A stretch of 64,000 nt of DNA, from positions 1 through 64,000 of the IMG/VR virus record IMGVR_UViG_3300047469_000103; one strand, given 5' to 3'. This document shows positions 1 through 64,000 of the stretch, piece by piece. The stretch comes from a virus. Lineage: Duplodnaviria; Caudoviricetes. The translations under genes and the position numbers were made by a program. Every line of letters starts with the position of its first letter. Positions within the stretch are counted from its first letter, which is position 1. Below the pieces are notes generated by a model. The model searched no databases and was not told where the DNA came from. It worked only from the letters and a program-made list of their open reading frames with translations.

Positions 1-116
1 CGTCGAGCAAGGAGCCGTCGCCGATATCTTGTACCACCCCCAGCACGCCTGGGATGATGAATAACCTGTGATTTCTTCGGGGCTATTTCGGTAGCCCCAC
101 TTACCTTGGAGACTCT

Positions 117-1607
117 ATGCCAAAAGCGGTTGTAAAATCTAAAAAGCTCGATCTTTCCCCCAAGGCTGCGGCTGCGGAGAAAAAGAAGTTAGCGGTGGTA
201 AAAGCGTCCGGCCCGGTGTTCGATCCATATGCGAACCTCGAAGCAGAAATTGACGACATGGAGAAAAAGGTCGGACTGACCTCTATGTCTGTAAACGAAA
301 AAGAAGATCGCCTAGACACAGGTATGCTCTGCGTAAACCTGATGATGGCTGGCGGTTTGGTTGCTGGTGGTTGGTACACATTCTACGGCGAAGAACAATC
401 GTGTAAAACCACACTCGCTACAACGGTGATGGGTTCCATTATCCGTAAGCAAGATTTCCGTGGTAAAGCGTTTTTCTTCGACTACGAAGGTTCGTTCTCT
501 GCTGAGTACGCGAACCAGATGTGGAAATACAACGGCAACGGAAAAGCTGCACAAGCTGAAGAAGTTTTCGGCGTGCAGGATAAGGAAGGCAATTATATTG
601 TCCGTCCTCGCATCCGTTATTACGCTCCGGCTGTAGGTGAAGATTTCTTCGATGGTCTGGCAAAAGTTCTCAAGACTTTGCCGTCTGTTTTGCAGATTGA
701 TGGTGAATACTATTACATCTACGAAAACACGAAGTCGAATCAGAAACTCTGCAAGGGTTTGTACGACGCGAAGTATTTCAAGAAGTACAACAAATTCAAA
801 GTTCCGGCGCCGCATGGTTTGCCGCAAGCTGTGTTCCTTGTTGACTCTTACCCGGCTATGCTTTCCCGTCGCGCTGACGATAACGAGGAAGGTAAAGACG
901 GTCTGGCTTCGCAAGCGCGTATGTTTGCCGATGGCATCAAACGTGTTAAAGGCCGCATGAAAGAAAAACGCGTATTGGTATTGGGCATTAACCAATTGCG
1001 TGAAGTTCCAATGGCAATGTACGGGCCAGATAAAAAAGAGCCGTGCGGTACTGCACTACGATTCTTCGCAGATGCGCGTTTCCGTATGACTCCGGTTTCT
1101 ATCCCGCATGGCAAAGGCATGATGGAAGAAGAGCCGTCGCTTTCCGGCGAAGGTATCGACACCTATCGTTACATCAAATGTCACGCCTTCAAAAATAAAC
1201 TCGGTGGCCCACAAAAAGCGAACATGACAATGCGTCTGTACGTGGCTAACGAAAACGGCGAAGGTTTGGGTTTTGACCGGGTATGGGATTGCTACACATA
1301 CCTGAAAGAAACCGGCCAAGTTTCCGGCCAGCGTAACAAAATGAAATTCGCAGATGGCACACCGTTCAAAGGTAAAGTGCTGTCGTGGATGGAATTTAAA
1401 GCGATGGTAGACGGTAACAAAGAACTGATGTTGAAAGGCTGCAAGAAGTTGGGCCTCGATAAACCAGTTCGGATTTACGAATGGTGCCGCAAGCAAATTG
1501 AATCGGGTAAAGGCTACGATTTGTACCTCGACCAGATTAAAAACTCGCACACCAAAAAAGCCGCTAAAGCTGCCGCCACCGATAACGGTGAGGAAGACGC
1601 GGAATAA
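117..1607 (+). CDS. recA: RecA/UvsX-like recombinase
   Basis: RLDTG...GGL motif, Walker A variant YGEEQSCKTT, DYEGSF, Walker B VFLVDS, INQLRE, GTALRFFADAR; GGAG RBS upstream. Confidence 0.9.
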   Translation: MPKAVVKSKKLDLSPKAAAAEKKKLAVVKASGPVFDPYANLEAEIDDMEKKVGLTSMSVNEKEDRLDTGMLCVNLMMAGGLVAGGWYTFYGEEQSCKTTLATTVMGSIIRKQDFRGKAFFFDYEGSFSAEYANQMWKYNGNGKAAQAEEVFGVQDKEGNYIVRPRIRYYAPAVGEDFFDGLAKVLKTLPSVLQIDGEYYYIYENTKSNQKLCKGLYDAKYFKKYNKFKVPAPHGLPQAVFLVDSYPAMLSRRADDNEEGKDGLASQARMFADGIKRVKGRMKEKRVLVLGINQLREVPMAMYGPDKKEPCGTALRFFADARFRMTPVSIPHGKGMMEEEPSLSGEGIDTYRYIKCHAFKNKLGGPQKANMTMRLYVANENGEGLGFDRVWDCYTYLKETGQVSGQRNKMKFADGTPFKGKVLSWMEFKAMVDGNKELMLKGCKKLGLDKPVRIYEWCRKQIESGKGYDLYLDQIKNSHTKKAAKAAATDNGEEDAE

Positions 1608-1617
1608 GTTACATTGG

Positions 1618-1650
1618 ATAGGGTGCCCTCGTGGTGCCCTATTTCCATTT
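1618..1650 (+). terminator. Possible intrinsic terminator after recA
   Basis: ATAGGGTGCC-ctcgt-GGTGCCCTAT stem (two G-U pairs) followed by TTCCATTT. Confidence 0.4.
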
Positions 1651-1664
1651 ATGGGATATGGCAA

Positions 1665-1907
1665 ATGGCAAAAACTCAAACGTCTATATCCGGCTGCGTT
1701 ATCGCCATCATCGTATGCTTCGCGGTTATTTATCTGATGCGATACTTCGACGATGAAAGCGTTTACTTACGGGCGCATCCTAACTGTGTGTTGACCCACG
1801 AAAAAGCGCAGGCCGAAAGCTCTATGTGCGGCAAGCTCCATAAACCGAAGAACGAAAGAACTTACCAGTGCGGCACCGAAACCAAAATGTTTATCTCATG
1901 CTACTGA
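1665..1907 (+). CDS. Small membrane-anchored protein
   Basis: Hydrophobic N-terminal segment ISGCVIAIIVCFAVIYLM; start re-assigned to ATG 1665. Confidence 0.6.
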   Translation: MAKTQTSISGCVIAIIVCFAVIYLMRYFDDESVYLRAHPNCVLTHEKAQAESSMCGKLHKPKNERTYQCGTETKMFISCY

Positions 1908-1916
1908 GGAAATGTT

Positions 1917-2456
1917 ATGCCAGCCACTTACTACGCAATTGAAAAATGCGGACACGTTGATTTGCGTGCGTTCCGTTTGACCTTGCCTGAATTCTCCGAC
2001 GATGGATTTTATCGCAGTGTCACCAGCTATCAGGCTTATCGCGAAAGAGAAATTTACCGCGCATGGCCGCATCTGAAATTGAAAGGGCCAGCGGGTGCGC
2101 GAATTTGTGCGCCGCGTGATGATGTGGTTTGGTATCAATTGAAAGATCAGCAGGATTACGAAATGCTGATTGAAGGTTGGGCAACCACTTGCGATATCAT
2201 TGGTCGCGAAAAACCAGTGCCGAATCCTGACCCGAATGTTTGCCAGTTGAATAATTATTTCCTGCCATGCCAAAACATTACAGGCATGTTCGAATTCTAC
2301 AAAGCAATCGGGTACGAATATAAGAAGCAAAAGTATTTGCCCGAAAGTGAAGTGATGAAATTCAATGACGCTGAATATCGAACGGCTCAATTGAAAGTGG
2401 GCATTGAACGAATGAAGCGTGACAAGCGGCGTGTACTCCCGTCGGCCCCGGCTTGA
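1917..2456 (+). CDS. Hypothetical protein
   Basis: 179 aa ORF with GAGG RBS, operon-like spacing. Confidence 0.7.
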   Translation: MPATYYAIEKCGHVDLRAFRLTLPEFSDDGFYRSVTSYQAYREREIYRAWPHLKLKGPAGARICAPRDDVVWYQLKDQQDYEMLIEGWATTCDIIGREKPVPNPDPNVCQLNNYFLPCQNITGMFEFYKAIGYEYKKQKYLPESEVMKFNDAEYRTAQLKVGIERMKRDKRRVLPSAPA

Positions 2457-2576
2457 CAGGCTGGAGACACCTGTGCTAGAGCCTCCGCGCCCTGCCAGAC
2501 CCACGGCCCGCGTGGCCTGTAGGGGTGAAACGTCCTCTAAGCCGTAAGCTTGCGTAAGTCATTGATTCTAGGTAGA

Positions 2577-3143
2577 ATGTGCCGGCTGGGCGACGTTGCC
2601 TCAGTGCTACACACTCACAGGTTAGAGGAAGTTAGAAAAGCTTTCCTAATCAAACCAATAGAACGTATTACTGACGCTTCAAATAATAGGGATTGGTATA
2701 TGGATATCAATTATCGGATTTATCAACGGGCTGATTTCACTTGCCTGTCGATTATTTCCAATGGATGCGCAGATTCAATTGGTTACATTGCAGACCACAT
2801 TCCGCGTGCGGGGAGCATTACGGTTGTGGCTTCTGTGGGGGATGAAACGGTTGGCTATATTTTGGCTACCGGTTCGAATGACGGCGTTTATATCCACAAC
2901 GTTGTGACGCTTGAAAAATATCAGCGCCTCGGTGTGGCTACAAAAATGTTGGAGCAAATCGACTTACTCATTGAACGCAAGGAATGTAACTTTCCCATCA
3001 TGCTACACGCGATGGAAAAGAATATAGGTGCAGTATTGTGCTATCGGAAATCGGGTTATCATGTAAGCGTTCGGATTCCAAACCATCCGGCGATGTACGA
3101 ATACATGTTAGTCATGCGAAAGAACCGAAAGCGCGAATGGTAA
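2577..3143 (+). CDS. GNAT (RimI-like) acetyltransferase
   Basis: HNVVTLEKYQRLGVATKML acetyl-CoA binding motif A and NIGAVLCYRKSGY motif B; start uncertain. Confidence 0.8.
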   Translation: MCRLGDVASVLHTHRLEEVRKAFLIKPIERITDASNNRDWYMDINYRIYQRADFTCLSIISNGCADSIGYIADHIPRAGSITVVASVGDETVGYILATGSNDGVYIHNVVTLEKYQRLGVATKMLEQIDLLIERKECNFPIMLHAMEKNIGAVLCYRKSGYHVSVRIPNHPAMYEYMLVMRKNRKREW

Positions 3144-3185
3144 TTTCATATTACCGGGCCGATTTTTGGCCTATCCTACGTTTAA

Positions 3186-4430
3186 ATGAGGAAACAACCC
3201 GTGTTTGACGAAATCCTTGACGCCCTCAGTGCGTATGAAGAAGGCATGGCAGAAAACCAACTGCGCACGCCAACAGCAATTGCAGCAAAGCTTACAGAAG
3301 TTTCCAACAAAGCCATCATCCTTATGAATGGTGGTTCCCTTCCCTCGGGCACAAAGTCGTGGGTTTCGCGCATTAACAAGTGGGCGAAAGAAACGGCGGA
3401 AGGTCTGCGCAATAAACAGTTCAAGAACTTGACTGAAATCCGCGTAATCTCCAAGGAACAATTGGGTGTTATGCACGCTGGTTTGCGCCAAGCAATTAAC
3501 GGCGGTGTTTCTGCTGCTAACAAAGAAGCAGTGCGCACCACGTTCGAAGCGGACGAAGACAAGCAGGAAGAAATCGAACGTTTGATCGAAGCATTCGATC
3601 CGGGTTCGACAAAGATCATGGGCATTCAAATTGAGCCGACTAAAATCGACCTCGACGTGATGCGCTTCCTGAGCTTGAATTTCACTGTATCTCAATTGCG
3701 GTCGATTCGACCGTACCTCCCGCTTGAAGCAGGACAAACCAAACCTAAACGCGATCCAGACTGCGTGTGGAACCGCACGACCTATCTGGAAATTCGCGAA
3801 GCGCTTGATCCGCAACACAAGGCTAAAGCTTCCGGCCTGAAACGCGAACTCGTGAAAAAACACGATGACGAATACGCTGCACTTTCCGAGTCTTACAAAG
3901 ATTTGAATCGTCGCCTGCCCCGTTCGATTCAACACGCGTTCACTGCTGTTCGTTTTCCTGTTGTGCCAGTGTTTAAAGACATTGCCGTATACAAGAATCC
4001 GCGCAAACTGGAAAACGCCGATTTGCAAGTTACACGCATTGGCGATCACTTCCTCGTTTTGGAAAACCAAGTGCTTCTTTGTGTCGAGCTTTCAAAGATT
4101 GGCATTAAAGATTCGCTGCGTTTGACCAAAGACAAGCAGCGTATGAAATCTGTAAAGAACTCAGACGAACTGAATGACGCCATCACTGATATCATTGGTG
4201 AAATCAATGTGGCTGCAAAACGTTCGGGTACGAAGTTGGTTATGGCATCTGACACGATTGTTCGTAATCCGAATAATCCGGGTATTGCCCTTGTTTGGCT
4301 AATCACGGAACACAGCCGCAGAATGCTGGCCGAGACGCTGAATAATACTCAAGTCACGTGGGATATCCCGCGCCACAACATCGAAGCGCCGCGTTTAAGC
4401 ACGCGTCCGACTCCGGCTCGTACTAAGTGA
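3186..4430 (+). CDS. Hypothetical protein
   Basis: 414 aa ORF with phage-like codon usage; overlaps next gene by 4 nt. Confidence 0.75.
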   Translation: MRKQPVFDEILDALSAYEEGMAENQLRTPTAIAAKLTEVSNKAIILMNGGSLPSGTKSWVSRINKWAKETAEGLRNKQFKNLTEIRVISKEQLGVMHAGLRQAINGGVSAANKEAVRTTFEADEDKQEEIERLIEAFDPGSTKIMGIQIEPTKIDLDVMRFLSLNFTVSQLRSIRPYLPLEAGQTKPKRDPDCVWNRTTYLEIREALDPQHKAKASGLKRELVKKHDDEYAALSESYKDLNRRLPRSIQHAFTAVRFPVVPVFKDIAVYKNPRKLENADLQVTRIGDHFLVLENQVLLCVELSKIGIKDSLRLTKDKQRMKSVKNSDELNDAITDIIGEINVAAKRSGTKLVMASDTIVRNPNNPGIALVWLITEHSRRMLAETLNNTQVTWDIPRHNIEAPRLSTRPTPARTK

Positions 4431-4936
4431 CAGAGTTTTACAAGGAAGGGGATTGTACGATTTGTGAGAAGTGGTTTGCTTTGTTGCACTGGCACCACAC
4501 AATTCCACAATCGCTTGGCGGAAAGAATAGCCTGCAAATCCCCCTCTGCGCACAATGTCACAATTTGCTACATGCGCATTCACTTGCCATCGTAGCAAGA
4601 AAAAAGACAGGTCGGAAATCGAACAAGAAGTTTTGGTCAACTCCGACTATGGAACACAATGCAGGCCCGTATCTACAGATATTGGTCGAGGCGATTTTGT
4701 CTGACGAAGCCGTTGTTGGGAAACAATACGTCATGCAATTCAAAGCGCCCCCTGCATTGCACACAGCACTGCAACTGTTTAAAGCGGACAGGAATGTAAG
4801 CTCGCTCGAAAAAGCGATGCTACTTGCGATCAGTGAAACTTTGAGAACTAGGGGCTATTTGGAAGATGAGCATTCAAAAGGGAATCAACAGCAAGGTAAA
4901 AATGGCACTCAAAGAGGTGTCGCCAAGCTGTGGTGA
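4427..4936 (+). CDS. HNH endonuclease with C-terminal extension
   Basis: CTIC...HWHHTIPQSLGG...LCAQCHNLLH; GTG start. Confidence 0.8.
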   Translation: MTEFYKEGDCTICEKWFALLHWHHTIPQSLGGKNSLQIPLCAQCHNLLHAHSLAIVARKKTGRKSNKKFWSTPTMEHNAGPYLQILVEAILSDEAVVGKQYVMQFKAPPALHTALQLFKADRNVSSLEKAMLLAISETLRTRGYLEDEHSKGNQQQGKNGTQRGVAKLW

Positions 4937-5717
4937 TTGCAGTGGATTCGAATGTGAAATTCTTATTGAGGGTAATAAGAAAGTTTGTGCAAAGCTGGAT
5001 AAAACAAAGGCTTCAAAACCTTGCCAGCAGTTCATTCCAAATGTAAAAGAAGTTGGTAATCTCGGGGCCGCTAAGCTGGAAGCGCTGGCCGACCTCGTGC
5101 GTGACATGCCTGATAACGCTTTAAGGGCAATGGGTATTTTGTTCTTCAACGAAGCCCGCACACGCAAACAGAAAATGACAGTGATGCAGAAAGTTTTTGT
5201 GCGTTACCGTGGGGCCGGTAATCGCAATTACATTTCGAACTTTATGCAGGCGTTTGTCCTGTACGCAAATCCGAAACACTACAAGCTGATTTCTGCCGAT
5301 GGTCGCTGCGTGCTGACCTACGGTGAGAACTGCCGTCCAGTGATTCACACCGAGGAAGAGTTTGCAGTTATGCACGCGGCAATGCTGCGTAAAGGCGCTC
5401 TGGTTGACCCTGACACCGAAACACTAATCACCCGTCGTTTCCGCTGTGAAGAAGAGTACGATTTGAATCTGGTGGATTGCACGCCGACCGGCGCCGTTTC
5501 TACCATTGACGATGTATTCGCTGGTAACAGCATTCGCAAGGCCCGCAAAGCCGGTCTGCCGAACCTGATTGAATTGGTTGCGGAAGCCGCTGAAGGCTAC
5601 AGCGTAGACAAGCCGTCGAACTTTGTTGAGCGTGATGTTAAACGCGACAAGGGCGATAAAGAGAAAGTGAAAAAAGGCGATGTGATTGTGCGTGTACGTG
5701 GCGGGGGTGCAAAATAA
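4902..5717 (+). CDS. Hypothetical protein with Cys-rich N-terminus
   Basis: CGDCSGFEC...C...C; start re-assigned to ATG 4902. Confidence 0.7.
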   Translation: MALKEVSPSCGDCSGFECEILIEGNKKVCAKLDKTKASKPCQQFIPNVKEVGNLGAAKLEALADLVRDMPDNALRAMGILFFNEARTRKQKMTVMQKVFVRYRGAGNRNYISNFMQAFVLYANPKHYKLISADGRCVLTYGENCRPVIHTEEEFAVMHAAMLRKGALVDPDTETLITRRFRCEEEYDLNLVDCTPTGAVSTIDDVFAGNSIRKARKAGLPNLIELVAEAAEGYSVDKPSNFVERDVKRDKGDKEKVKKGDVIVRVRGGGAK

Positions 5718-6826
5718 TGTTGGTGAAATACATTTCGCAAATCGGAATTGATCCTCACACCCAAGACGGGGCGCGCTTAATTGAGGAATGTATTCTGTGT
5801 CTGGCCGGTGTAAATACTGCCTTTCAATTTCAGGCCAACGTTAAGTCGATTGACCTCAAGCCTACGGGCATGAGCGGCAAAGACTTGCGATTGAAATTGT
5901 TGGAAAAAAGTTACCTTACGTTGAACGTGAAATACGCAGCCCTGTTCCTGTCGTTCATGCCGAACAATGCGGACACTTATGTAAAGCTGCAAGCGTATCT
6001 CGGCGCCGCTGACATTATCGCCATGCGTGAAGTGTTCGCCCGTCGCACTGTTAAAAATCGCGTCAAGCAATACGCCGTAGCGCGTGGCCTGACGGTTTAC
6101 GACGTGACCTTCAAAGCGATGAAAGTCGATAAGCACAAGTTTGAAAGTTACGTCGCGAAAGTCGTGAAGCATATCAAAATGAAAGTCTACACAAAGTTGC
6201 GGTTTGTTGTGAAAGGCGAAAACGGGGCGCTGACGGATTTCAACGGCGACCTAACTTGCAAGGCTCTGCGTGCATACCACTCGCTGATCCCGACCAAGAA
6301 ACCAGAAGCGTACATTCTGAATTATTTGCGTAGCGCTGCAACGAACGAAACCAATAACCTGTGTGACAAGCACACGGCCACAAAGCGCCGCCGCATGGTC
6401 AACGCTGGCGCCGATGGTTTCGGTGGCAACAAATACGAATTGATTTGTCAGTCTGAAAATCAAACGCTGAAAGTGGATGATTCCGACAGCGAATTCGACC
6501 GCCTCATGGGCGAAGGTGCAGTGCATTCCGAACACGGCAGCATTGAATCTACAATCATGTATGAGCGCATCCTGAATAAATTCACGGGCCGCAAACGTAC
6601 CGCGCTGGAAATCATGGCCGGTTCGAATGACGACAAGTTTACTGATTATCTCGTGAAGAAAGGCAGCATCAAAGTTGGTGACGATCACGCGGATTTCCAA
6701 CGCCGTGTTTCGCACCTGACTTTCCTTAATGCTCTGGCTTCCTACCTCGGCGTTATTCGCGAAGCGTTTATGCGCTTTGTTCAAAACGTGGGTAGCACAT
6801 TGATCGCGCACAAGGAGTACGCTTGA
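5717..6826 (+). CDS. Hypothetical protein, candidate divergent RNA polymerase sigma factor
   Basis: Region-2-like segment DLTCKALRAYHSL...YILNYLRSAATNETNNL and region-4-like ILNKFTGRKRTALEIMAG. Confidence 0.4.
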   Translation: MLVKYISQIGIDPHTQDGARLIEECILCLAGVNTAFQFQANVKSIDLKPTGMSGKDLRLKLLEKSYLTLNVKYAALFLSFMPNNADTYVKLQAYLGAADIIAMREVFARRTVKNRVKQYAVARGLTVYDVTFKAMKVDKHKFESYVAKVVKHIKMKVYTKLRFVVKGENGALTDFNGDLTCKALRAYHSLIPTKKPEAYILNYLRSAATNETNNLCDKHTATKRRRMVNAGADGFGGNKYELICQSENQTLKVDDSDSEFDRLMGEGAVHSEHGSIESTIMYERILNKFTGRKRTALEIMAGSNDDKFTDYLVKKGSIKVGDDHADFQRRVSHLTFLNALASYLGVIREAFMRFVQNVGSTLIAHKEYA

Positions 6827-7194
6827 TGGAAGTCAAAGCCCGTGAACCGGCACTGATCGACCGAGAGTCGAAAGCTTTTTCGCTGTGGAAAGTTGAGGCT
6901 ACCGAGTCCTATAAGCGGCACGTCATGGTTGAACTTTACAACCTGATAAAAGTGCAGCAGAACCAAACTGACGTGCGTCTATTTTCTGACTTAAAGCACA
7001 CCTGTTACAACGTCACTCGGGTTGAATTTGATTGCGCGCTCGCGTCTCTGCAATTGCTGGATATCGTCGGGATTCATCCGGCGCCAGTGAACGGCGAAAG
7101 CGTGCCATGCCATATCAATCTGAAACGCCGCAAAACGCAGGCGTGGAGAAAGTATTTAAAAGAGATTCAGAAAAATCAACCGGACGCCCGTTAG
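6823..7194 (+). CDS. Hypothetical protein
   Basis: 123 aa ORF translationally coupled to upstream gene (TTGATG). Confidence 0.65.
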   Translation: MMEVKAREPALIDRESKAFSLWKVEATESYKRHVMVELYNLIKVQQNQTDVRLFSDLKHTCYNVTRVEFDCALASLQLLDIVGIHPAPVNGESVPCHINLKRRKTQAWRKYLKEIQKNQPDAR

Positions 7195-7205
7195 CAGGTA
7201 AGTAA

Positions 7206-8681
7206 ATGCAGATTCACAGTCAAACTGCGGAACTAAGGGCGTTGCTAACAGTAACGACCAAAAAGATTCCAGAAGACCAGCGGACTCTGTGGCTCGGCAA
7301 ACTTAATAAAGACCTCTTTCATACGCCAGTGATGCGAAAAGCTTTCGAGCGGATTTCAAAGCTGGCTAAAAAGCGGTTCAAGATTATTAGCTGGAAGAGT
7401 TTGCTAGAAGACCCCAGCCTTGACGAAGACATTCGCGATCTACTCGCAGAAACACGGGAAAAACCGTGTGCGAAAAAATCGCAGATGCGTGAAACTTTAG
7501 AGACTCTTGAAGAGTTTCGAAAGATTCGGATCATGCGTGATGTTGCATTGAAAATTGTGGAGACGCTGGAACAACCGGCAGTCGAAGCAGAAGCATTGCT
7601 GTTGGACATTACGCAACAGATCACAAGGGCTAACGCTGCGAAGCAACAAGATGCGTTTTTCCTGCACTTCGGTGCGGACAGCAACAGTCAGGAAATCATC
7701 GACGCAATTTGTCGAAACGAAACGCTACCACGTATCAAAACCGGCTACACGGAATACGACAAAACTAACGGCGGTTTCCCCGACAGTGGTGTGGTAATTC
7801 TGGCCGGTACAACATCCGGTGGTAAATCCACTATCGCGATGAACATCTGTCGTCACATGTATCTTGAAAACAACATGAGCACTTTCCGAATCACTTTGGA
7901 AATGCAGGAAATTCAAGAAACGCAACGTCTCATGTCGCACATGACCGGAATTCCGCTCAAGCGATTTAAGCACGCCAAGTTGACGATGGAAGACAAACGG
8001 AAAATCCTGAAGGCAAATGAAAAGCTTCGGGCGCACGGTAAAAAGCACGGCATTAACTACACGACGCACAGCCCGAAAGGCGGTCTGTCGATGGCTGAAG
8101 CTTTGCAACTTGCCAAGCCGTTTGGTTACAAGGTTATCGTAATCGACTACGTTGGTTTGTTGACTGAAGAAGCAGGCGCAGACCAGTGGCGTTCGTTGAT
8201 GGACGCTGCACGTATGGCGAAGAACTACACACAAGAAACCGGCGCGCTGGTAATCCTGCTTGCACAGTTGGATGACGAAAGCGAAAAACTGCGATATTCG
8301 AAAGGTATGAAAGAACACGCCGACGTACTCTGGCAGTGGAACTATTCCAAAGCAGAACAGCGTGAACTGAAAGTAATTCCCGTGGTTGTTTCTAAAGACC
8401 GTGACGGCGAATTGATGGCCTTCGAACTTGAAGAAGATTTCGCAACTATGACAGCGCGTAACCCCGGCGAGAAATCAATGGATGGTGGCGGTGGAGGCAA
8501 CCTTGAGTTCGACGACGAAACAGAAAATGAAAGCGGGCCTAAAAAGCTCAAGAAAAAGAAAACCAAGGGAATCGGTCGAGACGAAATCATCACAGACCTT
8601 AAACCTTCCCTTAAAAAGAAAAAGAAAACAGGCAAAACCAAACTTCTCCGTTCTGATGATGGGCCACCCGCCCTCTCCTGA
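7206..8681 (+). CDS. dnaB: DnaB-like replicative helicase
   Basis: VILAGTTSGGKST Walker A, TLEM, VIDYVGLL Walker B, LAQL, KDRDG. Confidence 0.92.
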   Translation: MQIHSQTAELRALLTVTTKKIPEDQRTLWLGKLNKDLFHTPVMRKAFERISKLAKKRFKIISWKSLLEDPSLDEDIRDLLAETREKPCAKKSQMRETLETLEEFRKIRIMRDVALKIVETLEQPAVEAEALLLDITQQITRANAAKQQDAFFLHFGADSNSQEIIDAICRNETLPRIKTGYTEYDKTNGGFPDSGVVILAGTTSGGKSTIAMNICRHMYLENNMSTFRITLEMQEIQETQRLMSHMTGIPLKRFKHAKLTMEDKRKILKANEKLRAHGKKHGINYTTHSPKGGLSMAEALQLAKPFGYKVIVIDYVGLLTEEAGADQWRSLMDAARMAKNYTQETGALVILLAQLDDESEKLRYSKGMKEHADVLWQWNYSKAEQRELKVIPVVVSKDRDGELMAFELEEDFATMTARNPGEKSMDGGGGGNLEFDDETENESGPKKLKKKKTKGIGRDEIITDLKPSLKKKKKTGKTKLLRSDDGPPALS

Positions 8682-9417
8682 AATACCGTTAACGCGGAAC
8701 GAGCAGATTGAATTAATTGCAGGAAATACTCGTGTGGATAGCGGCGACGTTATCCCCACGCAGGATATTTTCTACGTCGATCATCAAGCGGTGCCCGACG
8801 GTGTTTTCTTTGCTGATCCAACGATACCGGGATGGCGCTATGCGGATAGCGTCACCATGTCGATTCCTGAGACGCGAACAGAATCACCGCGTCACGAAGG
8901 AATTAATTACTACGACGAAGTTGAAATGCCGCTGGGGATGAATGAGGTAGAAGTACCTGATTCCGAACTGGCGGAATTTAACGATACGTTGTCTGGAAAA
9001 ATCCCGGCGTTTAAAAAGTTGTTCTATTCCAGTGCGGCTACGCTTAGTGCGTTAGACGATGCAGCGGAATACGTGGAGGCTGCCCTTCGGGACGGCCTCG
9101 ACATTGACTTGGAAATGGACGGTGCGCTGCTTAGCGCATTCGTTCCAGTCTCACGGTTGGATGCGATTGCAACAATTGTGAAAAACACAAATTTGAGTCC
9201 GGCACTACAAGATGCCTACCTCATGAAAATGACTGAGCTTATTGCAGAAAAAACAATGGATGCCATGCAGAAACATGACATGGGCGTTGTTGCAAGAAGA
9301 CAAATCGAAGTATTACGGGAAGCAAATCATGCAAGAATTCGACCAGAAAAAGGCGGCACTCCGCTGCAACCTTCGCCCGCAACTTCACAGTGGGGCGTCA
9401 CAGGTACTCGACGATGA
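8656..9417 (+). CDS. Hypothetical protein, possible terminase small subunit
   Basis: Directly upstream of and overlapping TerL; start re-assigned to ATG 8656/8659; positional inference only. Confidence 0.4.
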   Translation: MMGHPPSPEIPLTRNEQIELIAGNTRVDSGDVIPTQDIFYVDHQAVPDGVFFADPTIPGWRYADSVTMSIPETRTESPRHEGINYYDEVEMPLGMNEVEVPDSELAEFNDTLSGKIPAFKKLFYSSAATLSALDDAAEYVEAALRDGLDIDLEMDGALLSAFVPVSRLDAIATIVKNTNLSPALQDAYLMKMTELIAEKTMDAMQKHDMGVVARRQIEVLREANHARIRPEKGGTPLQPSPATSQWGVTGTRR

Positions 9418-12296
9418 TTATAAAGAAATCCAAAGACAAACGGCTGATCGTCACAAAGGATAATCCATTTGATTATTTGACCAGCCTGAAACAAAACGGT
9501 CGCGCTGTAGTCCATGACGATATCGAAAACATGGGTAAGAGCGCGGCCAACTTAATCACGAGTATGGATGTTGACAGCGAAATCAACATTGCAAAAACAA
9601 TTCGTGATTTGATGGATTCGAAAGTTATCGTGCCCAAGGATATGAAAATCGACGACGGTGATTTGCCGCTCGCACCGAATTTCTATACGTGGGTAACGGA
9701 TGACCGCTTCGGAACTATCGGTGATGAACGCCCATTCCTTGAACAATTGATTTGGGGACTGACGGCGTTCAACGATATCTGTTACAAAAAAGGTTGCTCC
9801 GATCTTGAGTGGTTTTTTCACGGCCACAAAGTTGACGACACCTACGGAAAGTTAGAGCGTAAAGTTTCCATCCTGCACCACGGCGTTTGCCCGAATTGCG
9901 GGATGGGGCGTTCTGAAGCGATCCGCAAAAAGATTGCGCCGTACTACAACGAACTGGCAATTAACGCGGGCCAGCGTTGCGTCATTGGTAGCACACCGGT
10001 TTTAACCCAACACGGACTGCTGCACATTGACGAAGTAAACCCGAATGCACCTGAAGGTTTTTCTGACTTCACGCTCGGAGTTCACAACGGCGATGTAATG
10101 GAAAATACCTCGCAGTTTTTCTATGCGAAGCCCGAACCCGTTGTCCGTGTAATTACGGCAATGGGTTTTTCTGTTACTGGCACTGTCGAACACCCTATCG
10201 AAATCAGCGGGCAATTCAAAAAGCTTTCTGACGTAGAAATCGACGACGAACTTTTGATTTATTATGGTCAGCGTGTTTTCGGCGCAGGCAAGTACGGCAA
10301 AGCGCGTGAAGCGGGCCGTGCGTTTTACGATAGTGTCTTGCCGCTGCAACTTCGCGTTGCTCGTGAACAGGACGTTGTATCTTTCCTGCAAGGCGTGTTC
10401 TCAGAACCGCGCCGGGTATTTGTGGGAATGGCTGCATTGCGTGATATTAGCGCCCTCTTACTGAATGCCGGATATCCCCACCAAATCATCGGGCCGTGCA
10501 TTCAACTCACAGACGAAGTGTTCAACAATTTGCAATCCGATATTTGGAGCAAAGGAACATTCTCGGACTCTATCGCAGTCGTCGAAAATCTTGGTGAAAT
10601 GGCGACCTACGATTTCACGCTACCCGTGACCCACCAATTCATCACGGGCGGTATCTTGAGCCACAACAGCGGCAAGTCACACACCGTTGGTTCCTATCTG
10701 GCTCCCTATCACTTACACCGACTTTTAAAGCTGCAAAAACCTGCACAGTTTTACGGCCTGTCGCGTACCACGATGCTGCAAGGGACGTTTGCGGCGCTGA
10801 CGTACACGCAAGCCAAGGATACGCTGTGGACGCCCTTCTATGGCGCTCTCATTGAGTCCAATTGGTTCAAGCAATATCATGGCATGCTTCGGCATTACGA
10901 AAACGTTTACGGTGAACGTCTTTTCAAACTCACTGATACGTTTGTCGATTACCGCGTTCGTGGACTTCAATATCACCCGATGGGGCCAGACAAACGGGTA
11001 ATGCGGGGGCGAACGCGCTGCTTCTTTTCCATCGACGAAATTGCATACTTCGACGCTGAAAAAGATTCGGGCAAAGTTAAAATCAACGCCTACGAAGTTT
11101 ACGACGCATTGGCTAACAGCCTTGCAACGGTACGGACTTCGGCAGACGCATTGATTGAACGGGGATACGATGATGTGTTCCCGGCCTACGCCATGAACGT
11201 AAGTTCTCCGACTGCAAAAAACGATATGATTCACGTGCTGATTGCGCGTGCGCAGGAATCGCGATCCATGCACGGTATCCATCGTGCAACGTGGGAAGTA
11301 AACCCGAACTTTAAACGCAATTCCACATTCATTATGGAAGCGTATCGGAAAGACCCGGAATCGGCAGAGAAAAACTTTGGTGCAAACCCACCACTGATTT
11401 CGAACCCGTTCCTGTCTAACCACAAGTTCATCATGGATTGCGAAGACACAATGCGAAAAAACGCATTGAAAATGCACGCTGCATTTCGCAACAGCAAGCG
11501 TGCTGGTCAGTCGTATATGTTCGGTGAAATCGACAAGATCAAGAAGAGCGGTAAGCCTTCGATCCTTGCAATCGACGCCGGTCTAAACGACAACAGTTTT
11601 TCGATTGCAGGCGGAACACTGGACGAAGATTTTAATTTATGTGTAGACCTTGTAGGTGAGATTATTCCGCTACCGGGTTTCAAGATTAACCACTCGCTCG
11701 TTTACGACAACGTGATTGTTCCAATCATGAAAGCGCGAAACGTAAAGGTTCTTCTGGCCGACCGCTGGAACAGTCTGAAATTGCTGAGCGATGCTGAATT
11801 GGAAATGGGCGATCCAAACGAGGATATCCCGTCTTTTATTGCCAAACAGCACAGCTTGAAATACGTGGATATGGTCGGCGTTCGTACACGTATGGAACAG
11901 GGCAGCATTCGCCTACCGCGATCAGAAATCACAGTTTCGAAATTGTTGGATGCACTCGACTCGGATTACCGCGCATTCTACAAAGACAAACCCGTGGCGC
12001 ACTTGTTCAAACAAATGTTCACGATTAAAGATCAGTTGAAAGGCGTAGGGAAAGGCGACGGATATACCGACGATAACTGGCGTGCAATGGCCCTGCTGCT
12101 TTGGGGATTAATGGAAGAGGAATATATGGGCATGCTTATGGCAGAACCTATGAACCTCACAATTGCGCGGCCTAATGCGTTGGGCGCTTCGAAACTCGGT
12201 AGTGGTGCTGGCGCTGCTGTTGGTACTGGTGGCGGTGGCGGTTTGACAATGCAAAACGGTGCGCCGTTGATGATTATGGGCGGGGGCCGTCGCTGA
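9414..12296 (+). CDS. terL: Terminase large subunit with intein
   Basis: Walker A GQR|SGKS interrupted by intein, Walker B FSIDE, coupling NVSSP, RNase H-like ILAIDAG, LLADRWNS and C-terminal TDD. Confidence 0.9.
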   Translation: MIIKKSKDKRLIVTKDNPFDYLTSLKQNGRAVVHDDIENMGKSAANLITSMDVDSEINIAKTIRDLMDSKVIVPKDMKIDDGDLPLAPNFYTWVTDDRFGTIGDERPFLEQLIWGLTAFNDICYKKGCSDLEWFFHGHKVDDTYGKLERKVSILHHGVCPNCGMGRSEAIRKKIAPYYNELAINAGQRCVIGSTPVLTQHGLLHIDEVNPNAPEGFSDFTLGVHNGDVMENTSQFFYAKPEPVVRVITAMGFSVTGTVEHPIEISGQFKKLSDVEIDDELLIYYGQRVFGAGKYGKAREAGRAFYDSVLPLQLRVAREQDVVSFLQGVFSEPRRVFVGMAALRDISALLLNAGYPHQIIGPCIQLTDEVFNNLQSDIWSKGTFSDSIAVVENLGEMATYDFTLPVTHQFITGGILSHNSGKSHTVGSYLAPYHLHRLLKLQKPAQFYGLSRTTMLQGTFAALTYTQAKDTLWTPFYGALIESNWFKQYHGMLRHYENVYGERLFKLTDTFVDYRVRGLQYHPMGPDKRVMRGRTRCFFSIDEIAYFDAEKDSGKVKINAYEVYDALANSLATVRTSADALIERGYDDVFPAYAMNVSSPTAKNDMIHVLIARAQESRSMHGIHRATWEVNPNFKRNSTFIMEAYRKDPESAEKNFGANPPLISNPFLSNHKFIMDCEDTMRKNALKMHAAFRNSKRAGQSYMFGEIDKIKKSGKPSILAIDAGLNDNSFSIAGGTLDEDFNLCVDLVGEIIPLPGFKINHSLVYDNVIVPIMKARNVKVLLADRWNSLKLLSDAELEMGDPNEDIPSFIAKQHSLKYVDMVGVRTRMEQGSIRLPRSEITVSKLLDALDSDYRAFYKDKPVAHLFKQMFTIKDQLKGVGKGDGYTDDNWRAMALLLWGLMEEEYMGMLMAEPMNLTIARPNALGASKLGSGAGAAVGTGGGGGLTMQNGAPLMIMGGGRR
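9978..10667 (+). mobile_element. Intein (230 aa, degenerate endonuclease) in TerL Walker A
   Basis: Starts CVIGSTPVLT, block B TGTVEHP, ends TYDFTLPVTHQFITGGILSHN, followed by Ser nucleophile. Confidence 0.92.
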
Positions 12297-12856
12297 TGGA
12301 AATAAGTATCGCACACCCTTACGGAAATGCACCGGAAAAACCCACACCTTCCAAAGCGATTATGGAACGTGCGGAACAGGAGCCGACAAGTTTCTTCACC
12401 CTCGACGGCGAACGAAATCCAATCGGCCTTATTCGTTACGACGAAGACAACCTGCTGGTGCATCGCGACTCGCACGGACGTATTGATTATATCTGTGTGG
12501 TCGCAACATTCCGTCAGTCAAACTTACGAAAAGTTTTTGTGCAGAAAAACGTTTGGCAATTAGACAACTGCAAACGCGGCTTTGCACGCAAGGTCATGCT
12601 GCATTTCTGTACCGGGGGCCGCATACTCGCGTCGGACGAAAGACAGCGAAAGAAAGGCGCGATCATGTGGCGTAAATTCCTCGCAGAAGATTGCGGCGAC
12701 AAATACGCATACGTGCAGCACGCAAACGGTTTAAGCGGATTAACACCGCACACCAAATCCATGCTGATTGCATTTGCATACGCTGGAAACGCAGACAGCA
12801 AAATCTTTGTTGTTTCGGATCAACCTATAACCGACACAGTTCGGGCAAAATGGTGA
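12296..12856 (+). CDS. Divergent GNAT-like protein with MEISIA leader
   Basis: KRGFARKVM...ILASDERQRKKGAIMWRKF motif; leader shared with the 22.9-37.3 kb cluster. Confidence 0.55.
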   Translation: MEISIAHPYGNAPEKPTPSKAIMERAEQEPTSFFTLDGERNPIGLIRYDEDNLLVHRDSHGRIDYICVVATFRQSNLRKVFVQKNVWQLDNCKRGFARKVMLHFCTGGRILASDERQRKKGAIMWRKFLAEDCGDKYAYVQHANGLSGLTPHTKSMLIAFAYAGNADSKIFVVSDQPITDTVRAKW

Positions 12857-13143
12857 ACACTATGGAACGTATTACCCCGGAATTTGTTGAATCGAAAATC
12901 GTTGCTGAGCATTACTGGATCGTACCGGGCACGACTACCACGCTTTGCGCATTGGTGCCTGAAAATGGCGTCACGCAATTTGGTGAAAGCAGTACCGCAC
13001 ACGGTCGCACCTTCAACGAGGAAGATGGGCGGAAATATTCGCGCATCATGGCATTCAACAAAGTAATGGGCGCCTACGGAATTATCTTGAAAAACAAGAT
13101 TTTTGAGGAATCCGCAAATGCCAACGAAACAAGACCTGACTAA
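12850..13143 (+). CDS. Phage Gp49/gp66-family protein
   Basis: ITPEFVESKIVAEHY...TTLCALVPENG...GES...FNEEDGRK...AFNK pattern typical of the N4 Gp49/Sf6 gp66 family. Confidence 0.8.
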   Translation: MVNTMERITPEFVESKIVAEHYWIVPGTTTTLCALVPENGVTQFGESSTAHGRTFNEEDGRKYSRIMAFNKVMGAYGIILKNKIFEESANANETRPD

Positions 13144-14068
13144 GTACGAATGGTTTCAATACGACGAAGGTGCGGCAGAGCGGGTTTTCGACCAGCCGCG
13201 CCACAACGAAGAATACGAACTGGAATTGCACCCCGGCAACGTTTACGGTGTGAAAAAAGTTGGTCGTGCGTATTTCGTCGTACATAAACACAGTCCTGAT
13301 ATTCAATTCCGTTTGAACGATGCCGAAATCACAATGATTAAGGATAAGTCGGCGGGATGGTCAGGAAAGATTCGTAGACAAACTGTAAATGCAGGGGTAG
13401 GCGGAAAAGATTTACCCGCTGAAAGCCTCCCTAAAGGTTGGTTCCAGATTGATTTGGACAGTAGTAATCTGCGTACTGCAATCTACAATCCAAAGGAAAA
13501 AACTCTTTACATCACTTTTCACAATGGCGCCTCGTGGGCTTACGAAAAAGTCACGAAGAAAGAATTCGATGAAATGGAAGCAGCCGAAAGCCGTGGCCGC
13601 TATTTCATCTACCGAATTCGCGATGTGAAACCTCAATATAAGTTGGGCGATAACTTCGACCGACCTCCTTACGATACAACCCCACTCTCCCCGACTGCAC
13701 AGCCAAAAGGCAAAGCGGCACCTGCTGCCAAGCCACCGAAAGAAACCGTTACAACGGGTGACGTAATCACGCGTGTTAGCGGAGGTAAAGCACCGCCAGT
13801 AAAAAAGCCTAAACCGTCCACTTTTAAAATGCCCGCAGACATGATGGTAAATGGTCGCGCTAAAGTGATTATTACTCACGAGGCGTATCCGGGTAAATCG
13901 ACAACTAAAACGTGGTCGGGCGTTGGCTTCGAATGGCTGGGGGCTAAAAATCCTGAGTTGGGCCGCATTCTTGGCGAGCTTTATACGAAAGGAACGTCAC
14001 AGGTTAATGACGGTAAAGGGTTGGCTACAATTACCTTGGACGGTAACATTTTAATCCCCAAGCAATAG
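13103..14068 (+). CDS. KTSC-domain protein
   Basis: SSNLRTAIYNPKEKTLYITFHNGASWAYEKV...AESRGRYFIYRIR; Pro/Lys-rich linker after it. Confidence 0.85.
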   Translation: MRNPQMPTKQDLTKYEWFQYDEGAAERVFDQPRHNEEYELELHPGNVYGVKKVGRAYFVVHKHSPDIQFRLNDAEITMIKDKSAGWSGKIRRQTVNAGVGGKDLPAESLPKGWFQIDLDSSNLRTAIYNPKEKTLYITFHNGASWAYEKVTKKEFDEMEAAESRGRYFIYRIRDVKPQYKLGDNFDRPPYDTTPLSPTAQPKGKAAPAAKPPKETVTTGDVITRVSGGKAPPVKKPKPSTFKMPADMMVNGRAKVIITHEAYPGKSTTKTWSGVGFEWLGAKNPELGRILGELYTKGTSQVNDGKGLATITLDGNILIPKQ

Positions 14069-14087
14069 ACCATAGTAGGAAAAGGAA

Positions 14088-14678
14088 ATGCCGATACTTG
14101 CCAACGCGCTTATTGAAAGAATTGACGTAGATCGTGACCGTTATTTAGGTCTGATTAATCGCTGTAAATATGCCATCCTCATGAAAGAAGGTGACGATAC
14201 TTACCGCGCATACGAAACAAAAGACCCAAGCGTTCCGGGCCTTGAGGATTGCCGACTGCTGATTGTCACATTGAACGACAGGGATATTATTTATTCGTGT
14301 TATTTCAAAGTTGTCGAGCATCCGTTTTTCGGTAGTCGCGTTGTGCAAGTTGAAGTTCGATCAGATGAACCGGGAACAGCGCGGTTTGTGATGCAGAGAT
14401 TTTTCCTCAAGCATTACGGCGCGTTGCGTACCGACATTTCCCACACCCCAGCCGGGCGTAAAATGTGGGAAAGATTTATCGAAACAAATCAGTGCAATTT
14501 TTATATCGCTGATTTGCCGATTGACGCCAACACCGAACTGGGCAGGCGTAATCAAGATGCAAATAACGTAGAGCAGTTTTATCACCTACGACGATTAACC
14601 ACCGACGATGTTATCTGGCACGATAATCGACGCGGCAACGTGAGCGTAATCTACGCCACCAATGCGAGCATTTTATGA
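14088..14678 (+). CDS. Divergent GNAT-like protein
   Basis: PGTARFVM...LRTDISHTPAGRKMWERF parallels the 12296 ORF motif. Confidence 0.5.
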   Translation: MPILANALIERIDVDRDRYLGLINRCKYAILMKEGDDTYRAYETKDPSVPGLEDCRLLIVTLNDRDIIYSCYFKVVEHPFFGSRVVQVEVRSDEPGTARFVMQRFFLKHYGALRTDISHTPAGRKMWERFIETNQCNFYIADLPIDANTELGRRNQDANNVEQFYHLRRLTTDDVIWHDNRRGNVSVIYATNASIL

Positions 14679-16603
14679 GACTGAGAAAAAAGACCAGTTA
14701 TTCCGCAGTATCGCCGTCGAGTCCCGGTCGCGCACCTGTTGAAATGGGCGCAGCCGCGAACCATTACGGTACTCGCCAAGACATGAACGAATATATGGCA
14801 ACAGCAGCCGGTAGCGGCAACGCTTCCCTTTCCCAAATGCCGATTGAAATCGACATTGATCCGCTGCTAAAAGATATCGTGTTTTCCGAAGACCTTGAAC
14901 AGAAAAAACTGGTCATGCGTTTGTATTCGGACATGTATTACAACGACAGCATTTCCGGCTCCATTGTCGATATCAAATCTACACTGATGTTTTCCGAGTT
15001 TACCATCGGCGGTATTCTCGACCGGAAAGTGTCCGACGACTTCCAAGAAAACTTGGATCGTTTGGATATCAGAACTTTGATGCCAGACGTTGCGGTTGAC
15101 TACAACGTTAAAGGCGGTTTCGTTGGCTCGCTGCTGTATAACGGCACGTCGCAAGTGTTCTCGCGAATCATGCCGCACGCCTACGAAAACACAAAGATCG
15201 ACCAGCTTCCTTTTCACGGAACTGACCCACTAATTACCGTGGCATTTCCTGAATATATTCGTTCCACAATGGCGTCCGATTCTCCGCGTGTAAAAGCGCT
15301 GCGTGAATTCCTCGGTGCCGACGTGATGAAACAGCTTTCCAACGAAGCGCTAGAACTTGATCCGAAATCTACGGTTTATGTTCCGCGCCGTTCCGGTTCC
15401 ACCAGCACTGGCACATCTTATTTGCGCCGGGTTTTGCCGTGGTATTTGCTGGAGAAAAACCTTTTCCGTGGAACGTTGGTTCGCTCTGCAATGCGTCAAA
15501 AAGGTATTTTGCACGTAACACTTGACGGTGCCGGTGAATGGGAACCGACGCTCGCGGATATGCAAGCGGTTATGGATATGTTCATGAACGCGGACGCTGA
15601 CCCAATCGGCGCTGTTGTTGCTACGCGTGGCGGTATTTCCACTGAGGAAATTCGTGACCCGCAAGGCGGCTGGACAATCTTCGATAACAAAGACGCAATC
15701 GACAGCATCAAAATGAAAGCACTCGGTATTTCCGATGCGTTTCTTTCTGGTGACGCGACATATACAAACGGTGATACATCGACTTCTTTCTTCATTGACG
15801 GTGTGCGATCCGAACGTGATTATCTGACGCGGAAAGTTTTGTATAACAAGATTTTCCCGATGATTTCCGCAATGAAAGGTTACACGCTGAATAAACAGGG
15901 TAAGCTGATTATCAAAGGCAACAGCCTCGATAAAATGGATATCCTCGGTTCGTATGAGCGCCTGAATGACGGTTCTCGTTTGTTGATTCCTTCGGTTCAT
16001 TGGGAAAAGACTTTGAAACCGGAAGGCGATCAGCAATACATGGATATGTTGCAAGCGCTTACCGATAAAGGCGTGCCAGTTCCAATGCGTGTTATGGCTG
16101 CTGCTGGCGGGTTTAACCTCGACCGTTTGCTGGCTGCACAGGATTCCGATTTGCATATTCAGGAATCGGTTTACGAATACCAGAAGCGCGTAAAAGAACT
16201 GAAAAAGAAATACGGTATTGTTGATCCAAACGATATGGGCGGCGGTGGCGGCGAAGGTGGTTTCGCTACCAACTATGACAAACAAATCATGTCTTTGGCG
16301 CGCAATAATCCCGGCCTTTACGAAGCATTCCGTGCTGAAGCTCAGGGCATTTATAACCGCAACCTCGACAGAACACAGTCCGACGTATTGGCCCGTAATA
16401 ACGGTCAAATGGTTGGTTTGGCAAATCGTGACTTCGGTGAAATGTCTGAAGTGGCTGGTCATACCTCGACTGGCGAGCGCCGTTATTTGACCAATCAGAA
16501 ATTGGCGAATGAACGCGCTAATAGAAAGATTGTAAAACAATTGCGCCTTATGCAAGACAAAGGCACCGGCCACAACGTAACAAAGACGGTAACGCCTTAC
16601 TAA
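14675..16603 (+). CDS. Probable portal protein
   Basis: 642 aa mostly helical-type protein downstream of TerL; size and position; no diagnostic motif. Confidence 0.6.
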   Translation: MRLRKKTSYSAVSPSSPGRAPVEMGAAANHYGTRQDMNEYMATAAGSGNASLSQMPIEIDIDPLLKDIVFSEDLEQKKLVMRLYSDMYYNDSISGSIVDIKSTLMFSEFTIGGILDRKVSDDFQENLDRLDIRTLMPDVAVDYNVKGGFVGSLLYNGTSQVFSRIMPHAYENTKIDQLPFHGTDPLITVAFPEYIRSTMASDSPRVKALREFLGADVMKQLSNEALELDPKSTVYVPRRSGSTSTGTSYLRRVLPWYLLEKNLFRGTLVRSAMRQKGILHVTLDGAGEWEPTLADMQAVMDMFMNADADPIGAVVATRGGISTEEIRDPQGGWTIFDNKDAIDSIKMKALGISDAFLSGDATYTNGDTSTSFFIDGVRSERDYLTRKVLYNKIFPMISAMKGYTLNKQGKLIIKGNSLDKMDILGSYERLNDGSRLLIPSVHWEKTLKPEGDQQYMDMLQALTDKGVPVPMRVMAAAGGFNLDRLLAAQDSDLHIQESVYEYQKRVKELKKKYGIVDPNDMGGGGGEGGFATNYDKQIMSLARNNPGLYEAFRAEAQGIYNRNLDRTQSDVLARNNGQMVGLANRDFGEMSEVAGHTSTGERRYLTNQKLANERANRKIVKQLRLMQDKGTGHNVTKTVTPY

Positions 16604-16668
16604 TTTATATTTGTGAGCCGCGTTCGTTTATGGAACGTCTTTATTTATGGCAATCCATCGCCGGAAAA

Positions 16669-16687
16669 ACTGTAAATAAAACGTGTA
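16669..16687 (+). promoter_or_regulatory. Motif B ACTGTAAATAA-N3-GTGTA (copy 1)
   Basis: 16/19 identity with intergenic copy at 43156-43174 (minus). Confidence 0.5.
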
Positions 16688-16886
16688 TCACAGGCTAGGC
16701 AATGTAATGTCGAATACAGCCAGCACAATACGCAACCCCTGAATGGAATAGGCGCTACCGGATTTGGAAACCCCACTACTTGCGGCATCGGGATAACCTA
16801 CCAATACAGCCGAAAACATTTACGTTCGCAATAGTGAAAAAGAAAAGACATTCAATGCCTAGCTTTCCCTTTGTTCGCAAAGGTAC

Positions 16887-16926
16887 AACCGCGCCCTGTG
16901 AGCAATTGCACGGCGCGGTTTTTTTG
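16887..16926 (+). terminator. Intrinsic terminator
   Basis: AACCGCGCC...GGCGCGGTT stem plus T-run. Confidence 0.8.
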
Positions 16927-16943
16927 TTTCTGGAGACTGAAAA

Positions 16944-17237
16944 ATGTGGGAATTGATGGATAAAGAAGCGCAATTGAATTACATGGTTAATCGCACCGGC
17001 ATTCCCGGCACAAAGATTAATCACGAAATGATTGCCGAAGCTGAATACATGATGAACCGTCCGCAGCGGGATAAATACACGGATTATTGTTCGTCGTATG
17101 TAGCGGATGTTGCGTACCGTGAAGTCGATCCTGAACACGAAAGCGCTGCCAACGTTTTCTATTTCCATATGATGCGAATTCCTTTGGAAGTAAGAGCGAA
17201 AATGATTTGGCACACAATGAGCGGAGTGCAACCCTAA
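16944..17237 (+). CDS. Hypothetical protein
   Basis: 97 aa ORF with GGAG RBS, abuts next gene. Confidence 0.7.
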   Translation: MWELMDKEAQLNYMVNRTGIPGTKINHEMIAEAEYMMNRPQRDKYTDYCSSYVADVAYREVDPEHESAANVFYFHMMRIPLEVRAKMIWHTMSGVQP

Positions 17238-18026
17238 ATGGCAACCGGGCCGCTGAATCCTACAAAGCATTTGCAACGTCAGGGACTGGATCACAAAATC
17301 ATTTATGCGGGAATTGTTGTCGATGATAACGATCCTCGGAAAGCCTGTCGTGTGCGCGTTCGCGTAACTGGTATTCATCCCGACACAATCCCCGACAATC
17401 ATTTGCCGTGGGCGTTGCCGATGAATCAGGATTACGCTGATGACGCGGAAAAACAAACCAGTTCTGGCACCGTTGATATTCCGCATAAAGGCGCGAAAGT
17501 CGGCGTGCGTTATCCGAATGGCGATCCGCATAAACCGCAGCTTGCGCCGTATCCCGGTGACAAGAAAACAATCCTGAAAGAAGCGGAAAAGAATTACCCG
17601 CACAGGAAAGCGACAGTGTTGCCAAACGGCTGCAAACTGATTATCGACAAATCAACAAATGAAGTATTCGTGTTAAATCCGGGTGATACGCACTTTGTAT
17701 TCCTTGGCGATTACACACAAACCATTGTCGGCAAAGCAACGCAGATTGTAGGCAGTGGCGTTGGTGACGTTCCCGAATATTTGGCGAACGCATCAAACTT
17801 AAAAATTGCAGCGATTCAAGCGAAGAGTGCGGGCGGTGTGGGCTTCGAAGGCAGCGGTGGCGCCGGGAGTTCTTACACACACGTAAAAGGCGATTACACA
17901 TTAATCGTTGACGGCAAACGCACCGTAGAAATTAAAGGCAATGACGCATTAAAGGTTGGGGGCAACCGCGATGAAAAAGTGAGCGGACAACATACAATTG
18001 ATTCGTCCCGCTCGGACACGAACTGA
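17238..18026 (+). CDS. Baseplate central spike, gp5/VgrG-like (no lysozyme)
   Basis: GIVVDDNDPRKACRVRVRV OB-fold, WALP, P..G..V.V...GDP..P; C-terminal VxGxxxxx beta-helix repeats. Confidence 0.88.
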   Translation: MATGPLNPTKHLQRQGLDHKIIYAGIVVDDNDPRKACRVRVRVTGIHPDTIPDNHLPWALPMNQDYADDAEKQTSSGTVDIPHKGAKVGVRYPNGDPHKPQLAPYPGDKKTILKEAEKNYPHRKATVLPNGCKLIIDKSTNEVFVLNPGDTHFVFLGDYTQTIVGKATQIVGSGVGDVPEYLANASNLKIAAIQAKSAGGVGFEGSGGAGSSYTHVKGDYTLIVDGKRTVEIKGNDALKVGGNRDEKVSGQHTIDSSRSDTN

Positions 18027-18036
18027 GGATTTATAA

Positions 18037-18651
18037 ATGCCTACACCATTGGCGTCACGCCTGCAACGAACAGGCGATACATATTTAGTGGAAGACGTAG
18101 ATATCCACGGTGGATATCGAAGCGTTGCCGATATTGCAGAACGCAACGCAATTCCTTTGAGCGCACGGCGGGTAGGCATGACCGTTTACTGCATTGCAGA
18201 TAAAACGGAATATCAATTAATCACGAGTGTTTCAAATAGCTCGTGGACAATTCGCCCTTTGTTTTCGGGCAAGCTGCATGGCGTACAAACAATTGTTGTC
18301 GTCGGGCCGCTGCAACAAATGAATGCCTACGAATTTGAAGCATACGCAGCACAGCAAATTGTGTTGTGGTTCAACCTGCTGCCTGCATTAAACCGGGTGA
18401 TGAATACGCCAGTCGCGTACTTTAAAATCCTGTGTGCAGTGGGTGCGCCGGGTGTAACTGTCGGGAAAACATTACCGGCAAATACCACTTATTACGGCGA
18501 TGCAACATTCCTTTATGACGCCGCTGCATCGAGTTCCGCAGTTATATTGAATGCGACAATGTTGGTCGGTATTTCTAAATCACTAATTCCATTGGGTGAC
18601 GCTGTAATTACCGCAATGGACGAATACGCCGTGCGTAAGGCGGGTGAATAA
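18037..18651 (+). CDS. Tail-associated protein
   Basis: N-terminal GGYRSV..IAERNAIP..R..GMTV module shared with the 19190 ORF. Confidence 0.6.
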   Translation: MPTPLASRLQRTGDTYLVEDVDIHGGYRSVADIAERNAIPLSARRVGMTVYCIADKTEYQLITSVSNSSWTIRPLFSGKLHGVQTIVVVGPLQQMNAYEFEAYAAQQIVLWFNLLPALNRVMNTPVAYFKILCAVGAPGVTVGKTLPANTTYYGDATFLYDAAASSSAVILNATMLVGISKSLIPLGDAVITAMDEYAVRKAGE

Positions 18652-18830
18652 TGGCTAGTCCTGAATGCGTTCGCACATTCCTTTCCGGGGAGCTTTTGGT
18701 TGGTAATCGTCGTTCTGATCCGCATGGTATTCGCTGGATTAAAGCGCCGTTGCCTCCGCATCACAAGCAGAATATGCCACGGGCAATCGGACGTTACCTG
18801 TCTGATGAACCTTCGACGTATTTGAAATAA
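18651..18830 (+). CDS. Small hypothetical protein (59 aa, not in ORF track)
   Basis: ATG overlaps upstream TAA; MASPECVRTF...STYLK; ends at a terminator. Confidence 0.55.
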   Translation: MASPECVRTFLSGELLVGNRRSDPHGIRWIKAPLPPHHKQNMPRAIGRYLSDEPSTYLK

Positions 18831-18856
18831 CCCACTCTTTTGTGGGTTTTTGTGTT
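18829..18856 (+). terminator. Intrinsic terminator
   Basis: AACCCAC-tctttt-GTGGGTT then T-rich run. Confidence 0.75.
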
Positions 18857-18863
18857 TCTCCGC

Positions 18864-18879
18864 TAATTTAAAGGTATGA
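18864..18879 (+). promoter_or_regulatory. Motif A TAATTTAAAGGTATGA, putative late promoter
   Basis: Repeated intergenic motif, directly after a terminator and before a structural gene. Confidence 0.6.
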
Positions 18880-18882
18880 TTC

Positions 18883-19200
18883 ATGACAAAGTTATTCAAC
18901 CCCGAGGTGCTGGGTTCGGGTATTAAACTCCCTAAAGCCCCTACGCTGCCGAACCACGCAGTCCGCAAAGTCGATTTGGAAGGATTCGTTCAAGCGCAAA
19001 GGATCACAATAACCAATGTGCTTTCTGTAACGATTCCGAAGCTGGCCGACGATTTCTTTATTCAATGCTACGACGAACATAAACGATCATTTACCCCGGA
19101 TAGCATCGAAGAAACTGACGACGATATCGAAGTGAAATTCTTCGTTAATCAGACCGGTGTTATTCGTGTGCTGTTTATTGGAGGCAGCAGTGGCAACTAA
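18883..19200 (+). CDS. Hypothetical (tail-associated) protein
   Basis: 105 aa beta-rich ORF after motif A. Confidence 0.65.
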   Translation: MTKLFNPEVLGSGIKLPKAPTLPNHAVRKVDLEGFVQAQRITITNVLSVTIPKLADDFFIQCYDEHKRSFTPDSIEETDDDIEVKFFVNQTGVIRVLFIGGSSGN

Positions 19201-20011
19201 CATTTCCCAACGGTTTTCTAAAACCGGTGACTTTTATCTTTTGGTGGATACCGATTTACGTGGCGGTTTCCGTATCGTTAACAGCATTGCAGAGCGGGAC
19301 GCAATCCCGATTCAAGCACGTAAACAAGGCATGATTGTTCGGGTTATTGAATCCGGCGAAATCACCAACTGGGAATTGGGTTATGGTCTGCCAATTACCA
19401 ACGCCGGATGGATCGAAAGTTCCCTCGGTGGTAAAGGCGATTACATTCCCACAACTGGCGGGCCGTTGACCGGCGAACTGAATATTAGTGAACTCGGTTT
19501 TATCAACTTCAGCGATGCAATTTCCGCGCAGGTATTTGACGGCAATTTGCAGTTCACAAAAACCATTGTACAAGACCCGGACGATCCCGAACCGATGGGC
19601 ATGATGACCTTCAACGATGGTACAGAAAACACCGTTGAAATTAATCCGCAAATTGGTCAAATCGTTTGCAAAACTGAGGTGGCGATCGCATCCGACCGTT
19701 CGTTGAAAACCAACATCAAACGAATCGAAAACAGTTTGGCAATTACCCGTCGTATGTACGGCTACATGTACGAATTGATTTCGCAACCGGGCGTGATGCA
19801 CACCGGCCTGATTGCACAAGAAGTTAAACAGGCAATTCCAGCCGCGACCGTGCGTATGTCGAATGGCAAACTCGCAGTCGTTTATGGCAACCTGATGGGC
19901 CTTGCATTCGAAAACATTCACGACTTGGAAGACATGTGCTTGTCCATGCTGAAACGTCTGGATGCAATCGAAAAACATTTGGGTATTAATCAACCCGAAG
20001 AAGCCGCGTAA
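19190..20011 (+). CDS. Tail fibre protein with C-terminal intramolecular chaperone (peptidase S74-like)
   Basis: SDRSLKTNI...GYMY...GLIAQEV...P...V.Y..L..LAFE.I; GTG start at 19190 after GGAGG. Confidence 0.85.
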   Translation: MATNISQRFSKTGDFYLLVDTDLRGGFRIVNSIAERDAIPIQARKQGMIVRVIESGEITNWELGYGLPITNAGWIESSLGGKGDYIPTTGGPLTGELNISELGFINFSDAISAQVFDGNLQFTKTIVQDPDDPEPMGMMTFNDGTENTVEINPQIGQIVCKTEVAIASDRSLKTNIKRIENSLAITRRMYGYMYELISQPGVMHTGLIAQEVKQAIPAATVRMSNGKLAVVYGNLMGLAFENIHDLEDMCLSMLKRLDAIEKHLGINQPEEAA

Positions 20012-20466
20012 TGGGCTGCACTTACGACCAATCAAATGTCTTTAGCGTGGTGCCCACAAAAGATCAAAACACGGGCAAGCTTCCATCGACTCCACGCACC
20101 GAAATTTTACGCCTTGGGCATTCGGATTGTCAGACCAGTTATACATCGCTGGCCCAACAAATCAGTCAGGATATTTTGCAAGCATTTGAACGTGAGAAAA
20201 CAGGCTTTCCAATGCCGACGTTTATTGTGCTTGCGCATAAGTGGGAATGGCTACATCCAGACCTTGCACTATCGCAATACATTGAAAAGTATGTGGAAAT
20301 TCGCGACATTTCATTGGGCTATCCGCTGTCGAGTAATTACTACCTGTACCTTACCGACCCGGCAGCGTTTGGTTTCCCGATTGGCGTCACTGATTCGGAC
20401 GTACTGAATAGCCCGCTCAGAAATGCTGTGCGAATTACCTACATCGACAAACAGGAATTTGAATAA
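20011..20466 (+). CDS. Hypothetical protein
   Basis: 151 aa coupled ORF. Confidence 0.7.
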   Translation: MGCTYDQSNVFSVVPTKDQNTGKLPSTPRTEILRLGHSDCQTSYTSLAQQISQDILQAFEREKTGFPMPTFIVLAHKWEWLHPDLALSQYIEKYVEIRDISLGYPLSSNYYLYLTDPAAFGFPIGVTDSDVLNSPLRNAVRITYIDKQEFE

Positions 20467-21789
20467 ATGGCAACGTACCGTTATATCAACGAGGCAGATT
20501 TACTTTACGAAGACGTAAACGACGAATACGATATGCAGCTTGTAATGGGCGATCAATTCGACATGTACCGGCACGGCCAGTTCTACGTTGTGCATCATGA
20601 AGACGATCCGAATATCGCATTTAAACTCACGCTGAAACAGGGCAAAGCTCTGGAAGGAATGAGTGAAGAATTGCTGACTGTGCGACCGGACGTAAACAAT
20701 CCGCCGTACCTGCTTTTCGAACCGAAATTCGAAAACGTTAAACCGATGTACGACTACTACAACAAGCTGTATTTCAACGGCGCTTGCCCGGTCGTGAAAT
20801 TCAAGAAATCCGCCAACAGTAAAATTTGGGGGATGGCACAGCTTGAGTGGCTGAATAACAAACCGGTTTATACGTTCCACATTAACGAATCGACCATGAT
20901 TGACCGGGTGCTGTTTACTAACACCATCCTGCACGAAATGATTCACCTGTTCCAATACGCGAAAGGCAACAAGCTGCGCGGCCTCGATCCTGAAGCAGCA
21001 ATGGCGGCGATGCACGATAACCACGGCCCGCAATTCCAAGCGGAAATGCACCGGATTAACTCGTTTGGTTTCGGCATCATCATGGCCGGTACGCACGAAG
21101 AAATCGCACGTGAATCCACCGAAGATTTTTATGCAATCGTAGCAATTGGTTTGCATCAAAATAAATACAACGGTTGGCTGTCGTGGTACACGCATAAAGT
21201 CCTCGACCAAAGCGATTTGGAAAACGTGGCAGCGCAATTGCGTGAATCCACTCCGCACTTGGAATATCAGGTTAAGTTGTACAAGACGAAAAACCGAATC
21301 GTCACGTATGGCACCAACATGAAATCCACCAAAACCGTTACACCGGGATCGTTGAAGAAACTCAATCAGGGTACGCCTGATATGAAAGATTCGACAGAAC
21401 TCGGCGTGCTGTATTTGAAGCCGGTTATTGCCGTGGAATTGCCCGATTACAAAGAAGCGCCTGAGAAATACTCGCAGCCTTTGGATCGTTTTTACAAGAC
21501 CATGAAAAGCTACACTGACGATCACATAACGCTGAAAGCCAAGTGGGTTAAATTCCCGCTGCGTGCCCACAACAGCCAGACGGAAAAGAAAATCAGTGCA
21601 TTGGTTGGCCGCATGAAACGCGACAGTATTAACGATGCGGATATCGTGGATATTGTCACCGACATTCGCATGTCTTACGCCGACCGTTTCAAGTTCGAAC
21701 AATACGAAGACGCCATGCGTACATTCTTGAACCTGTACGATAAATCAGGCGTCACCGTGCCCTATTACAAAATCATGAAGCTGGACTAA
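20467..21789 (+). CDS. SprT-like zinc metalloprotease
   Basis: YYNKLYFNG, TILHEMIH (HExxH), HGPQF...M..IN. Confidence 0.85.
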   Translation: MATYRYINEADLLYEDVNDEYDMQLVMGDQFDMYRHGQFYVVHHEDDPNIAFKLTLKQGKALEGMSEELLTVRPDVNNPPYLLFEPKFENVKPMYDYYNKLYFNGACPVVKFKKSANSKIWGMAQLEWLNNKPVYTFHINESTMIDRVLFTNTILHEMIHLFQYAKGNKLRGLDPEAAMAAMHDNHGPQFQAEMHRINSFGFGIIMAGTHEEIARESTEDFYAIVAIGLHQNKYNGWLSWYTHKVLDQSDLENVAAQLRESTPHLEYQVKLYKTKNRIVTYGTNMKSTKTVTPGSLKKLNQGTPDMKDSTELGVLYLKPVIAVELPDYKEAPEKYSQPLDRFYKTMKSYTDDHITLKAKWVKFPLRAHNSQTEKKISALVGRMKRDSINDADIVDIVTDIRMSYADRFKFEQYEDAMRTFLNLYDKSGVTVPYYKIMKLD

Positions 21790-22287
21790 ATGGCAACTAA
21801 AGCGAAGGCATTAACAAGACGTGAAATCACGGAAAAACTTCACGAAGCTGTGATGTATTATTACGTGAAGAAAACGTACAGCGTTCACAGGGAAGTGGGC
21901 GTCGAGCGCTGGGGTAAGGCTCGTATTGACATGATGGCGCTGAGCCTGTCTTCGCAGATAATTGGTATCGAAGTTAAAAGCTGTTTGGCTGATTTCCGCG
22001 CCGATTCTAAATGGCGTAAATATCTGAGTCATTCGAACAAGTTTTATTTCATGTTCGCACCTTCCATCCTGAAGTCCCGCAAGTACGATGAAATCAAAGC
22101 GGAATTAAAGGAGGAAGGCGTGGGCATTCTGACACTGACAACCACGGGCCGGGTGCGCTGTGCGTTACGTGCGAAATCGCGTGAAGTGTCGGATACCAAA
22201 AAGTTTGACCTGTATAAGAAACTCGCTTGGCGTGGTGGTGACTCCAAGCGCAATATCAAAAAGACAAAGCGGGTATATTTGGAATGA
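21790..22287 (+). CDS. MmcB-like PD-(D/E)xK nuclease
   Basis: RIDMMAL...IEVKSCLADFRADSKWRKYLSHSNKFYF. Confidence 0.85.
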   Translation: MATKAKALTRREITEKLHEAVMYYYVKKTYSVHREVGVERWGKARIDMMALSLSSQIIGIEVKSCLADFRADSKWRKYLSHSNKFYFMFAPSILKSRKYDEIKAELKEEGVGILTLTTTGRVRCALRAKSREVSDTKKFDLYKKLAWRGGDSKRNIKKTKRVYLE

Positions 22288-22910
22288 CGGGGAAATTCAT
22301 TGTTCTTGAAAGTATCGAATGCGCCGGGAAGGGCACCGCTACAGATTACATGAAAGAGCATTTCACTCTAGCAAATGCAAAGGTGAAATACACACGGGAA
22401 ATCGGCGGTACGCCTTTCGCTGAGCGCATTCGCGAAATGATGCTGTCGTTAGACCCTGAATATGATTTGCCGCCAGCGTCGGATTTAATGATCGCGTATG
22501 GCGCACGAATTCAACACACAAAAAGCATGATTGTTCCGGCACTGGAAAGCGGCTACCACGTTTTCAGTGAACGCTACTACGCATCGACCTTGGCTTATCA
22601 AAGTCAGTACACGCCAGAAACTCAAGCGGTACACGATTTGATGATGCCGTATCTGCGCAAACCGAATATCACTCTGCTGTTGGATATCACGACAGAGACG
22701 ATGATGAAACGGATGTACGGAATTCGAAAAGCTTCTGGTATTGCACTCGACAAATTCGAAGTGAAATCTCAGGACTTTTTCGAAGGTGTGCGGAATGCCT
22801 ACCACAAACAAATTGACGATTCATGGGTAATCATTGACGCGGAGCGCAGCATTCCCGAAGTCAAAGAACAACTGTGTGCCGTCCTCAATAAATTTCTTGG
22901 GATTCCGTAA
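22284..22910 (+). CDS. tmk: Thymidylate kinase
   Basis: FIVLESIECAGKGT P-loop, TREIGGT, SERY..ST.AYQ, P..T.LLDI. Confidence 0.92.
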   Translation: MTGKFIVLESIECAGKGTATDYMKEHFTLANAKVKYTREIGGTPFAERIREMMLSLDPEYDLPPASDLMIAYGARIQHTKSMIVPALESGYHVFSERYYASTLAYQSQYTPETQAVHDLMMPYLRKPNITLLLDITTETMMKRMYGIRKASGIALDKFEVKSQDFFEGVRNAYHKQIDDSWVIIDAERSIPEVKEQLCAVLNKFLGIP

Positions 22911-23341
22911 TGAAAATCCAGATAGCCATTGCGAGCGCAGCACCGAAAAAGTTTGTACCGGCTGGCACGATTGTACGCCTGACAAAGAACCGCCCAACAT
23001 GGCGTGACCTTGGCCCGCGCCTGCTGAAAATTCCGATGCTGCAACGCGGTCATTTCGTTAGTGATTTGCCGGAAAACGATGATGGAATTATCGCCTACGC
23101 GCAGACCAATGCAATGACGCTGTTCTATGGCTATCGCATTCGTCTTGATGGCGAAAAAGATTTCATCGACAACCTGTTGATGTGCGTAGACGATAAAGGC
23201 CGCGTGGTAGAAGACGAAAAATATCGCCTGAATCATACGGCCTATTACGTCGGTGTGAAACTGCCAGACGCAGACATTAAATCACGGAAATATGCGAACA
23301 ACTTTGAACGCATGGATTACGTGTTACGGAATTTGGGGTGA
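22910..23341 (+). CDS. Hypothetical protein with MKIQIAIAS leader
   Basis: Coupled ORF; shared N-terminal leader. Confidence 0.7.
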   Translation: MKIQIAIASAAPKKFVPAGTIVRLTKNRPTWRDLGPRLLKIPMLQRGHFVSDLPENDDGIIAYAQTNAMTLFYGYRIRLDGEKDFIDNLLMCVDDKGRVVEDEKYRLNHTAYYVGVKLPDADIKSRKYANNFERMDYVLRNLG

Positions 23342-25017
23342 GTATGGAAATCAGTATTGCAGCCGCACCGGGGAGCGCTGACGCTCTGTTGAAACTTCTG
23401 ATCGCAATGTATCGCGCAGAGGATTTTAACTACGGTGAAAACTTCCTGAAGAAATTGCGTGCGTGGGAACCCGTCGCGCAACCGATGCTGGAACAGTTCG
23501 GCATTAAACGCGCATTCGCCCGTCCTATCGCCCTGCTGTTGGAAGGCGAAGACGTAAGCGATAACAAATACAATCACCTTGTCAAAGCGGCATTCGACAA
23601 GCTGAAAGAAAAGAAGAAAACATTCGAAAAAGATACCACGCTGAATAAAGTTCAACTCGGTATGTTCAACGATATTCGTCTGGCCTACAACGGATCGGAA
23701 AGCGCGGGCAAACGCCTGATGCAACACGCCGGTTACTTCAAAGACTCGCATATCTCGCAATTGTTTTTGCACGAAGGCGACGAAGTTGTAAGCGAAGTGC
23801 AGCAAGCGCTTTATGATCGACTGGGTGAACACGTTAAAACGCACGGCAAAGTAAAAGGCCACGTAATGCCTGACACTACGCTGACTGCGTGGCGTGACAA
23901 AGCAAAAGAAATCGGTTCGAATTTGCCGCAGCATCAAGAATATCTGGATATGCGCCGCCAACGGAAAGCCATTTACGACAAGGCAATTGCCAACATCGTT
24001 CGGGCGTCCGGCGAACACATTCTCGACGTGCAAGAAATCAAGCGTCAACTCGGTGATATTCAAAACGATATTCCAGATTGGTTTGTCGGCAAAATGGATG
24101 ACAAAGGGAACTTCTACACTGAAGCCGGTTTGCAGTTGCTGAATAAGCCGCTCGGTGAAGGCATGATGAACCCGAAATATAATCCTGCCGATGACAATTC
24201 CTACGTGTGTAAATACAAAGCACCGTTCGCGCAGAACTTCACCAGTGTGCAGACGATTGCCAACCGCACAGAAGGCCGCGTAGAAAGTTTTAGCATCATT
24301 CAAAACATGCTGCCGGACATTCAGAAATATGTGAAGAAATGGCTTCCTGATTTGGCGAAGGGGCCGGGTAGTTTGAAGGGCGCAGCCGCTGCTGTTTGCG
24401 AAGTGATTTATCAGACTTCCGCACGTATCGGTTCCACTCGGGCAAACACCGCTGGCGAAACCACTTACGGCATTTCTACACTGCTGCGCAAACACCTGAA
24501 TTTCAATGAACAACGCGTCATTATGAAATACATCGGGAAGAAAGGCGGCGCACAAAAGCACGTGATTAAATTCGAAGACCAGCGGACGATGATGCTGCAC
24601 TCTGCACTGGACGAATTCATTTACGAGAAAAAGCCAGCGGAATACGTGTTTACTTTCCGTGGTAAGCCATTGAGCAACAGCAATATCAACGGCTACCTGC
24701 GTGAACTCGGTTTCCCTGAAGGTTTCACCATTCACAAATTCCGCAAATTGCGCGGTACTGGAATGGCTAAGCTGCTGATGGACAAATGCCCTCACGGCCC
24801 GCGTGCAAAAGACGCAGTTGTTAACAAATGGATTGAAGACCAGTGCTTGAAAATCGGTAAAGAATTGGGCCACATGTCAGGCGAGAAAGTGACCGCAACC
24901 ACGGCCATCGCGAACTACATCGACCCATCGGTTTTCGCACCAGTTTTCGAGAAAACAAATACCCGTCCAAATAGCAAAATTCAGAAAGCTATGGACTTAG
25001 CTACGAAGGCGGAATAA
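23338..25017 (+). CDS. DNA topoisomerase IB (bacterial/poxvirus type)
   Basis: Catalytic pentad: SARIG (R), TYGISTLLRKH, YIGKKG (K), HKFRK (R), ELGH (H), ANYIDP (Y, nt 24916). Confidence 0.88.
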   Translation: MSMEISIAAAPGSADALLKLLIAMYRAEDFNYGENFLKKLRAWEPVAQPMLEQFGIKRAFARPIALLLEGEDVSDNKYNHLVKAAFDKLKEKKKTFEKDTTLNKVQLGMFNDIRLAYNGSESAGKRLMQHAGYFKDSHISQLFLHEGDEVVSEVQQALYDRLGEHVKTHGKVKGHVMPDTTLTAWRDKAKEIGSNLPQHQEYLDMRRQRKAIYDKAIANIVRASGEHILDVQEIKRQLGDIQNDIPDWFVGKMDDKGNFYTEAGLQLLNKPLGEGMMNPKYNPADDNSYVCKYKAPFAQNFTSVQTIANRTEGRVESFSIIQNMLPDIQKYVKKWLPDLAKGPGSLKGAAAAVCEVIYQTSARIGSTRANTAGETTYGISTLLRKHLNFNEQRVIMKYIGKKGGAQKHVIKFEDQRTMMLHSALDEFIYEKKPAEYVFTFRGKPLSNSNINGYLRELGFPEGFTIHKFRKLRGTGMAKLLMDKCPHGPRAKDAVVNKWIEDQCLKIGKELGHMSGEKVTATTAIANYIDPSVFAPVFEKTNTRPNSKIQKAMDLATKAE

Positions 25018-25020
25018 AAC

Positions 25021-25602
25021 ATGAAAGTAATGATTGCAGTTGCTTCGGAATATGTAGACGCACTTCCGAAGGGCGCCAAGATTAACAGCTTTGAAGTGTA
25101 CCGTTCCGGCACCAACAAAATGCTGGGCAAAGATAAAGCGGGCACGATGAAACAGATTGCAAAACGTCTGGATTACATACTGCCGGTTAACACGACTTTT
25201 GATTTGGTTGTGATTGCAGACCATGACGGCGCAACTCGCAAAGTCAAAGAATCCTACACGCTGAAATCTACCGGACTGGTTAAAGCACAAGTGGCAACAG
25301 CCGCCGCCAAACCTGCAAAGGTTAGCGCCAAAGTTGCACAGGTTATTACCTACGCAAAAAGCCAATATCCAATGAGTGGGCGCACGCCGACTTCGCTTTC
25401 GTTCACCAGTAAACAACGCGGTTTTATGGTCGAAGTTACCGACGCTGAAATCGTTGGTCGCGCATGGTACGAAGGCAACGACGACGCAATTAATCCCGAA
25501 TACAATATCAACGCCCCGACCGAACAAGGCTCGCTTGTGAAGCTTGCCAAATGGGTGAAATCCAGCAAGTCGGAAGCACCGCCATTCTCGGGGGCAAAAT
25601 GA
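25021..25602 (+). CDS. Hypothetical protein with MKVMIAVAS leader
   Basis: 193 aa ORF; shared leader. Confidence 0.7.
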   Translation: MKVMIAVASEYVDALPKGAKINSFEVYRSGTNKMLGKDKAGTMKQIAKRLDYILPVNTTFDLVVIADHDGATRKVKESYTLKSTGLVKAQVATAAAKPAKVSAKVAQVITYAKSQYPMSGRTPTSLSFTSKQRGFMVEVTDAEIVGRAWYEGNDDAINPEYNINAPTEQGSLVKLAKWVKSSKSEAPPFSGAK

Positions 25603-25775
25603 TTAAAGTATTCAACGTATCAGCGCTACACGAACGCTACGCCAACGAAACCGACGAAGAAAAAACCGCTCGTTATGCTGCGAATAAAAAGCGCATTACC
25701 GACATGGTTGAAGCGTGGGACAAGTTCGCGAAAGAGCATCCAGAAGCCGCTAAACAAATGAGGTGCGCAGCATAA
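25599..25775 (+). CDS. Small hypothetical protein
   Basis: Start re-assigned to ATG 25599 overlapping upstream stop. Confidence 0.55.
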   Translation: MIKVFNVSALHERYANETDEEKTARYAANKKRITDMVEAWDKFAKEHPEAAKQMRCAA

Positions 25776-26233
25776 TGGAAATCAAATTGATGACCGCAAC
25801 CGCCGCTGATTATCCAAGTCGTTACGCCCTCGGTTCGCTGGTGTATTTCCATCCCGGCATTCAGGGCATGACCGATGCTGAAGGTATCACGCACGGTTTG
25901 CTGGCGCGTATTGATCGCGTAAGTTTCGAGGAAGGTAAAGTAACCTACGACCTCGCAATGAACATTTCGAACAGCACAGAACTTCCACATTTTTACGACG
26001 CAATTCTGGTCGCAAGTGTGGACAGTATTTTCGTGGCTTCTTTTGACGATCTGGTTATGTGGACTGCGCAGCGTGCAAAAAGCGTAGAAGCATTAATCGG
26101 TGCAATTGAAGAACCGCAACTCGTAACGATGGCTACGGCATCCGGTGCGCTGACAATTGACGACGCCGAACGCATTACCCGTCGTTTTATCGCAATCGCC
26201 GCAGACGTGGCCGAACAGAAGGCAGCCGCGTAA
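25775..26233 (+). CDS. Hypothetical protein with MEIKLMTATA leader
   Basis: Start re-assigned to ATG 25775 (TAATG coupling). Confidence 0.7.
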   Translation: MEIKLMTATAADYPSRYALGSLVYFHPGIQGMTDAEGITHGLLARIDRVSFEEGKVTYDLAMNISNSTELPHFYDAILVASVDSIFVASFDDLVMWTAQRAKSVEALIGAIEEPQLVTMATASGALTIDDAERITRRFIAIAADVAEQKAAA

Positions 26234-27147
26234 TGGAACTGCAATTAGCCGTAGCAAAAGATTTCGGTAGTGTTTTTCACGGTACATCGTTTATCAACAT
26301 GGCCGCGATTATCAAGACCGACAAACTGCAACTGTCGCAAGTCGCCGGTAAAGAAGCAGAAGCCGCATTCGCAAAACATCCGTTCTTTTTGAGCGTGCGC
26401 CGTAACCGTGTGTTGACTGCGCAAAACTTCTACGACGTGACAATCGAATTCAAAGAACAATCCCTGCAATCGCGGATGAAACGTGAGTCAGTGGATTACT
26501 GGGGCCACGTCGAAGGCAAGGGTAACAGCATCGAACAGGAAGACCGCTATTACAGCGCTAAACCTGTGCTGCAAAAAGCCACAAAATTGATTCGTGCAAT
26601 TCACGTTGACCTGTCGAACTATGACGCCGAACGTCGCGGCAAAATGATGCGTGAAATGTTCGTGTCGGCAATGCGCCAAGGTGTGAAGGTTTATCTGTAC
26701 AAAGATAAGTCGGCATACGGCAATTTGAACGTGCGTAAAACCGTGCCGCTTTCTGATATGGAATACGGCGGTAAAGTGCAGAATCTTTTCCGCACGCGCA
26801 CCGCTGAAGAAGCCACGCAAGAAGGCGAAGACCAGATGTACAAGGGCATGCGTTATGCTCGCTCGGTTTACCCGGACATTAAATTCTTTGTCGATATTCT
26901 GTACGGCAATACTCCGCCAGTAAACGACAAAACGAAATACCTGCGTGAGCGTTATGGCTACCGCTACGGCGAACACGATTTGACTACGCAATTCCAGAAC
27001 GAATTGCATAACGCCTCGCACAGCCACGGCCCGAAAGATAAACAGTTGGCCGCTCGCCTGCAAACGTGGATGCGTGACAACAAAATGGATATCAAAGAAA
27101 CAGCTTATCGCGTGCGTGAAAACATTCGGAAAGCTGACGGGGAATAA
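26233..27147 (+). CDS. ADP-ribosyltransferase-like protein (paralogue 1)
   Basis: FHGT ... FFLSVRR ... DYW ... EQEDR spaced like ART H/R-S-E motifs. Confidence 0.6.
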   Translation: MELQLAVAKDFGSVFHGTSFINMAAIIKTDKLQLSQVAGKEAEAAFAKHPFFLSVRRNRVLTAQNFYDVTIEFKEQSLQSRMKRESVDYWGHVEGKGNSIEQEDRYYSAKPVLQKATKLIRAIHVDLSNYDAERRGKMMREMFVSAMRQGVKVYLYKDKSAYGNLNVRKTVPLSDMEYGGKVQNLFRTRTAEEATQEGEDQMYKGMRYARSVYPDIKFFVDILYGNTPPVNDKTKYLRERYGYRYGEHDLTTQFQNELHNASHSHGPKDKQLAARLQTWMRDNKMDIKETAYRVRENIRKADGE

Positions 27148-27148
27148 C

Positions 27149-28072
27149 ATGCAAATTCAACTGGCCCTTGCCGGATCGTCGGTTCTGTACCATTTGATCC
27201 CGATGGAATACGCGATCCCTGCACTGCAAAAAGATCGTTTTAAATTGGCTGCTACCAACGAAGGCGTAGAGTCTGAATTCGGTAAGCAGCAGTTCTTTCT
27301 GAGTCTGGCGCGTTCGAAACAAAGCCATTACTTCACGAATGAAATCAACGTGACCAGCGTTGTGTTCGTGTTGGACGGCGTAAAGATGGGCCAGAATTAC
27401 CAGATTAAACCAGTGGATTACTGGGCCAGTCAGCAGCACGTGACCAGCGATGAAATGGAAGACCGTTTGTTTGCCGACAAACTGTATATCCCTTGCGTGA
27501 AATACGTGAAGGAAATCCATTTCATGACTGAGCGCGAAGCCAAATGGAAATCGAACGATAGCCTGACGCTGGCGCTGCTTGCCAAACGGAATGGCATCGA
27601 GCTTTATCAATACGATGACATGAAAGACTTCGCGAAGCTGGATAAGCGCAAGAAAATCAAACTGGAAGTCAGCGATAAAAAGAAACCGAAATTCGGTGCG
27701 AAGAAAGGATTTAATCCCGGCCCCGATGGCGACCTGCAAGCGTGGTACGTTGCATCGCAAATCGTCTTCAAACCAAATGAGGATTTCGGTACGCAATTCG
27801 TTAAAGGCGCAAAGCATAAAGAAGAGCGCAAAGCCCGTGACCGTATTCGTCGGCAGATTAACCAACTGAATCGCACGTGGGAAGTCGGCAGCCAAGCGGT
27901 ACGGGATTTCAATCGTCTGCTAGGTTATGCAAAAGACGGCGAAGACCTTCAATTCCTTGAGAAAATTAAACGTGTAAAACGCAAACAGCGCGTCGATACC
28001 AAAGGCTTTCTGGATTATGTTCGGAAGCGTTGGATGACTGCTGAAGACCGCGTGAATCACGGACTGGAGTAA
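27149..28072 (+). CDS. ADP-ribosyltransferase-like protein (paralogue 2)
   Basis: LYH ... FFLSLAR ... VVFVLDG ... PVDYW ... EMEDR; start re-assigned to ATG 27149. Confidence 0.6.
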   Translation: MQIQLALAGSSVLYHLIPMEYAIPALQKDRFKLAATNEGVESEFGKQQFFLSLARSKQSHYFTNEINVTSVVFVLDGVKMGQNYQIKPVDYWASQQHVTSDEMEDRLFADKLYIPCVKYVKEIHFMTEREAKWKSNDSLTLALLAKRNGIELYQYDDMKDFAKLDKRKKIKLEVSDKKKPKFGAKKGFNPGPDGDLQAWYVASQIVFKPNEDFGTQFVKGAKHKEERKARDRIRRQINQLNRTWEVGSQAVRDFNRLLGYAKDGEDLQFLEKIKRVKRKQRVDTKGFLDYVRKRWMTAEDRVNHGLE

Positions 28073-28074
28073 CC

Positions 28075-29976
28075 ATGAGAATTCAGATAGCCCTTGCGTC
28101 GGTGCCGCTTAGCATTGCACGAAAGTATGTAAAAAACTGGAACAAAAATGGCATCGGTGTAAAGGCTGTCCGCCAGTTCATGAAGCCGCCGAAGAAAGGG
28201 TATCGGTTTTACATTCCGATCAAGCCTAAAAAATCTGCAAAAATTGTACCGCCGTCGAATATCGTCAGCACCTTGGATTCCCTCGGTTATAAAATTGATG
28301 ATTACGTGAGCGGTATTGCAGTTGACCGCACAGGCAATCGTCGCATGCGGATTGGTAAACTTCTCAAGGATGATTCGCTGCGTCAGGAATTCGCAAACGA
28401 TCCACAACGCAGTGCGCACAAAGACGAATATGTCTGCGTGCTTTCTTCACATCCTTATGACGTAATCGGTATGTCTACCGGGCGCCGTTGGGATATGACT
28501 TCCTGTATGCGTCTGGATCAACCGGGCAAAACACAGGGCGGTGTGTACAAAGAAAAAGTTGCAAAAGACGTGGCGGAAGGGACAATTGTTGCCTACGCCA
28601 TTTCGCCAAAAGACACGAACATCGCAAACCCACATGCACGGCTTTTAATTAAACCGTTTTACAAAACCACTGGCGGGAACCGGACGCAGAATAGAAAAGT
28701 TGTTCTATTCCGTGTTGAAACGAAAGTCTACGGCACACCAATTCCCGGCTTTATGGAAACCGTGAGCGCGTGGCTACGCAAGGTCAACAGCAAGGCCGAG
28801 GCGGGTGTTTATACGATTGCGCCTGAGCTTTATGACGACGGCGTTGGTCAGCTTGCAATTCACGCGGACTTTAACAAGACGCCCGATGATGAAAGGTTTA
28901 AATACCTGAATGAAAACCGGGAACAAATCCCCCTAATTGTTAAATCCGATATACGTTGGTTGGGTGTTGCCTTCCAGCATATGTCGCAACTGTATTACAA
29001 CGCGAATAACCCCGGCACTCAGGCAGCGAACCTGCTAGACCTGATGAACAAAGTTAAAACGCTGGGTTCAACGGTTAAAGAAATTGGACAACAAGTCGAG
29101 AAATTCTTACCGGACGCCGATCTTCCGTGGCTTGCTAAAATGCTGCCTCAAGATGCCATGCAGCCTATTGCTGATTATTCTGCGCGCCTGACAAAAGCCA
29201 CTGACGCGGAATACGCATACGATCCAGAATCCCCACTTATGTCGTCGTCAGAAATCCTGACAAAACGTGCGTACTGGGATGCTCGCTGGTTGGCGAAAAT
29301 GGATGATCTTACGGATGAATACGCGGCAGGAAATACATTCCTTTCGTTCATTCGCAGTCGCCTAACGGACACACCGGAATTCCGAAAGTCTAAAGCTCCC
29401 GGCTCAATTAAAATGCGTGAATATCTCGGTATGATGTTCCGCATTGCTGCCAAGTCTTCGAACGACGAAGAGACTGGCGTGAAACTGTCGCGCAAACTGG
29501 CGCCACGATTCAAGGTTGATACCTATTTCAATCCGACAATTGAAAAATTGATGGGGCGCATTTGGGAACATCGAATGAAACGTGCTACCGGTCGTGCTGA
29601 TGGGGAAACCGCCTCCGGTCTGTTGTGCGCTGTAGACAGAACGTGGCCTGCACAAAACGTTGAATTAATTGCAGACAGTGGCAATGTAGTTCTGCGCCAA
29701 GAAGTATTCGAAGACCTGCTGAAAATCAATACCGAATATGCAAACTGGGAAATCGCCACACGTATTCGCGAAGAACTCGCCGCATCGAACCTAACGCAGA
29801 CCTCGTGGAATATGCGCTACCCGTGGATGCTGCCGTTTATTAAATCGGTTGCTCGTGGCCCATACCCGCCGCGCTTGATGCAGTGGGCGCAGGACTTTAT
29901 CGCCCATATTGAAAAAGTCTCAAAAGAAATGGATGACATTTTCAAAGAACTCGGCCTCGACGAAGACGGAAATTAA
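28075..29976 (+). CDS. Large protein, HPYD/SCMRL family paralogue 1
   Basis: SHPYDVIGMSTGRRWDMTSCMRL, DVAEGTIVAYAI; MRIQIALAS leader. Confidence 0.8.
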   Translation: MRIQIALASVPLSIARKYVKNWNKNGIGVKAVRQFMKPPKKGYRFYIPIKPKKSAKIVPPSNIVSTLDSLGYKIDDYVSGIAVDRTGNRRMRIGKLLKDDSLRQEFANDPQRSAHKDEYVCVLSSHPYDVIGMSTGRRWDMTSCMRLDQPGKTQGGVYKEKVAKDVAEGTIVAYAISPKDTNIANPHARLLIKPFYKTTGGNRTQNRKVVLFRVETKVYGTPIPGFMETVSAWLRKVNSKAEAGVYTIAPELYDDGVGQLAIHADFNKTPDDERFKYLNENREQIPLIVKSDIRWLGVAFQHMSQLYYNANNPGTQAANLLDLMNKVKTLGSTVKEIGQQVEKFLPDADLPWLAKMLPQDAMQPIADYSARLTKATDAEYAYDPESPLMSSSEILTKRAYWDARWLAKMDDLTDEYAAGNTFLSFIRSRLTDTPEFRKSKAPGSIKMREYLGMMFRIAAKSSNDEETGVKLSRKLAPRFKVDTYFNPTIEKLMGRIWEHRMKRATGRADGETASGLLCAVDRTWPAQNVELIADSGNVVLRQEVFEDLLKINTEYANWEIATRIREELAASNLTQTSWNMRYPWMLPFIKSVARGPYPPRLMQWAQDFIAHIEKVSKEMDDIFKELGLDEDGN

Positions 29977-29978
29977 TC

Positions 29979-30221
29979 ATGCAAATTGAATTGGCTACAG
30001 CAGCGGCCACGACTGTCAAAGCGTCCGACGTAAAAGACACCGTGAAGTTGATCGAAGCTGCAATTAAAAAACAACGAATGTTTCTCGTGCAAAGCGGTGG
30101 CGAACAAAACCCGCAAGTCGTGACCGAACGTCTGCGTGTGCAGGAACGTGTTGATATGTTGGAAGCGATTCTGGATTCCATGAAAGGTAAACACATTGCC
30201 TTGAGGATTTACGCTCAATGA
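29979..30221 (+). CDS. Small helical protein with MQIELATAA leader
   Basis: 80 aa coupled ORF. Confidence 0.7.
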   Translation: MQIELATAAATTVKASDVKDTVKLIEAAIKKQRMFLVQSGGEQNPQVVTERLRVQERVDMLEAILDSMKGKHIALRIYAQ

Positions 30222-33019
30222 ATATTGAAATGGCAGTCGCCGCCGTCTCGATGAAAACGGCACTGAAATATCGCCGTGACTGGAATAAAAACAGTCCGGC
30301 TGTAAAAGCTTTGCAAAAGATGCTGCCTGTTGGCCCCGGCAAGAAAGGTTATCGCCTGTACATTCCAATCGGCGCACAGATTAAACATCGTTTTATCATT
30401 CCGCCAGCCGTGCGTTTCGCGCTGAAGAAGAATGGCTTTGTTGCCACCGATTACCTCGCAAAGAAATGTGTTAAGCTTGACGACAAAGACCAGAAGAACG
30501 TATTTAACATCGGCAAAGTAATTGCCAAAGATGTTCATGCGAAAATGGCTTTCGACAACGACCCGCAATTGCAGAACACCGCTAGCGGCGCGCATTTACA
30601 AGTGGTTATTTCCTGCCACCCTTACGATATTATCGGCATGTCCACCGGGCGTTCGTGGGATAAACAATCCTGCATGCGTCTCGACGATGGCGTGGTAAAC
30701 CGTGGGGATAAAGGCGCATACAGTCGCCACGTGAAAAACGACGTAGCTGAAGGGACATTGGTTGCGTATGCAATTGATCCAAACGACACGAATATTAACA
30801 AGCCGAAATGCCGCTGCCTGATTAAACCTTTCGTGAATAGCGAAGGTGAGGTTTTGTATCGTCGTGAATCGGATGTTTACGGCAACCCGGTTCCCGGTTT
30901 TAATTCGACGGTGAACGCATTTCTACGCAAGCTAAATGCTGATGCGGAATCCGGCCATTACGAAATGAGCGGCGATCTTTACGACGACGGCGCTGGTACG
31001 GATCACCATCACGTAAAAAGTGATAGCAACCGCATCACAAACGACGACGTAGGCGACGATCATTCGTTGGCTGTTGATTTCGTTAAGCAGGAAATGGAAA
31101 TCATCAAAGCTGGTGAAGAGGACGAAACAACGAACCTCGGAAATATCAGCGGCGCACGAAACAACGCGAATAATATCGCACATATGCTGAATGATTTAAC
31201 CAGTAACGAAATGACTGTTCAACTGGATGAAATTGCCGACCTCGTGCGCGGTAGTGAATTCATTGGGCAGTATGTGAACGATCTTGTTCTACATGGGAAA
31301 AAGATTAACTCTGCGTTGGCCTACGTGGCACGCAAAGCCGGTCTGCTGGACAAGCGTAAAGAAATAAACTTTCCAGAAACAATGGATGTGAAACTGGCAA
31401 TTACGCAAGCGCGTTCCGGCAACCCTGCTGCAATGGAAGTCGTGCTGCGTAATCTGGACGACGAAGAAAACCCCGGCGATCATCACGCACAAATTCTCGC
31501 AGACCTGATGTACGGCGTGTTGCCAGTTCCTGAAAAGGAAATGTTGGATAAATACCCGTTTGCTCGTTCGTTTATCCACACGACCGCTTCGGCTGCGCGC
31601 TTCCTGAATCTGTTTAGCTACGAACGTTTCCACGAAGCGGCTTTCGCCCTTCTGGAAATCACCGAAGGCTCGGAAAAAATGCGTGGCGATTATGTCATGT
31701 ACACGCTGCGTGAAGTGCAAGGTTTGGAATTGGTTCTGTGCTATCTGTTGGATAACGTAGGATTTCTTTCGGCGGATGAATGGTTCCTGTTCCGCACTAA
31801 CGAAATGGCTGAGCATTTGATTGGCCGACGCAACTTCCGCGCTTTCGATAAGCTAACAGATAATCAAGCGCAGATGTTTATGGAACACATTAAAATCGAC
31901 ATGATGCGCCTCATTGTCACACAGCCGTATCGAGCCGACGCATTCAAAGACAACTTCCCTGCAATTCGCGCGTTCTTTCTGGAACATCCAGAAAACATTA
32001 ACAGCATTATCGAGGGCCGTGGCACGCAACAATGGGATATTGCGTGTGTCACAAACCTGATTAAATTCTCGGTGCCGATGTTCCTGCAATTGAACGGTGA
32101 AGGTTCTGCGTTCAATGCTTCGATGGTCACTGCGATGATGAATGCAATCGCCCCGTATTTGCTGGATTACAACGGCGCAGACAAGATCGGTGACGACGAC
32201 AAAACCGAAGTCGCCAGTACGCAAATGGAATTCATTATGCAGGCGTTGCAAGTCGCCGGTAAAATGCTGGATAAACCTGTTGATTTCACAAAGCATATTG
32301 ATTTCGAACCGGTTGATCTGAAAGCTGTGTCTGCCAAGTTTAAAAACCTTGCAGGCGGCGACCGCAACGGTGCCTATATGACTTTCTCCGGTGTGTTGTC
32401 CGGTCTGGAAATCAACGGGCAGTCGATCAACATTGCACAAGAAATGGAATTGATTGTCGCGGAAGCGCCAGCCTCGTTCTATGCAATGCCGCGTGAAACA
32501 CTGGCAAACCATCACCGGACGATCATTAAAGAACTCGCTAAAATGTCGTCGATGGATACGCTTCTGAAATCCGCAGAAAACATTCTCGATAATACGGAAA
32601 TGGTTGAAACGGAAGACGAAGACAGCTACGTCAACGATAACAGCGACATGGGTGATGCTTACCCGGACGATGACGACTACGACGAACTGTTGGAAGCAGC
32701 ACAAGATAAAGCCCGCGATAAAGTCGAACGTTTGAATCAAGCAACAGTGGAAACAAACACGAAATGTTTGCGTGCTTTGGAAATGCTGCAAATGCTTATC
32801 GGTGAAGACGAAGAGGAAGATGAAGACGACGAAGACGAAGACGAAGATGGTGAAGTGAAATCGAAGCCGCTTGAATTCGGTTATCAGACTCCACAATTCA
32901 CCCCGGAAATCTTTGAAGAATATTCGTCTGATATCCTTGAACTGCGTGAGCGGATTAAAGAAGCATTGGCACAACGCTCGGAAGAAGCGGAAGAATACCG
33001 TGACGCTGCCGGGTATTAA
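30218..33019 (+). CDS. Large protein, HPYD/SCMRL family paralogue 2, acidic C-terminus
   Basis: CHPYDIIGMSTGRSWDKQSCMRL, DVAEGTLVAYAI; MNIEMAVAA leader. Confidence 0.8.
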   Translation: MNIEMAVAAVSMKTALKYRRDWNKNSPAVKALQKMLPVGPGKKGYRLYIPIGAQIKHRFIIPPAVRFALKKNGFVATDYLAKKCVKLDDKDQKNVFNIGKVIAKDVHAKMAFDNDPQLQNTASGAHLQVVISCHPYDIIGMSTGRSWDKQSCMRLDDGVVNRGDKGAYSRHVKNDVAEGTLVAYAIDPNDTNINKPKCRCLIKPFVNSEGEVLYRRESDVYGNPVPGFNSTVNAFLRKLNADAESGHYEMSGDLYDDGAGTDHHHVKSDSNRITNDDVGDDHSLAVDFVKQEMEIIKAGEEDETTNLGNISGARNNANNIAHMLNDLTSNEMTVQLDEIADLVRGSEFIGQYVNDLVLHGKKINSALAYVARKAGLLDKRKEINFPETMDVKLAITQARSGNPAAMEVVLRNLDDEENPGDHHAQILADLMYGVLPVPEKEMLDKYPFARSFIHTTASAARFLNLFSYERFHEAAFALLEITEGSEKMRGDYVMYTLREVQGLELVLCYLLDNVGFLSADEWFLFRTNEMAEHLIGRRNFRAFDKLTDNQAQMFMEHIKIDMMRLIVTQPYRADAFKDNFPAIRAFFLEHPENINSIIEGRGTQQWDIACVTNLIKFSVPMFLQLNGEGSAFNASMVTAMMNAIAPYLLDYNGADKIGDDDKTEVASTQMEFIMQALQVAGKMLDKPVDFTKHIDFEPVDLKAVSAKFKNLAGGDRNGAYMTFSGVLSGLEINGQSINIAQEMELIVAEAPASFYAMPRETLANHHRTIIKELAKMSSMDTLLKSAENILDNTEMVETEDEDSYVNDNSDMGDAYPDDDDYDELLEAAQDKARDKVERLNQATVETNTKCLRALEMLQMLIGEDEEEDEDDEDEDEDGEVKSKPLEFGYQTPQFTPEIFEEYSSDILELRERIKEALAQRSEEAEEYRDAAGY

Positions 33020-33023
33020 TAAG

Positions 33024-33039
33024 TAATTTAAAGGTATGA
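33024..33039 (+). promoter_or_regulatory. Motif A TAATTTAAAGGTATGA
   Basis: Identical 16-mer to 18864 copy, intergenic. Confidence 0.6.
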
Positions 33040-33041
33040 CT

Positions 33042-33072
33042 AAGCCGGGTGCTGTTTGCCCGGCTTTCTTTT
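33042..33072 (+). terminator. Intrinsic terminator-like hairpin
   Basis: AAGCCGGG-tgctgtttg-CCCGGCTT plus TCTTTT. Confidence 0.7.
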
Positions 33073-33093
33073 GCCGAATTATGGATAATTATT

Positions 33094-35808
33094 ATGATTC
33101 CTGTGCAGGTTTCCGAAGAGTTTGGGTTTTTGGGCGTTGCAGCGGTATCCCTCCGCTCGACTTTGAAATACCGCCGTAACTGGAATAAAAATGGGCCGAC
33201 CGTTAAACTGCTGCGCAAATTAATGCCGCGTGGTTCGAAAGGTTATCGCGTTTATATGCCAATCGGTGTCAGCCAGAATATGCGCAACGTGATTGTTCCG
33301 TTGCCGGTTCGTTTGGCTGTGAAACAAGCAGGCTTTCGGATTACCGATTACCTCGCCAAGAAGTGCGTAAAAATCTCCGATAAAGAACAGAAAAACGAAT
33401 TCAATATCGGTAAGGTTATCGCGAAAGACCCGGTTGCAAAGGCCGCTTTCGACAATGATCCACAATTGCAAAACAGTTCCACTGCCGAATTCCAATTGGT
33501 TGTTTCGTGCCACCCTTACGACATTATCGGTATGAGTACCGGTCGTAGTTGGGACAACGAAAGCTGCATGCGTCTGCGTGACTACCGACCTGATTCAAAT
33601 GATGGTTCGAATAATCATTATTTGGAAGTCGATATTGCAGAAGGCACATTGGTTGCTTATGCCATTCGTGCGTCTGATACCAACATCGAAAAACCGCTGG
33701 GCCGCTGCCTGTTGAAACCGTTCGTGAGTGAAACCGGCGGTGACGATATTCTGTATCGCCGTGAAACAAAGATTTACGGCAATCCGGTTCCGGGTATGCC
33801 AGAAACACTTAACCGTTTTCTGCGCAAATTAAACGCGGATATTCCAGCGGGCCAATACAAGTTGCACAAAGGTTTGTATAACGACGGCATTCAATACCGT
33901 CACAATCGTGAAGAGTCGGAAGGCGAACGCGATACCGACCAGATTGACTGGACTGTTGTTGACGACGAAGCAACGCTGAAAGAAAAGCCGCATTTGTTTG
34001 CATCGTTGGTCGCTCATTTCCTGAAGAACTACAAAGCCGGTTTGACTGACATTCGTCATTTCATTTCCGTGCTGTTTCACGCATCGAATATGGTGCCTGC
34101 TAAATATCTGCGCCAAGCTGCACGACTGCTTTGCACTGACGATATTGCAAAAGGTTTTATGCAGTTTGTTACTGAAGGCGACGAAGACCAGAACACCATT
34201 CTGGCTGGTTACTATTTGCGTAACCCGGAATTCCGCCGCCTGTGTGCGCAGCATATTCCAGAAGGCGTGGACGCTGCCTATTCCCGCGTGCTGAGTTTCG
34301 TTAGTCCGAAATTCGATGCTGCAATTCTGAAAGGTATTCCAAACAATGTGGATGCTCACATTCTTTCGGCGTATCAAATTCTGACTGGCATGATGCAACT
34401 GAGTCCGAAGAGCATTGAATCGCGACCAGACCTGCACCGAATTATTTATCTGTTCGCCCGTCTGGCCCGTGACGCTTCGATTTTCGATATGCGTGCGTAT
34501 CAGGAACCAGCGCATCAAATTCTGGCAACATCTACTGTCAACAAAGAAGAAATTCCGTTGGTAGAAGTTGTTAAAGTTGCCGAGTTTTTGGTCGGTGAAC
34601 CTGACACGATGCTGATGGCCGCAACGTGGATGCTGGAATACATGAAGACCGGCGATTTTAAACGCGCCGAAGTCGTTGCCGCGTATATCTCTCCGCACGG
34701 TTTTGAAGACCTGTTGAAAGAACGGAAATTGCGTCGTCGTTTCTTGGGCGGTAAAGGCATTCCAGAAAGCACAATGAAACAAATCAACATTGCTGTTTGT
34801 GCATTGCTGGATAATAACCAAGACGAAGACACGGCAACCACTCGTGATTTGCTCGCGCACATTGCGAAGACGCCATTCAACGCCGTTAACGTCAGTTCCT
34901 ATAACCGTTTGGTAAATGCTCACCCTGAGACTTTCCCGAATGTTTACTACACTGATGCCAACACGATGGATCGTTACACAATTAACGAAATGGTTTACTA
35001 CGTGCCGTCGTATGAAGTCAGTATTAACATTCGTGATGGCGAGCCACTTCCGGCACCGGTAAACGAATGGCAAGCGCGCACGTGGGAAATTGCAGGCACG
35101 TTAATGCACGTTAGCGCCCTCGCGACAAAGAGCGCACAGGAAGCTTTGCCTGTGTCGGAAACCGTGATGGAAATTCTTGAAAAAGAAGGCGGCGATATTC
35201 CACAACTGGCGCGTATGGAAATCGACATTAAAAAGCATCCGCGACTGTTCAACGGAAACACGGTCAAGTACATGATGCCGTTTGATTTTATCGGCAACGA
35301 TAACGGCGAAGCATTCATGGAACGCAGCACACGCGGCGACATTGATAACTTTGTAAAAATCATGGAAACCGTTTTCGAGAACGCCGGTAAAATGGGCATT
35401 TACATGCCGTACACCGACCCGAACTATACCCGCGTGCCTAGCGACGTGATGTTTATTACGGTGGTTAGTAATGTTGCTAAAAACGAAACCCCGGACAAGG
35501 CACAAGCGCTGTTGAATTCGTGCCTTAAATACATTCGAACATATCAGGCGTTTATCGACACACTGCCAGCCATCGGCCCCGGCTTTGTAGATCGTTGGGT
35601 TGAAAAACTCTCGATGTATTCTGCAAAAGAAGTGAACGATTGGAGTATCCACATTGCAGGCTTCCAAAAGAAAATGTTGGACGATCCTAAAACGCTGATT
35701 GCCGGTATCAAACTGCTGACGTATATGTGCAGTATGAAAGGCGGGAATAAAGGATGGCAACTCGACATTTCCGATGTGCCTGCTGATTGGCAAATGAACG
35801 ACGACTAA
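33094..35808 (+). CDS. Large protein, HPYD/SCMRL family paralogue 3
   Basis: CHPYDIIGMSTGRSWDNESCMRL, DIAEGTLVAYAI; start re-assigned to ATG 33094. Confidence 0.8.
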   Translation: MIPVQVSEEFGFLGVAAVSLRSTLKYRRNWNKNGPTVKLLRKLMPRGSKGYRVYMPIGVSQNMRNVIVPLPVRLAVKQAGFRITDYLAKKCVKISDKEQKNEFNIGKVIAKDPVAKAAFDNDPQLQNSSTAEFQLVVSCHPYDIIGMSTGRSWDNESCMRLRDYRPDSNDGSNNHYLEVDIAEGTLVAYAIRASDTNIEKPLGRCLLKPFVSETGGDDILYRRETKIYGNPVPGMPETLNRFLRKLNADIPAGQYKLHKGLYNDGIQYRHNREESEGERDTDQIDWTVVDDEATLKEKPHLFASLVAHFLKNYKAGLTDIRHFISVLFHASNMVPAKYLRQAARLLCTDDIAKGFMQFVTEGDEDQNTILAGYYLRNPEFRRLCAQHIPEGVDAAYSRVLSFVSPKFDAAILKGIPNNVDAHILSAYQILTGMMQLSPKSIESRPDLHRIIYLFARLARDASIFDMRAYQEPAHQILATSTVNKEEIPLVEVVKVAEFLVGEPDTMLMAATWMLEYMKTGDFKRAEVVAAYISPHGFEDLLKERKLRRRFLGGKGIPESTMKQINIAVCALLDNNQDEDTATTRDLLAHIAKTPFNAVNVSSYNRLVNAHPETFPNVYYTDANTMDRYTINEMVYYVPSYEVSINIRDGEPLPAPVNEWQARTWEIAGTLMHVSALATKSAQEALPVSETVMEILEKEGGDIPQLARMEIDIKKHPRLFNGNTVKYMMPFDFIGNDNGEAFMERSTRGDIDNFVKIMETVFENAGKMGIYMPYTDPNYTRVPSDVMFITVVSNVAKNETPDKAQALLNSCLKYIRTYQAFIDTLPAIGPGFVDRWVEKLSMYSAKEVNDWSIHIAGFQKKMLDDPKTLIAGIKLLTYMCSMKGGNKGWQLDISDVPADWQMNDD

Positions 35809-35821
35809 TCGGTGACAATAA

Positions 35822-36046
35822 GTGAAAATAATTCTGTCGTTGGCTAAATCGGGAAGTCCCGACCGTTGGGACGCCTTGCCCTATATCAGTTTCGACAACG
35901 CGAAAGAAGGCAAGCGCCTGACAGCTAAAGGCAAAAAAGGTAAAAAGAAAGGGCGTAAAAAGAAAGCTGATGGCCTTCTCGATACGCCCCTTAAAGGTGC
36001 GGAAACCGTTATCTCAAACGTACCCGACCGCGTTAGATTTTCTTGA
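35822..36046 (+). CDS. Small Lys-rich protein with MKIILSLAKS leader
   Basis: GTG start; KGKKGKKKGRKKK tract. Confidence 0.6.
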   Translation: MKIILSLAKSGSPDRWDALPYISFDNAKEGKRLTAKGKKGKKKGRKKKADGLLDTPLKGAETVISNVPDRVRFS

Positions 36047-36053
36047 GGTTCAC

Positions 36054-36314
36054 ATGGCAAAACTGTCGATTAATCTACAGGGCAGAGCGGCACGTGGAAC
36101 AGACAGCACGGAACACGGCGGCACGCGCCTTTCCACATGGGAAGACGACGATAAACTGGCCGGGAACCTGCCGAAATCCAAAGTGAAAACTTTGCTCAAA
36201 AACCAGAAGAACGTACAAAACCAAAGCGCTGTTATGCCTCACGATTACGTGGACAAAATGCACATTTCGAAATCGAATTGGCTGAGTCGGCATGAACAGA
36301 GTACGCCGCGATGA
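36054..36314 (+). CDS. Small hypothetical protein
   Basis: Start re-assigned to ATG 36054 after GAGG. Confidence 0.65.
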   Translation: MAKLSINLQGRAARGTDSTEHGGTRLSTWEDDDKLAGNLPKSKVKTLLKNQKNVQNQSAVMPHDYVDKMHISKSNWLSRHEQSTPR

Positions 36315-36973
36315 AAATACGAATTAACCTTGATGTGTTCAAGGACTTACCGACTGACGTGCGCAAGCTTAGCAATTCGCAAGGTGCTGAATTCGGTGAC
36401 GTATTGGCCGACCTTGCAAAGCGTGGTTTACATCGCCACGGAAAAGCTCGCGACCATTTTGAAGTGGAAGAAGACGAACGCGATGCCGCTGTTTATCCAG
36501 ACGATGGATTTAATGGTGACGCATTCGACGTTGTGTATTCACGCCGCGACGAAGAACAATCAACGGCCTGCAATTTCTGCTTGTCGATTGCAGGTTTTGA
36601 AAAGCCACGCGTAAAAGGAATTGGTGAAGACGGTTTCCGCGCAATTCTCAATGAAGAGCGCGCACGCCGGGGCTTAGAGGCATTTGCTGCTGATAAAGTA
36701 CCGCCACCATCGAAAGCCGAACACGCAAAACACCGGGCGAAAGTGGACAACAGCGCACAGATTAAAAAAGCTCAAGATAACAAGATGAAAAAGCAGGCCA
36801 GTCTTCAGGCTATGCAGACGCGTCTTCGCAAAATGAGCAAGCGTCCAACCAATCCCGAACAAGCGAAAGTGTGGGCGGATCGCCGTCAAGCTTTGATGGA
36901 TAAAATCAAGGAACAACGCGACTCTATTCGGTTCACTGATTCGCGCATTGCGAAAATGAGGTCAACCGAATGA
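36311..36973 (+). CDS. Hypothetical protein with basic coiled-coil C-terminus
   Basis: 220 aa coupled ORF; MKIRINL start. Confidence 0.7.
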   Translation: MKIRINLDVFKDLPTDVRKLSNSQGAEFGDVLADLAKRGLHRHGKARDHFEVEEDERDAAVYPDDGFNGDAFDVVYSRRDEEQSTACNFCLSIAGFEKPRVKGIGEDGFRAILNEERARRGLEAFAADKVPPPSKAEHAKHRAKVDNSAQIKKAQDNKMKKQASLQAMQTRLRKMSKRPTNPEQAKVWADRRQALMDKIKEQRDSIRFTDSRIAKMRSTE

Positions 36974-37350
36974 ATATTGCTATCAGGATTTCGCCGTCGG
37001 GTTTGGAATACAGCACGTTGTCGAACCTTGGCAATATGCTGAAAGAATTCATGCCCGATTGGGACGTGACGTATGCGTCGTGCATGGTGCCTTACGAATT
37101 GCGTAGTTTCTTTTTGGAAGGCCGCACATTTGTACGCGCCACGTACACAATGAAAAAGTACGACAAAGCGCTTTTCATTCACGTGGATTTCAAGACTCCA
37201 ATTGAAATCTATATCATTCATCAAATAGGTTTGGAAAATATTGCTCGGCGCGTCTACACCATTGATCGCTCCGACAGCCTTGCGTTGTTCCGCATAATTA
37301 CTTCCGAACTGGAGAACACTATCAATGGCGACTTCAAGAACATCGAGTAA
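36970..37350 (+). CDS. Hypothetical protein
   Basis: 126 aa coupled ORF; MNIAIRIS start. Confidence 0.65.
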   Translation: MNIAIRISPSGLEYSTLSNLGNMLKEFMPDWDVTYASCMVPYELRSFFLEGRTFVRATYTMKKYDKALFIHVDFKTPIEIYIIHQIGLENIARRVYTIDRSDSLALFRIITSELENTINGDFKNIE

Positions 37351-37798
37351 ACCGAGAAAGCCTCGGAAAACAAAACCGAAATCTGCAATCAAGAAAACGG
37401 TCAAGAAGTCGGGCGCCAAGAAAGCTAAAGTGAGTCCGGTAGCATCGCGGGCACGCAAGCTTGGCTTGGAAAGTATGGGTTATGGTCGATGGGGAAAGAT
37501 GGGGCGAATTACGCACCGGACTGTCGGCGGTAAATTGGAAGCTGTGAAAGACAGCAAACTGAATCGGGTTAAAACCCGTGAAGGGAAGGCGAAAGCCACA
37601 AGCATTCTGTCGAAAATGGCGAACGAACATACGCAGAAACTTGTGAAAATTCGTATGGCTATTAAGAAAGCAGAAGGCCGAGGTGATGACGATAAAGTCA
37701 AGCAACTCAAGCAGATGCTGGAACGTAGCCAGAAAGAAATGCAGAAAGCAAAAGAGCGTTTGGTTGCACTCAATGCTCGCAAGAAAAAAGCAGCATAA
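37325..37798 (+). CDS. Highly basic, histone-like protein
   Basis: K/R-rich N-terminus, LGLESMGYGRWG..GRITH motif, basic coiled coil. Confidence 0.7.
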   Translation: MATSRTSSKPRKPRKTKPKSAIKKTVKKSGAKKAKVSPVASRARKLGLESMGYGRWGKMGRITHRTVGGKLEAVKDSKLNRVKTREGKAKATSILSKMANEHTQKLVKIRMAIKKAEGRGDDDKVKQLKQMLERSQKEMQKAKERLVALNARKKKAA

Positions 37799-37838
37799 AA
37801 AAAAGGCCCATTTCCGTAATTGGATTTGGGCCTTTTTT
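37797..37838. terminator. Bidirectional intrinsic terminator
   Basis: AAAAAAAAGGCCCA...TGGGCCTTTTTT between convergent gene blocks. Confidence 0.85.
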
Positions 37839-37842
37839 CGTT

Positions 37843-38121
37843 TCATACACCCGGACGCCAAGCATCCAGATTAATGTGTCGCTCGTATCCGCGATAACCA
37901 TCACGCGCATGCACGTAGACATGGGCCACCAACAACGTCAGCGGGAAATTGTGTTCGCCCGTAATAAACGTGTGGCGCTTCCAGTCAACGAAACGGTCAA
38001 TTTCAAACATGCGATCAAATACAAATTGTTCGCCGCGAAATGTAACCGTCTCGTTTGCCAACATGCGCAGGAAATCATCACGAAAAGAACCGTCAGGATT
38101 TACCACAGTCAGCAGGCGCAT
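37843..38121 (-). CDS. Hypothetical protein
   Basis: Start re-assigned to ATG 38121 overlapping DHFR stop. Confidence 0.6.
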   Translation of the reverse strand: MRLLTVVNPDGSFRDDFLRMLANETVTFRGEQFVFDRMFEIDRFVDWKRHTFITGEHNFPLTLLVAHVYVHARDGYRGYERHINLDAWRPGV

Positions 38122-38684
38122 TAGAAATTCACCGCACAACCGAAATCAATTGCAGGGCCATTCGGCGGCGTCTGTAAACTGGTGTCGATGTAGAACTGAC
38201 GCACGCGATAGGTCATGCTTTCTTCGACAACTTCCGAATGGAAAGAATAACGTTCCAAAAATGCGTGAACATCGTCGGACATAAACGTGTCGCACGGGCC
38301 GGTATAGGTGTTCGTTTTCAGCGTGGTGACGCGGGCGATATCCAGATACGGCAGAACGCTTTCGATCAGTGCTGCGCCACCGATTACCGACATGAATTGG
38401 TAGCCTTTGCTTTCTGCCAAATCAATTGCCATGTCGAAATCACTCACGAAATAAACGTCTTCAAATTTCCAATCTTGAGGACGTGTAGTCATGACGATAT
38501 TCAGACGACCGGGCAACGGTTTACAATCCAGCGATTCAAAAGTGCGTGCGCCCATAACAACCGCAGTGCCGCGTGTGGATCGCTTAAACCCTGCAAGCTC
38601 GCCGGGAACGTGCCACGCCATCTTGCCATTCAGACCAATACCACGGTCAACGTTTTCCGCCCAAATTGCTCCGATTCTTACCAT
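38121..38684 (-). CDS. folA: Dihydrofolate reductase
   Basis: IGLNGKMAWHVPGELAGFK, VVMGARTFES, PLPGRLNIVMT, VIGGA, CDTF. Confidence 0.95.
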   Translation of the reverse strand: MVRIGAIWAENVDRGIGLNGKMAWHVPGELAGFKRSTRGTAVVMGARTFESLDCKPLPGRLNIVMTTRPQDWKFEDVYFVSDFDMAIDLAESKGYQFMSVIGGAALIESVLPYLDIARVTTLKTNTYTGPCDTFMSDDVHAFLERYSFHSEVVEESMTYRVRQFYIDTSLQTPPNGPAIDFGCAVNF

Positions 38685-38974
38685 AGCAGCGACACGTCCA
38701 TATTTGCAGTGAGGTAGGTTTTTGCAATGCGCTCGTGCTGAATGTTTACGTGAACAGTTCCGCGCACATAATGCGGCGGCACGTGCTTCGGTTCGATGAA
38801 ACTGTCACCGAAATGTTTACGCAATTTCTTCATGATTTCAGGATTACCGAACAACGTCACGCGCAACGTCTTGTCTTCGATTGCGGCCTGAATCATTTGT
38901 GCGCCGGGGAGCCGCTGCTTCTGGTGCTTGTGCAGCGCGTTAATGTCGAGACTTGCGGCGTTATCTGATTCCAT
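38678..38974 (-). CDS. Hypothetical protein
   Basis: 98 aa ORF in minus-strand operon. Confidence 0.65.
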   Translation of the reverse strand: MESDNAASLDINALHKHQKQRLPGAQMIQAAIEDKTLRVTLFGNPEIMKKLRKHFGDSFIEPKHVPPHYVRGTVHVNIQHERIAKTYLTANMDVSLLW

Positions 38975-39233
38975 TTGCTTCCCAAAATCCTGATTGTTTT
39001 TTGAAGGTGTCGGGCACGTCGGCTTCGACTTCGAAATGCAGCGGGCCTTTCTCTTTCATCATGGTGATATAAGAATCGAAAGAACCGATTTTCTTGTTAT
39101 CGCCCGGACGGCAAACCTGTACGATTTGTTCTTCGTCGCATTCCGGCAATTTCAGGCCGAGGTCGTGAAACCATGCGATATGGCCGATGGAAAGTGCGGT
39201 GCCGGTTGCGTCATTGACTGCGTAAACTTTCAT
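38961..39233 (-). CDS. Hypothetical protein
   Basis: Start re-assigned to ATG 39233 (TAATG coupling). Confidence 0.65.
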   Translation of the reverse strand: MKVYAVNDATGTALSIGHIAWFHDLGLKLPECDEEQIVQVCRPGDNKKIGSFDSYITMMKEKGPLHFEVEADVPDTFKKQSGFWEANGIR

Positions 39234-39553
39234 TATTCCAATTCCTTCAATGCGTCGAGTGCTACCCGATTCAGGTAAGAACAAAGCATGATGTTGTGAG
39301 TGCGTCCGCGTGACCGGGTATTTTCTGTAATCACCGGTACGCCATTAAACCAGCCGAGAAAATGCAGGATCGTGCGATCATCTGGCGTAAACATTGCGTG
39401 CTTTACAATTTGTGGCAATAGCACGTGGTCAGCCGGAACCAGCATGACTGAATAAGTTCCCCGGCCACACTCTTCGATTACGTGCTGCGAGGGGAATTTA
39501 AACACGTGCATATAAGCCAGCGTGTTGTCGTAGATTTTATCGAGCAGCGTCAT
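39233..39553 (-). CDS. Small protein, capsid-fragment-like family
   Basis: LGWFNGVPVITEN motif like neighbours. Confidence 0.55.
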   Translation of the reverse strand: MTLLDKIYDNTLAYMHVFKFPSQHVIEECGRGTYSVMLVPADHVLLPQIVKHAMFTPDDRTILHFLGWFNGVPVITENTRSRGRTHNIMLCSYLNRVALDALKELE

Positions 39554-39807
39554 TCTTGTGCATCCACGTCGATTACTTTGCCACCCTCATAAGTCATAAG
39601 CAGGCGCGGTTGTTTGGTACGGAAAAGCGTTCCATTAATCGTGAACTCTTTTTGTCGCAACAGGCTTTCTTTCTGCGCCAGCATGAACATGCCTTTCGGC
39701 CAGATATTCAGGTAGAGGATTTCTGCCTCGTAGGATTCGGGCAAATCAACTTCCTTCGGGTTGAAGATATAGTTCGTTAAAAACTTACTTGGTTTGCCCG
39801 TTCCCAT
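39550..39807 (-). CDS. Hypothetical protein
   Basis: 85 aa coupled ORF. Confidence 0.6.
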   Translation of the reverse strand: MGTGKPSKFLTNYIFNPKEVDLPESYEAEILYLNIWPKGMFMLAQKESLLRQKEFTINGTLFRTKQPRLLMTYEGGKVIDVDAQE

Positions 39808-40533
39808 TTATGCGCTCACTTTTTCCAGTTCAAGATAGATCAGGCTGTTTTTGTCGCGCAGACCTTCCACCAAAAACGCATCGGTATAAACCGGCACGCC
39901 TCGGTAAAGTCCGTGGTGGCCGTCCAACTGCGAAGCCGGATCGTGATTAACCACGTATTCGTTTTCACGCGTGGTCACAATCCACAGATAGAACGCCGCC
40001 CAATAACGCGCAGGCATCGACAGGGATTTAACCTGAGTTTCACGCGTGTTGTGTTTGTACCATGCGCCCAAGAAATCCAACTCATTGAATTCTGGAATGT
40101 CGATTTCCGCGCCGATACCTTCGCTGCGATTCACGCGGAAATAAGGACAGCGGCTGTGTTCCAGTTCGCGCATGTACTCGCCATCCATTTGTGCAAAATG
40201 AATAAGCGTATTTTCTGGATAGCTTTTATCCGGGTGTGCGTAAACGTCGGAGAAAACCATTGCACTGCCGACCTTGCCGACCACGCCGCCTTTCATGTTG
40301 CCTTCAGTCATTGGCAACGCTGTGAAAAACCCGATTTTTGAACTCGCATGGGCCAGACCGTTTTCCATCAACCAAATCCAGTATTTACGAGGGACAACCA
40401 CGTATGCACTTACAGCCGCATCAAGCAGGAATTCTTCAATTGCTGTTTTCGGGTGCATCAACGGGTTAGAAACCCGGCCATCACGAGGCACGTCCCAATA
40501 GTTAAAACGTTCCTGCAAAGATTTCTCAGACAT
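39808..40533 (-). CDS. Two-repeat protein, capsid-fragment-like family
   Basis: Internal duplication: GVVGKVGSAMVFSDVY and GHHGLYRGVPVYTDAF; start re-assigned to 40533. Confidence 0.65.
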   Translation of the reverse strand: MSEKSLQERFNYWDVPRDGRVSNPLMHPKTAIEEFLLDAAVSAYVVVPRKYWIWLMENGLAHASSKIGFFTALPMTEGNMKGGVVGKVGSAMVFSDVYAHPDKSYPENTLIHFAQMDGEYMRELEHSRCPYFRVNRSEGIGAEIDIPEFNELDFLGAWYKHNTRETQVKSLSMPARYWAAFYLWIVTTRENEYVVNHDPASQLDGHHGLYRGVPVYTDAFLVEGLRDKNSLIYLELEKVSA

Positions 40534-40981
40534 GTTCAACCTCACGCGAACCTACGAAAATAATCGAATTCTTGAATGCAACATCGTCCGTGCGCAACGC
40601 CCGATACAGGAAAGCGTCCGTGTAGATTTGACAGCCGCAAATGTCGCCCAAATCCCCGTGTAATACTTTCTGGTAATTGGTAATCGGGTTGAGGTGTTCC
40701 ATCAATGCAGGATTGCCGATAATGTCGGCCCATGCACTATCGCGCAGCAGCATATATTTTGTGTTTTTACACAGATGCAAAAACTGCTCTACGTCGTCGT
40801 GAATGATGTTTTCACCGACCGGGATACCAATCAACAAAGCGTCGTCTTTACGCTTCATGAATTCGTTTGCAGCAATTTGCTCTGCGTCGGTGTCGATGGG
40901 AACGGAACGGCGCAGTTCTTCCGCCTGTCGATTCAAACGCATGTTGCGACCGGCGATTGTTTCTTCTGTTGTTTGATCCAT
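40526..40981 (-). CDS. Protein resembling a major capsid protein fragment
   Basis: DSAWADIIGNP...LNPITNYQKVLHGDLGDICGCQIYTDAFL. Confidence 0.65.
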   Translation of the reverse strand: MDQTTEETIAGRNMRLNRQAEELRRSVPIDTDAEQIAANEFMKRKDDALLIGIPVGENIIHDDVEQFLHLCKNTKYMLLRDSAWADIIGNPALMEHLNPITNYQKVLHGDLGDICGCQIYTDAFLYRALRTDDVAFKNSIIFVGSREVEHV

Positions 40982-41512
40982 TTATTCCACCAAAGGGGTA
41001 AGAGGTTCCAGTGTATTCAGAAGCTTCGAAACTGGTTCGCTTATTTCATTCGGCGCAACTGGAATGTCTTCGTCTGCGCCCATTTCCCGCACAAACAATT
41101 CCATCGAAAACCAAACCGTCATGTAATAATCTTTGTCGTCTTTCCATTCGTCACCATCGCGAATGTGACGGTGCGCATCGTCGTGAACTTCTTTCCACTC
41201 GTACAGATAGCGCCCGGTTGCACCACCTGCAAACAATTTGTCGAGCATTGCGCTCATTGTTTTCTGCATGTGGTAGGCTTTCGGAATGTTCGCAGTCAGC
41301 AACTTTTTATCGAAGTTAATGAACGCAGAAAACTCCGGCATTACGTTGTCGTAAAACTGCACAATCCAACCGTCTTGTTCAAGCATTTCCTGCCATGCCC
41401 AAATGTCGTTGGTGAATTCGCCCGCATCGCCTTTAGCCTGCCAACGCTTTTTGAATTCTTCCTGCCACACACGATTTGCAGCTTCGGTAAAATCTACGAT
41501 ATTCGATTTCAT
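40982..41512 (-). CDS. Hypothetical protein
   Basis: 176 aa acidic, Trp-rich ORF. Confidence 0.7.
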   Translation of the reverse strand: MKSNIVDFTEAANRVWQEEFKKRWQAKGDAGEFTNDIWAWQEMLEQDGWIVQFYDNVMPEFSAFINFDKKLLTANIPKAYHMQKTMSAMLDKLFAGGATGRYLYEWKEVHDDAHRHIRDGDEWKDDKDYYMTVWFSMELFVREMGADEDIPVAPNEISEPVSKLLNTLEPLTPLVE

Positions 41513-41518
41513 AACGCC

Positions 41519-41899
41519 TCAGTGTTTGGTCATTGGAACAGTTGTGAAAACTTTCATCACCAGCGGTTGCGGAAAACCCGTGGCTGACTTCGGCGTCATG
41601 ACTTGACCGTCAACAAACGCCCCGCAGATATCCCCCATCGGAGTATTGCCAATGAAAAAACAATCTGTTCGGGCGTCTTCCATCTGGCCATAATCCCACA
41701 AATCAATCTGGAACCGCCGACCGTATCGCGCTGAAATTTCCTCTGCCTTTTCGTAAATGTTTGCCTGTGTGCATTGCAGCAATTCCAAGCGCACCGCATT
41801 CATTGTGTTCACATCACGAAAACGATTACCGATAACCAGCGTCAGGCCCAATGCCAAATCTGCAACGGAAAGCTGTGTAGGAAATTCCATTTTATTCAC
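41519..41899 (-). CDS. Hypothetical protein
   Basis: 126 aa ORF overlapping thyA stop. Confidence 0.65.
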   Translation of the reverse strand: MNKMEFPTQLSVADLALGLTLVIGNRFRDVNTMNAVRLELLQCTQANIYEKAEEISARYGRRFQIDLWDYGQMEDARTDCFFIGNTPMGDICGAFVDGQVMTPKSATGFPQPLVMKVFTTVPMTKH

Positions 41900-43119
41900 T
41901 TCGCGATAGGTACGTTTTTCTGAGCGTCATGGCTTTCGTAACCGACAAGGGAGAAATCCCCAACGGTGAAATCCAGAATCGACGACTGTTCAAGCGATTT
42001 GATTTGCAGCTTCGGTGCTTTGTGGATCACTGGACGGTTCATGATTTCAGCAACGAAACCCTGTTCCAAATGGTTCATGTAAATGTGCGCATCGCCAACT
42101 GTGTGATGCAGGAAACGAGCGCGCAGGCCGTGAGCTTTTGCGTACATTTCGGTAATCAGTGCGTACTGTGCGACGTTGAACGGAACGCCCAACAGGAAAT
42201 CCGCGCTGCGTTGATAGAGTTTGCAATCGAGGAATTGCAGACCGTTTTCGTCACGCTTTTGCGACACGTACCATTGCGCCATTGTGTGGCAAGGTGGCAG
42301 ACTCATTTCGTCAAGCTGCGCAACGTTCCAGCCGGTCAGAATAATGCGGCGAGAATCCGAACGGTTTTTGATGGCTTTTTCAACGTCCATCACTTGGTCA
42401 ATTTCACGCTTAATTACAACGTGTGTTTTTCGCGGGCTGTCCTGTATACGATCATCGTATTCAAAGTAATCAACAACGTCGAAGCCTCGGTCTGCATACG
42501 CTTTCCAGTTCGCTATCCAATCTTTGATATCGACGATGCGAACGTCTTCCCATGCCCGCCATTGTTTGCCATAAATCGGCCCCAGCGCACCGTCAATCAA
42601 TTCCTCTTCTTTAATGCCCCAGTTATTCAGCTTGGCGTTAAAGGCGTCTTCATATTCGGTCGAAGACAAACCTTTGATTGCGCGCAGTTCTTCACGGAAC
42701 GCGTCGAAAGATTCCTTTTGTTTTTCCGTCAGCAAACCGAGGCGTTCCTCCACGCACAGTTCGCGATAGATTTCGGTGCCGGGAATTACGTTCTGATCCC
42801 AAATGCGCACACCTTTTTCTTTCAACGTTTTCAAATCGCATTTGCCTTGCAGCATCCAATCAATCGTTTCGACTTTCATGGTTTGGAATGCGAGACGTTT
42901 CAACGATGTGGCCGGATACGCACGGCGCAAATCAATCTTGTGGCCGATATCACCGAACGCCGACATGGTACGAACGCCAGTACGGTCGGTGCGTTCCTCG
43001 CCTTCACTCAGGATGTAACGAATGTTATCTTTGTACTGAAAATCGAATTCGTTTTCCGCGTATGCAACCTCTTCAACCTCATTCGGTGATTCACCTTCAG
43101 TACGGAAATAATCGTTCAT
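41896..43119 (-). CDS. thyA: Thymidylate synthase with insertions
   Basis: DRTGVRT, LGPIYGKQWR, SRRII, WN, LPPCH, YQRSADFLLGVPFN, GDAHIYMNH. Confidence 0.97.
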   Translation of the reverse strand: MNDYFRTEGESPNEVEEVAYAENEFDFQYKDNIRYILSEGEERTDRTGVRTMSAFGDIGHKIDLRRAYPATSLKRLAFQTMKVETIDWMLQGKCDLKTLKEKGVRIWDQNVIPGTEIYRELCVEERLGLLTEKQKESFDAFREELRAIKGLSSTEYEDAFNAKLNNWGIKEEELIDGALGPIYGKQWRAWEDVRIVDIKDWIANWKAYADRGFDVVDYFEYDDRIQDSPRKTHVVIKREIDQVMDVEKAIKNRSDSRRIILTGWNVAQLDEMSLPPCHTMAQWYVSQKRDENGLQFLDCKLYQRSADFLLGVPFNVAQYALITEMYAKAHGLRARFLHHTVGDAHIYMNHLEQGFVAEIMNRPVIHKAPKLQIKSLEQSSILDFTVGDFSLVGYESHDAQKNVPIAK

Positions 43120-43137
43120 TTAAACCTCTGTGCAGGG

Positions 43138-43153
43138 TAATTTAATGGTATGA
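43138..43153 (+). promoter_or_regulatory. Motif A TAATTTAATGGTATGA upstream of baseplate operon
   Basis: 15/16 match to the 18864 and 33024 copies; 37 nt before PAAR start. Confidence 0.65.
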
Positions 43154-43155
43154 CT

Positions 43156-43174
43156 TACACACCTTATTTACAGT
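43156..43174 (-). promoter_or_regulatory. Motif B ACTGTAAATAA-N3-GTGTA (copy 2) upstream of thyA operon
   Basis: 16/19 identity with 16669 copy; oriented toward thyA. Confidence 0.5.
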
Positions 43175-43189
43175 ATTGGAGAGCGTATC

Positions 43190-43483
43190 ATGGGCCAACC
43201 AAACATCCGGCTTAGCGTAGACCAAACCACCGGCCACGGCTGCTGGCCTCCTACTTTGCCTGTTGTTGCTTCAATGAATGTTTTCTGTAACGGAAAAGCA
43301 GAAGTGCGCGTAGGCGATTCCTACATGACGCACTGTTGCCCATCGAAAGGTTGTCACAGCGGCAAAGCATTAACCGGTGCAGTAAAAACATTTACCAATA
43401 AACGATTGGTTCATACGGCTGGCGGTTCCATTGATTGTGGCGACTTTGCCAGCAACGGTTCGCCAAACGTTTTTTCGGGGTGA
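43190..43483 (+). CDS. PAAR-family spike tip protein
   Basis: TTGHGCWPPT, NVFCNGKAEVRVGD...HCC, DCGD...GSPNVFSG. Confidence 0.92.
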   Translation: MGQPNIRLSVDQTTGHGCWPPTLPVVASMNVFCNGKAEVRVGDSYMTHCCPSKGCHSGKALTGAVKTFTNKRLVHTAGGSIDCGDFASNGSPNVFSG

Positions 43484-43486
43484 TTC

Positions 43487-43876
43487 ATGGCAGAAGTAAA
43501 AACATACACGTATTCCGATATCAGTTTGTACGCGGGCATTACCCAAAACGCTCTGGTATTTGACGAAGACAGCATTAACCAAAACATTCTGCTGATTCTC
43601 ATGACGCCTATTCGGTCGGCGTGGTTTAACCCGACTATTGGTTGCATGGTCATGGAATATCTGTTCGATCCTTTGGATGCTTTTACTGCACAGAAAATCC
43701 GTAGCGAGATTATGAATGTGTTGCCTCGTAACCTCGAAACGCGTGTGCAGATTACCGGCGTCGATGTGATTCCCGATTTCGATAACCAAAACTATTACAT
43801 CAGCATTCAATACAACGTTCCAAGTATGGATGCGAGTAAAATTGTCTTTAACTTCAACTTGGCGCGCGTACAATGA
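43487..43876 (+). CDS. Baseplate wedge protein, gp25-like
   Basis: SINQNILLILMTPIRSAWFNPTIG...YLFDPLD...ETRVQI. Confidence 0.9.
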   Translation: MAEVKTYTYSDISLYAGITQNALVFDEDSINQNILLILMTPIRSAWFNPTIGCMVMEYLFDPLDAFTAQKIRSEIMNVLPRNLETRVQITGVDVIPDFDNQNYYISIQYNVPSMDASKIVFNFNLARVQ

Positions 43877-45333
43877 CAACTGATCGTGACACTTTCCCGA
43901 TTGCAATTACGGATATTGACGAAGCTGCTCAATATTTTGCAGAAAAACTCAGAGAGGAAGGCACGTGGGATGACATGTTGCCGACCAACGTTGGCGCTTT
44001 TATTCAACGTATTTATGCGGGTATGGCTGTCGGCCACCAGCACAGCATTTTGATGACTGCCCGAAATGCTTATTTGAATACCGCAAAACGTGACAGTGCA
44101 ATCTTTGCAATTACGCGTGACCTCGGGGTTTATGTCGAGCGCCGTAGTAGCGCAGGCACCACTGCACTAATGACAAACGCGTATCCAAATACCATGTTTG
44201 TTACACCGTATTCGCAGCACCGTGTCGGCAATGTGAAGTTCTACAACCCGACACAATACTACGTCATTTCCGGCATGACTCAATCGGTCGAATTGCTGCA
44301 AGGTGAAGTGCGTACAAAAGAATTCGATTTGGATGCAATTCTGAATCTGTCACTGTACGAATTCCTTTTGGAAGAACCGGGCTTTAACGTAACGCGTGAC
44401 CTGTTGGTTTATACCACCGACAAAAACACTGGCAACGTAACCAATTGGACAGCCGCTGAAAACGGAATGTTCGAATATGCCGCCGATGATCGCGTGTTCT
44501 TCCACAGCACCACTGCAAGCGGTGACGCATCGCTGACATTTGGTGATGGTGAATACGGCGCGCAATTGCCGAAGAAAAGCACGCTGACAATTCGTTATAT
44601 TTATTCTGAAGGCAGTAAGCACAACGCAATGCTGCCGGGTGTGAAAACTGTCTACAACGATTTCCCGATGGTTGCCGGTGAAACTACCGAAACAACTACG
44701 GGCGGCGCTGATCCAAAAGACGCGACCTACTATCGCCGTTATGCGCCGATTGCTTATCGGTCGAAAAAGAAGAAGATTTCCAAGGAAGATATTGAAGGCG
44801 CAATTCGTGGTTATCCGGGCGTAGCTGATTGCGTGGTTCTCGGTCAACGGGATATCGCACCAGAAGATAAAACGTGGATGAACACAATGCGCGTTTGTAT
44901 TTTGCCGCTGAATACCGATACATGGGGCGGTGCAAATCCAAACCCTAAATCGGCAAGCTGGCAGAACTTCCTGACGTGGTTGGAACCGCAATTACATGAC
45001 CGTCTGGAAACTCAGACATGGAACGCCACAAAAGTATTTGTGTCTGTTCACGTAAACATCGCGATTTTCGAGTGGGCAGCAGACCGCGCAACGATTATTC
45101 GGAATACGATCAACGAAAACATTCTGAAGCTTTTCCAGAAACGTGCAGGCATTCTTAAACGCCGCGTTTCCAAGTCGGACATTGAAAAAGCTTGCCGGAT
45201 TGATGGCGTCGATTATATCGAAGTTATTTCTCCATCAGAACGTTCTGTCGTGCTGGACGATCCTACTTCCTATTGCGTTCTGGCTGAAGCGCCGCTGATT
45301 GATATGGTTATTTCGGAGCGTGTCGATGAATAA
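43873..45333 (+). CDS. Baseplate wedge protein, gp6/J-like
   Basis: AYLNTAKRDSAIF, LTFGDGEYG, TTGGADP, YRRYAP, follows gp25. Confidence 0.88.
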   Translation: MTTDRDTFPIAITDIDEAAQYFAEKLREEGTWDDMLPTNVGAFIQRIYAGMAVGHQHSILMTARNAYLNTAKRDSAIFAITRDLGVYVERRSSAGTTALMTNAYPNTMFVTPYSQHRVGNVKFYNPTQYYVISGMTQSVELLQGEVRTKEFDLDAILNLSLYEFLLEEPGFNVTRDLLVYTTDKNTGNVTNWTAAENGMFEYAADDRVFFHSTTASGDASLTFGDGEYGAQLPKKSTLTIRYIYSEGSKHNAMLPGVKTVYNDFPMVAGETTETTTGGADPKDATYYRRYAPIAYRSKKKKISKEDIEGAIRGYPGVADCVVLGQRDIAPEDKTWMNTMRVCILPLNTDTWGGANPNPKSASWQNFLTWLEPQLHDRLETQTWNATKVFVSVHVNIAIFEWAADRATIIRNTINENILKLFQKRAGILKRRVSKSDIEKACRIDGVDYIEVISPSERSVVLDDPTSYCVLAEAPLIDMVISERVDE

Positions 45334-48300
45334 GATTGACTTTAGCGAATTGGACGTAGAGTTCATTCGCCAAGAACCTTTGTGGGGCAGTTTCCTTGAT
45401 GCCCTGCAAGAATTCTACACCGATCAAGTGCGGAATCCGTTGCAACAATTGCGAGAAATTCGCGACCTGAAAGCAACGACAAGTCTGGTTTTTATTAAGC
45501 AGGCTTTGAGCGATATGGGCATCACGATTCCGCCTGATATGATCGTGAATCCTGAGCGCCTTTATAATTCCGTTTACATGATCCCATTGCTGCACCGGGT
45601 AACTGGATTGGAAAGCGCTTATCGGGCAATCTCCTACATCCTCGGTCGGCGCGTTCGTGTGTATGATTTGTACACGGAAGATTACGTTTCTTTTTACGAA
45701 GAACCTTATGGCGCTCTGCGGATTGATGGCGGCACGTGGTACAAAGCCACGCACATTAATCTGGAAATGCAAAAGGTCGGTTCCGATTCGAATATCCATT
45801 TGCCTTCAGGCACAACGCTGAAAGATCGTTTTCTTTCGGCGTTTTTTACGTTGGCCCCGATTAACATTGTAATTGACCAGTTCTTTTTCAGCATTGAAGT
45901 TGAGAACCGCGAAGACTTCTGTATTCAGGGCGTTGTTTATCGGCAGCCTGTACGCCGTCTGATTTGCGATGTGGATTACAGTCTGGATACCGCCGTATTT
46001 GCCATTGAAGGGCCGGACGAAGTTGAAAACGGTAGCCTTGCTGATTATCGCCTCATGGCAAATCATCAGGAATTCGTTTCGACCGAATGGTCAAGCAGCG
46101 ATAACGCCCACGTACAAATCAAAGACGGCCACGTTTCTTTTAGCGGCTTTGAGCAGGATTCGCTCGTTACATTGACTGCGGTAATTCGCGGACAAACAGT
46201 TACGAAAAACGTCACTGTTAAAATGGGCATGATCGACGTGCGCATGCTGGAAATCATTGGGCCGGATACCATTCTGTCCACGACTTCCGGTGACTATTAC
46301 GTGGTCGCCTATCACAGTGAAGGCAGCACCGAAATTAATGCGGATATTAAAGTCGTAAGTCCGTATGCGTATTTCAGCGGCAATACTCTGCACGGGCGCA
46401 ATCTGCTGGGCGATCAAACCGTGGGCATTACCGTTTCGATTAAAATCGGCGGGATTAAATACAGCGCATCGAAATTGGTGAAGCTGAAATACGTTGATCC
46501 AAACGTTTATTTGGTCGGCCTGAATATCAGCGGTGAAGATCGTTTGAAGGAAGGCAGCGCACACCAGTTTTATTCCACTGCTTTCTTTTCCGATGGCAGC
46601 AGCACCGATGTTTTGTCGTTGTGGGATGCCACTTCGCCAGCCGTAGTGATCGACAATGGTTTGGCTTCGACCACATTGGTTAACGGCGAAACAGCAGTGC
46701 AATTAAGTGCGCAATATGGTTTCCGAAATCAGGTAATCACCGCTGTGCATGATGTGGTTGTTTATCCGGCATTCCTTACGCTGGCATCATTGACAATCAT
46801 GGGGCCGACACAAGTTGAAGAACTGGTAAAAGCCACATATTCCTGTCTCGCTGTAATGTCCGATGGCTCTTCCACAATCGTGACGCCTAAATGGTTCACG
46901 ACTGAATTCAGCATTTCTGAAAACGGTGTGTTGGATACCGGCATTGTGAAAGATATGCTGGACGTGGAAATTCGTGCGACCTATAACGGCATTACGCAAA
47001 AGCTGAATATTACCGTTGCGCGTCCGGCTGTTGCATTGCAATCGCTGTTGGTACAGGGCCAAGGCAGTATCCGCGAAGGTTCCATTAATTCGTACATGGC
47101 CTATGCGCAATATTCAAACGGAAATGTTCTGCCAATTAAACCTGAATGGAGTCTCGCGCAGGAATACGACTGGGCGACATTCGTTGATGGGGAATTGTTG
47201 GTTGAATCGCCACAAGAAAGCACCGTTGCAGTTAAAGCGACCTACGCATTAAACGGCGCCACTTATGTGCAGACAAAAACCGTTGTTTGTATTTCCGCTT
47301 CGAATAACATCACTGGCCTGCTGATTACCGGGGCCAATGAAGTCGATGCTTTGGAACGGATTATTTTGACTGCAACCGCGACCTATGAAGACGGTAGTTT
47401 CCAAACCGTGCATCCGCAGTGGGAAGTTTATACAGAAGACAGTAATGCGACTTTTGTTGCTGCTGACATTGCAGGTTATGGCGTTGTTACCGGGCGAAAT
47501 GTTGACGAAGACATGCGGGTAATTGTGCGCGCTACCTACTTTCAGGAAACCGCCGAATATCCAATCACTGTGCGTTACGTTGCGCAGAAAGGCCCGGACG
47601 TTCCCGTTAGTTCGCGCATCATTGGTAATCCGGTTATTTATTCCACGCAAGTTGCATCCTTTGCCCAAGCAATTCTTTTCAAACAATGCACGTCTGAATT
47701 GCTGGTGTCTTCTGATTGGACTGTCGATAACCCGAATATTGTTGTCGATGAAAACGGCTTTGTTACCTGCAAACTGAATGCCGATATGACATTCACAATC
47801 TCGGCCACGTGGTCGTGCGGCGGTTACACGGTTGTTGATTCATTAGTGGTTACGGTTATTCCTGTTGATGCGCTTTATATCGGCCTTGGAATTACCGGTA
47901 ATGACGTAATTTCCATCGGCGTTAAAGAAGCATACGCAGCGGAAGCCTACACCGATGAAACTGGAATCATTGTTGGTAAAGGCGTCCCGGTAAACGCTGA
48001 ATGGACTGTGCTTTCTGATAGTCTGAATATTCAGGTATTTCCATCTGGGCAATTGCGTTTAACCGGCGCCGTGGTTAATCAAACAATCACCCTTGCTGCG
48101 CGATACGCTTTCGAAAACACCGCAGTAGAAGGCACGACAACAATTCGTGTACTTGGCAGCGGCCCGATTTACTGCACCGGCAATGCACTCGACGTAAACA
48201 TTTCCACGCTGTTTTCCAAAGGCATTATGATTATTGAGGAAGCATTCCGCGATGATTTTACCGGATATGGATTCATGCTTGTGCCTACTGTGTTTGGTAC

Positions 48301-48475
48301 TGTGCATTTCTTCGATGTAGAAACCGGCGTTGAAGGTGGATGGGTTGGCGTTGATGGTTCTCCGACTCCAACAATTCACAAAGAAATGCAAGGCGGTATC
48401 GAAGTAAGCTGGTACGTCTACCGAACTATCGGCCATGATATGGGGCAAAAATCCTACAGGATTACTTATTCATGA
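45326..48475 (+). CDS. Baseplate wedge (gp7-like) protein with Ig-like repeat array
   Basis: N-terminal wedge-type region followed by about 8 repeats starting I-x-G-[P/A/N/E]; start re-assigned to ATG 45326. Confidence 0.75.
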   Translation: MNKIDFSELDVEFIRQEPLWGSFLDALQEFYTDQVRNPLQQLREIRDLKATTSLVFIKQALSDMGITIPPDMIVNPERLYNSVYMIPLLHRVTGLESAYRAISYILGRRVRVYDLYTEDYVSFYEEPYGALRIDGGTWYKATHINLEMQKVGSDSNIHLPSGTTLKDRFLSAFFTLAPINIVIDQFFFSIEVENREDFCIQGVVYRQPVRRLICDVDYSLDTAVFAIEGPDEVENGSLADYRLMANHQEFVSTEWSSSDNAHVQIKDGHVSFSGFEQDSLVTLTAVIRGQTVTKNVTVKMGMIDVRMLEIIGPDTILSTTSGDYYVVAYHSEGSTEINADIKVVSPYAYFSGNTLHGRNLLGDQTVGITVSIKIGGIKYSASKLVKLKYVDPNVYLVGLNISGEDRLKEGSAHQFYSTAFFSDGSSTDVLSLWDATSPAVVIDNGLASTTLVNGETAVQLSAQYGFRNQVITAVHDVVVYPAFLTLASLTIMGPTQVEELVKATYSCLAVMSDGSSTIVTPKWFTTEFSISENGVLDTGIVKDMLDVEIRATYNGITQKLNITVARPAVALQSLLVQGQGSIREGSINSYMAYAQYSNGNVLPIKPEWSLAQEYDWATFVDGELLVESPQESTVAVKATYALNGATYVQTKTVVCISASNNITGLLITGANEVDALERIILTATATYEDGSFQTVHPQWEVYTEDSNATFVAADIAGYGVVTGRNVDEDMRVIVRATYFQETAEYPITVRYVAQKGPDVPVSSRIIGNPVIYSTQVASFAQAILFKQCTSELLVSSDWTVDNPNIVVDENGFVTCKLNADMTFTISATWSCGGYTVVDSLVVTVIPVDALYIGLGITGNDVISIGVKEAYAAEAYTDETGIIVGKGVPVNAEWTVLSDSLNIQVFPSGQLRLTGAVVNQTITLAARYAFENTAVEGTTTIRVLGSGPIYCTGNALDVNISTLFSKGIMIIEEAFRDDFTGYGFMLVPTVFGTVHFFDVETGVEGGWVGVDGSPTPTIHKEMQGGIEVSWYVYRTIGHDMGQKSYRITYS

Positions 48476-49983
48476 TTGCAATCACACCAAATCTACGGTT
48501 CGTAAAACCGCTGACTAAATATACGGAAAAACGCATTCGTATGTTCGGGCGCCAGCGGTTCGCGGACACGTATACAAAAAGCGGATCGAATCAAAAGGTT
48601 ATTGTTCTGCCGTGGATTCCCGACAGCGCAGATAACCTAGAGATTTATCTGGATAGCGTGCGGCTGATCGACAATTATTCGGTCAGTGGTGCAACCGTTA
48701 CATTGAACACCGCAATGAATGGGCGACTGGAATTCATTTCCGATAAAGTCTTCCCTGATATGGCCGAGAAATGGTTGGAATTGCCGATTAATAATCTGCT
48801 GCATTCCGACGATACGGCAAACACTGCATACGGTACGGATCGACGCGAAGGCCCGCAAGTTGCCACGCACGCCAAACCGCTTTGCATTACTCAAGGGGCG
48901 ATTGGTTTCTGTCGTCCCGGCCCTGACAATGACACGCTGCTTTATTGTTCGTATTACGGAATGTTCGGGCGCGATTCTGTGACGTTTGCAATTAAAACGG
49001 ACATGGGACAACTCAGCGATTATCGTTGCATTGACATTCGTGTTCGTGACCCGAATTACATTCCCGAGATTCGTTTGTGTGCAGTGTCTGCTGTAGCCAA
49101 ACCGATTAAAGCGAATAACGCGGTTGTCGATATCGTTCCGAATGGCAATTACCAGATTTACGGGGCGATTAGTACCGGCCAAGGAATCCAATTACCGAAC
49201 AAACTCACTGACGATGAATTGACTGAATATCATTTCATTGTGCAGGGTAAAGATGAAAACGGTGATTGGTTTGAATTGACCGAATACTTTGACCCGGATG
49301 AATACACGCTAACGGTGCCGACGAATAACGAGGATTTCGCAATCAGTTATGTGGGTACATCGGAACTGTTTGGATTCGATAATGCGGTTCGCATTTCGCT
49401 GACTGCCAAAAAGAATACACAAACACCGTTGACCATTAAACTGCGTGCGAATAATCGCGATTTGTTTACCTGCAATATATTCAGTTCGGGCGTGCATGAT
49501 ACCCAAGACCTTGTGCGTTCGGTTGTGCCGGGTTACACAATGGTATTGAATCGCAATCCTGACGGTCTGACATTCCCACCTGATCCAGATAACAATCCAG
49601 AAATTGATGATGATTTCAGCCTCTGGCAATTGCGGGGTGAATGGATTTCCGGTTCGGGCGTAGAACTTACGACTGAATACACGACGCCGTATTTCGAAAC
49701 CCGAAATGTCCAAGCGGTAATCAACGCAGCGGTTTCCGTTCCGTTTGCTTTGTATGATCCAATAACGCAACTCTTTCAGGAAACTGAATGGGATGTTTCG
49801 ATCAATATTAATGGCAGCTTTAAAACCGTTGAAGGCGGCGAAAGCGTAGTGACAGTTGATCCTGATTCGGAAATTCAATTGACTGCACCGGGCTTCTTCT
49901 GGTCGTCGCCTAGCGAATATTCTCCGATGTATAAAGGTGATGGAACTATGTTCTATTATCGTAATCATTGGCGTATTTTGTAA
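48472..49983 (+). CDS. Virion structural (baseplate/tail) protein
   Basis: 503 aa beta-rich ORF in baseplate operon. Confidence 0.65.
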   Translation: MIAITPNLRFVKPLTKYTEKRIRMFGRQRFADTYTKSGSNQKVIVLPWIPDSADNLEIYLDSVRLIDNYSVSGATVTLNTAMNGRLEFISDKVFPDMAEKWLELPINNLLHSDDTANTAYGTDRREGPQVATHAKPLCITQGAIGFCRPGPDNDTLLYCSYYGMFGRDSVTFAIKTDMGQLSDYRCIDIRVRDPNYIPEIRLCAVSAVAKPIKANNAVVDIVPNGNYQIYGAISTGQGIQLPNKLTDDELTEYHFIVQGKDENGDWFELTEYFDPDEYTLTVPTNNEDFAISYVGTSELFGFDNAVRISLTAKKNTQTPLTIKLRANNRDLFTCNIFSSGVHDTQDLVRSVVPGYTMVLNRNPDGLTFPPDPDNNPEIDDDFSLWQLRGEWISGSGVELTTEYTTPYFETRNVQAVINAAVSVPFALYDPITQLFQETEWDVSININGSFKTVEGGESVVTVDPDSEIQLTAPGFFWSSPSEYSPMYKGDGTMFYYRNHWRIL

Positions 49984-49997
49984 TTTAACGGTAATGA
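49981..49997 (+). promoter_or_regulatory. Motif A variant TAATTTAACGGTAATGA
   Basis: Overlaps upstream stop; precedes the 50043/50283 genes. Confidence 0.45.
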
Positions 49998-50042
49998 CAA
50001 CGGCATCTGCAAAGGTGCCGCTTTACTATTTGAGAGGGAATC

Positions 50043-50270
50043 ATGCGCGAAATCGTCAATCCATTCAATGTGAAAGAAAAAGCAAAGCCGGAATTGGCGA
50101 CCGCATCCGCTGAAAAGTCGGAACAGGAAATTGCTACGGCTTCGGCTCTTTCAAACGTCAATCCTTCCATGTGTCCGAAATGCGGTGGCAAGATGGGTAC
50201 TGCATTTCTCTACAATCGCAAGCCGGTTTATTACTGCGATGTAGATCGTGTGACGCACCCGCAGGCATAA
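50043..50270 (+). CDS. Small zinc-ribbon protein with ATAS repeats
   Basis: CPKCGG...YYCDVDRVTH; ELATASA and EIATASA; GAGG RBS. Confidence 0.7.
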   Translation: MREIVNPFNVKEKAKPELATASAEKSEQEIATASALSNVNPSMCPKCGGKMGTAFLYNRKPVYYCDVDRVTHPQA

Positions 50271-50282
50271 GGGAAATAAAAA

Positions 50283-52583
50283 ATGGTTGATAAACTGGTA
50301 TTACTCGACGCCGGGGAATCTGCACTCAATAATGCGAGTGCTGGCGGTATCCTGATTAATCCGGCATCTTTTAAAATGGGCGACTCGGCACTGTATGCTT
50401 CCAGCACGCAGCACACCGATATCGTGGGCAATTTTGTTTGCGGCGGCGAATTTCATCACGTAGAAACTTTGAGCGCTCGTGTTGCTCGGTTTGTGCTGAC
50501 GATTGATACCCGTTTGCTAACCGTTCCAACAGTTGCGAAAGAAGTAGTTGTTTTCTTCGAAGGTGGCGTGGCTTTTGGTCGTGCTGTATTCGCAGAACCG
50601 TTTATTTTGAACCCGGATGAACCTACCCGTTTGAGCGTTGTTCTCGCGACCTCGCGTGCGGATTTGTCCACGATTAATGTGACCGTCGGGGAATACGATA
50701 CAATTCCTTCGACTGCATTTCTGTACCGTTTGCCGAATCCGGCTAACTCGGAATTCAATGCTGTTTCTGTTCTGAATGGCAAACGAAATCCAGATGGCAC
50801 AAATAGCCCTGTACTCGCCATGCGATACGGGGCTGGTTCGTTTTCATGGGGCTTCAGCGACCACATGCGCGTCTTTTCTGGCGTACCTGTGTCGGCTACA
50901 AGCACCTCTTTTAAAATCAGTTCTTCTGTTGTTTTTGCAGCGGACGAACAGGTAATTGTTCACGTAATTGCTGGCAGCGGCGAAGGTAAAACCCGGCGTT
51001 ATCGCTGGAACGCTGGCGCTCAGGAATTCCGCGATGTTGATTCGCAAGCAATTCCAAATCTGGCAGCTTGCACAATTGCTATTTGGAAAATGCAAACCGG
51101 TGCAAGCGGCGGTAATGGATCGAACGGTATTCCCGGCACCGATGGCATTCCCGGCGATTGGGTTTTAACTCCCGGTAATGATGGCACTGGTGTTTGGCAA
51201 CCGCCGAAACCTGCAAGCCGGATTATTTCCACTTTGTATACGTCGCCGTCGAAGCTGGATATCAACGCGATTAACTACATGGGAACCGGCGACGAAGCAC
51301 GTTATTCGACTGGTGAATTAGTCGCTGAAAACGCGAACTATATTTACCCGGCTCTCGGTCTGGCAACTCAGCACCGTTCGGCTTTCCAGTTGAATGCTTC
51401 GGAAATTGAATTCGCTGAAAACATTCCGTCGAGTGTTGGTATTGACCTACGGGTTTTCACGAAGTCGCCTAGCACCGGTACACGCGTTAAAGTAATCACG
51501 CTGGAATTTGATGCGGACGGCGAAACGGTTGAATACGATTTGGGTACGGATGTTGAAAGCGCATCGCATGTATTTGCGTTTGTTTCTTCTACCCTGCAAC
51601 CGATCACAACCTACAGCATCGACGTAGTGACGAAAAAGCTGCGATTTATTGGCCCGGTTGAAGCTGGTCTGCCGATTGAATTGCGCCTGATTACTTACGT
51701 TTCGGAAACCGCATACAGCACGCGCATTGTTACCAAAACTTATACCACTAGCGGCGACACTTTCTTCCTGAAATTGCCGGTCGCGCCTCAAGCAATTGAG
51801 CAGGTATTTGTTTCGCAGTCTGGTGCGCACGTTCACCAGAAAAACTATTCGATGATCGAAGACGCTTTGGTATTCACTTCCTCGCTGGAAGAGGAAATCG
51901 AAGTCGAAGTAATGATCTTTGAAAACGTACAATCGCAAGGTAGTGAACAAACCGGATTAAATGGTTTGGTTGTTGACGGTTATGTCACTCACAAAAACCT
52001 TGTGCTGCTGCGTCACGGTGCAAACCCGGTTGAATTGCCAATCCCTGCCCCGCGCATTTCCGTAGGTACTGGTTTGTCGATTGATACCAGTTCGGGTATT
52101 GCTGCAATTTCGATTGACGAAGACGCTTTCCCGTTGCAGAAAACATTCCAGAAATGGAGTATTGACCAGACACAACCGAAAAGCTCAAACATGCTGATTA
52201 CTCAGCGCGTGGATTTGACGAAGCCTGCATTCTATCTGGTGACAGTGGATTTCAGCGCCAAACTCGGCCCCGGTTACGTGAGCTTGGAAGGTCAGGAAAA
52301 TATCGAATATGTTGTTGGTATTCGAAGCAGCCAATCTACCGAACCGGATTTCGGTCGGGCAATTCGCGGCACTGGTACAGCGGGCGTTATTTCCAATCCT
52401 CAAGCAATTGGCGGCATGGCTTACGCAAACGCCAGCATGACGCAAACGTTTGAACTTGATCCGGCGAACCACGTATCCGGGTATGTGGAATTGGTTGCAA
52501 AAATGCGTGTGAACAATGCCAACACTTCGCAGTTTGAAGTGACACTGAATATCAACTTTAACGCAGTTGAAATTCCAAAATGA
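50283..52583 (+). CDS. Tail fibre attachment / baseplate structural protein
   Basis: N-terminal LLDAGESAL..A...G...FKMGD typical of fibre attachment domains; repeated beta modules. Confidence 0.7.
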   Translation: MVDKLVLLDAGESALNNASAGGILINPASFKMGDSALYASSTQHTDIVGNFVCGGEFHHVETLSARVARFVLTIDTRLLTVPTVAKEVVVFFEGGVAFGRAVFAEPFILNPDEPTRLSVVLATSRADLSTINVTVGEYDTIPSTAFLYRLPNPANSEFNAVSVLNGKRNPDGTNSPVLAMRYGAGSFSWGFSDHMRVFSGVPVSATSTSFKISSSVVFAADEQVIVHVIAGSGEGKTRRYRWNAGAQEFRDVDSQAIPNLAACTIAIWKMQTGASGGNGSNGIPGTDGIPGDWVLTPGNDGTGVWQPPKPASRIISTLYTSPSKLDINAINYMGTGDEARYSTGELVAENANYIYPALGLATQHRSAFQLNASEIEFAENIPSSVGIDLRVFTKSPSTGTRVKVITLEFDADGETVEYDLGTDVESASHVFAFVSSTLQPITTYSIDVVTKKLRFIGPVEAGLPIELRLITYVSETAYSTRIVTKTYTTSGDTFFLKLPVAPQAIEQVFVSQSGAHVHQKNYSMIEDALVFTSSLEEEIEVEVMIFENVQSQGSEQTGLNGLVVDGYVTHKNLVLLRHGANPVELPIPAPRISVGTGLSIDTSSGIAAISIDEDAFPLQKTFQKWSIDQTQPKSSNMLITQRVDLTKPAFYLVTVDFSAKLGPGYVSLEGQENIEYVVGIRSSQSTEPDFGRAIRGTGTAGVISNPQAIGGMAYANASMTQTFELDPANHVSGYVELVAKMRVNNANTSQFEVTLNINFNAVEIPK

Positions 52584-53002
52584 GTTTTTGGTATGTGGAT
52601 GGTGTGGGACTGCGTGAGGGTGAGCGATGCGACAATGCTTATCCAATTACCGCCACACAATATTCCTACTGGAAAGAGCATTGCGAGTTGTTGAATATCA
52701 AGGTGGTAGACGGAAACGTTATTGCCACCATTGATATCGTGGCTTATCGGCGTATGGCGCTTTCACGAATTGAAAACGTGAATTATATCGTTGTCGAAAA
52801 CAAGAAATACTTCGACGACGAACTGCCTTACATTAGCCCGAATTACTTTCTGCGATCCGGTGGCACGTGTACGCTCACACAAGAACGTATGATTAAACTG
52901 GTCACAGAAAGAAATCGACAATTCACGCTCCGAAGAAGTGGAATCCAAACTGCAAAAACACCCGAAGAGATTGATGGGTATCTGATATGTCCAACGACCT
53001 GA
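52580..53002 (+). CDS. Possible tail fibre assembly protein
   Basis: Small ORF after fibre gene ending IQTAKTPEEIDG. Confidence 0.5.
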   Translation: MSFWYVDGVGLREGERCDNAYPITATQYSYWKEHCELLNIKVVDGNVIATIDIVAYRRMALSRIENVNYIVVENKKYFDDELPYISPNYFLRSGGTCTLTQERMIKLVTERNRQFTLRRSGIQTAKTPEEIDGYLICPTT

Positions 53003-53784
53003 CGATTGCGGTGCTAGACAACAAATCAGTATCGGTGCCAATTGGCGTAACCGTACTGACGAACAGAAAAAGAAATAACTCGTTAAAAGTGCAAAATGTA
53101 ATGACCGGTGTGGCTGTCGAAGCACCCGGCATTGGCCTGATTGAAGCGCCCGGTTACGATGGTGAACAGGCGTACCGAAACAACAGCGACGAAGTTTATT
53201 TCGATACTCCAATTGATCGAAAATCGTTGCAGATTGCCGAAGTGAGTTTTGACGATAAAAAAGGCATTCTCACATTCATTCGTAAAAACGGGCAAATGGT
53301 TTCCAGCACTTCTTTTCTGCGCCAAATTGATTTTGGTGTCGGCCCTCCCGGCCCGCGTGGCGATCCCGGTAAACATGGGAGAACTGGTGAAGCCGGAAAA
53401 GATGGAAAAGATGGGGAAACAGGTTGTGCAGGCCCGAACGGAAATGATGGGCGAAATGGCCCGGTAGGCGATCAAGGTTTAGAAGGTGACGTAGGCGCAG
53501 ACGGATACGTTGGCCCATTAGGCCCGACTGGCCCGCGTGGCGACCGTGGCCCTACAGGCGTTCCCGGTTTCGAAGGTAAGCGCGGATTGTGTGGTTTTTC
53601 TTGCCCCACAACTTCACGCGGCCCATGCGGCCCTGTCGGAAACACAATGAATAAAAACGTTGCGACCGGTGATTATCCAACCAACCTTGATTTGATTTGG
53701 GCGGGCGCAGAAGATTGTGTATGTCCTATTTATCCGAACGCATTTACGAACACTCCGGTTCCGAATCCGGTCACGTACAGCTAA
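52987..53784 (+). CDS. Collagen-like fibre protein 1
   Basis: Continuous Gly-X-Y run from GVGPPGPRG to GKRGLCG. Confidence 0.85.
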   Translation: MSNDLTIAVLDNKSVSVPIGVTVLTNRKRNNSLKVQNVMTGVAVEAPGIGLIEAPGYDGEQAYRNNSDEVYFDTPIDRKSLQIAEVSFDDKKGILTFIRKNGQMVSSTSFLRQIDFGVGPPGPRGDPGKHGRTGEAGKDGKDGETGCAGPNGNDGRNGPVGDQGLEGDVGADGYVGPLGPTGPRGDRGPTGVPGFEGKRGLCGFSCPTTSRGPCGPVGNTMNKNVATGDYPTNLDLIWAGAEDCVCPIYPNAFTNTPVPNPVTYS

Positions 53785-53792
53785 GGTGATTT

Positions 53793-56291
53793 ATGAAAGA
53801 TTGCAGTACGTTACCGATTATTGCGGGGCCAAATGTCGAACCATCGAAAATCGTTGCGCAGTGTGGTAAGTGGATTACGCTGTGCGGTAAAGGTCGGCAT
53901 AAAATTTCGTATTTCCTCGGTACGATTCAAGGCCCGGTGACAATCTGGTTTATGCGGGAAAGTCTTGAGGACGAAATCTACATCCACCAATTCGACGAAG
54001 TAATTGCAGCCGCTCCGTTGAAAGTAAAAAGCGGTTCGTTTTCTTTTGATTTCGCACCGTATGATCTTAAACCGGGAAATGACGAAATTGTTCTTTATCA
54101 CGAAGGCAATACCGTTGGCTCCCGCGTGCATATTCGTTTGGACTGTATCGAAGACCCGTGCTTGCCTGCAACTGTTGTGCAGCCGGGGCTTACCGAAACG
54201 TCGATTCTTTGCGGCAAGTATTGGCACCAATCCGGCTACGTGAAAAAGAACACAATTGTGCTAGGTGATAAACCCGGCACCGTTACCTGTCAATGGAGTG
54301 TGGTCGGCACTGCGCAGGTTATTTTTTATCAGGATAAAACCGTACTGCAAACGATCACTTCTGATCGCGAAGGTGTGTTTACTTTTGAGTACGATCCTGA
54401 GTTGGGCGAAGTCTACGCAAAGACACAGGGAACCGGCGCAGTGGATTACATTTTCACTTGCCCGTATAAAGATATCCCGGTTGAAATTCCAACGTATGAA
54501 TTCGTGTGCGGTGCGACAACCGATTACACGTTTAATGCTCCACAATTAACCGAATTGAAATTGCCGGTAGTGATTGGCACCATCGACATTACCTGCACAA
54601 TTGTGGCGACTGCAAACATTGTGTTCATGCAAAACCAAGTGCCGTTTTATGTTTTGAGCGGTCACGATGGCACAGTGAATTTCTCCTACGATTACAACCC
54701 GGATAAAGGCAAAGTAACCATCGACGCGACTGGCTATGGTCAAGTTTCGTTGCGTGCAAAATGCCCATATGTTGCACCCGATCCAATCCCGATTGATATC
54801 GACGCGGAATGTGGTTTGACCGTAGAGACTTACGCCGGTTACAGCAATATCACAATGGACATGAACGGAATTAGCGGGGATACAATTCTCGACTTTATTC
54901 TGACTGGCACCACGATCAAAATCATTCATGGACAGGAAGAAATCATTACGGATTCCGGTTCGTACACGATGGTCTATGACAAAACCGTTCCCCTGATTAT
55001 TCAGGCACGCGGTAATGATTTCCAAATGCGGGTTTCGTGTCCAATTCGTAAACCAGTTACAGGCACAATTGATTGCGGCGTAATTCGCAGCTTTGATTCA
55101 CTGTCGAATATCACTGTGCGTTACGGATCGACTGCCGGGAATAGCACCATCACAACTTCGCAAGACGTGAGCGTTTATCGCGACAACGTTTTGATGGGTT
55201 TTGGTCGGAATGTCACATTCTTTTATCCGGGCACTGGCGTTGTTTTGGTTAAGTGCGATGTGCTGGATGAATACCTGACAATTGACGCAACATGCCCAGC
55301 GGCAAAATCAATTGCGTGCGGCAATACACTGCAAAACTTTAATGCGGGCGATATCGTCACTGTGAACTTCGCAACCCCGTTAATTCGTGGGCATGTGAAT
55401 GTGCATATCGAAATCACAGGCAACGTGAATGCGGTTTTCCGTCTAGGTAATACCGACGTGCATACGTCAACAATTACCGAAACGTTTAACCAAATCATGA
55501 ACACTTCCGCAGGGCTGAAAATCGTTACGACAGGAAGCGGCCAGTTTAGAGTTTACGTGGAATGTGCGGTGCCGATTTACATTGTCAGCGTTGTTCCAAT
55601 GACGCAGAAAGTGAATTGCGCGCCCGGTGAAACAGCAAATGGAATTCCCGGTGGAAATACTTTCGTGACTGCATCGTGGACAATTACCACGTGGTCGGAT
55701 GGCAACGTAGTTACTTCCACAAAAACATACGATGGAGTGTGCAAATTGCCGACTGACGCACCTATTCAGCCTGCCCGTTGGGGCGTTGCAATGTTTGCAA
55801 ACCGTTTGTTTACAGGCGGGCCAATTGCATCGGAAATAACCAGTGAAGAAGCAATGTATGGCGTGCAAGCAAATACGTCGCCAAGCGGGCGCCCATATAC
55901 ACATTGGGCAAACGTGCAGGACTTCTGCGACAAAGTAATGACGCACACATTTACGCCGACCAGCATTGATGATTCGGGGCAATTCGAACCGACAATTGCA
56001 GTGGATGATTTCGTTTATTTGATGTGGGATAAACGCGCTGGCGCTGAAACATATATCGTCAATATGGGTAACAGCTTCAACGTTACTTTCGACGGTGCTT
56101 TGTGGCGAAATGATTTGCTCGGAAACTATGAAGGTCTGCCGGGTTATGACGCAAACTTGCCTATTTATCTGACTGTGCAGTATGACAACGGCACCGGTCT
56201 GCGTGACTGGGTTATCGTGCGGCAAGAAACCACAACGCTTGCTGAAGTCAGTCCGCGTAAAGATAAATACTCTGTTAAATATTTGGTATGA
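53793..56291 (+). CDS. Cys-rich repeat fibre/whisker protein
   Basis: About 6 beta modules beginning xxCG and ending in C-P/C-I. Confidence 0.7.
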   Translation: MKDCSTLPIIAGPNVEPSKIVAQCGKWITLCGKGRHKISYFLGTIQGPVTIWFMRESLEDEIYIHQFDEVIAAAPLKVKSGSFSFDFAPYDLKPGNDEIVLYHEGNTVGSRVHIRLDCIEDPCLPATVVQPGLTETSILCGKYWHQSGYVKKNTIVLGDKPGTVTCQWSVVGTAQVIFYQDKTVLQTITSDREGVFTFEYDPELGEVYAKTQGTGAVDYIFTCPYKDIPVEIPTYEFVCGATTDYTFNAPQLTELKLPVVIGTIDITCTIVATANIVFMQNQVPFYVLSGHDGTVNFSYDYNPDKGKVTIDATGYGQVSLRAKCPYVAPDPIPIDIDAECGLTVETYAGYSNITMDMNGISGDTILDFILTGTTIKIIHGQEEIITDSGSYTMVYDKTVPLIIQARGNDFQMRVSCPIRKPVTGTIDCGVIRSFDSLSNITVRYGSTAGNSTITTSQDVSVYRDNVLMGFGRNVTFFYPGTGVVLVKCDVLDEYLTIDATCPAAKSIACGNTLQNFNAGDIVTVNFATPLIRGHVNVHIEITGNVNAVFRLGNTDVHTSTITETFNQIMNTSAGLKIVTTGSGQFRVYVECAVPIYIVSVVPMTQKVNCAPGETANGIPGGNTFVTASWTITTWSDGNVVTSTKTYDGVCKLPTDAPIQPARWGVAMFANRLFTGGPIASEITSEEAMYGVQANTSPSGRPYTHWANVQDFCDKVMTHTFTPTSIDDSGQFEPTIAVDDFVYLMWDKRAGAETYIVNMGNSFNVTFDGALWRNDLLGNYEGLPGYDANLPIYLTVQYDNGTGLRDWVIVRQETTTLAEVSPRKDKYSVKYLV

Positions 56292-56299
56292 GGTGATGT

Positions 56300-56929
56300 A
56301 TGCCAGTCACTAAACTACCGTCGTTTATGATTCGTGCTTTGGGTGAAAAAGATTCGAGCGTTTTGGAAGTTAAAAACGAACGTCTCTCGGCCACCGCGCC
56401 AACAGATACCGAAGTGTCTGAAGTTTCGTCGATGCTTTATGACCAAACTCAGGGCGTATTAACAATTCGGTTTTTTAATGGCAACGAAATTCGTGCGACG
56501 GGATTTCCAACCGCTGCAAAAATTCCAGCAGGCCCAACAGGCCCACAAGGTTTGGCGGGAATAGATGGAAAAAACGGAACTGATGGCGCCGCTGGTGCAA
56601 TGGGTTCTGCCGGTTGTGCAGGGCCACAAGGCGCAATTGGTCAAACAGGGCCAAAAGGTGAAACCGGTCGTACTGGTGTGCAAGGCCCAATAGGCCCAAC
56701 CGGGCCACAGGGGCCAGTCGGATTACAAGGCCCAATCGGGCCAACGGGGCCACAGGGGCCAGAAGGCCCACAAGGGCCACGCGGCGATCAAGGCCCACAA
56801 GGAAAACCGGGGCCAAAAGGGCCAGAAGGTTACATGAATATTATTGTTTCCACGACCGAACCAAAAGAAGCAGATAGAGTTGACGGTTTGTTGTGGGTAA
56901 ATCCTGCTGCCGATTATTCGTGCGCGTAA
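56300..56929 (+). CDS. Collagen-like fibre protein 2
   Basis: Gly-X-Y run; C-terminal IIVSTTEP...LLWVNP. Confidence 0.85.
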
Positions 56930-56945
56930 TTAAAGGAGAATTGAA

Positions 56946-57470
56946 ATGGCTGGTGGTGAATTAACACGCTTGCCGGTAACGATGCTTCGCGCACGTGGCA
57001 AAACCGGTGCATCATTAAAAAACACGGGAACATCTGTTCAAGTTTCTGAAACGAACGATCAAGCATCGCCGTTTTTGAACGCCGGACATTTGGATCAATT
57101 GACTGGTATTCTTCAGCTTTCAAATAGTGACGGAACTTACATTAGTATTGACGGGTTTTTTACCGCGAATTCTATTGTGCAAGGTCAAGCGGGGCCACGT
57201 GGATTAAATGGGCAAGATGGTCGCGATGGTTCTGATGGTCGCGATGGTGAACAAGGCCCGACAGGTTGCCAAGGCCCAGCGGGGCCGCGTGGTGATACAG
57301 GGCCAGAAGGCCCACGGGGGCCACAAGGTATTCAAGGCCCAGCAGGCCCAACCGGTGCGCCGGGGCCACGAGGCGATGACGGTTTTGTACAAATCTTTAT
57401 CCAATCGGAAGACCCAAGCGCAATGGAAGGTTCTGTAGTTAAACCCGGTGCAATGTGGGTTAAACCATAA
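56946..57470 (+). CDS. Collagen-like fibre protein 3
   Basis: Gly-X-Y run; C-terminal IFIQSEDP...AMWVKP. Confidence 0.85.
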
Positions 57471-57488
57471 ACGCAAAAAGAACACGAT

Positions 57489-57516
57489 AAAAGGGGACTT
57501 AATTGTTCCCTTTTTT
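57489..57516 (+). terminator. Intrinsic terminator
   Basis: AAAAGGGGA-cttaattg-TTCCCTTTTTT. Confidence 0.8.
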
Positions 57517-57526
57517 CGTTTTAGCG

Positions 57527-57542
57527 TAATTTAAACGTATCG
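57527..57542 (+). promoter_or_regulatory. Motif A variant TAATTTAAACGTATCG
   Basis: Directly after terminator, before the 57567 gene. Confidence 0.55.
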
Positions 57543-57566
57543 GTAAACATTAGGTCTGGAGCGACT

Positions 57567-60500
57567 ATGAGCGATCTGGTTATTCAATCACCGGGCGGGG
57601 CGTGGTTGAACATTTGCGGAAGTGAATGGAAAGTATTACAGGACGATGGCAAATGGTACGCAATTGATCCGTTAAACGATTTGCGCGTGCGTCATGGTTC
57701 GAATGATTATTGGATGGTTATTGACTGCGACACAGGCGCAGCATATTGCCCACCAGAAGACATTGCAGAATGTTGGTCTGGACGCACAGGGAATTTTGAT
57801 TCCTCCGAATTTAAAGCCGGTGGCCCAACAGGTTATTTGGTTTGCGATTGCGATGGAAACAATTGCAAAACATATACAGGTCACGGCCCGAACTACAACA
57901 TTGAAGCAGGCCGCTTTGCAATCACTGCTCCGAAAATGGATAACAGTGTTGCCTATCCTTTGCCTGCAACTATTTTCGGACACGAAGCCGAAATAACCGA
58001 AACATTGCTTTTTGTTGGTGATCGTTCTGGTCACGTTTCTGTTTCTCTTCTGGAACTCGACACGCAGGTTCGTGTGCGTATTTACCACGGCTGCGAATTG
58101 CTCGGTGATTCGGACGAAAGCGGTACGGAATTCAACGTGTTCTTTAACGCTGAACCTCCTGAAATGACCGAACTGGATTGCGGCGTACAAAAACCAGTTA
58201 ATAACTTTCTGACAATGCGCGTTGATGCTCCTACAGGTTCGCGCTGGCGTGTAAAGGTTGGCGCTGCAAACGTAACGCAAACAACCAATTACACAAAACC
58301 TGCTCCGTGCTTCGGTACATTCGGCCCGCATTTGCCGTGCTTTATTGACGACGAACAACGGGTAATTCCGGGCGAAGCAGTTTATGAAGTTTTGCACACG
58401 CTGCCCGAACCGGGACGCGTCGATCTTGACCTAACCGTTAATGGCGCAGAGCCTGTAACCTTTTCCGTCTTTTACAATGGCGGATTAATCGCGACGACAA
58501 CCACTACAAACAGTGGCGGAAATCAACGCGTAGCAACCACGCTTTCGTTTAACTTCACCCCAGTTGGTGGCGACGATTTCATTGTGGTTCGTTATTCGGC
58601 ACCGCGTCAATTCAACAGTTGGTTTTATTCGATTTATTGCCCGAACAGAAAAGGTTCGCGCATTAATCCAATGTTCTGTACGCCGGTTCCTGATCCGGTT
58701 CCGTATGACGTGCTTTGTTTGCCACTGAATACCAGCCTCGATCCGATTTATGCAATCGTCGGGAAAGGCGCACCGGTCAACGATATGTATTACGATTATT
58801 CGGGCAAACCGCTCGGGGATATCGTGGTCGAATTCTTCGCAACGGATGCAATTCAATTCCTGTTTTATCAAGGGAATTATCCGAACGAAACTCTGTTGAG
58901 TGGCACCAGTTCTTTAGTCGGTGGTCACAATCGTTTTTACTTCCGATTTAATCCTGCACTCGGCACAACAATTCACGTGCGCACCGTTGGCCCGTGCTGC
59001 CCTGATTGGGCTTACACAATGTCTTGCCCGGTTCCGCCGCCGATTCTCGATATTTACGACGGCGAAGTAACGCGTCTGCGAAAAGGCCAAGTGAATTATC
59101 TGTGTTTCAATGTCGAACTGAGAAACAAAACGCCAAAACGCGTAACGTTTAACTGGACGACTGCACCGATTACCGCGCTGGTTTCTACAGACGGCACGTG
59201 TACGATTACCGAAAACGTTCCAGATTCTCCATATTGCAATATCACGGCAACCGGTGGTGTGCAAACTGCTGGGTATTCCAACGATACGAATATCGGCTAC
59301 CCACAAGCGCAGCGAATTAGTTCGACATTGCACAGTCCGAACTGCGCGCAAGGTGGTCAGTATTACGTTATGGAAACTGAAATTCAGCTTCCTTACGACG
59401 GCACGTATATTTTTGTAGGCACAGCGGATGACACGTTGGTGGCTTACGTTGACTGCGTGAAAGTATTCGAGAAATATTCGGATTGGGGCATTCCACAAAG
59501 CGGAAACTTTAATGCAAGAGCCGGATGGCAAACACTCAGCCTCGTTTACCAGAACGTTCCAAACTGCACACCGGGTTGGGCGAAGTTTGTTATTCTGAAT
59601 AATTCGGGCGTTGTTATTCACGCATCGAATGCTGCCGCGTATGTGTGGCGTTCTAAAGCCGGTGCAATTTCCATTGATCCGCCACCTGTGCCGCTGGTTT
59701 ACGGCGCCGATTACAATCAGGTTAGCGGTTCGGGTGTAATTGAAGCGTGTAATAAATCTACGCAAATTTGTGTTCCGATTTGCGGTACAGATTTGATGGG
59801 GCCAGACGTTACTTTCTCCGTGCAACTTTCCGAAATTGTTAACGCGGAAATCGGTGACTTGTATGCGATTGGCACAATTAAAAACTCCAACCATTACGTG
59901 TGCGATCAGAACACTAACGTTGCCGTTTACGATGCAGGTCTTGACCCGTATGTGAACCGTGACGCGCACCGCATGTACGTGAATAAATATTCAGGAAATA
60001 GCGGTGCATCTTATGTTATGGATGCGACGATTAATATTCCGGCATCTGGTTTGTACACGTTCTATTTCTTCGGGACGGACGCCGCAAACCTGTACATGGA
60101 TTGCAACCTGATTGCACAAAGCGGAAATGCTGCTGTTAAAGTTCGTGCGCCGATGAATGCTGGCCCACGGAAATTTTACATCAATTACTGGACTGCCCAA
60201 ACTGCCGGTAAGCGCGTGGGTTGTGCCGCACTGGCAATTGTCGATTCGTTAAATCGCGTTGTTTACGCAAGCCGTGCAGAACATTGGCGCGGTCGAATTG
60301 TTTCTGCGGGTTCACCTCCATTCTGCGATCAATTTCCGAAGACGTGTAACATTGCTGCACAGGCGGGCGTAGGTAACTATCCTCCGCATAACGATGGGCG
60401 CGTGGGTTACGGTTCGATTTCCATGTATTCGTCGTTGCACGCACCAGCATGCGCGCCGGGAAATACGTTCTTCACACTTGAACGCAAACTGACTTTCCCT

Positions 60501-61166
60501 GTTTCTGGAACGTACACATTCCGAGGAATTGCGGACGACACGTTGGATATTTACATCGACTGTAATCACGTTTTTTCCAGTATCTTGCAACAAGGCCCGG
60601 TAAACGGTGCAGTGAATGTGAGCGCAGGAGAACACACGGTAACTGTCGTTTATAAAAACGTGCCGAATTGTACGCCGGGTTATGTGCAGTTCGCATTCAT
60701 TAAACCTGACGGAAATGTTTTCTACGCGTCGAATCCTGACGGGTGGATTTCTGCGGCTGGCAGTTTGAGTAATCAACCGGTTGCTCTGTACGAGACGTGG
60801 TACAACGGTCAATTGTGTTTGCACATTTCGCCTTCGATTGGCAGTGGCGGCCCCAACTACAATTGGTGGTCTGCTGAAATGGATTGGGGCGTGCCAAGCG
60901 ACGGTGTGTATTACGTTGTAGGCGGCGCGGACGACCAGTTAGGTTTGTACATCGGGTGCGAAAGTAAACCAATTAATGGTACGCCTTTTTATCTCGATGG
61001 CGGCATGACTAAAATGCACATCCGCTGCTATAACCTTAAATCGAAAAACCCAAACTATTGCTATTTCAGTATTTACAACGCAACTACCGGCGCGTTGGTG
61101 TACCACTCTAACCGCGTTGACTGGCGAGCAAAATGGGCTGACCTCGACTTCTCAGGACTGGCATAA
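57567..61166 (+). CDS. Large adhesin-like fibre protein with Calx-beta and four PA14-like domains
   Basis: Four GxYxFxxxADDxxxxYxxC-type repeats; split Calx-beta (ILDIYD...FNWTT / GADY..VSG...TFSVQLS). Confidence 0.75.
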   Translation: MSDLVIQSPGGAWLNICGSEWKVLQDDGKWYAIDPLNDLRVRHGSNDYWMVIDCDTGAAYCPPEDIAECWSGRTGNFDSSEFKAGGPTGYLVCDCDGNNCKTYTGHGPNYNIEAGRFAITAPKMDNSVAYPLPATIFGHEAEITETLLFVGDRSGHVSVSLLELDTQVRVRIYHGCELLGDSDESGTEFNVFFNAEPPEMTELDCGVQKPVNNFLTMRVDAPTGSRWRVKVGAANVTQTTNYTKPAPCFGTFGPHLPCFIDDEQRVIPGEAVYEVLHTLPEPGRVDLDLTVNGAEPVTFSVFYNGGLIATTTTTNSGGNQRVATTLSFNFTPVGGDDFIVVRYSAPRQFNSWFYSIYCPNRKGSRINPMFCTPVPDPVPYDVLCLPLNTSLDPIYAIVGKGAPVNDMYYDYSGKPLGDIVVEFFATDAIQFLFYQGNYPNETLLSGTSSLVGGHNRFYFRFNPALGTTIHVRTVGPCCPDWAYTMSCPVPPPILDIYDGEVTRLRKGQVNYLCFNVELRNKTPKRVTFNWTTAPITALVSTDGTCTITENVPDSPYCNITATGGVQTAGYSNDTNIGYPQAQRISSTLHSPNCAQGGQYYVMETEIQLPYDGTYIFVGTADDTLVAYVDCVKVFEKYSDWGIPQSGNFNARAGWQTLSLVYQNVPNCTPGWAKFVILNNSGVVIHASNAAAYVWRSKAGAISIDPPPVPLVYGADYNQVSGSGVIEACNKSTQICVPICGTDLMGPDVTFSVQLSEIVNAEIGDLYAIGTIKNSNHYVCDQNTNVAVYDAGLDPYVNRDAHRMYVNKYSGNSGASYVMDATINIPASGLYTFYFFGTDAANLYMDCNLIAQSGNAAVKVRAPMNAGPRKFYINYWTAQTAGKRVGCAALAIVDSLNRVVYASRAEHWRGRIVSAGSPPFCDQFPKTCNIAAQAGVGNYPPHNDGRVGYGSISMYSSLHAPACAPGNTFFTLERKLTFPVSGTYTFRGIADDTLDIYIDCNHVFSSILQQGPVNGAVNVSAGEHTVTVVYKNVPNCTPGYVQFAFIKPDGNVFYASNPDGWISAAGSLSNQPVALYETWYNGQLCLHISPSIGSGGPNYNWWSAEMDWGVPSDGVYYVVGGADDQLGLYIGCESKPINGTPFYLDGGMTKMHIRCYNLKSKNPNYCYFSIYNATTGALVYHSNRVDWRAKWADLDFSGLA

Positions 61167-61169
61167 ACT

Positions 61170-61334
61170 ATGTCGCGAAAACTTTATGTTCGCGCCTCTT
61201 CCACTTCGCCCTTTATCGTGAATTTCGATAAGGGCGGGTGGACTGTTTATAAAAACGGACAGGCGATTAAAATGCTCCCATCCAACACGAAAATGTGGGA
61301 TGCGGATAAAAAAGAATGGGTATTTGTTAAGTAG
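61170..61334 (+). CDS. Small protein (54 aa, not in ORF track)
   Basis: MSRKLYVRAS...KKEWVFVK fills the gap between two fibre genes. Confidence 0.6.
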   Translation: MSRKLYVRASSTSPFIVNFDKGGWTVYKNGQAIKMLPSNTKMWDADKKEWVFVK

Positions 61335-61343
61335 GTAATTCTT

Positions 61344-63383
61344 ATGGCTGGCACGCTGACAAGACTTCCCGCTTCGATGCTCTCCACGCGCAATTCTACA
61401 ACCGGCGATGTGTTGAAAAACACTGGCGATCAATTCGCACCGAGTTCGGATGATGTTGCACCGTCGAGTGGCGTAAAAGAAGCGCTTTTTGATAAAGAAA
61501 CTGGCACGCTGACAATTACAAACGTGGATGACACGACGATTATTGTTAACGGTTTACCGACTGCAAATAATATCGGTGTTGGTGCGACTGGCCCAACTGG
61601 CCCGCAAGGAAATACCGGTACAAATGGTCGAAACGGAAAAGATGGTAGAAATGGTGTTCAAGGTTGTATCGGCCCAAAAGGTGACGTTGGCCCTGCTGGC
61701 CCTGCTGGTGGTTATGGTGGTATTGGCCCCCGTGGCCCGGTAGGCCCAACTGGCCCGCAAGGCTCACAAGGTTTGCCCGGTGAAAAAGGCGATATTGGCC
61801 CAACCGGCCCACAAGGAAATCCCGGCCCTTCTGGTGGTGTTGGTTCTGGTGGTGCAACTGGCCCGCAAGGCCCAATCGGATTAACTGGCGCAACTGGCCC
61901 GCAAGGTGAAAAAGGCGAAATTGGCCCGCAAGGAATTGTCGGCCCAACAGGCCCGCAAGGCGGTAGCGGTTCCGATGGTTTGCAAGGCCCGGCTGGCCCC
62001 GCTGGCCCAATGGGTGTAGGTGTTCCCGGCCCCGCTGGTGTTTCTTCACTTTTCGTAAATGATTCGTGGACAAATACTGACAACCGCGTCGGTCGTTATC
62101 ACACGTTGGAAGCAGATGATAAATCTGTTGAAATTGTCGGTCGTTTTAAATCTTCGACTGCCGTACAAAACGTGACGATTACGCTGGAATATAACGGTGC
62201 TGCTGCGCGCCGTGTTGTGCCGATGATTAGTTTCAACACTTTCGGTTCTGCACTGATTGCCGGTGCGTCTTATACAATCACGGCAAACCCAACTGTAGAC
62301 GGCGATACAACTTGCTCGTTTACGTTTGCAGCAAGTCAGCCTTTTGCATCGCTTGATTTTAACTTCTGCGTGAAATTGGCAACGACTTCGCCAACGCCTG
62401 ACATGTCGATTTTCGATACGGCTCTGGATATTCCGCGTCCGGGTGCGGCTTACACTGCAACCCTGAATTTCCCTGTGCATTTGTCGATTGATTCCGAAGA
62501 AAACATTTTGGTCGATTGGGAAACTGTTTCGGATAACGCAATCGGTTCCGGTATTCCAGTTCCGACAACGCTGCCTCTTTTCCAAAGTTGGTATCGCACA
62601 GCAGGCCCGGATTATTTCACGCCTTCTGACGCAGTGCCACCGGGTAACGAAGCTGCCACGTTGGTATTCGATAACAGCCGAATTGAAGTCACGCTGAATA
62701 GTTCGAATTATATTCAGATGCTTTCGCCAATCGGCTTCCTGAAATACACATTGCAATGCCGTGTAGGTTCAGCAAACTCGGATGACGATCAAATCGGTTT
62801 GGTGGTTGCGTCCGTTCGTCAAGATGGGATTAACCATTCCATTTATGCCGTGCGAAATCAAGGCGGTGCTGGTGGTGTCGATGTTGCCACGCGTAAAAAC
62901 TTCATGATTACTTACGTGCGAAATAACACAGTAGTCAAGAATTTGGGCGCGGTGGACATTGGCGCATCTGTAAATACATGGGGCGGTAAAACGTCCGTGA
63001 TGAAAGTTGTGCGTGACGCAGATTCGATTCAATGTTTCGCATCTGATTTCAACTCGCCAACTTTGAACGCCACACCGTTAACCGTTAACTTGGCCTCCGA
63101 TCCTGATTTGGCAGTCTTCCGTGACTCGTGCAAATTCGGTTTCTTCGCACAATCCCAAGCTGGTTCTTATTGGGAAAATATCACGTTTGATTTTGGCGTG
63201 GCTGATTACATTTCTGCATCGGGCACATTGGAAATTCCAGCGGGCACAACTGATATCACAATTCCGGTTGTGATTAAAGGAACTGACGTTGCGAATCCGC
63301 CAGCAAAGACTGTGAGCGTGCGTTTGTCGAATCCACGGAATGCCAAACTCGGCGCTGTTGCTGTCGGAGTCGGGACGTTCTGA
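61344..63383 (+). CDS. Collagen-like fibre protein 4 with Calx-beta and lectin-like insert
   Basis: Long Gly-X-Y run, split Calx-beta, SDDDQIGLV motif. Confidence 0.85.
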   Translation: MAGTLTRLPASMLSTRNSTTGDVLKNTGDQFAPSSDDVAPSSGVKEALFDKETGTLTITNVDDTTIIVNGLPTANNIGVGATGPTGPQGNTGTNGRNGKDGRNGVQGCIGPKGDVGPAGPAGGYGGIGPRGPVGPTGPQGSQGLPGEKGDIGPTGPQGNPGPSGGVGSGGATGPQGPIGLTGATGPQGEKGEIGPQGIVGPTGPQGGSGSDGLQGPAGPAGPMGVGVPGPAGVSSLFVNDSWTNTDNRVGRYHTLEADDKSVEIVGRFKSSTAVQNVTITLEYNGAAARRVVPMISFNTFGSALIAGASYTITANPTVDGDTTCSFTFAASQPFASLDFNFCVKLATTSPTPDMSIFDTALDIPRPGAAYTATLNFPVHLSIDSEENILVDWETVSDNAIGSGIPVPTTLPLFQSWYRTAGPDYFTPSDAVPPGNEAATLVFDNSRIEVTLNSSNYIQMLSPIGFLKYTLQCRVGSANSDDDQIGLVVASVRQDGINHSIYAVRNQGGAGGVDVATRKNFMITYVRNNTVVKNLGAVDIGASVNTWGGKTSVMKVVRDADSIQCFASDFNSPTLNATPLTVNLASDPDLAVFRDSCKFGFFAQSQAGSYWENITFDFGVADYISASGTLEIPAGTTDITIPVVIKGTDVANPPAKTVSVRLSNPRNAKLGAVAVGVGTF

Positions 63384-63388
63384 TAACC

Positions 63389-63422
63389 AAAGGAGGCTGC
63401 GTTTTTACGTGGCCTCTTTTTT
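63389..63422 (+). terminator. Intrinsic terminator-like hairpin
   Basis: AAAGGAGGC-TGCGT-tttt-ACGTG-GCCTCTTTTTT. Confidence 0.7.
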
Positions 63423-63431
63423 GGAGTTTTT

Positions 63432-64000
63432 ATGGCAACATACGTTAAGTTAAGCGGCACGGCGATGGCCTTGAATACCTATCCATCAGAAGGTTCGATT
63501 GCGAACCTCACGGATGGTAACAAGACAACGCTTTGGCACAGCTACGACGCGAACGAAAGTGCAAACAATACCTTCATGGGTATGACGTTTTCGACCGGAC
63601 AAATTCCTCGCAAAATTGAAATTGATTTTGCACGCTGGGGTTCCAAAATTGTAATCGGTTATGCGCCTGCAAAGCCGGGAGCATGGTCGGGTTTTACGGT
63701 TGTTCGTACCATTGACACAAACGCGCAGCCGCTCGATGATGCGGGTGTTGCGTGGGGTGGCGACCGTTTAGGTAAAAGAACAAACACAATTCTTTTAAAC
63801 AATTCCGTGGCCGCGAAGTGCTGGGGTATTTGCAGCACTGACAATTTGTATGGCCCGCTTTCTGACACCAACGCCGGTAATAACACGCGACTAACTGTTT
63901 ATGAAGTTGCGATGTATTCGGATAGTCAATTCACCGCGCCTTCGCAACCACTCGCATCGACTACGCCCCTTACCGGTACAGCTTTTTGCGATAAAAATAC
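63432..64000 (+). CDS. Discoidin/F5-8-type-C-like fibre protein (partial, runs off window)
   Basis: MATYVKLSG...NLTDGNKTTLWHS...VYEVAMY; open to window end; GGAG RBS. Confidence 0.65.
   Translation, partial: MATYVKLSGTAMALNTYPSEGSIANLTDGNKTTLWHSYDANESANNTFMGMTFSTGQIPRKIEIDFARWGSKIVIGYAPAKPGAWSGFTVVRTIDTNAQPLDDAGVAWGGDRLGKRTNTILLNNSVAAKCWGICSTDNLYGPLSDTNAGNNTRLTVYEVAMYSDSQFTAPSQPLASTTPLTGTAFCDKN

Follow-up and report, generated by a model that had tools for sequence, protein, structure and literature searches.

A short N-terminal leader on a cassette of mostly unrelated genes in a Lu11-like jumbo phage: a putative procapsid-targeting propeptide

The source genome is a Lu11-like jumbo phage, in which about ten neighbouring and mostly unrelated genes encode proteins that open with the same leader of 8 residues, with the consensus M-x-I-x-L-A-x-A. 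Sequence comparison establishes this leader as a real and lineage-specific tag, conserved at the level of the peptide. It is moderately likely that the leader, in the general form M-x-phi-x-phi-A-phi-A, is a procapsid-targeting propeptide, which serves the Lu11 lineage of jumbo phages as the capsid targeting sequence serves T4.

Distribution and conservation of the leader

Within the window (the whole stretch of DNA that was analysed, 64 kb), ten genes of the plus strand between 22910 and 36046 open with M-x-[IVL]-x-[ILM]-[AS]-x-A, the one at 25775 in a variant form. The strict pattern, ^M.[IVL].[ILM][AS].A, matches 9/2659 candidate starts (all six frames, 40 codons or more), and all nine are true gene starts within 22910-35822. 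The chance of a match is 4.9e-4 per start, or 0.034 matches expected among 70 genes (Poisson P ~2e-19), for a pattern that was defined post hoc, after the data had been seen, and that was replicated in Lu11 and HRDY3. The common N-terminal leader described in an earlier note on this DNA is thus borne out. A scan of the genome and its relatives, proposed there as a check, finds matches in the window only at starts of cassette genes. The cassette recurs in Lu11 and HRDY3. In the 280 kb of Lu11, the DNA pattern for MKIx[L]AxA matches 8 times, always at a gene start within 156.3-169.4 kb, and the reversed control pattern has 0 matches; HRDY3 carries 12-13 tagged genes in a syntenic block.

The codons of the leaders vary freely at synonymous sites (CTG/CTA/CTC/TTA, GCN, GTN), which points to selection on the peptide, as the earlier note had held. 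Positions 3 and 5 (I/L) are conserved as strongly as the AxA, and conservation stops past residue 8-9. The description of the tagged proteins as unrelated stands for about 8 independent families, among which no similarity is detectable past residue 9; it fails for the proteins at 28075, 30218 and 33094, which are paralogues, and likewise for those at 26233 and 27149.

Each genome has its own flavour of the leader across non-homologous genes, e.g., MKIQLAVA in Lu11 and MEMMLALA in HRDY3, while the form in Dickeya phage JA11 and Erwinia phage Yoloswag is M-x-I-x-V-S-L-S. The differences between genomes precede the presumed cut, falling at positions 2-5. One flavour per genome points to a common partner co-evolving with the tag.

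Genes of the cassette

The first gene (22910..23341; all genes described here lie on the plus strand) encodes a 143-aa protein with the leader MKIQIAIA/S, a strict-pattern match in which the slash marks the presumed cut. Its orthologues begin with MKLYLTTA (Lu11_0196), MEMMLALA (HRDY3) and MKVSFSLK (PaBG gp86), and no Pfam or PHROG family matched the protein. The following gene (23344..25017) encodes a type IB topoisomerase (TopIB) of 557 aa with the leader MEISIAAA/P. Pfam Topoisom_I matches residues 337-482 (E 2.7e-12, 47 bits, cut-off 23.7; also phrog_23460), confirming the label given to this protein before, and the domain is preceded by an N-terminal region of ~330 aa with no function assigned. 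TopIB has 72% identity to the Lu11 and HRDY3 proteins, and the leader (e.g., MLISIAAS, MQISLAAA) occurs in nearly all of 23 orthologues, the exception being P0160 (MSGNFDALL...). The neighbours of the cassette are DNA-metabolism genes (dTMP kinase, MmcB-like, SprT-like), and TopIB might be no more than an enzyme of replication; both points count against the packaging reading.

A 193-aa protein (25021..25602) carries MKVMIAVA/S, again a strict-pattern match, and its orthologues start with MKIMLATA (Lu11_0198) and MEMMLAVA (HRDY3). It is followed by a 58-aa protein (25599..25775) that lies inside the cassette and lacks the leader (MIKVFNVS...), as do its orthologues in Lu11 (Lu11_0201) and HRDY3, which start with MIKPIR; not all cassette genes are therefore tagged. 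The 152-aa protein at 25775..26233 has the variant leader MEIKLMTATA/A, which matches the loose pattern. Its HRDY3 orthologue starts with MKTEIAIA, and Lu11_0203 is without the leader and has a stop codon just upstream. The untagged cassette genes and the loss of the leader in Lu11_0203 count against the packaging reading.

Two paralogues with an ART fold come next, with ~170 aa in common (E 7.5e-10). The first (26233..27147, 304 aa) has the leader MELQLAVA/K and 67% identity to Lu11_0200, which starts with MKIQLALA; its subfamily was found by a profile search with the ART-fold family and shows the leaders MKMFVSLA, MEFEIALS and MQVEIALA. The second (27149..28072, 307 aa) starts with MQIQLALA/GSSVLYH. 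In a Foldseek search, the best matches of the second paralogue were Tpt1 and DarT (E 5e-3 to 1e-2), so that the fold lends weak support to the earlier label "ART-like". The label "GNAT-like" is at most tentative, with matches of Z 6.1 or less.

Three large paralogues have a common N-domain of ~270-300 aa, followed by unrelated C-termini, and neither a MuF domain nor any Pfam domain was found in them. The protein at 28075..29976 (633 aa) has the leader MRIQIALA/SV and then the conserved N-domain (K-x-W-N-K ... S-x-HPYD). The protein at 30218..33019 (933 aa) combines the leader MNIEMAVA/AV and the same N-domain with a different C-terminal part, and its orthologues start with MKIQLATA (Lu11_0208) and MNFELAVA (HRDY3). 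The third (33094..35808, 904 aa) has 59% identity to the second across the N-domain and an extended, degenerate leader, MIPVQVSEEFGFLGVA/AV, of a type also present in relatives, MLLELDGFSEDILGTA/AV. Its start, placed earlier at 33049, was moved to 33094 because 33042-33066 is a hairpin, which follows TAATTTAA at 33024.

Between the first two large paralogues lies an 80-aa protein (29979..30221) with the strict-pattern leader MQIELATA/A, which showed no similarity when compared with the other cassette proteins. The last tagged gene (35822..36046, GTG start) encodes a basic protein of 74 aa with MKIILSLA/K, also a strict-pattern match; its orthologues start with MNILLTVA (Lu11_0211) and MEVLISLA (HRDY3). 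The looser members that had been added to the series are not established. The three downstream genes (36054-36314, 36311-36973 and 36970-37350; MAKLSINL, MKIRINL and MNIAIRIS) and the gene at 12296 (MEISIAH) have no A6-x-A8, and their orthologues keep the leader inconsistently; those of the three downstream genes start with MKLTIKGR, MKIMLAVA (Lu11_0213, leader present), MTEIIIDG and MEIELKFP.

Exchange with T4-type leaders

Homologues of the large-paralogue N-domain carry leaders of several kinds. Among 115 homologues, 111 could be anchored: the leader is AxA/SxS in 70, T4-type in 24 (e.g., MRYKEFAIE/AL and MKTFKQFLNTLME/AL) and of another kind in 17; all anchored leaders end just before the same conserved A-[VL]. 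The ART-fold family comprises 2569 representatives, and the leaders were classed in 181 sequences: 62 end in phi-x-E, 54 are AxA/SxS, 39 are other, 2 end in phi-phi-A, 1 sequence has none, and in 23 the domain is internal. All leaders of this family stop before the ..S-x-[IV]-L-Y-H strand. These two independent cargo families establish the tag as a module that is interchangeable with T4-type tags (ending in phi-x-E) on the same domains. In the AlphaFold2 models of the proteins at 27149 (mean pLDDT 83, first strand at 12-18) and 28075 (pLDDT 89), residues 1-7 score <50, placing them outside the predicted fold in both modelled families.

The phages RsoM2USA and Atu_ph07, which have T4-type leaders, encode a gp21-type S77 protease, whereas Lu11, JA11 and PaBG are without one; in RsoM2USA, at least 7 genes start in a manner resembling MKTFKQFL.E. 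One N-domain homologue with a T4-type leader was checked in each phage, and both were detected in purified virions. ORF132 of RsoM2USA, together with ORF89, is among 10 abundant virion bands analysed by mass spectrometry (PMC8504454), and gp394 of Atu_ph07 was detected in purified virions by 18 peptides with 41% coverage (PMC6102473 Table S5). The analogy with T4 capsid targeting drawn in the earlier note accordingly holds for a modular 8-residue leader outside the fold, for its junction and for the virion homologues with T4-type leaders, and stops short of placing the AxA-tagged proteins in virions. For PaBG, the sole phage with the AxA tag for which proteomics is available, the 14 gel bands include no TopIB and no clear cassette homologues, and its virion proteins without assigned function have no common leader, which counts against packaging.

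Scaffold-like and capsid proteins

The observations on scaffold-like and capsid proteins come from the relatives (Lu11, HRDY3, JA11, PaBG and further contigs), in which the scaffold-like gene adjoins the capsid gene. The scaffold-like protein of Lu11 contains 17 A-x-A-[SAGT] motifs vs 1.41 expected and ranks first among 340 ORFs (p 2.6e-13); another ten contigs have 17-19 such sites and PaBG has 14. That of JA11 contains 10 S-x-S motifs vs 1.29 expected (top of 320 ORFs) and just one AxA. Directly upstream of the scaffold-like gene lies a gene for 120 aa in which the leader is always present. The capsid protein has a corresponding site at residues 66-78, namely V-A-T-A/SS in Lu11, I-A-T-A/SS in HRDY3, V-S-E-S/H in JA11 and A-V-A/A in PaBG. 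A cut there would remove 18-21% of the mass, and the PaBG capsid protein loses ~20% of its mass on maturation (PMC7412058).

The motif in both proteins, AxA or SxS, changes together with the type of the tag. Predicted cleavage after A-x-A fits the density of the motif in the scaffold-like protein and the capsid site at the ~20% mass-loss position. In Lu11, JA11, HRDY3 and PaBG no recognisable prohead protease (S77, S78, ClpP) was found, and the specificity is therefore read from motif statistics alone. Three leaders of the window have K or P just past the presumed cut. A protease with a preference for S, A or G at that position may tolerate these residues poorly, which counts against cleavage.

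Proposed role and alternatives

As a procapsid-targeting propeptide, the leader would recruit any protein bearing it to the core of the assembling head, probably via the scaffold-like protein, which we infer to be its receptor, and the shell would then close around the core. A putative head maturation protease would cut after A-x-A, at A8 (S-x-S in the JA11/Yoloswag lineage), taking off the tag and chopping up the scaffold. The mature enzymes, i.e., TopIB, the two ART-fold proteins, the three large multidomain proteins and a number of small ones, would stay in the head with the DNA. Since tagged proteins would be left inside the head, the 13-kb block would be a cassette of head-internal proteins, and the contents may be ejected into the host.

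The leader might instead be solely a pro-peptide or substrate mark, removed by a protease, that keeps enzymes inactive or times their activation without any sorting, the proteins being cytoplasmic and unpackaged. The A-x-A at its end matches a motif hugely enriched in the scaffold-like protein, which speaks for protease recognition and not necessarily for targeting, and in the T4 tag the two determinants are separable. Such a role is nevertheless unlikely: head proteases work within closed proheads, which a substrate has to have entered beforehand; virions contain homologues with T4-type leaders; positions 3 and 5 are conserved no less than the AxA; and the genome flavours lie upstream of the presumed cut. 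Docking to another virion structure, such as tail "hairs" or the capsid exterior, would draw on the "hairy Myoviridae" morphology common to Lu11, the JA phages and Y3 (PMC6143709), and a leader in which hydrophobic and small residues alternate would lend itself to strand addition at the edge of a beta-sheet, while the virion proteomics of homologues is silent on location within the virion. This seems quite improbable, as a cargo of TopIB and ART-fold enzymes makes little sense outside the particle, the leader swaps with a T4 tag that targets the prohead core, and the motif varies in step with the scaffold-like and capsid proteins rather than with tail genes.

ClpX-type machines recognise short, partly hydrophobic N-terminal motifs, and the leader might be a degron, or be recognised by a chaperone or AAA+ unfoldase, controlling stability, timing or localisation in the infected cell. 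Clp or BCS1-type AAA+ proteins are encoded by some jumbo phages, and a part in moving proteins into heads has been proposed for them (PMC7824862). This reading is very improbable: no ClpP homologue was found in Lu11, JA11, HRDY3 or PaBG, and a degron would leave the swap with T4-type leaders, the virion homologues and the AxA enrichment of the scaffold-like protein unexplained. Virtually no weight is given to the absence of any signal, with the leader arising from paralogy, a common first beta-strand or a preference in translation initiation at the nucleotide level. Two paralogue groups are present, many proteins begin with M-K-I, and an AAA second codon favours initiation. The present results already contradict such an origin: the families differ past residue 9 and vary freely at synonymous sites, residues 1-7 are modelled outside the fold, homologous domains elsewhere bear quite different leaders, and chance predicts 0.03 matches.

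Comparison with known systems

The capsid targeting sequence of T4, found on IPI, IPII, IPIII and Alt, is cleaved by the gp21 prohead protease, and the tag MKTYQEFIAE, of 10 residues, is sufficient for packaging. In both systems, a short N-terminal propeptide (7-20 aa) stands on otherwise unrelated proteins from variable loci, the cargo includes an enzyme of ADP-ribosyltransferase type, the tag ends in a motif with which the scaffold too is riddled, and, in the two cargo families that were compared, both kinds of tag sit at one and the same junction. The sequences are unrelated (M-x-I-x-L-A-x-A vs MKTYQEFIAE), the residue before the presumed cut is Ala or Ser here and Glu in T4, and the relatives encode no S77 (gp21-type) protease. 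The cassette is also much larger (10-13 genes) and has TopIB, and packaging is here a prediction from sequence.

In the phiKZ-like giant phages (SPN3US, 201phi2-1), which are likewise jumbo phages, numerous proteins are packaged along with the DNA, targeting to the prohead is inferred for N-terminal propeptides, and a protease motif recurs among the head proteins (PMC5694885). Those propeptides differ in that most are 80-130 residues long, a gp21 homologue cuts them at A/S/G-x-E, and they have no 8-mer in common. The gp21-type protease family is itself missing from the Lu11 lineage.

The assemblin of herpesviruses cuts maturation sites of the form (V/L/I)-x-A|S (bar, cut), and this capsid protease also digests its scaffold. 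The presumed phi-A-x-A|S/A/G motif resembles such Ala|Ser sites, a likeness of motif only, and no assemblin-like protease was identified in this analysis; to our knowledge, herpesviruses do not use the maturation site as a cargo tag. Encapsulins offer a parallel, in that a short linear peptide with small and hydrophobic residues in alternation is enough to load unrelated enzymes into an HK97-fold shell. Their peptide is usually C-terminal, binds the shell protein directly and stays uncleaved, whereas the tag described here stands strictly at the N-terminus, with a probable protease site at its end.

Injected proteins of the polyvalent or MuF type are described, in the account of Iyer et al. 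2017 given in PMC7824862, as large multidomain proteins with variable enzymatic C-terminal parts that are believed to accompany the DNA. They are resembled by the three large paralogues, with one N-domain and then unrelated C-termini; the paralogues differ from the MuF type in that the proposed recruitment signal is an 8-residue leader rather than a portal-associated MuF domain.

The leader and its gene setting

The source of the window is a jumbo phage whose relatives are Pseudomonas phages Lu11 and HRDY3. The type IB topoisomerase (TopIB) of the window shares 72% protein identity with those of Lu11 and HRDY3 and 41% with the PaBG enzyme; nucleotide similarity is almost absent. Plus-strand genes encode the large terminase (9390-12296), the portal (14675-16603), fibre-like proteins, an SprT-like protein, an MmcB-like protein and the dTMP kinase (22284-22910). 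The kinase is directly followed by the leader-gene block (22910-37350), in which the genes are packed end to end; after 37350, a minus-strand block begins, which includes the dihydrofolate reductase.

Ten genes of the block begin with M-x-[IVL]-x-[ILM]-[AS]-x-A, if gene 25775 with its variant start MEIKLMTATA is counted, which bears out the shared leader proposed in the earlier note. The strict pattern is present at 9 of 2659 candidate starts in the six frames, and all 9 are true gene starts, located within 22910-35822. The chance per start is 4.9e-4, which gives an expectation of 0.034 matches among 70 genes. The conservation of the leader ends past residue 8-9. The looser forms included in the earlier note (MAKLSINL, MKIRINL, MNIAIRIS and MEISIAH) do not match the motif and are inconsistent between orthologues, and they were set aside.

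The origin of such a leader can be explained in several ways. The codons for Leu, Ala and Val vary from one tagged gene to another, which argues for selection on the peptide, as had been proposed, and leads to the rejection of a nucleotide-level signal. BLAST among the cassette proteins finds similarity only within two paralogue groups, the three large paralogues (28075, 30218 and 33094) and the pair 26233/27149; thus, the tag is located on about eight independent families. The carriers are therefore not all unrelated, as the earlier note had described them, but simple paralogy is rejected as the source of the leader. Secretory and lipoprotein signals consist of a positive n-region and a hydrophobic h-region of 7-15 residues, followed by A-x-A or a lipobox Cys. 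The whole leader has 8 residues, is polar at positions 2 and 4, and contains neither an h-region nor a Cys, and its cargo are DNA- and NAD-type enzymes. Such features agree with the earlier exclusion of a Sec signal and also disfavor a lipoprotein signal.

Several further observations concern the same region. The segment 33024-33066, located between the second and the third large paralogue, contains TAATTTAA and, behind it, a strong hairpin of 10 bp and a T-run. Since this hairpin includes the GTG start listed for the third paralogue (33049), that gene more likely starts at 33094. The word TAATTTAA, a putative late promoter, occurs 5 times, which is compatible with chance (3.2 expected), and there is no enrichment of sigma-70-like or terminator-like sites. 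KTSC and SprT-like proteins are encoded at 13103-14068 and 20467-21789. Within 20467-25017, the SprT/Spartan-like metalloprotease, the MmcB-like nuclease and TopIB are close neighbours, a clustering that suggests the repair of TopIB-DNA crosslinks.

Identity of the tagged proteins

The AlphaFold2 models of the 27149 product (pLDDT 83) and the N-domain of 28075 (pLDDT 89, pTM 0.83) both have residues 1-7 at a pLDDT below 50 and a fold beginning at residue 12. According to these models, the leader is an appendage rather than the strand with which a domain begins; since residues 1-7 stand outside the fold, a shared first strand was rejected as the source of the leader.

The TopIB named in the earlier note is encoded at 23344-25017, and this assignment is secure on sequence grounds. 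Its residues 337-482 match the Topoisom_I catalytic core (PF01028) at 47 bits (curated cut-off 23.7), and there is a weak match to the Deinococcus radiodurans enzyme 2f4q (E 0.009). The leader is kept in nearly all of 23 TopIB orthologues. In the metagenomic relatives P0153, P0155 and P0159, the TopIB gene has an in-frame fusion to a small GNAT-like gene on its upstream side; these fusions have a leader at their own start and an internal relic of the TopIB leader (..MKLNVSIAAS|PGSADA).

The 26233 and 27149 products have no Pfam match. Their best Foldseek matches are Tpt1, DarT and CC0527, with weak E values of 5e-3 to 3e-2 and TM scores of 0.4-0.57 normalised by the matched structure. Such weak but consistent matches hint at a possible ART fold of the Tpt1/DarT type, and the invariant residues of the family are H15, S52, R55, E102, E104, D105 and R106. 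The N-domain of the large paralogues 28075, 30218 and 33094 does not clearly resemble any protein whose function is known: Foldseek gave nothing below E 0.1 in the PDB, and the matches in the AlphaFold DB are all uncharacterised proteins. A wide VIA-align search gave GNAT-dominated matches below the meaningful level (HAT1 Z 6.1, NAT9 Z 5.5). When the cassette proteins were compared with Pfam and PHROGs, TopIB alone was matched, even at E up to 1, and the remaining proteins are orphans.

The tag in related phages

The scan of relatives recovered the same leader in the cassettes of Lu11 and HRDY3. In the 280 kb of Lu11, the MKIx[L]AxA coding pattern occurs 8 times, every time as a gene start within 156.3-169.4 kb, and thirteen cassette genes have MKIQLAVA-like starts; the exact MKIQLAVA coding pattern matched only Lu11 itself in IMG/VR. 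HRDY3 has MEMMLALA-like leaders on 12-13 genes. In Dickeya phage JA11 and Erwinia phage Yoloswag, which belong to other genera, gene clusters start with the SxS form M-x-[IVL]-x-[VIF]-S-[LI]-S. The leaders of PaBG are degenerate (MKVSFSLK, MHTSLSAV and MELAIASD), the last being the start of its SprT-like gp89. No genes with AxA/SxS leaders were found in RsoM2USA in the same comparison. The flavour of the leader is common to unrelated genes within a genome and differs between genomes, a sequence pattern that points to one shared partner co-evolving with the tag.

Lu11 and HRDY3 have two further tagged genes in common outside the cassette. One encodes 120 aa and is located directly upstream of the module of scaffold-like, gp81-like and capsid genes (MKVYLAIA in Lu11, MEMMIALA in HRDY3); it is tagged likewise in ten metagenomic relatives. 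The other encodes a protein with KMPT-N, the KTSC/metallopeptidase N-terminal fusion domain (Pfam). In Lu11_0077 (L071:15428-16705, minus strand), this domain stands directly behind the leader MIISLAAA, and the gene adjoins a DNA ligase.

Exchange of leaders between lineages

The search with the N-domain of the large paralogues gave 115 homologues, 111 of which could be anchored on a conserved motif. In all 111, the same conserved A-[VL] directly follows the leader. The leader is of the 8-residue AxA/SxS type in 70, of the T4 type ending in phi-x-E in 24 (MRYKEFAIE|AL, MKTFKQFLNTLME|AL, MQYTDLIE|AL), and of another kind in 17, mostly the extended form seen in paralogue 3. The profile search with the ART-fold family gave 2569 representatives, of which 181 were inspected. 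Their leaders extend up to the ...S-x-[IV]-L-Y-H strand, and 62 are phi-x-E leaders (e.g., MKTFKQHLIE|G, MRISDFLTE|A) and 54 AxA/SxS leaders; the rest comprise 39 other leaders, 23 domains inside larger proteins, 2 phi-phi-A ends and 1 leaderless protein. As judged from these alignments, the tag is a modular add-on, and homologous domains carry leaders of either the AxA/SxS or the T4 type.

In some ART-fold representatives (P0234, P0246, P0269, P0274, P0319 and others), the leader ends in phi-phi-A|G-L-S (MKVLA|G, MSIKAVILA|G, MKKKLINVLRQVVA|G), which may represent a fourth class of tag and protease. On a 23-kb JGI metagenome contig (L072), three adjacent genes start with MRYKEFAIE/MRYREFAVE, and a nearby fourth gene of 569 aa, starting with MRYYEF, is flanked by two ClpP-like genes. 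By its sequence, this contig looks like a T4-type tag cassette of an uncultured phage.

Homologues of the cargo in virions

The virion proteomics available for cargo homologues covers carriers of Glu-type tags. LC-MS/MS of ten abundant bands from purified RsoM2USA virions identified, among others, ORF132 (76.64 kDa) and ORF89 (28.57 kDa) (PMC8504454). ORF132 is a homologue of the large paralogues, ORF89 starts with MKTFKQFLSE, and at least 7 RsoM2USA genes have MKTFKQFL.E-like starts. In Atu_ph07 virions, gp394 (1455 bp, 55.10 kDa) was detected by 18 unique peptides with 41% coverage (PMC6102473, Table S5). This protein (AUZ95153) is also a large-paralogue homologue; together with ORF132, it places the family in virions, at least with the T4-type tag. 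PaBG is the only AxA/SxS-type phage with a virion proteome. No shared leader was seen on its virion proteins without known function (gp83, gp191, gp202, gp261 and gp263), and its 14 bands speak neither for nor against packaging.

The leader motif in scaffold-like and capsid proteins

The motif was counted in the scaffold-like and capsid homologues of the relatives (Lu11, PaBG, HRDY3, JA11 and metagenomic loci). The AxA and SxS counts were used in place of a PSSM scan for internal leader-like sites, which gave a mild signal only. The scaffold-like protein (PaBG gp82, Lu11_0067) adjoins the capsid gene and has the acidic centre typical of scaffolds; its Pfam matches are confined to this acidic stretch. 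In Lu11, it contains 17 A-x-A-[SAGT] motifs against 1.41 expected, a number reached in 0 of 2000 shuffles, and ranks first among 340 ORFs (p 2.6e-13). There are 14 in the PaBG protein (1.08 expected), 10 in the N-terminal part of its HRDY3 counterpart (0.59 expected), and 17-19 in those of ten metagenomic relatives, with no enrichment in the other ORFs of the latter loci. The JA11 protein has one AxA and 10 S-x-S-[SAGT] against 1.29 expected, and ranks first among 320 ORFs.

Within residues 66-78 of the capsid protein, the same motif occurs as V-A-T-A|SS in Lu11, I-A-T-A|SS in HRDY3, V-S-E-S|H in JA11 and A-V-A|A in PaBG. The predicted cut at this site would take off 18-21% of the mass; the PaBG capsid protein is reported to lose about 20% on maturation (PMC7412058). 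The occurrence of AxA or SxS in all three places makes the leader end resemble a lineage-specific head-protease site, and, on this sequence evidence, it may be cleaved by such a protease. The search for a prohead protease in Lu11, JA11, HRDY3 and PaBG found no S77, S78 or ClpP.

Three side observations belong to these genes. The 75-aa protein at 50043-50270 has two A-T-A-S motifs, where 0.10 are expected, and thereby scores highest in the window; its Lu11 counterpart (182131-182355) is third in the Lu11 proteome for this type of motif. The protein could serve as a further protease substrate or as a regulator. The HRDY3 scaffold-like gene (L048:6749-7714) is apparently split into a 322-aa ORF and a C-terminal part, perhaps by a frameshift or a sequencing error; in the metagenomic relatives, it is a single ORF of 642-658 aa. 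The window segment 40610-40756 (minus strand) is 43% identical over 49 aa to part of PaBG capsid protein residues 202-308 (E 2e-8), and two short stretches at 77.5-78.2 kb of Lu11 resemble the same residues; all are far from the true capsid gene.

Interpretation and comparison with known systems

We favor, with somewhat better than even confidence, the reading that the leader represents a new sequence class of capsid-targeting propeptides with an A-x-A cleavage end, and that it marks a cassette of head-internal proteins. The AxA-tagged proteins would be packaged, the tag cleaved and the cargo ejected into the host, and the head would hold a receptor for the tag and a protease. Other, much less likely readings compete with this one. 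The leader may be a pro-peptide without a sorting role, may dock its carriers to another part of the virion, may act as a degron, or, least likely, may be no signal at all. The literature searched contains no description of the tag.

A wider and more tentative generalization, which we hold to be somewhat less likely than its opposite, is that tailed phages draw on a small set of N-terminal zip codes, 6-15 residues long, which are specific to each lineage, can be exchanged, and end in the cleavage motif of that lineage's head protease. Such ends may be phi-x-E, A-x-A, S-x-S and perhaps phi-phi-A|G, and the Lu11, PaBG and JA phages would hide a new prohead protease cutting after Ala or Ser, perhaps as a part of the 630-aa scaffold-like protein. 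The packaged or ejected proteome could then be deduced directly from the genome sequence. The favored reading itself rests on a comparative rule of general scope: one cargo domain has different tags in different lineages, each matching the putative cleavage motif of the scaffold and capsid of its lineage. With this rule, the proteins travelling with the DNA could be predicted for any phage genome. If the favored reading is right, about a dozen proteins of Lu11-like phages, including TopIB and two ART-fold enzymes, would be candidate first-strike effectors, and foreign proteins could be loaded into the heads of Pseudomonas jumbo phages by a minimal 8-residue handle, as the T4 tag allows for T4. 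In that case, the leader would also establish, beyond the T4 family, a second class of tags for capsid targeting that is unrelated in sequence, and would indicate an unrecognised head protease.

The analogy with the T4 capsid-targeting sequence, drawn in the earlier note, holds in part. The T4 tag MKTYQEFIAE, which has 10 residues and is sufficient to package foreign proteins, is a short N-terminal propeptide common to otherwise unrelated proteins of one phage, and the ART-fold matches of 26233 and 27149 echo Alt of T4. What stands is a short leader, probably a propeptide, on about 8 unrelated families, outside the fold; the sequence type differs, and the protease is probably another one. The T4 tag ends in (L/I)-x-E, whereas the window leaders end in A-x-A and have no Glu at positions 8-10. 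It is removed by the gp21-family Peptidase_S77 (PF03420), which is present in RsoM2USA and Atu_ph07 but absent from Lu11, JA11 and PaBG. The likeness extends to the scaffold: the T4 tag ends in I-A-E, and gp21 also fragments the gp22 scaffold, where the cuts fall at L/I-x-E sites. Poxviruses carry a type IB topoisomerase in the virion, and a virion-carried TopIB would be one consequence of the zip-code generalization. The herpesvirus assemblin cuts after Ala or Ser, as the proposed protease of the Lu11, PaBG and JA phages would.

Follow-up and report, generated by a model that had tools for sequence, protein, structure and literature searches.

A type IB topoisomerase with a shared N-terminal leader in a Lu11-like jumbo phage: contextual and fusion support for plausible delivery in the virion

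The window, that is, the whole 64,000-nucleotide stretch of viral DNA that was analysed, contains a gene for a type IB DNA topoisomerase (TopIB) within an array of co-directional genes. This array includes the terminase large subunit (9390-12296) and the portal (14675-16603), both read in the same direction as TopIB and both 74-75% identical to their Lu11 counterparts, gp188 and gp191; the portal gene lies 6.7 kb upstream of TopIB. Directly before TopIB stands a conserved block of four plus-strand genes (20467..23341), comprising a SprT-like metalloprotease with KMPT-N and SprT-like domains (20467-21789), an MmcB-like nuclease-fold protein (21790-22287), a thymidylate kinase (Tmk, 22284-22910) and a protein of 143 aa (22910-23341) which bears the same type of N-terminal leader as the topoisomerase. 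The order SprT-like/MmcB-like/Tmk/x/TopIB is kept in the window, in Lu11, in PaBG and in three metagenomic relatives whose TopIB proteins are 35-36% identical to that of the window, and the block is thus syntenic down to relatives of about 35% identity. Downstream, a run of leader-bearing genes follows on the plus strand (25021..33019, with starts at 25021, 25775, 26233, 27149, 28075, 29979 and 30218), and the gene content on this side of TopIB differs among relatives. One of the neighbouring leader protein families has homologues in Atu_ph07 and in a Dickeya phage. A promoter and terminator scan of positions 19000-31000 returned nothing above the shuffled expectation.

The open reading frame of TopIB (23338-25017, plus strand) has 559 codons when counted from GTG 23338, a possible upstream start that overlaps the TGA of the preceding gene. 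The ATG at 23344 is the likelier start, as its predicted product of 557 aa (23344..25017, plus strand, closed by TAA) begins with M-E-I-S-I-A-A-A. This beginning fits both the leader of the neighbouring genes and the homologues, 18 of 19 of which, when aligned, start with M-x-[IVM]-[STAH]-[ILF]. All TopIB residue numbers are counted from this ATG.

The source of the window is a Lu11-like jumbo (giant) Pseudomonas phage. In the protein search, the window TopIB was 71.5% identical to Lu11 gp203 ("putative topoisomerase I"), 72% identical to the HRDY3 "DNA topoisomerase type I" and 41% identical to PaBG gp084 ("DNA topoisomerase I"). Weaker matches were found in phiRSL1 (ORF108, "topoisomerase IB"), Motura (gp210) and NCTB, as well as in Xanthomonas, Burkholderia and Rhizobium jumbo phages. 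The nucleotide search of the phage collection with the window gave no match, so a close DNA relative is absent from this collection. The enzymes of Lu11, HRDY3 and PaBG were noted as a phage-specific TopI, and placed among DNA-topology functions, by Iyer et al. (2021; PMC7824862). Since these proteins carry topoisomerase I annotations and have been noted in that work, the enzyme as such is already known, and the window TopIB is assigned as their orthologue on the basis of protein similarity. Long phage TopIB proteins are rare in isolates and common in metagenomes. Among 50,697 records of phage isolates, only 21 gave a TopIB match, every one of them a phage of 190-315 kb. When 1.84 billion cluster representatives were searched exhaustively, 685 clusters (50% identity) were obtained at E<=1e-3, of which 178 at E<=1e-30, and most family members were 540-600 aa long and aligned over their full length. 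The sequence-only reading had called the enzyme uncommon in tailed phages. This holds for isolates, but not for metagenomes, and the enzyme has been annotated in Lu11, PaBG and phiRSL1.

The identity of the gene product as a genuine type IB topoisomerase, for which relaxation activity is predicted, is fully supported by several kinds of comparison. The Pfam family PF01028 (Topoisom_I) was matched with 47 bits against a cutoff of 23.7 (E 2.7e-12), and phrog_23460 of PHROGs was matched over the full length. A single-sequence search of the PDB gave weak matches to the Deinococcus and variola TopIB, and a profile built from 20 homologues matched Deinococcus TopIB at 1.2e-9, the archaeal enzyme 6z01 at 1.1e-8 and the variola enzyme at 3e-5. 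The AlphaFold model, calculated from the alignment of 20 homologues, reached a mean pLDDT of 84 and contained the two-lobed clamp fold composed of a small beta N-domain and an alpha/beta catalytic domain. In Foldseek, the best 21 matches to this model were without exception TopIB structures (E 2e-8 to 8e-5), among them human Top1, archaeal 6z01/6z03 and the Deinococcus, Leishmania and variola enzymes, the last with a TMt of 0.62. The catalytic residues noticed in the sequence-only reading were all found in place. The pentad consists of R361 (codon 24424-24426), K399 (24538-24540), R467 (24742-24744), H510 (24871-24873) and Y525 (24916-24918), all on the plus strand, while TYGISTL occupies residues 374-380 and NYIDP residues 524-528. 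The first four residues of the pentad align one by one with R137, K174, R239 and N280 of Deinococcus TopIB, and Y525 aligns with the tyrosine in the identical N-Y-I-D-P motif of the archaeal TopIB. The pentad is invariant in the 20 close homologues and likewise in 138 cluster representatives, the most distant of which are about 27% identical.

One position of the active site is unusual. Cellular and poxviral TopIB enzymes have a lysine three residues before the second arginine, and an H-x-x-R motif at this place resembles that of tyrosine recombinases. In the window protein this residue is H464 (codon 24733-24735, plus strand), and histidine is found here in 122 of the 138 family sequences. 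The protein could thus be regarded as a sequence-specific tyrosine recombinase or a telomere resolvase that scores as a TopIB, because H464 produces the H-x-x-R motif and the set R-K-H-R-H-Y, of which lambda Int carries a comparable version. Several homologues also have sub-threshold or marginal hits to PF00589, XerH and integrases occur lower in the Foldseek list, from E 7e-4, and a weak PHROGs integrase match (3.8e-4) was obtained. For the window protein, however, PF00589 was not reported at E<=1 while PF01028 scored above its cutoff, recombinases ranked below the 21 TopIB structures, and the TopIB-specific signatures T-Y-G-[IL]-S-T-L and N-Y-I-D-P are both present. A recombinase is therefore a very unlikely explanation. 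As for the resolution of hairpin telomeres, which the sequence-only reading had named as the alternative outcome, it found no support; the PaBG genome is circularly permuted according to its description (PMC7412058), and such telomeres would have no place in it.

The protein is composed of three domains, all encoded on the plus strand. Residues 1-222 (23344..24009) form a helical domain that is specific to the family and has no known fold, residues 223-304 (24010..24255) a small beta-sheet domain, and residues 305-557 (24256..25014) the TopIB catalytic domain. In the profile search, residue 305 aligned with residue 77 of the variola enzyme, which makes the beta-sheet domain equivalent to the domain that poxviral and bacterial TopIB have at the N-terminus. 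The earlier count of about 300 extra N-terminal residues is thus correct as the length that precedes the catalytic domain, but only about 222 residues are truly additional, as residues 223-304 are the usual beta domain. In the AlphaFold model, residues 1-10 are disordered and the chain is then all-helical up to residue 222, with a long helical hairpin formed by residues 142-225; the small beta sheet spans residues 226-302. The helical domain is basic (pI 9.05) and conserved throughout the family, with invariant residues such as R112, R124, H197, R204 and R220, and it reached a pLDDT of 85.5 when folded alone. It may serve in DNA binding or in docking to another protein. A Foldseek search with this domain alone gave no match at E<=0.001, and its best VIA Z, 6.1, was to a generic helical hairpin and lies below the noise level for helical proteins. 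An assignment of residues 1-225 to Topoisom_I_N, suggested by an ESM Atlas language-model lead (0.87) with few shared features, was unconfirmed by Pfam and fold searches and is regarded as unproven. The large non-catalytic domain of no known fold is the one specific feature that would suit a protein inside the virion which has lost its catalytic activity or binds DNA in a purely structural role. The five catalytic residues are nevertheless invariant across 138 diverse relatives, a signature of selection for catalysis, and this possibility is considered extremely improbable.

The first eight residues of TopIB, M-E-I-S-I-A-A-A (23344..23367, plus strand), are predicted to be disordered and constitute a leader that is common to neighbouring genes. 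Nine consecutive plus-strand genes, starting at 22910, 23344, 25021, 25775, 26233, 27149, 28075, 29979 and 30218, open with M-x-[IVL]-x-[ILM]-[AM]-x-[AS]. Inside the window proteins about one residue position in 1,000 shows this pattern, so that about 0.1 gene starts would be expected to carry it by chance, against the nine observed. The leader seen in the sequence-only reading is therefore real and shared. Synonymous codons vary at its conserved Ile, Leu and Ala, which points to the peptide, rather than the RNA, as the target of selection. In Lu11 the leader is sharper, MKIQLAVA, and heads gp202-gp214. In metagenomic relatives the tag is found at the head of proteins with ART-PolyVal, DarA_C, SprT-like and weak ATLF-like Pfam hits, and the SprT-like protease itself is tagged in PaBG and in one metagenomic locus (L007). 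DarA_C and ART-PolyVal are families known from head-packaged or injected proteins. The distribution of the leader across the TopIB family is less uniform. The TopIB proteins of phiRSL1, Motura and the Rhizobium phages have no clear leader, and in distant homologues up to 15 residues stand before a leader-like [IV]-S-L-S-A-V motif. Because of this internal position, the leader may be an intrinsic part of the TopIB N-terminal domain rather than a detachable signal.

Further information was provided by gene fusions, which were detected by a Pfam scan of the longer family members. Tad6 is fused N-terminally to TopIB in one relative (P0047, E 3e-35) and, independently, C-terminally in another (P0135, E 3e-10). 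Acb1, an anti-CBASS protein according to its Pfam name, is fused N-terminally in a third relative (P0145, 29.7 bits against a cutoff of 27), and DUF5661 is fused C-terminally in a fourth (P0089). Three relatives carry an in-frame fusion in which a GNAT-like module with a leader lies upstream of TopIB, and at least one of them (P0007) has retained a second leader-like segment at the GNAT-like/TopIB junction; such a segment would be compatible with a signal and equally with a processing site. Tad6 was described as co-purifying with the Thoeris TIR protein ThsB, and its anti-Thoeris activity as requiring loop residues that, by prediction, obstruct ThsB's catalytic site (2026 editorial, PMC13728456). 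The fusion of TopIB to factors which are needed as soon as infection begins speaks for the presence of TopIB at that time too.

The sequence-only reading had suggested a virion-borne enzyme. Carriage of TopIB in the particle and its delivery together with the DNA are plausible from the context of the gene, and we regard the chances as about even. The points that speak for it are circumstantial. They comprise the run of leader-bearing genes, the shared array with terminase and portal, the DarA_C and ART-PolyVal proteins that bear the tag in relatives, the fusions to Tad6, Acb1 and the GNAT-like module, and the product of the gene adjoining TopIB in PaBG, gp83, which was identified as a virion protein by mass spectrometry (PMC7412058, Table 1). 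The locus also displays a trait of capsid-targeted proteins, namely a short N-terminal peptide common to unrelated proteins in the morphogenesis region. Several observations count against packaging. Among the 14 Coomassie bands of PaBG virions analysed by SDS-PAGE and MALDI, a procedure that reports abundant proteins only, TopIB (gp84) was absent (PMC7412058). Moreover, in phiRSL1, Motura, the Rhizobium phages and one metagenomic locus (L008), TopIB lies amid replication and nucleotide genes, and the genes around these distant homologues encode NAD salvage functions, NUDIX, dCMP deaminase, SSB, ligase and SNF2 helicase, a setting that suits a usual role in replication or repair inside the cell. 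The internal place of the leader-like motif in distant members is a further point. No data on TopIB in virions were found in the literature on MIJ3, Xanthomonas PhiXhv and Atu_ph07 or in a 2026 review of jumbo phages, and neither a prohead protease nor a cleavage site could be identified.

These observations are also the basis of the main alternative, according to which an active TopIB stays unpackaged and works inside the cell on phage DNA that is being replicated, recombined or heavily transcribed, and possibly in packaging. TopIB would then act with the SprT-like, MmcB-like and Tmk proteins as a DNA-maintenance block, and the leader would be a part of its own N-terminal domain or would serve assembly, localisation or translation. 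The conservation of the five-gene order down to about 35% identity favours such a block, as do the ligase, SSB, dCMP deaminase, NUDIX and SNF2 helicase genes beside the distant homologues, the missing TopIB band in PaBG, the internal position of the leader-like motif in some distant members and the listing of the enzyme under DNA topology by Iyer et al. (2021; PMC7824862). On the other hand, an intrinsic TopIB element would hardly account for the same tag on neighbours that are unrelated, and the terminase-portal array together with the fusions to anti-defence domains acting at entry suits delivery better. An intracellular, unpackaged enzyme is accordingly a possible reading that falls somewhat short of an even chance.

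The mode of action of the enzyme can be derived from the established chemistry of its class. In TopIB enzymes, the two C-terminal domains clamp the duplex DNA, the tyrosine attacks one strand to form a 3'-phosphotyrosyl link, the cut strand swivels in a controlled manner and the nick is resealed; positive and negative supercoils are both relaxed without ATP or Mg2+. In the phage enzyme, Y525 would attack one strand with the aid of R361, K399, R467 and H510. The disordered leader would direct the protein into the prohead, from which TopIB would pass along with the DNA to the newly infected cell. In that cell, or at an earlier point while the DNA is packaged or ejected, it may remove the torsional stress of the 280-kb genome, with no need of host gyrase and ahead of all phage gene expression. 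Since neither ATP nor metal is needed, TopIB could act while still in the capsid or within seconds of ejection. A broader account, which we hold tentatively and rate as rather doubtful when taken as a whole, would make TopIB one cargo of a capsid-loading system found throughout the lineage. The tag of eight residues would load TopIB along with effectors of the ART, GNAT, DarA and protease types, TopIB ejected with the genome would provide an energy-free swivel for the 280-kb DNA, and the syntenic SprT-like protease might, more speculatively, clear adducts in which TopIB is trapped on DNA, much as SPRTN/Wss1 act on Top1 cleavage complexes.

Summarizing, the enzyme itself is a routine further orthologue of the annotated jumbo-phage TopIB, and what is new here is the contextual and fusion support that makes its delivery in the virion plausible. 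The Tad6 and Acb1 fusions in relatives and the conserved linkage with the SprT-like protease offer new, concrete handles on the packaging idea for Lu11 and its host Pseudomonas putida. If delivery is true, a tailed phage would resemble poxviruses in having a topoisomerase in the capsid, and an incoming giant genome would control its own topology independently of the host. A simple common tag could, in addition, define a whole set of ejected proteins.

The known systems to which the window TopIB can be compared differ in how much they share with it. Within the jumbo-phage family (Lu11, HRDY3, PaBG, phiRSL1 and Motura), the proteins have the same three domains, align over their full length and measure 540-605 aa. 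Lu11 and PaBG also share the gene neighbourhood, and nothing essential differs between them and the window, whereas phiRSL1, Motura and the Rhizobium phages have TopIB in a context of replication or nucleotide metabolism. The best sequence-profile matches outside the phages, the TopIB of Deinococcus radiodurans (PDB 2f4q/3m4a) and the eukaryote-like archaeal TopIB (PDB 6z01), share the motifs T-Y-G-[LI]-S-T-L and (S/N)-Y-I-x-P with the phage enzyme. Their structures are without the N-terminal helical domain of the phage family, and the Deinococcus enzyme has an Asn where the phage (H510), poxviral and eukaryotic enzymes have His. The poxvirus TopIB (vaccinia/variola, PDB 2h7f and 1a41) shares the small beta N-domain, the catalytic domain and the R-K-R-H-Y pentad. 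In comparison with it, the phage enzyme adds the helical domain of 222 aa and the leader, is only about 14% identical and has a His (H464) in place of the vaccinia Lys (K220). The poxvirus enzyme, which works without ATP, is carried in the core of the virion and helps early transcription, and it is with this virion-packaged TopIB that a functional parallel of the phage enzyme is proposed, by analogy. As regards the leader, the nearest models are phage T4, in which capsid-targeting sequences occur on internal proteins and on Alt, and phage P1 with its Dar head proteins. As in both of these phages, a short N-terminal peptide at the present locus is common to unrelated proteins encoded near head genes, and the tag of relatives is found on DarA_C and ART-type proteins, capsid incorporation and cleavage being putative here. 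The cleavage motif of T4 is L/I-x-E, and unlike it the leader consensus of the present family, M-x-[IV]-x-[IL]-A-x-A, is built without the Glu.

The histidine at position 464 of the type IB topoisomerase (TopIB; codon at window 24733-24735) was present in 122 of the 138 sequences representing the phage TopIB family. In cellular and poxviral TopIB, the equivalent position, three residues ahead of the second catalytic arginine, is occupied by lysine, whereas the histidine gives the phage family a recombinase-like H-x-x-R motif. In the relatives P0047, P0135, P0145, P0089 and P0007 (loci L006, L007 and L008), fusions join the long phage TopIB to other modules: Tad6 stands at either end, depending on the relative, and the other partners are Acb1, DUF5661 or a GNAT-like module. 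The N-terminal extensions of many further TopIB members of 650-1000 aa gave no Pfam match.

The N-terminal tag seen on the TopIB, a putative capsid-targeting leader, is also borne in metagenomic relatives by proteins that match DarA_C, ATLF-like (weakly) or ART-PolyVal domains (L007 2221-2688, L007 12124-12711 and L006 8666-9178), families associated with phage proteins that are packaged in the head or injected. In the interval that separates the window's terminase gene from its portal gene, a small ORF (12296-12856) begins with MEISIAH; judged from the N-termini, its opening residues resemble those of the GNAT-like modules of fused TopIB in P0004 and P0007 (MEISIAAS, MLISIAAS).

Stop-free antisense frames on the minus strand shadow the TopIB gene (23317-24873, 518 codons) and the SprT gene (20500-21702, 400 codons); such long frames are probably a by-product of codon usage rather than genes. 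Many other plus-strand genes of the window are likewise shadowed.

The SprT-like protease, MmcB-like, thymidylate kinase, small protein and TopIB genes (window 20467-25017) form a five-gene order, which is also kept in L001, L002, L006, L007 and L009, and its conservation reaches relatives with TopIB identity as low as about 35%. The SprT protein opens with the leader in phage PaBG (MELAIAS) and in L007 (MFVSHSAS), but its N-terminus in the window lacks it. Top1-DNA adducts are removed by SPRTN/Wss1, and the SprT-type protease beside TopIB recalls this clearance.

Follow-up and report, generated by a model that had tools for sequence, protein, structure and literature searches.

In bacteriophage T4, the head-packaged ADP-ribosyltransferase Alt and the internal proteins IPI-III carry a capsid targeting sequence. 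Packaging and injection have been predicted for the polyvalent proteins that phages and conjugative elements encode (Iyer, Burroughs, Anand, de Souza and Aravind 2017, PMC5512222). The PcfJ family, which includes PcfJ of pCF10 and is found in many phages of the Herelleviridae, is a further point of comparison. Jumbo phages contain many abundant virion proteins without an assigned role, and we describe here a large family that has no name in any of the domain libraries searched and whose conserved domain shows a catalytic-looking signature that is among the clearest for virion proteins of this kind.

The DNA that we analyzed, a stretch of 64,000 nt (the window), is part of a jumbo phage genome of about 300 kb related to Pseudomonas phage Lu11. 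Three large genes lie on its + strand, as reported in the preliminary description: paralogue 1 at 28075..29976 (633 aa), paralogue 2 at 30218..33019 (933 aa) and paralogue 3 at 33094..35808 (904 aa). A megablast search with the 7.7-kb region against phage records gave no match. At the protein level, there are orthologues of paralogue 1 (P0021, P0032, P0034, P0037 and P0038) and of paralogue 2 (P0005, P0009 and P0023). Other Lu11-like phages carry a separate line of orthologues for each of the three genes, and Lu11 itself has collinear ones, Lu11_0207-0209. The three genes are ancient paralogues within the large jumbo-phage family.

All three proteins begin with a conserved domain of about 260 aa that is 39-62% identical among them and has more than 90 invariant columns, far beyond what chance would give. 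This N-domain occupies residues 1-262 in paralogue 1 (nt 28075-28860) and in paralogue 2 (nt 30218-31003), and it extends to about nt 33888 in paralogue 3. The motifs first quoted for it were all found in 3/3 proteins, namely KY..(N/D)WNKN, IGK...D...F.NDPQ, HPYD.IGMSTGR.W...SCMRL, D.AEGT.VAYAI...DTNI..P..R.L.KPF and E..[VI]YG.P.PG. The core motif reads S124-S-H-P-Y-D-VIGMSTG-R-R-W-DMT-S-C144 in paralogue 1 (28444..28506), S132-C-H-P-Y-D-...-R-S-W-...-S-C152 in paralogue 2 (30611..30673) and S-C-H-P-Y-D-...-R-S-W-...-S-C in paralogue 3 (33505..33567), in each case on the + strand. Its S, H, P, D, R, W and C residues are kept in 68/68 aligned members of the family. In the numbering of paralogue 2, the invariant set consists of R46, S132-x-H134-P-x-D137, R145-x-W147, S151-C152, Y184, D190, R199, K203, Y221-G222 and N240. 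With pI values of 9.2-9.9, the N-domains are strongly basic, whereas the C-termini are acidic; the long C-terminus of paralogue 2 has a pI of 4.5, a net charge of -66 and tracts of poly-Asp/Glu. Searches of the domain against Pfam, PHROGs, NCBIfam and PADLOC, and with two profiles against PDB sequences, gave no meaningful match.

The family comprises about 2,400 clusters when grouped at 50% identity, almost all of them viral. Several contigs carry 2-3 paralogues each, and the C-termini of family members are highly diverse, with DUF4116, HEAT or LRV repeats or none. In metagenomic relatives, the domain is part of polyvalent multidomain proteins of 1,700-1,850 aa that also contain ART-PolyVal and ParB_N. 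P0052 joins ART-PolyVal (E 2.8e-20) to 3-4 copies of the domain and adjoins a classical polyvalent protein with ART, GNAT and ddrB-ParB domains, P0285 has the domain and ParB_N, and P0004 has three copies of the domain with DUF4116. Unlike polyvalent proteins, each of the three proteins here consists of one conserved domain and a predicted helical solenoid. Because it has no Pfam match, the domain is absent from the Pfam families derived from Iyer et al. 2017. Family members in Atu_ph07, RsoM2USA and Yoloswag, and in a metagenomic phage of 304 kb, showed no conserved gene neighbourhood, and six homologue accessions had no mention in the searchable literature.

The full GNAT fold runs beta1-alpha1-alpha2-beta2-beta3-beta4-alpha3-beta5-alpha4-beta6. 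The N-domain of paralogue 2 was modelled as an alpha/beta domain (pLDDT 89.4), and all 50 top matches in three structure searches were of the GNAT superfold, among them yeast HAT1 (1bob), NatD/Naa40, AAC(3), SSAT and the toxin TacT3. In the predicted structure, the family core (residues about 126-261) superposes on the elements from beta1 to beta5 (beta1-alpha1-alpha2-beta2-beta3-beta4-alpha3-beta5), a putative resemblance to a GNAT acyltransferase over its first two-thirds. In GNATs, the loop before alpha3 binds the CoA pyrophosphate, and motif A, Q/R-x-x-G-x-G/A, lies in this beta4-alpha3 loop. The family, like GNATs, has a conserved Gly-containing loop ahead of the helix equivalent to alpha3. 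Unlike motif A, this loop has the non-canonical sequence V-Y-G-x-P-x-P-G-F, in which Y221 and G222 are invariant and F228 is nearly so. Pfam Acetyltransf_* profiles matched none of the three proteins (E<=1) and none of 68 family N-domains (E<=10), and the acetyltransferase profiles of NCBIfam did not match the domain. Judged from sequence and predicted fold, the best reading is a putative Cys/His catalytic or ligand-binding domain, for which acyl transfer is a plausible candidate chemistry.

Several enzyme families with similar motifs were considered and set aside. The L,D-transpeptidase YkuD has the motif H...S-x-G-C-[IV]-R. The family does not conserve the Arg that follows the Cys, and no YkuD appeared in Pfam or fold searches. 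Cysteine peptidases of clans CE and CD, with the order His-Asp-Cys, have misfitting spacings and lack fold support; fold support is also absent for the sortase H-C-R arrangement and for the R-S-E ADP-ribosyltransferases, whose Glu is not conserved in the family.

Published virion proteomes contain two members of the family, ORF132 of Ralstonia phage RsoM2USA, which is visible as a Coomassie-stained virion band, and gp394 of Agrobacterium phage Atu_ph07, for which 18 peptides were recovered. The gp identity in Atu_ph07 was set by exact matches of molecular weight, the accession order being unusable (gp341 is absent). For Lu11-like phages, no virion proteome was found in the literature, and the papers on Lu11/PaBG and Dickeya JA hold no virion data on the family.

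Two of the three proteins start with an intact short N-terminal leader. Paralogue 1 begins with MRIQIALA (28075..28098, + strand) and paralogue 2 with MNIEMAVA (30218..30241, + strand); the leader of paralogue 3 is interrupted by an insert (MIPVQVSEEFGFLGVAAV). The strict form of the motif, M-x-[IVLM]-x-[IVLM]-[AST]-[IVLMT]-A, occurs 7 times in the six frames of the window, and 7/7 occurrences, from 22910 to 30218, are at the starts of + strand ORFs, which comprise paralogues 1 and 2 and unrelated neighbours. The codons of the leader and the DNA upstream of it differ, and therefore the conservation is at the level of the peptide. A short N-terminal peptide common to unrelated neighbouring proteins is also what is seen in the capsid-targeted cargo of T4 (Alt and IPI-III). 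The family further resembles T4 head cargo in that its relatives occur in virions and are enzyme-like, presumably being delivered with the DNA. The peptide here differs from the T4 capsid targeting sequence, however, the domain is unrelated to ADP-ribosyltransferases, and the distant virion-borne relatives do not have this leader.

The paralogy, the family size, the confidence of the fold, the pattern of conservation, the two relatives in virions and the fusions to polyvalent domains are shown by the analysis. From there we infer that the three proteins are packaged in the virion and probably injected, with the N-domain as a catalytic or ligand-binding module and the solenoid as an adaptor; to this explanation as a whole we give about an even chance. 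Family members would be components of the virion that most probably enter the host along with the DNA. The invariant polar residues would make up a site for catalysis or cofactor binding, whose reactive centre is likely Cys152 together with His134 and Asp137. The likeliest chemistry would be the transfer of a group to a host macromolecule or the cleavage of one, with acyl transfer as one candidate. The acidic, fast-diverging ARM/HEAT-like solenoid may be an adaptor that selects a partner, either a host target or a capsid component, which would account for the retention of three versions. In the Lu11 lineage, the proteins are encoded in a cassette sharing the 8-residue N-terminal peptide, which is probably a lineage-specific head-loading tag. 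If the domain is an injected enzyme, it would add new chemistry to the short list of phage proteins delivered with DNA, and Cys152, His134 and Asp137 would be a handle on early takeover or counter-defence in jumbo phages that do not form a nucleus.

A more specific version of this explanation, which we regard as rather improbable in its full form, is that the domain is a previously unrecognised, GNAT-derived Cys/His enzyme that forms a covalent intermediate at Cys152 and modifies host proteins, tRNA or DNA with an acyl or other group. In hundreds of jumbo phages, the capsid would contain many copies of it, which on injection would serve to disarm the host or take it over, the diversifying solenoids aiming the same chemistry at different host targets. 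If true, this would be a new class of injected host-modifying enzyme beside T4 Alt.

The strongest competitor, which we consider unlikely while giving it real weight, is that these are purely structural internal proteins of the head, inner-body-like or DNA-organising, and that the invariant residues are needed for folding, for assembly or for contact with DNA and not for catalysis. The basic N-domain would then bind packaged DNA or a capsid component, and the acidic solenoid would space or scaffold. The abundance of the relatives in virions is consistent with such a role, as is the opposite charge of the two halves, and membership in an enzyme family could not be demonstrated. However, a scaffold would not typically keep 16 invariant residues, mostly S, H, D, R, C, Y and N, among sequences that are only about 35% identical, the domain is reused in tandem within polyvalent proteins beside the enzymes ART-PolyVal and ParB_N, and its fold neighbours are all enzymes. 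Were the proteins structural after all, the family would be a widespread internal component with a conserved polar site still to explain; under either reading, the domain merits a family definition of its own.

We judged it quite improbable that the family is a distant branch of PcfJ (PF14284) with a cytoplasmic role, directed at the incoming DNA or against host defence, and is not virion cargo. PcfJ-bearing clusters were the nearest named ones both by shape (TM 0.36 on the query and 0.52 on the target) and by language-model features (score 0.88), each value being below the reliability threshold of the tool. In PcfJ, conserved His-Asp and His-Cys motifs precede beta strands, so that the order of His and Cys motifs and then a beta meander, in proteins of phages and mobile elements, is common to both; the gene for pCF10 PcfJ also adjoins an AcrIIA9-family gene. 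Unlike the domain here, the PcfJ domain is C-terminal, about 147 aa long and differently spaced in its motifs. The PF14284 HMM had no match in the genomes of Lu11, HRDY3, Atu_ph07, RsoM2USA and Yoloswag (E<=1) or in 68 family members (E<=10), and hhalign against an alignment of 11 PcfJ sequences gave E 0.12 and a probability of 0.5% over 170 columns, although in a plausible register. Single-sequence comparison with PcfJ gave no significant match, and a word-index search from pCF10 PcfJ returned near-identical fragments only. Since no sequence, profile or HMM match was significant, the PcfJ link is a lead only; moreover, the virion proteomics of the two relatives contradicts a purely cytoplasmic role.

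The claim of the preliminary description that the three C-termini are unrelated holds only in part. BLASTP indeed found no similarity among them, but profile comparison of orthologue alignments by hhalign showed homology between tails 2 and 3 that spans 571 columns (probability 98.2%, E 2.8e-14). The comparison of tails 1 and 2 was ambiguous (probability 21%, E 1e-3), and tails 1 and 3 gave no match. The long helical region described for these proteins was borne out in paralogue 1, whose full-length AlphaFold model (pLDDT 92.8, pTM 0.82) is all-alpha at residues 271-625 with pLDDT above 90. Its C-terminal 355 residues were modelled as stacked helical hairpins, a possible alpha-solenoid of the kind formed by HEAT, ARM, LRV and DUF4116 repeats, and HEAT, LRV or DUF4116 Pfam repeats occupy the tail position in many family members. 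The best PDB matches of this tail were importin-alpha and karyopherins, at a Foldseek E of only 0.04-0.2, and Pfam repeat models matched none of the three proteins here (E<=1).

It is very improbable that the locus is a polymorphic effector, with a single enzyme domain to which recombination joins exchangeable targeting cassettes of unrelated sequence. The diversity of family tails, the 2-3 paralogues on several contigs and the lack of BLAST similarity among the three C-termini might suggest one. Against it, tails 2 and 3 share homology from end to end, and the collinear orthologues of each paralogue in other Lu11-like phages mean that divergence and not cassette exchange accounts for the pattern. 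Conservation falls on the putative enzyme, the opposite of polymorphic toxins, and no immunity-like or consistent small partner gene follows the paralogues at the locus. The original interpretation is partly supported: an enzyme-like domain is retained as the best reading, and the polymorphic-effector architecture is not supported.

Between paralogues 1 and 2 there is a small ORF of 80 aa outside the family (29979..30221, + strand), which begins with the leader MQIELATA; at this position Lu11 has just a 55-bp gap. The start of paralogue 3 is most likely ATG 33094, as judged from the sequence and as first described. Its orthologues start at the equivalent Met, and the alternative upstream GTG at 33049 falls within a terminator-like hairpin between paralogues 2 and 3 (33042..33066, + strand). 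This hairpin, with a 10-bp stem including 6 G-C pairs and a T-rich tail, is the strongest terminator-like site in 22500-38000.

The window comes from a jumbo phage, a relative of Pseudomonas phage Lu11. It has genes for a large terminase (9390-12296) and a portal (14675-16603), for baseplate and tail, and for dTMP kinase, DHFR and thymidylate synthase. As the preliminary description had stated, three of its plus-strand ORFs share an N-terminal domain (N-domain): paralogue 1 (28075-29976, 633 aa), paralogue 2 (30218-33019, 933 aa) and paralogue 3, with two candidate starts (33049 or 33094 to 35808; 919 or 904 aa). Alignment of the three gave 39-62% identity and more than 90 invariant columns across the first ~260 residues, and all motifs quoted earlier were found in these N-domains. 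Paralogue 3 most likely starts at ATG 33094, giving 904 aa, because the upstream GTG sits within a terminator-like hairpin and the orthologues start at the equivalent Met. The hairpin (33042-33066, plus strand), the best such site in 22500-38000, lies between paralogues 2 and 3, which suggests a transcript boundary or attenuation within the array. All three genes recur in Lu11 in unchanged order (Lu11_0207-0209), and two are present in phage HRDY3; every one of these is annotated as hypothetical. An identical protein is on record from a 300-kb contig.

The N-domain had no match in Pfam, PHROGs, NCBIfam, PADLOC or PDB sequences. Searching 1.84 billion representative proteins with a profile yielded a family of 2,431 clusters (463 at E<=1e-30), whose members are 244 to 1,844 aa long and nearly always have the domain at the N-terminus. 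Every named member is annotated 'hypothetical', and on several contigs there are two or three paralogues. At least 215 copies were counted in IMG/VR, many of them from contigs of 130-540 kb; among 185,579 species genomes, a pattern-limited scan showed only three loci, all in MAGs. A partial match within 367424-379714 of OY970150.1, a 1.87-Mb alphaproteobacterial MAG chromosome (35% identity, residues 91-203), could be explained as a prophage, a remnant or an assembly error. Invariant among 68 diverse N-domains (~35% identity) were R46, Y79, S132, H134, P135, D137, R145, W147, C152, Y184, D190, P196, R199, Y221, G222 and N240 (paralogue 2 numbering), a set that is polar and of catalytic type.

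Family members have been detected in virions. ORF132 of the Ralstonia jumbo phage RsoM2USA (76.64 kDa) was among the ten most abundant virion bands by LC-MS/MS (PMC8504454), and we found that RsoM2USA_132 belongs to the family (35% identity, E 2e-33; computed mass 76.62 kDa). The Agrobacterium phage Atu_ph07 virion protein gp394 (55.10 kDa), listed with 18 unique peptides, 41% coverage and 'no significant homology' (PMC6102473 Table S5), was equated by mass with the family member AUZ95153.1 (computed 55.10 kDa), whose upstream neighbour matches gp393 at 11.30 kDa. Both keep the complete SRHPYDIAGMSTxRGWTSCM motif. Virion association of the family is fairly secure, and we infer that paralogues 1-3 are themselves packaged.

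N-domains also occur in polyvalent proteins, which are predicted to be capsid-packaged and injected and whose phage versions typically have GNAT beside ART (PMC5512222). In the metagenomic protein P0052 (1,844 aa), ART-PolyVal precedes a tandem array of three to four N-domain copies, and this protein adjoins a classical ART-PolyVal + GNAT + ddrB-ParB polyvalent protein. A second metagenomic relative, P0285, joins an N-domain to ParB_N, and the family member P0004 has three copies; the core motif, S-x-H-P-x-D...R-x-W...S-C, is kept in every copy of all three proteins. On the P0052 contig (ENA ERZ1292635, 46.8-kb), the two adjacent polyvalent proteins are each ~1,830 aa with ART-PolyVal first, as if GNAT + ddrB-ParB and the three to four tandem N-domains were alternative payloads.

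AlphaFold2 models of the N-domain (pLDDT 89.4, pTM 0.77) and of full-length paralogue 1 (pLDDT 92.8, pTM 0.82) were confident. In the latter, residues 271-625 form an all-alpha solenoid whose best matches in a structure search, importin-alpha and karyopherins, were weak; HEAT, LRV or DUF4116 repeats are frequent in the C-termini of relatives. Foldseek with the N-domain model gave no significant PDB match, and the top 50 structure matches were all GNAT acyltransferases in Foldseek, in VIA-align run independently on 48,161 chains and in a second-look alignment. Model residues ~126-261 cover GNAT beta1 to beta5, and the invariant core motif is predicted to map to beta1, alpha1 and the long alpha1-alpha2 loop. 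Because the Foldseek matches were non-significant, the C-terminal arm is missing, and the conserved loop preceding the alpha3-equivalent helix, V-Y-G-x-P-x-P-G-F, differs from the canonical CoA motif, the modelled core appears to be GNAT-like, not a GNAT.

The best-supported reading is that these are virion-packaged, probably ejected proteins, in which the N-domain would serve in catalysis or cofactor binding, with a putative reactive Cys/His centre built into a GNAT-like scaffold, and the diversifying solenoid tail would act as an adaptor. The main rival, a purely structural internal head protein, is favoured by the high abundance of family members in two virions; conservation, fold neighbours and fusion partners point to catalysis, to which we give about even odds. 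Acyl transfer as the specific chemistry is a minority possibility. The N-domain is unnamed and uncharacterised, yet it can be placed among things already known, namely the cargo of phage heads, the modules of polyvalent proteins and the GNAT-like fold. Its nearest named family was PcfJ (PF14284; shape TM 0.36/0.52, language-model features 0.88), compared through pCF10 PcfJ and eight phage PcfJ domains. This link is a lead only: hhalign was not significant (E 0.12), and the PF14284 Pfam HMM found nothing significant in five family-bearing genomes or in 68 family members. In pCF10 (35873-37983), the immediate neighbour of PcfJ is annotated as Cas9 inhibitor AcrIIA9 family (PcfK-like), and the PcfK-PcfJ pair is also present in Polaribacter and Bacteroides phages.

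The C-termini had been called unrelated. BLASTP found no similarity among them, and profile-profile comparison of orthologue alignments gave no match for paralogues 1 and 3 and an ambiguous one for 1 and 2 (probability 21%), but those of 2 and 3 proved homologous along 571 columns (98.2%, E 2.8e-14). Each C-terminus has its own orthologue set among metagenomic Lu11-like phages, and the C-termini change much faster than the N-domain: the family member P0002 and the paralogue 2 orthologue P0009 share 34% identity in the former and 72% in the latter. The paralogues are thus products of old duplications of whole genes, with tails that diverge rapidly, and not a single domain plus exchangeable cassettes, and the polymorphic-effector architecture proposed earlier is unsupported. 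The N-domains have basic pI values (9.2-9.9), the tails acidic ones (4.5-5.7). Paralogue 2 residues ~800-910 (window ~32600-32950) contain long poly-Asp/Glu tracts, e.g. EDEEEDEDDEDEDEDGE, that bring the net charge of the C-terminus to -66; the tracts could serve in DNA mimicry or as counter-ions inside the capsid.

Paralogues 1 and 2 start with an 8-residue leader, M-x-I-x-[IM]-A-[LV]-A. Across all six frames of the window, strict matches number seven, each at a plus-strand ORF start (22910, 25021, 26233, 27149, 28075, 29979 and 30218); the peptide shared by these mostly unrelated ORFs reads M-x-[IVLM]-x-[IVLM]-A-x-A. Looser versions begin ORFs at 23344, 25775 and 35822. Since its codons and upstream DNA vary between ORFs, the leader is a peptide-level feature. 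It was absent from distant virion-borne relatives, so the virion association of the family is older than the leader. Neighbours with the looser form include a eukaryotic/poxvirus-like type IB topoisomerase (23338-25017, plus strand; Pfam Topoisom_I E 2.7e-12; phrog_23460), which may also be virion cargo because it bears the variant MSMEISIAAA. Between paralogues 1 and 2, where Lu11 has only a 55-bp gap, there is an inserted leader-bearing ORF of 80 aa (29979-30221, plus strand). Two adjacent leader-bearing plus-strand ORFs of ~305 aa each (26233-27147 and 27149-28072), with no Pfam or PHROG match, are mutual paralogues (24% identity over 180 aa, E 1e-10) and form a second duplicated family of unassigned kind in the cassette.

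Follow-up and report, generated by a model that had tools for sequence, protein, structure and literature searches.

A split Calx-beta domain carries different nested domains at the same loop in two adjoining tail-fiber proteins of a Lu11-like jumbo phage

In a Lu11-like Pseudomonas jumbo phage, two adjoining tail-fiber genes each encode a Calx-beta domain that is interrupted by a complete second domain. The interruption falls at the identical point in both domains, and the two passengers have different folds. In the first protein, P0001, the passenger is PA14-like, and in the second, P0002, it is a concanavalin-A-like lectin. The split Calx-beta domain is probably a socket that carries host-binding heads in tail-fiber or baseplate proteins, with the passengers exchanged by ordinary recombination.

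The two genes lie in the window, which is the whole stretch of 64,000 nucleotides of phage DNA that was analyzed (Table 1). Lu11 and phage HRDY3 have a syntenic tail-fiber cluster that contains both genes and is located upstream of the tail sheath gene. A PHROG search returned tail-fiber and virion-structural families, with P0002 matching the tail fiber family phrog_8745 (E 1.8e-63). In the domain map of P0001, an N-terminal region is followed by the Calx-beta domain with its nested PA14-like domain and then by three more PA14-like modules. P0002 is composed of an N-terminal part, collagen-like repeats, a neck and a C-terminal Calx-beta domain with the nested lectin. The collagen-like Gly-X-Y repeats (Pfam E 1.3e-16) are the best-conserved part of P0002 among its orthologues, with 73% mean pairwise identity, and presumably form a trimeric shaft.

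Table 1. Positions in the window and residue ranges of the two proteins and their parts
Feature	Positions	Strand	Residues	Remarks
P0001	57567..61166	+	1199 aa	Lu11 gp242 orthologue (59% identity); 57% identity to the HRDY3 homologue
P0001, Calx-beta N-half	59034..59183	+	490-539	Strands A-C; ends ..WTTAPITALV; model strands at model residues 14-55
P0001, nested PA14-like passenger	59184..59690	+	540-708	Invariant A620-D621-D622 motif
P0001, Calx-beta C-half	59691..59894	+	709-776	Strands D-G; starts ..VYGADYNQVSGSG
P0001, three further PA14-like modules	59997..61136	+	811-911, 926-1072, 1099-1190	
P0002	61344..63383	+	679 aa	Orthologue of Lu11 gp243 'tail fiber protein' (55% identity); 58% identity to the HRDY3 homologue
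P0002, collagen-like Gly-X-Y repeats	61578..62048	+	~79-235	Pfam PF01391; DNA repeat families D1-D2
P0002, Calx-beta N-half	62391..62546	+	350-401	Ends ..VDWETVSDNAIGS; model strands at model residues 9-51
P0002, nested concanavalin-A-like lectin passenger	62547..63191	+	402-616	
P0002, DDD motif of SDDDQIGLV	62781-62789	+	480-482	SDDDQIGLV is residues 479-487
P0002, Calx-beta C-half	63192..63380	+	617-679	Begins FGVADYISASGTLEI...; protein ends with this domain

The first-pass annotation had described the open reading frames at 57567 and 61344 as each containing one Calx-beta domain split by an insert, and its boundaries agree with those in Table 1 to ~10 nt. AlphaFold2 models (P0002, 23 homologues, pLDDT 89.8; P0001, 28 homologues, pLDDT 83.5) confirmed that the two flanks in each gene fold into one Calx-beta sandwich. 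Both models align across the interruption to the Calx-beta domains of NCX1 CBD1, CALX CBD1 and integrin beta4 (Z 13-15.6, rmsd 1.7-2.0 A, 103-111 residues). Against NCX1 CBD1 (3gin_A), the flanks of P0001 gave Z 15.6 and rmsd 1.8 A over 110 of 116 residues (model range 11..297), and those of P0002 gave Z 14.6 and rmsd 1.7 A over 106 of 116 residues (model range 6..335). The Calx-beta structures 3ead, 3fq4, 3us9 and 2lt9 were matched at Z 12.9-15.0. Calx-beta structures rank top, with other Ig-like folds at Z of 10 or lower. The P0001 model has a pTM of only 0.50, so the orientation of the PA14-like domain relative to the socket is uncertain.

The two domains can also be recognized with sequence profiles. 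The profile of the P0002 family matches NCX1 CBD1 (E 1e-5), and the HMM of its C-half detects the C-half of P0001 (iE 1.2e-6). The Pfam Calx-beta model (PF03160; gathering score 27 bits) gave no match to either whole native protein. The P0002 C-half alone scores 14.1 bits and the orthologue P0020 scores 25.6 bits, both below the gathering score. Pfam misses the domain in both proteins because it is split, and only profile positions ~51-119 are contiguous.

Both domains are interrupted in the C-D loop, between the motifs T-x-D-G-S-A and G-x-D-Y, by inserts of 169-215 residues. When the concatenated-flank alignments of P0001 and P0002 were compared with hhalign, they matched over 110 columns with a probability of 97.5% (E 5.7e-12), and the junctions were in register. 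Both concatenated-flank HMMs match 15 uninterrupted, Pfam-verified Calx-beta repeats over their whole length (E 9e-6 to 4e-20), and these are every uninterrupted repeat of three unrelated proteins. On the contiguous repeats, the HMMs locate the junction between '..D-x-S-A' and 'x-G-D-Y'. Judged from these profile alignments, the equivalence of the two insertion points is far beyond chance. Models and alignments thus agree with the earlier proposal that Calx-beta acts as the scaffold for a nested domain, at an equivalent loop, in both genes.

The P0001 passenger has a PA14-type beta-sandwich fold and a conserved D-D motif, part of the A620-D621-D622 triplet that is unchanged in all 28 sequences of the family alignment. 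By VIA-align, it resembles the phage Chi tail-tip structure 8vjh_B (Z 15.3, 125 aligned, rmsd 1.8), the rhamnosidase module 3w5n (Z 12.7), the lectin 6kbj (Z 12.5) and the PA14 domains 6x95 and 6m8m (Z 8.0). Pfam PA14 (PF07691) matches the whole of P0001 in three stretches (E 3.3e-11, 43.6 bits; cut-off 24 bits), and the insert alone gives a weak match below that cut-off (16.2 bits). By BLASTP, the nested domain shares 43% identity with the third PA14-like module, and its HMM recovers the three downstream modules, in order, with iE 7.8e-10, 4.9e-41 and 8.4e-8.

The SDDDQIGLV insert of P0002 had been likened to the thrombospondin C-terminal L-lectin, and its predicted fold bears this out. The best structural match by VIA-align is the C-terminal region of thrombospondin-1 (2rhp; Z 17.1, 186 aligned), and the related structure 1ux6 and the CBM66 module 4b1m gave Z 16.7 and 16.9. 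Legume lectins, ERGIC-53 and VIP36 follow at Z 12-13.5, and Foldseek returned legume lectins and COMP. Among 23 orthologues, D480 and D482 do not vary, and the conservation of D481 is 90% or higher; other polar residues invariant in the family include R492, N497, H498, R504, N505, Y524, K532 and Q605. In sequence searches, the passenger has no detectable link to any lectin family. Pfam gave no relevant family (TSP_C, Lectin_legB or similar) for any of the 23 members at E up to 10, and the family profile gave only chance matches to PDB sequences (E 0.35 or worse). The thrombospondin domain (1ux6, 2rhp) and the passenger each have a D-D-D-x-x-G-x-V-like motif, invariant or nearly so within the respective family, but they are only 12% identical and have no profile-level sequence relationship. 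The D1001DD motif of thrombospondin-1 forms a double Ca2+ site (PMC4501361).

Other passengers occupy the same loop in related phages. P0056 and P0057 are split at 478-526 and 754-814 by an insert of 227 aa at the same HMM position, where the insert measures 229-240 aa in P0068, P0154 and P0194 and ~450 aa in P0071, P0079 and P0084. Distant P0001 orthologues appear to carry a ThuA/GIFT-like alpha/beta domain at the position of the PA14-like domain, and in one collagen-like fiber the alpha/beta domain seems to replace the lectin. The ThuA/GIFT-like assignment comes from Pfam ThuA matches in 10 of the 18 members (best E 4.6e-7) and from PDB 2gk3 (E 2e-4). HMM domain maps, rather than folded models, predict the alpha/beta and doubly nested architectures. 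P0071 and PaBG gp238 have the map CalxN-AB-LECTIN-AB-CalxC-PA14; P0079 and P0084 have the same map, but with the N-half below threshold. P0071, P0139, P0108 and P0084 are homologous to P0001 because they have the N-terminal region in common with it. Over evolutionary time, the passenger has changed between a PA14-like domain, a ThuA/GIFT-like alpha/beta domain and an alpha/beta domain carrying a lectin.

The nearest comparison for P0001 is with PaBG gp238 (putative tail fiber protein, YP_009829455.1), P0071 and P0084. These proteins resemble it in the N-terminal region, the position of the Calx-beta socket, the PA14-like C-terminal module and the synteny behind a short collagen gene, which precedes P0001 and likewise P0071. 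In contrast to P0001, the PaBG gp238 socket is predicted to hold a ThuA/GIFT-like alpha/beta domain in which the lectin is in turn embedded, forming a triple nest. In the phage studied here, the P0001 socket holds the PA14-like domain, and the lectin is found in the socket of the adjoining collagen fiber P0002.

Within the Lu11-like clade, the passengers are inherited vertically. The insert type is constant across 23-28 orthologue clusters with 41-85% identity, and insert and flanks diverge at an equal rate, every part averaging 47-60% pairwise identity. None of the P0002 orthologues found carries a different insert. Since no swap is seen within the clade, exchange is rare and old. The first-pass annotation had suggested swappable inserts and a cassette mechanism. 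The first part holds to the extent that passengers differ between homologous sockets of related phages, with the other passengers found in distant homologues; an active or rapid exchange mechanism is not supported. A system such as an invertase shufflon or a diversity-generating retroelement, swapping or rewriting inserts within the phage population, is hardly credible. The one observation in its favor is the presence of different passengers at one site. Against it stand the co-divergence of insert and flanks, the single insert type among P0002 orthologues, and the absence of DNA repeats, whether direct or inverted, bordering the inserts of P0001 and P0002. Moreover, mutagenic retrohoming cannot yield two inserts whose folds are unrelated, as they are here. 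With neither border repeats nor alternative inserts among close relatives, programmed switching has essentially failed as an explanation.

The reading we favor is a socket that exchanges its passengers by ordinary recombination. P0001 and P0002 would be virion tail-fiber or baseplate proteins in which the chain builds strands A-C and exits at the C-D loop, after T-x-D-G-S-A and before G-x-D-Y. A complete passenger domain would then fold before the chain re-enters to build strands D-G. By strand topology, the C-D loop and the N-terminus of the sandwich should be at opposite poles, so the passenger would be held out at the far end. The pole with this loop corresponds to the Ca2+-binding pole of NCX1. 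The P0002 passenger would form the very tip of the collagen-like trimeric fiber. Both passengers are most likely heads that bind the host surface, either polysaccharide or LPS, and binding may be assisted by Ca2+ through the invariant DD and DDD motifs. The socket would be a recurrent site of domain exchange by illegitimate or homologous recombination, without a dedicated switching system.

The nested domains could instead be structural or assembly modules that make contacts between fiber subunits or between fiber and baseplate, rather than receptor-binding lectins. The thrombospondin lectin domain is a precedent, as it bound nothing on an array of 406 glycans and works in protein-protein contacts, with its DDD site mediating thrombospondin-thrombospondin contacts (PMC4501361). 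Nor do the inserts vary more than other parts of the proteins, as receptor-binding tips usually would, and the four PA14-like modules of P0001 could simply form a large baseplate wedge. We nevertheless consider this role unlikely. Most of the nearest folds bind carbohydrates (CBM66, legume lectins, rhamnosidase modules and PA14 lectins), the P0002 passenger is at the C-terminal end of a collagen-like fiber, and RTX adhesins of like design project proven ligand-binding domains. A still less probable role for the P0002 passenger is that of a lyase or hydrolase of the PL7, GH16 or 3-keto-glycoside-hydratase type, degrading alginate or another exopolysaccharide at the fiber tip. Foldseek and VIA-align do list PL7 alginate lyases (Pseudomonas PA1167, Z 11.6) and GH16 enzymes, and the invariant polar residues from R492 to Q605 named above also speak for this role. 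Non-catalytic lectin domains are clearly ahead, at Z 16.7-17.1 versus 11.6-12.0, and the passenger has no sequence or Pfam match to lyase or hydrolase families. On visual inspection, the signature motifs of PL7 could not be recognized in its sequence.

Beyond these two proteins, we tentatively suggest that the adhesion proteins of jumbo phages may in general use the G-x-A | G-x-DY loop of Calx-beta as an evolvable socket, which takes in entire binding domains and allows nesting to a depth of three levels. Passenger exchange between the gp242-like protein and the collagen fiber, and also between phage genera, would then be a main route to new receptor specificity. If so, the Calx-beta socket would offer a natural display scaffold that is portable and could serve to retarget phage fibers.

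Among known Calx-beta domains, those of Na+/Ca2+ exchangers and integrin beta4 (PF03160; 3gin, 3ead, 3us9, 3fq4) share with the phage domains the seven-strand sandwich and the motifs around D-Y and the G-T-x-x-F-x-P-G strand. They are contiguous, whereas the phage domains are interrupted. CBD1 binds Ca2+ through its acidic E-F loop, together with acidic residues of the A-B loop. The E-F loops of the phage sockets, read by eye as ..KGTDVANPPAK.. and ..CGTDLMGPDV.., have no DDDxxEED cluster, and the canonical acidic Ca2+ cluster of NCX1 is apparently not visible in either socket.

In phage adhesion devices, siphophage baseplate proteins ('evolved' Dit and related) have carbohydrate-binding modules inserted in loops of a beta-sandwich host domain. 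The gain of sugar-binding modules, putative ones in P0001 and P0002, as beta-sandwich loop insertions is common to both. The 'evolved' Dit proteins differ in that they belong to Gram-positive siphophages and have a galectin-like Dit host domain, without a Calx-beta socket.

The closest design is found in the RTX adhesins, including MpIBP, V. cholerae FrhA and A. hydrophila AhLap, which contain units of a split Ig-like domain and a projecting ligand-binding domain (PMC12077191, PMC10865825). A complete ligand-binding domain, PA14-type carbohydrate-binding modules included, buds from a sequence-discontinuous beta-sandwich, and its N and C termini are adjacent, so the binding face points outward (PMC12077191, PMC10865825). 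Nesting within nesting also occurs, with an insert in a vWFA domain in the RTX roll (PMC12077191, PMC10865825). In the models of the phage proteins, the host beta-sandwich is likewise sequence-discontinuous and the N and C termini of the passenger emerge together. The BIg-like host of the adhesins is split after the first strand (~12 residues), whereas the phage Calx-beta domain is split after the third strand, at the G-x-A | G-x-DY loop. The adhesins are bacterial type-1-secreted fibers, whereas P0001 and P0002 are predicted phage virion proteins. Unlike the adhesins, the phage sockets carry a thrombospondin-C-like lectin or, as mapped by HMMs, a ThuA/GIFT-like alpha/beta domain. The design of a split domain with a projecting ligand-binding domain is already published for RTX adhesins, and the phage sockets are its phage counterpart.

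The neighbouring genes P0001 and P0002 each encode a Calx-beta sandwich interrupted at its C-D loop by an unrelated domain. We call the interrupted sandwich the socket and the nested domain the passenger. The passenger is PA14-like in P0001 and a thrombospondin-C/L-lectin-like domain, hereafter the lectin, in P0002. Orthologue sets were aligned for the C-terminal part of P0002 (22 sequences) and the middle part of P0001 (27), and both regions were folded. The model of P0002 residues 345-679 has a pLDDT of 89.8 and a pTM of 0.87; that of P0001 residues 480-800 has a pLDDT of 83.5 and a pTM of 0.50. In an exhaustive VIA-align search, the P0002 model gave two independent sets of matches, one concanavalin-A-like and one Calx-beta. 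The Calx-beta matches span model residues 6..335, yet only ~105 residues are aligned, so flanks 215 residues apart close into one sandwich. The best of these are NCX1 CBD1 (3gin; Z 14.6, rmsd 1.7 A, 106/116 residues, 24% identity), CALX CBD1 (3ead; Z 14.0) and integrin beta4 (3fq4; Z 13.9). P0001 matches 3gin over residues 11..297 (Z 15.6, rmsd 1.8 A, 110/116 residues). DSSP assigns three strands before the insert and four after it in each model. A split Calx-beta domain had been proposed for both ORFs in the first-pass annotation, and this holds, with coordinates right to within about 10 nt.

Coordinates of the two genes, their parts and related loci
Feature	Location	Residues or length	Remark
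Short collagen-like gene	window 56300-56929	209 aa	directly 5' of P0001
Short collagen-like gene	window 56946-57470	174 aa	directly 5' of P0001
P0001	window 57567-61166	1199 aa	orthologue of Lu11 gp242, 59% identity
P0001, N-terminal region	window 57567-59033	1-489	no match in Pfam
P0001, PA14-like module		540-708	nested in socket
P0001, PA14-like module		811-911	
P0001, PA14-like module	window 60342-60782	926-1072	most variable part of P0001
P0001, PA14-like module		1099-1190	
P0002	window 61344-63383	679 aa	orthologue of Lu11 gp243 'tail fiber protein', 55% identity
P0002, region before socket	window 62049-62390	236-349	no match in Pfam
Short collagen gene	L005:99-599 (contig of P0071)		ahead of P0071, a homologue of P0001
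PaBG gp238	L006:2429-6082 (PaBG locus)		isolated phage
HRDY3 orthologue of P0002	L002:9648-11681 and L002:4332-5342 (HRDY3 locus)		annotated 'N-acetylmuramoyl-L-alanine amidase'
HRDY3 virion protein	PQ015379.1 4318-5346		matches query residues 29-344
Dickeya phage JA11, JA13, JA29 and JA33 virion proteins	~58.7-60.1 kb		match residues 29-344

The insertion points are equivalent, as had been suggested. When the inserts were excised from both family alignments and the concatenated flanks were compared by hhalign, the flanks of P0001 and P0002 aligned over 110 columns (97.5% probability, E 5.7e-12) with coinciding junctions. Three unrelated proteins have contiguous Calx-beta repeats verified by Pfam; HMMs of the concatenated flanks span each of these repeats over the full length of the profile, without a break at the junction. 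The insertion therefore lies between the end of strand C ('...T-x-D-x-S-A') and the start of the next segment ('x-G-D-Y'). The junction reads ..ETVSDNAIGS / insert / ..FGVADY.. in P0002 and ..WTTAPITALV / insert / ..VYGADY.. in P0001. Neither flanks that fail to form one domain nor differing insertion points were found by the models or by hhalign.

Sockets of this kind escape routine searches. Pfam gave just a 14.1-bit Calx-beta and a 16.2-bit PA14 match on the isolated flanks and inserts; on whole proteins, it finds PA14 alone in P0001 and collagen repeats alone in P0002. Foldseek on the two-domain models was dominated by the larger passenger and missed the socket, making VIA-align necessary; for P0001 it returned poor multi-domain superpositions with rmsd above 20 A. 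An ESM Atlas shape search with the P0001 model found contiguous Calx-beta proteins only. With the P0002 model, three clusters (two bacterial, one viral) align over residues 14-330 and may share its nested layout. A profile search of the window found no Calx-beta half beyond those of P0001 and P0002.

The P0001 insert (model residues ~83-220) most resembles a tail-tip protein of phage Chi (8vjh_B, Z 15.3), a rhamnosidase carbohydrate-binding module (3w5n, Z 12.7) and a mushroom lectin (6kbj, Z 12.5); the PA14 lectin domains 6x95 and 6m8m also match (both Z 8.0). P0001 has four PA14-like modules in all. At 43% identity to the third module, the nested PA14 is an old internal paralogue. Its A-D-D at residues 620-622 is invariant across 28 sequences. 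The third module has a mean pairwise identity of 41%, compared with 53-64% elsewhere in the protein, and the nested-PA14 HMM scores iE 4.9e-41 on it versus 8.5e-18 on its Lu11 counterpart. Replacement of the module or gene conversion may account for this variability and likeness.

The P0002 insert (model residues ~51-274) is concanavalin-A-like by structure search, matching the thrombospondin-1 C-terminal domain (2rhp; Z 17.1, 186 aligned), CBM66 (4b1m; Z 16.9) and 1ux6 (Z 16.7). No relative of it is detectable by sequence in Pfam or the PDB. The lectin-family profile, run against PDB sequences and Pfam, gave chance matches only (fatty-acid-binding proteins, E 0.35 or worse), and the thrombospondin likeness first noted for this insert is thus confined to the fold. 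In the P0002 lectin family, D480 and D482 of the DDD motif are invariant and D481 nearly so. In the L-lectin domain of thrombospondin-1, D1001DD binds Ca2+ as a double site on the outer tip, and the same paper reports that the domain bound no glycans (PMC4501361).

Within the Lu11-like clade, passenger exchange is not seen. No cluster departs from the insert of its gene, among 23-30 for P0002 orthologues and 28 for close orthologues of P0001. Distant homologues hold other contents. P0056 and P0057 are distant P0001 orthologues, collinear from first to last residues, and an unrelated insert of 227-231 aa separates their flanks at the same HMM position. An exhaustive search with this split unit returned many proteins with the same split, whose architectures were read from HMM domain maps. 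The alpha/beta domain is alone in the socket in P0068 and P0194 and, with a weaker N-terminal half, in P0091, P0201 and others. P0154, a collagen-like fibre, has Calx-beta[alpha/beta] at its end, the same architecture as P0002 with a different passenger. In P0071, P0079 and P0084 the order is CalxN, alpha/beta(1-40), lectin, alpha/beta(45-226), CalxC, PA14. PaBG gp238 maps to the same triple nest, in which the lectin enters the alpha/beta domain after ~40 residues, the alpha/beta domain sits in the socket and a PA14-like module follows. The lectin nested in the P0071-type proteins is a member of the P0002 insert family (35% identity, E 7e-43), and that of P0071 carries the DDD motif. The neighbouring PaBG collagen fibre gp236 (268 aa) is without a socket.

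The N-terminal region of P0001 is common to P0071, P0084, P0108 and P0139, and P0001 and P0071 are each preceded by a short collagen gene. Judged from sequence, P0001 and these proteins are homologues that keep the socket in one position and fill it differently. Pfam and PDB matches mark the alpha/beta passenger as ThuA/GIFT-like, a class I glutamine-amidotransferase-like type: 10 of 18 members match Pfam ThuA (best E 4.6e-7), others match OST48_N and IFT52_GIFT, and the PDB match is 2gk3 (E 2e-4); Atlas feature searches gave weak leads. The domain corresponds to phrog_11065, a 'virion structural protein', and is present socket-free in many phiKZ-like phages. Likewise, P0104, P0108 and P0139 carry the lectin with no detected socket around it. 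Orthologous fibres of 670-687 aa were all that a word-based search for the lectin family recovered; the other occurrences of the family emerged from the exhaustive search. Most of the Calx[alpha/beta] unit is matched by an HRDY3 virion protein, which implies at least a third socket elsewhere in the genome of this close relative, and the matches in JA11, JA13, JA29 and JA33 extend the design to Dickeya jumbo phages.

The window comes from a jumbo phage related to the Pseudomonas phages Lu11 and HRDY3, with ~66-67% nucleotide identity over both genes. These relatives have the same order of both genes within a cluster that carries tail-fibre annotations, with the tail sheath gene a few genes downstream, and PHROGs places P0002 in tail-fibre families. 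The short collagen-like products may be fibres attached to the gp242-like protein. A family of unknown function, phrog_26008, matches P0001 residues 243-372 and P0071 residues 195-683. The amidase label of the HRDY3 orthologue finds no support in P0002 (58% identical), where Pfam sees only collagen repeats, and runs against the Calx-beta and lectin content of the C-terminal part; the label is probably an error.

Host-surface recognition is the most likely function of the passengers, and we consider it probable. From the strand order of the seven-strand sandwich, the C-D loop would lie at the pole opposite the N-terminus, the one that binds Ca2+ in NCX1 CBD1 and includes the D of the D-Y motif. 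A passenger there would face away from the part of the protein that comes before the socket. In P0002 that part is a collagen shaft, which would place the lectin at the distal tip.

Alternatively, the nested domains could be purely structural, or the lectin-fold passenger could be enzymatic, a lyase or hydrolase. An active cassette mechanism swapping the inserts, as first envisaged, is essentially excluded: flanks and inserts are equally diverged (mean pairwise identities of 47, 56 and 51% in P0002 and 58, 58 and 60% in P0001), and no DNA repeats were found at the borders of either insert. What stands of the swappable passenger is its difference among distant homologues; within the Lu11-like clade it is constant. 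The original observation is thus confirmed and its interpretation partly supported.

If host-surface recognition is the role of the passengers, the two modelled regions are likely candidates for the receptor-binding heads of Lu11/PaBG-type Pseudomonas phages, and should passengers set host specificity, the socket would offer a defined junction for engineering it in laboratory phage-host pairs. Because Pfam is blind to a Calx-beta domain cut in two, large jumbo-phage proteins of this kind are left 'hypothetical' or misnamed. A practical search signature for sockets is a lone Calx-beta match at profile positions ~51-119 that immediately follows an unrelated domain.

The split-domain design itself is already known. 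In RTX adhesins, split Ig-like domains project ligand-binding domains, PA14-type included, off the fibre axis, and nests inside nests also occur (PMC12077191, PMC10865825). We found no description of phage Calx-beta sockets with nested domains in the literature searched, the PaBG paper included. The present analysis adds proof of an identical insertion point, two different sockets adjoining in one phage, the search signature and evidence that, in the Lu11/PaBG group, homologous sockets hold three or four kinds of content. In the bacterial RTX adhesins the host domain is BIg-like and the cut comes after its first strand; in the phage virion proteins it comes after the third strand of a Calx-beta domain. 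Phages too, then, use the split-domain design of RTX adhesins, with another host domain and a fixed insertion point.
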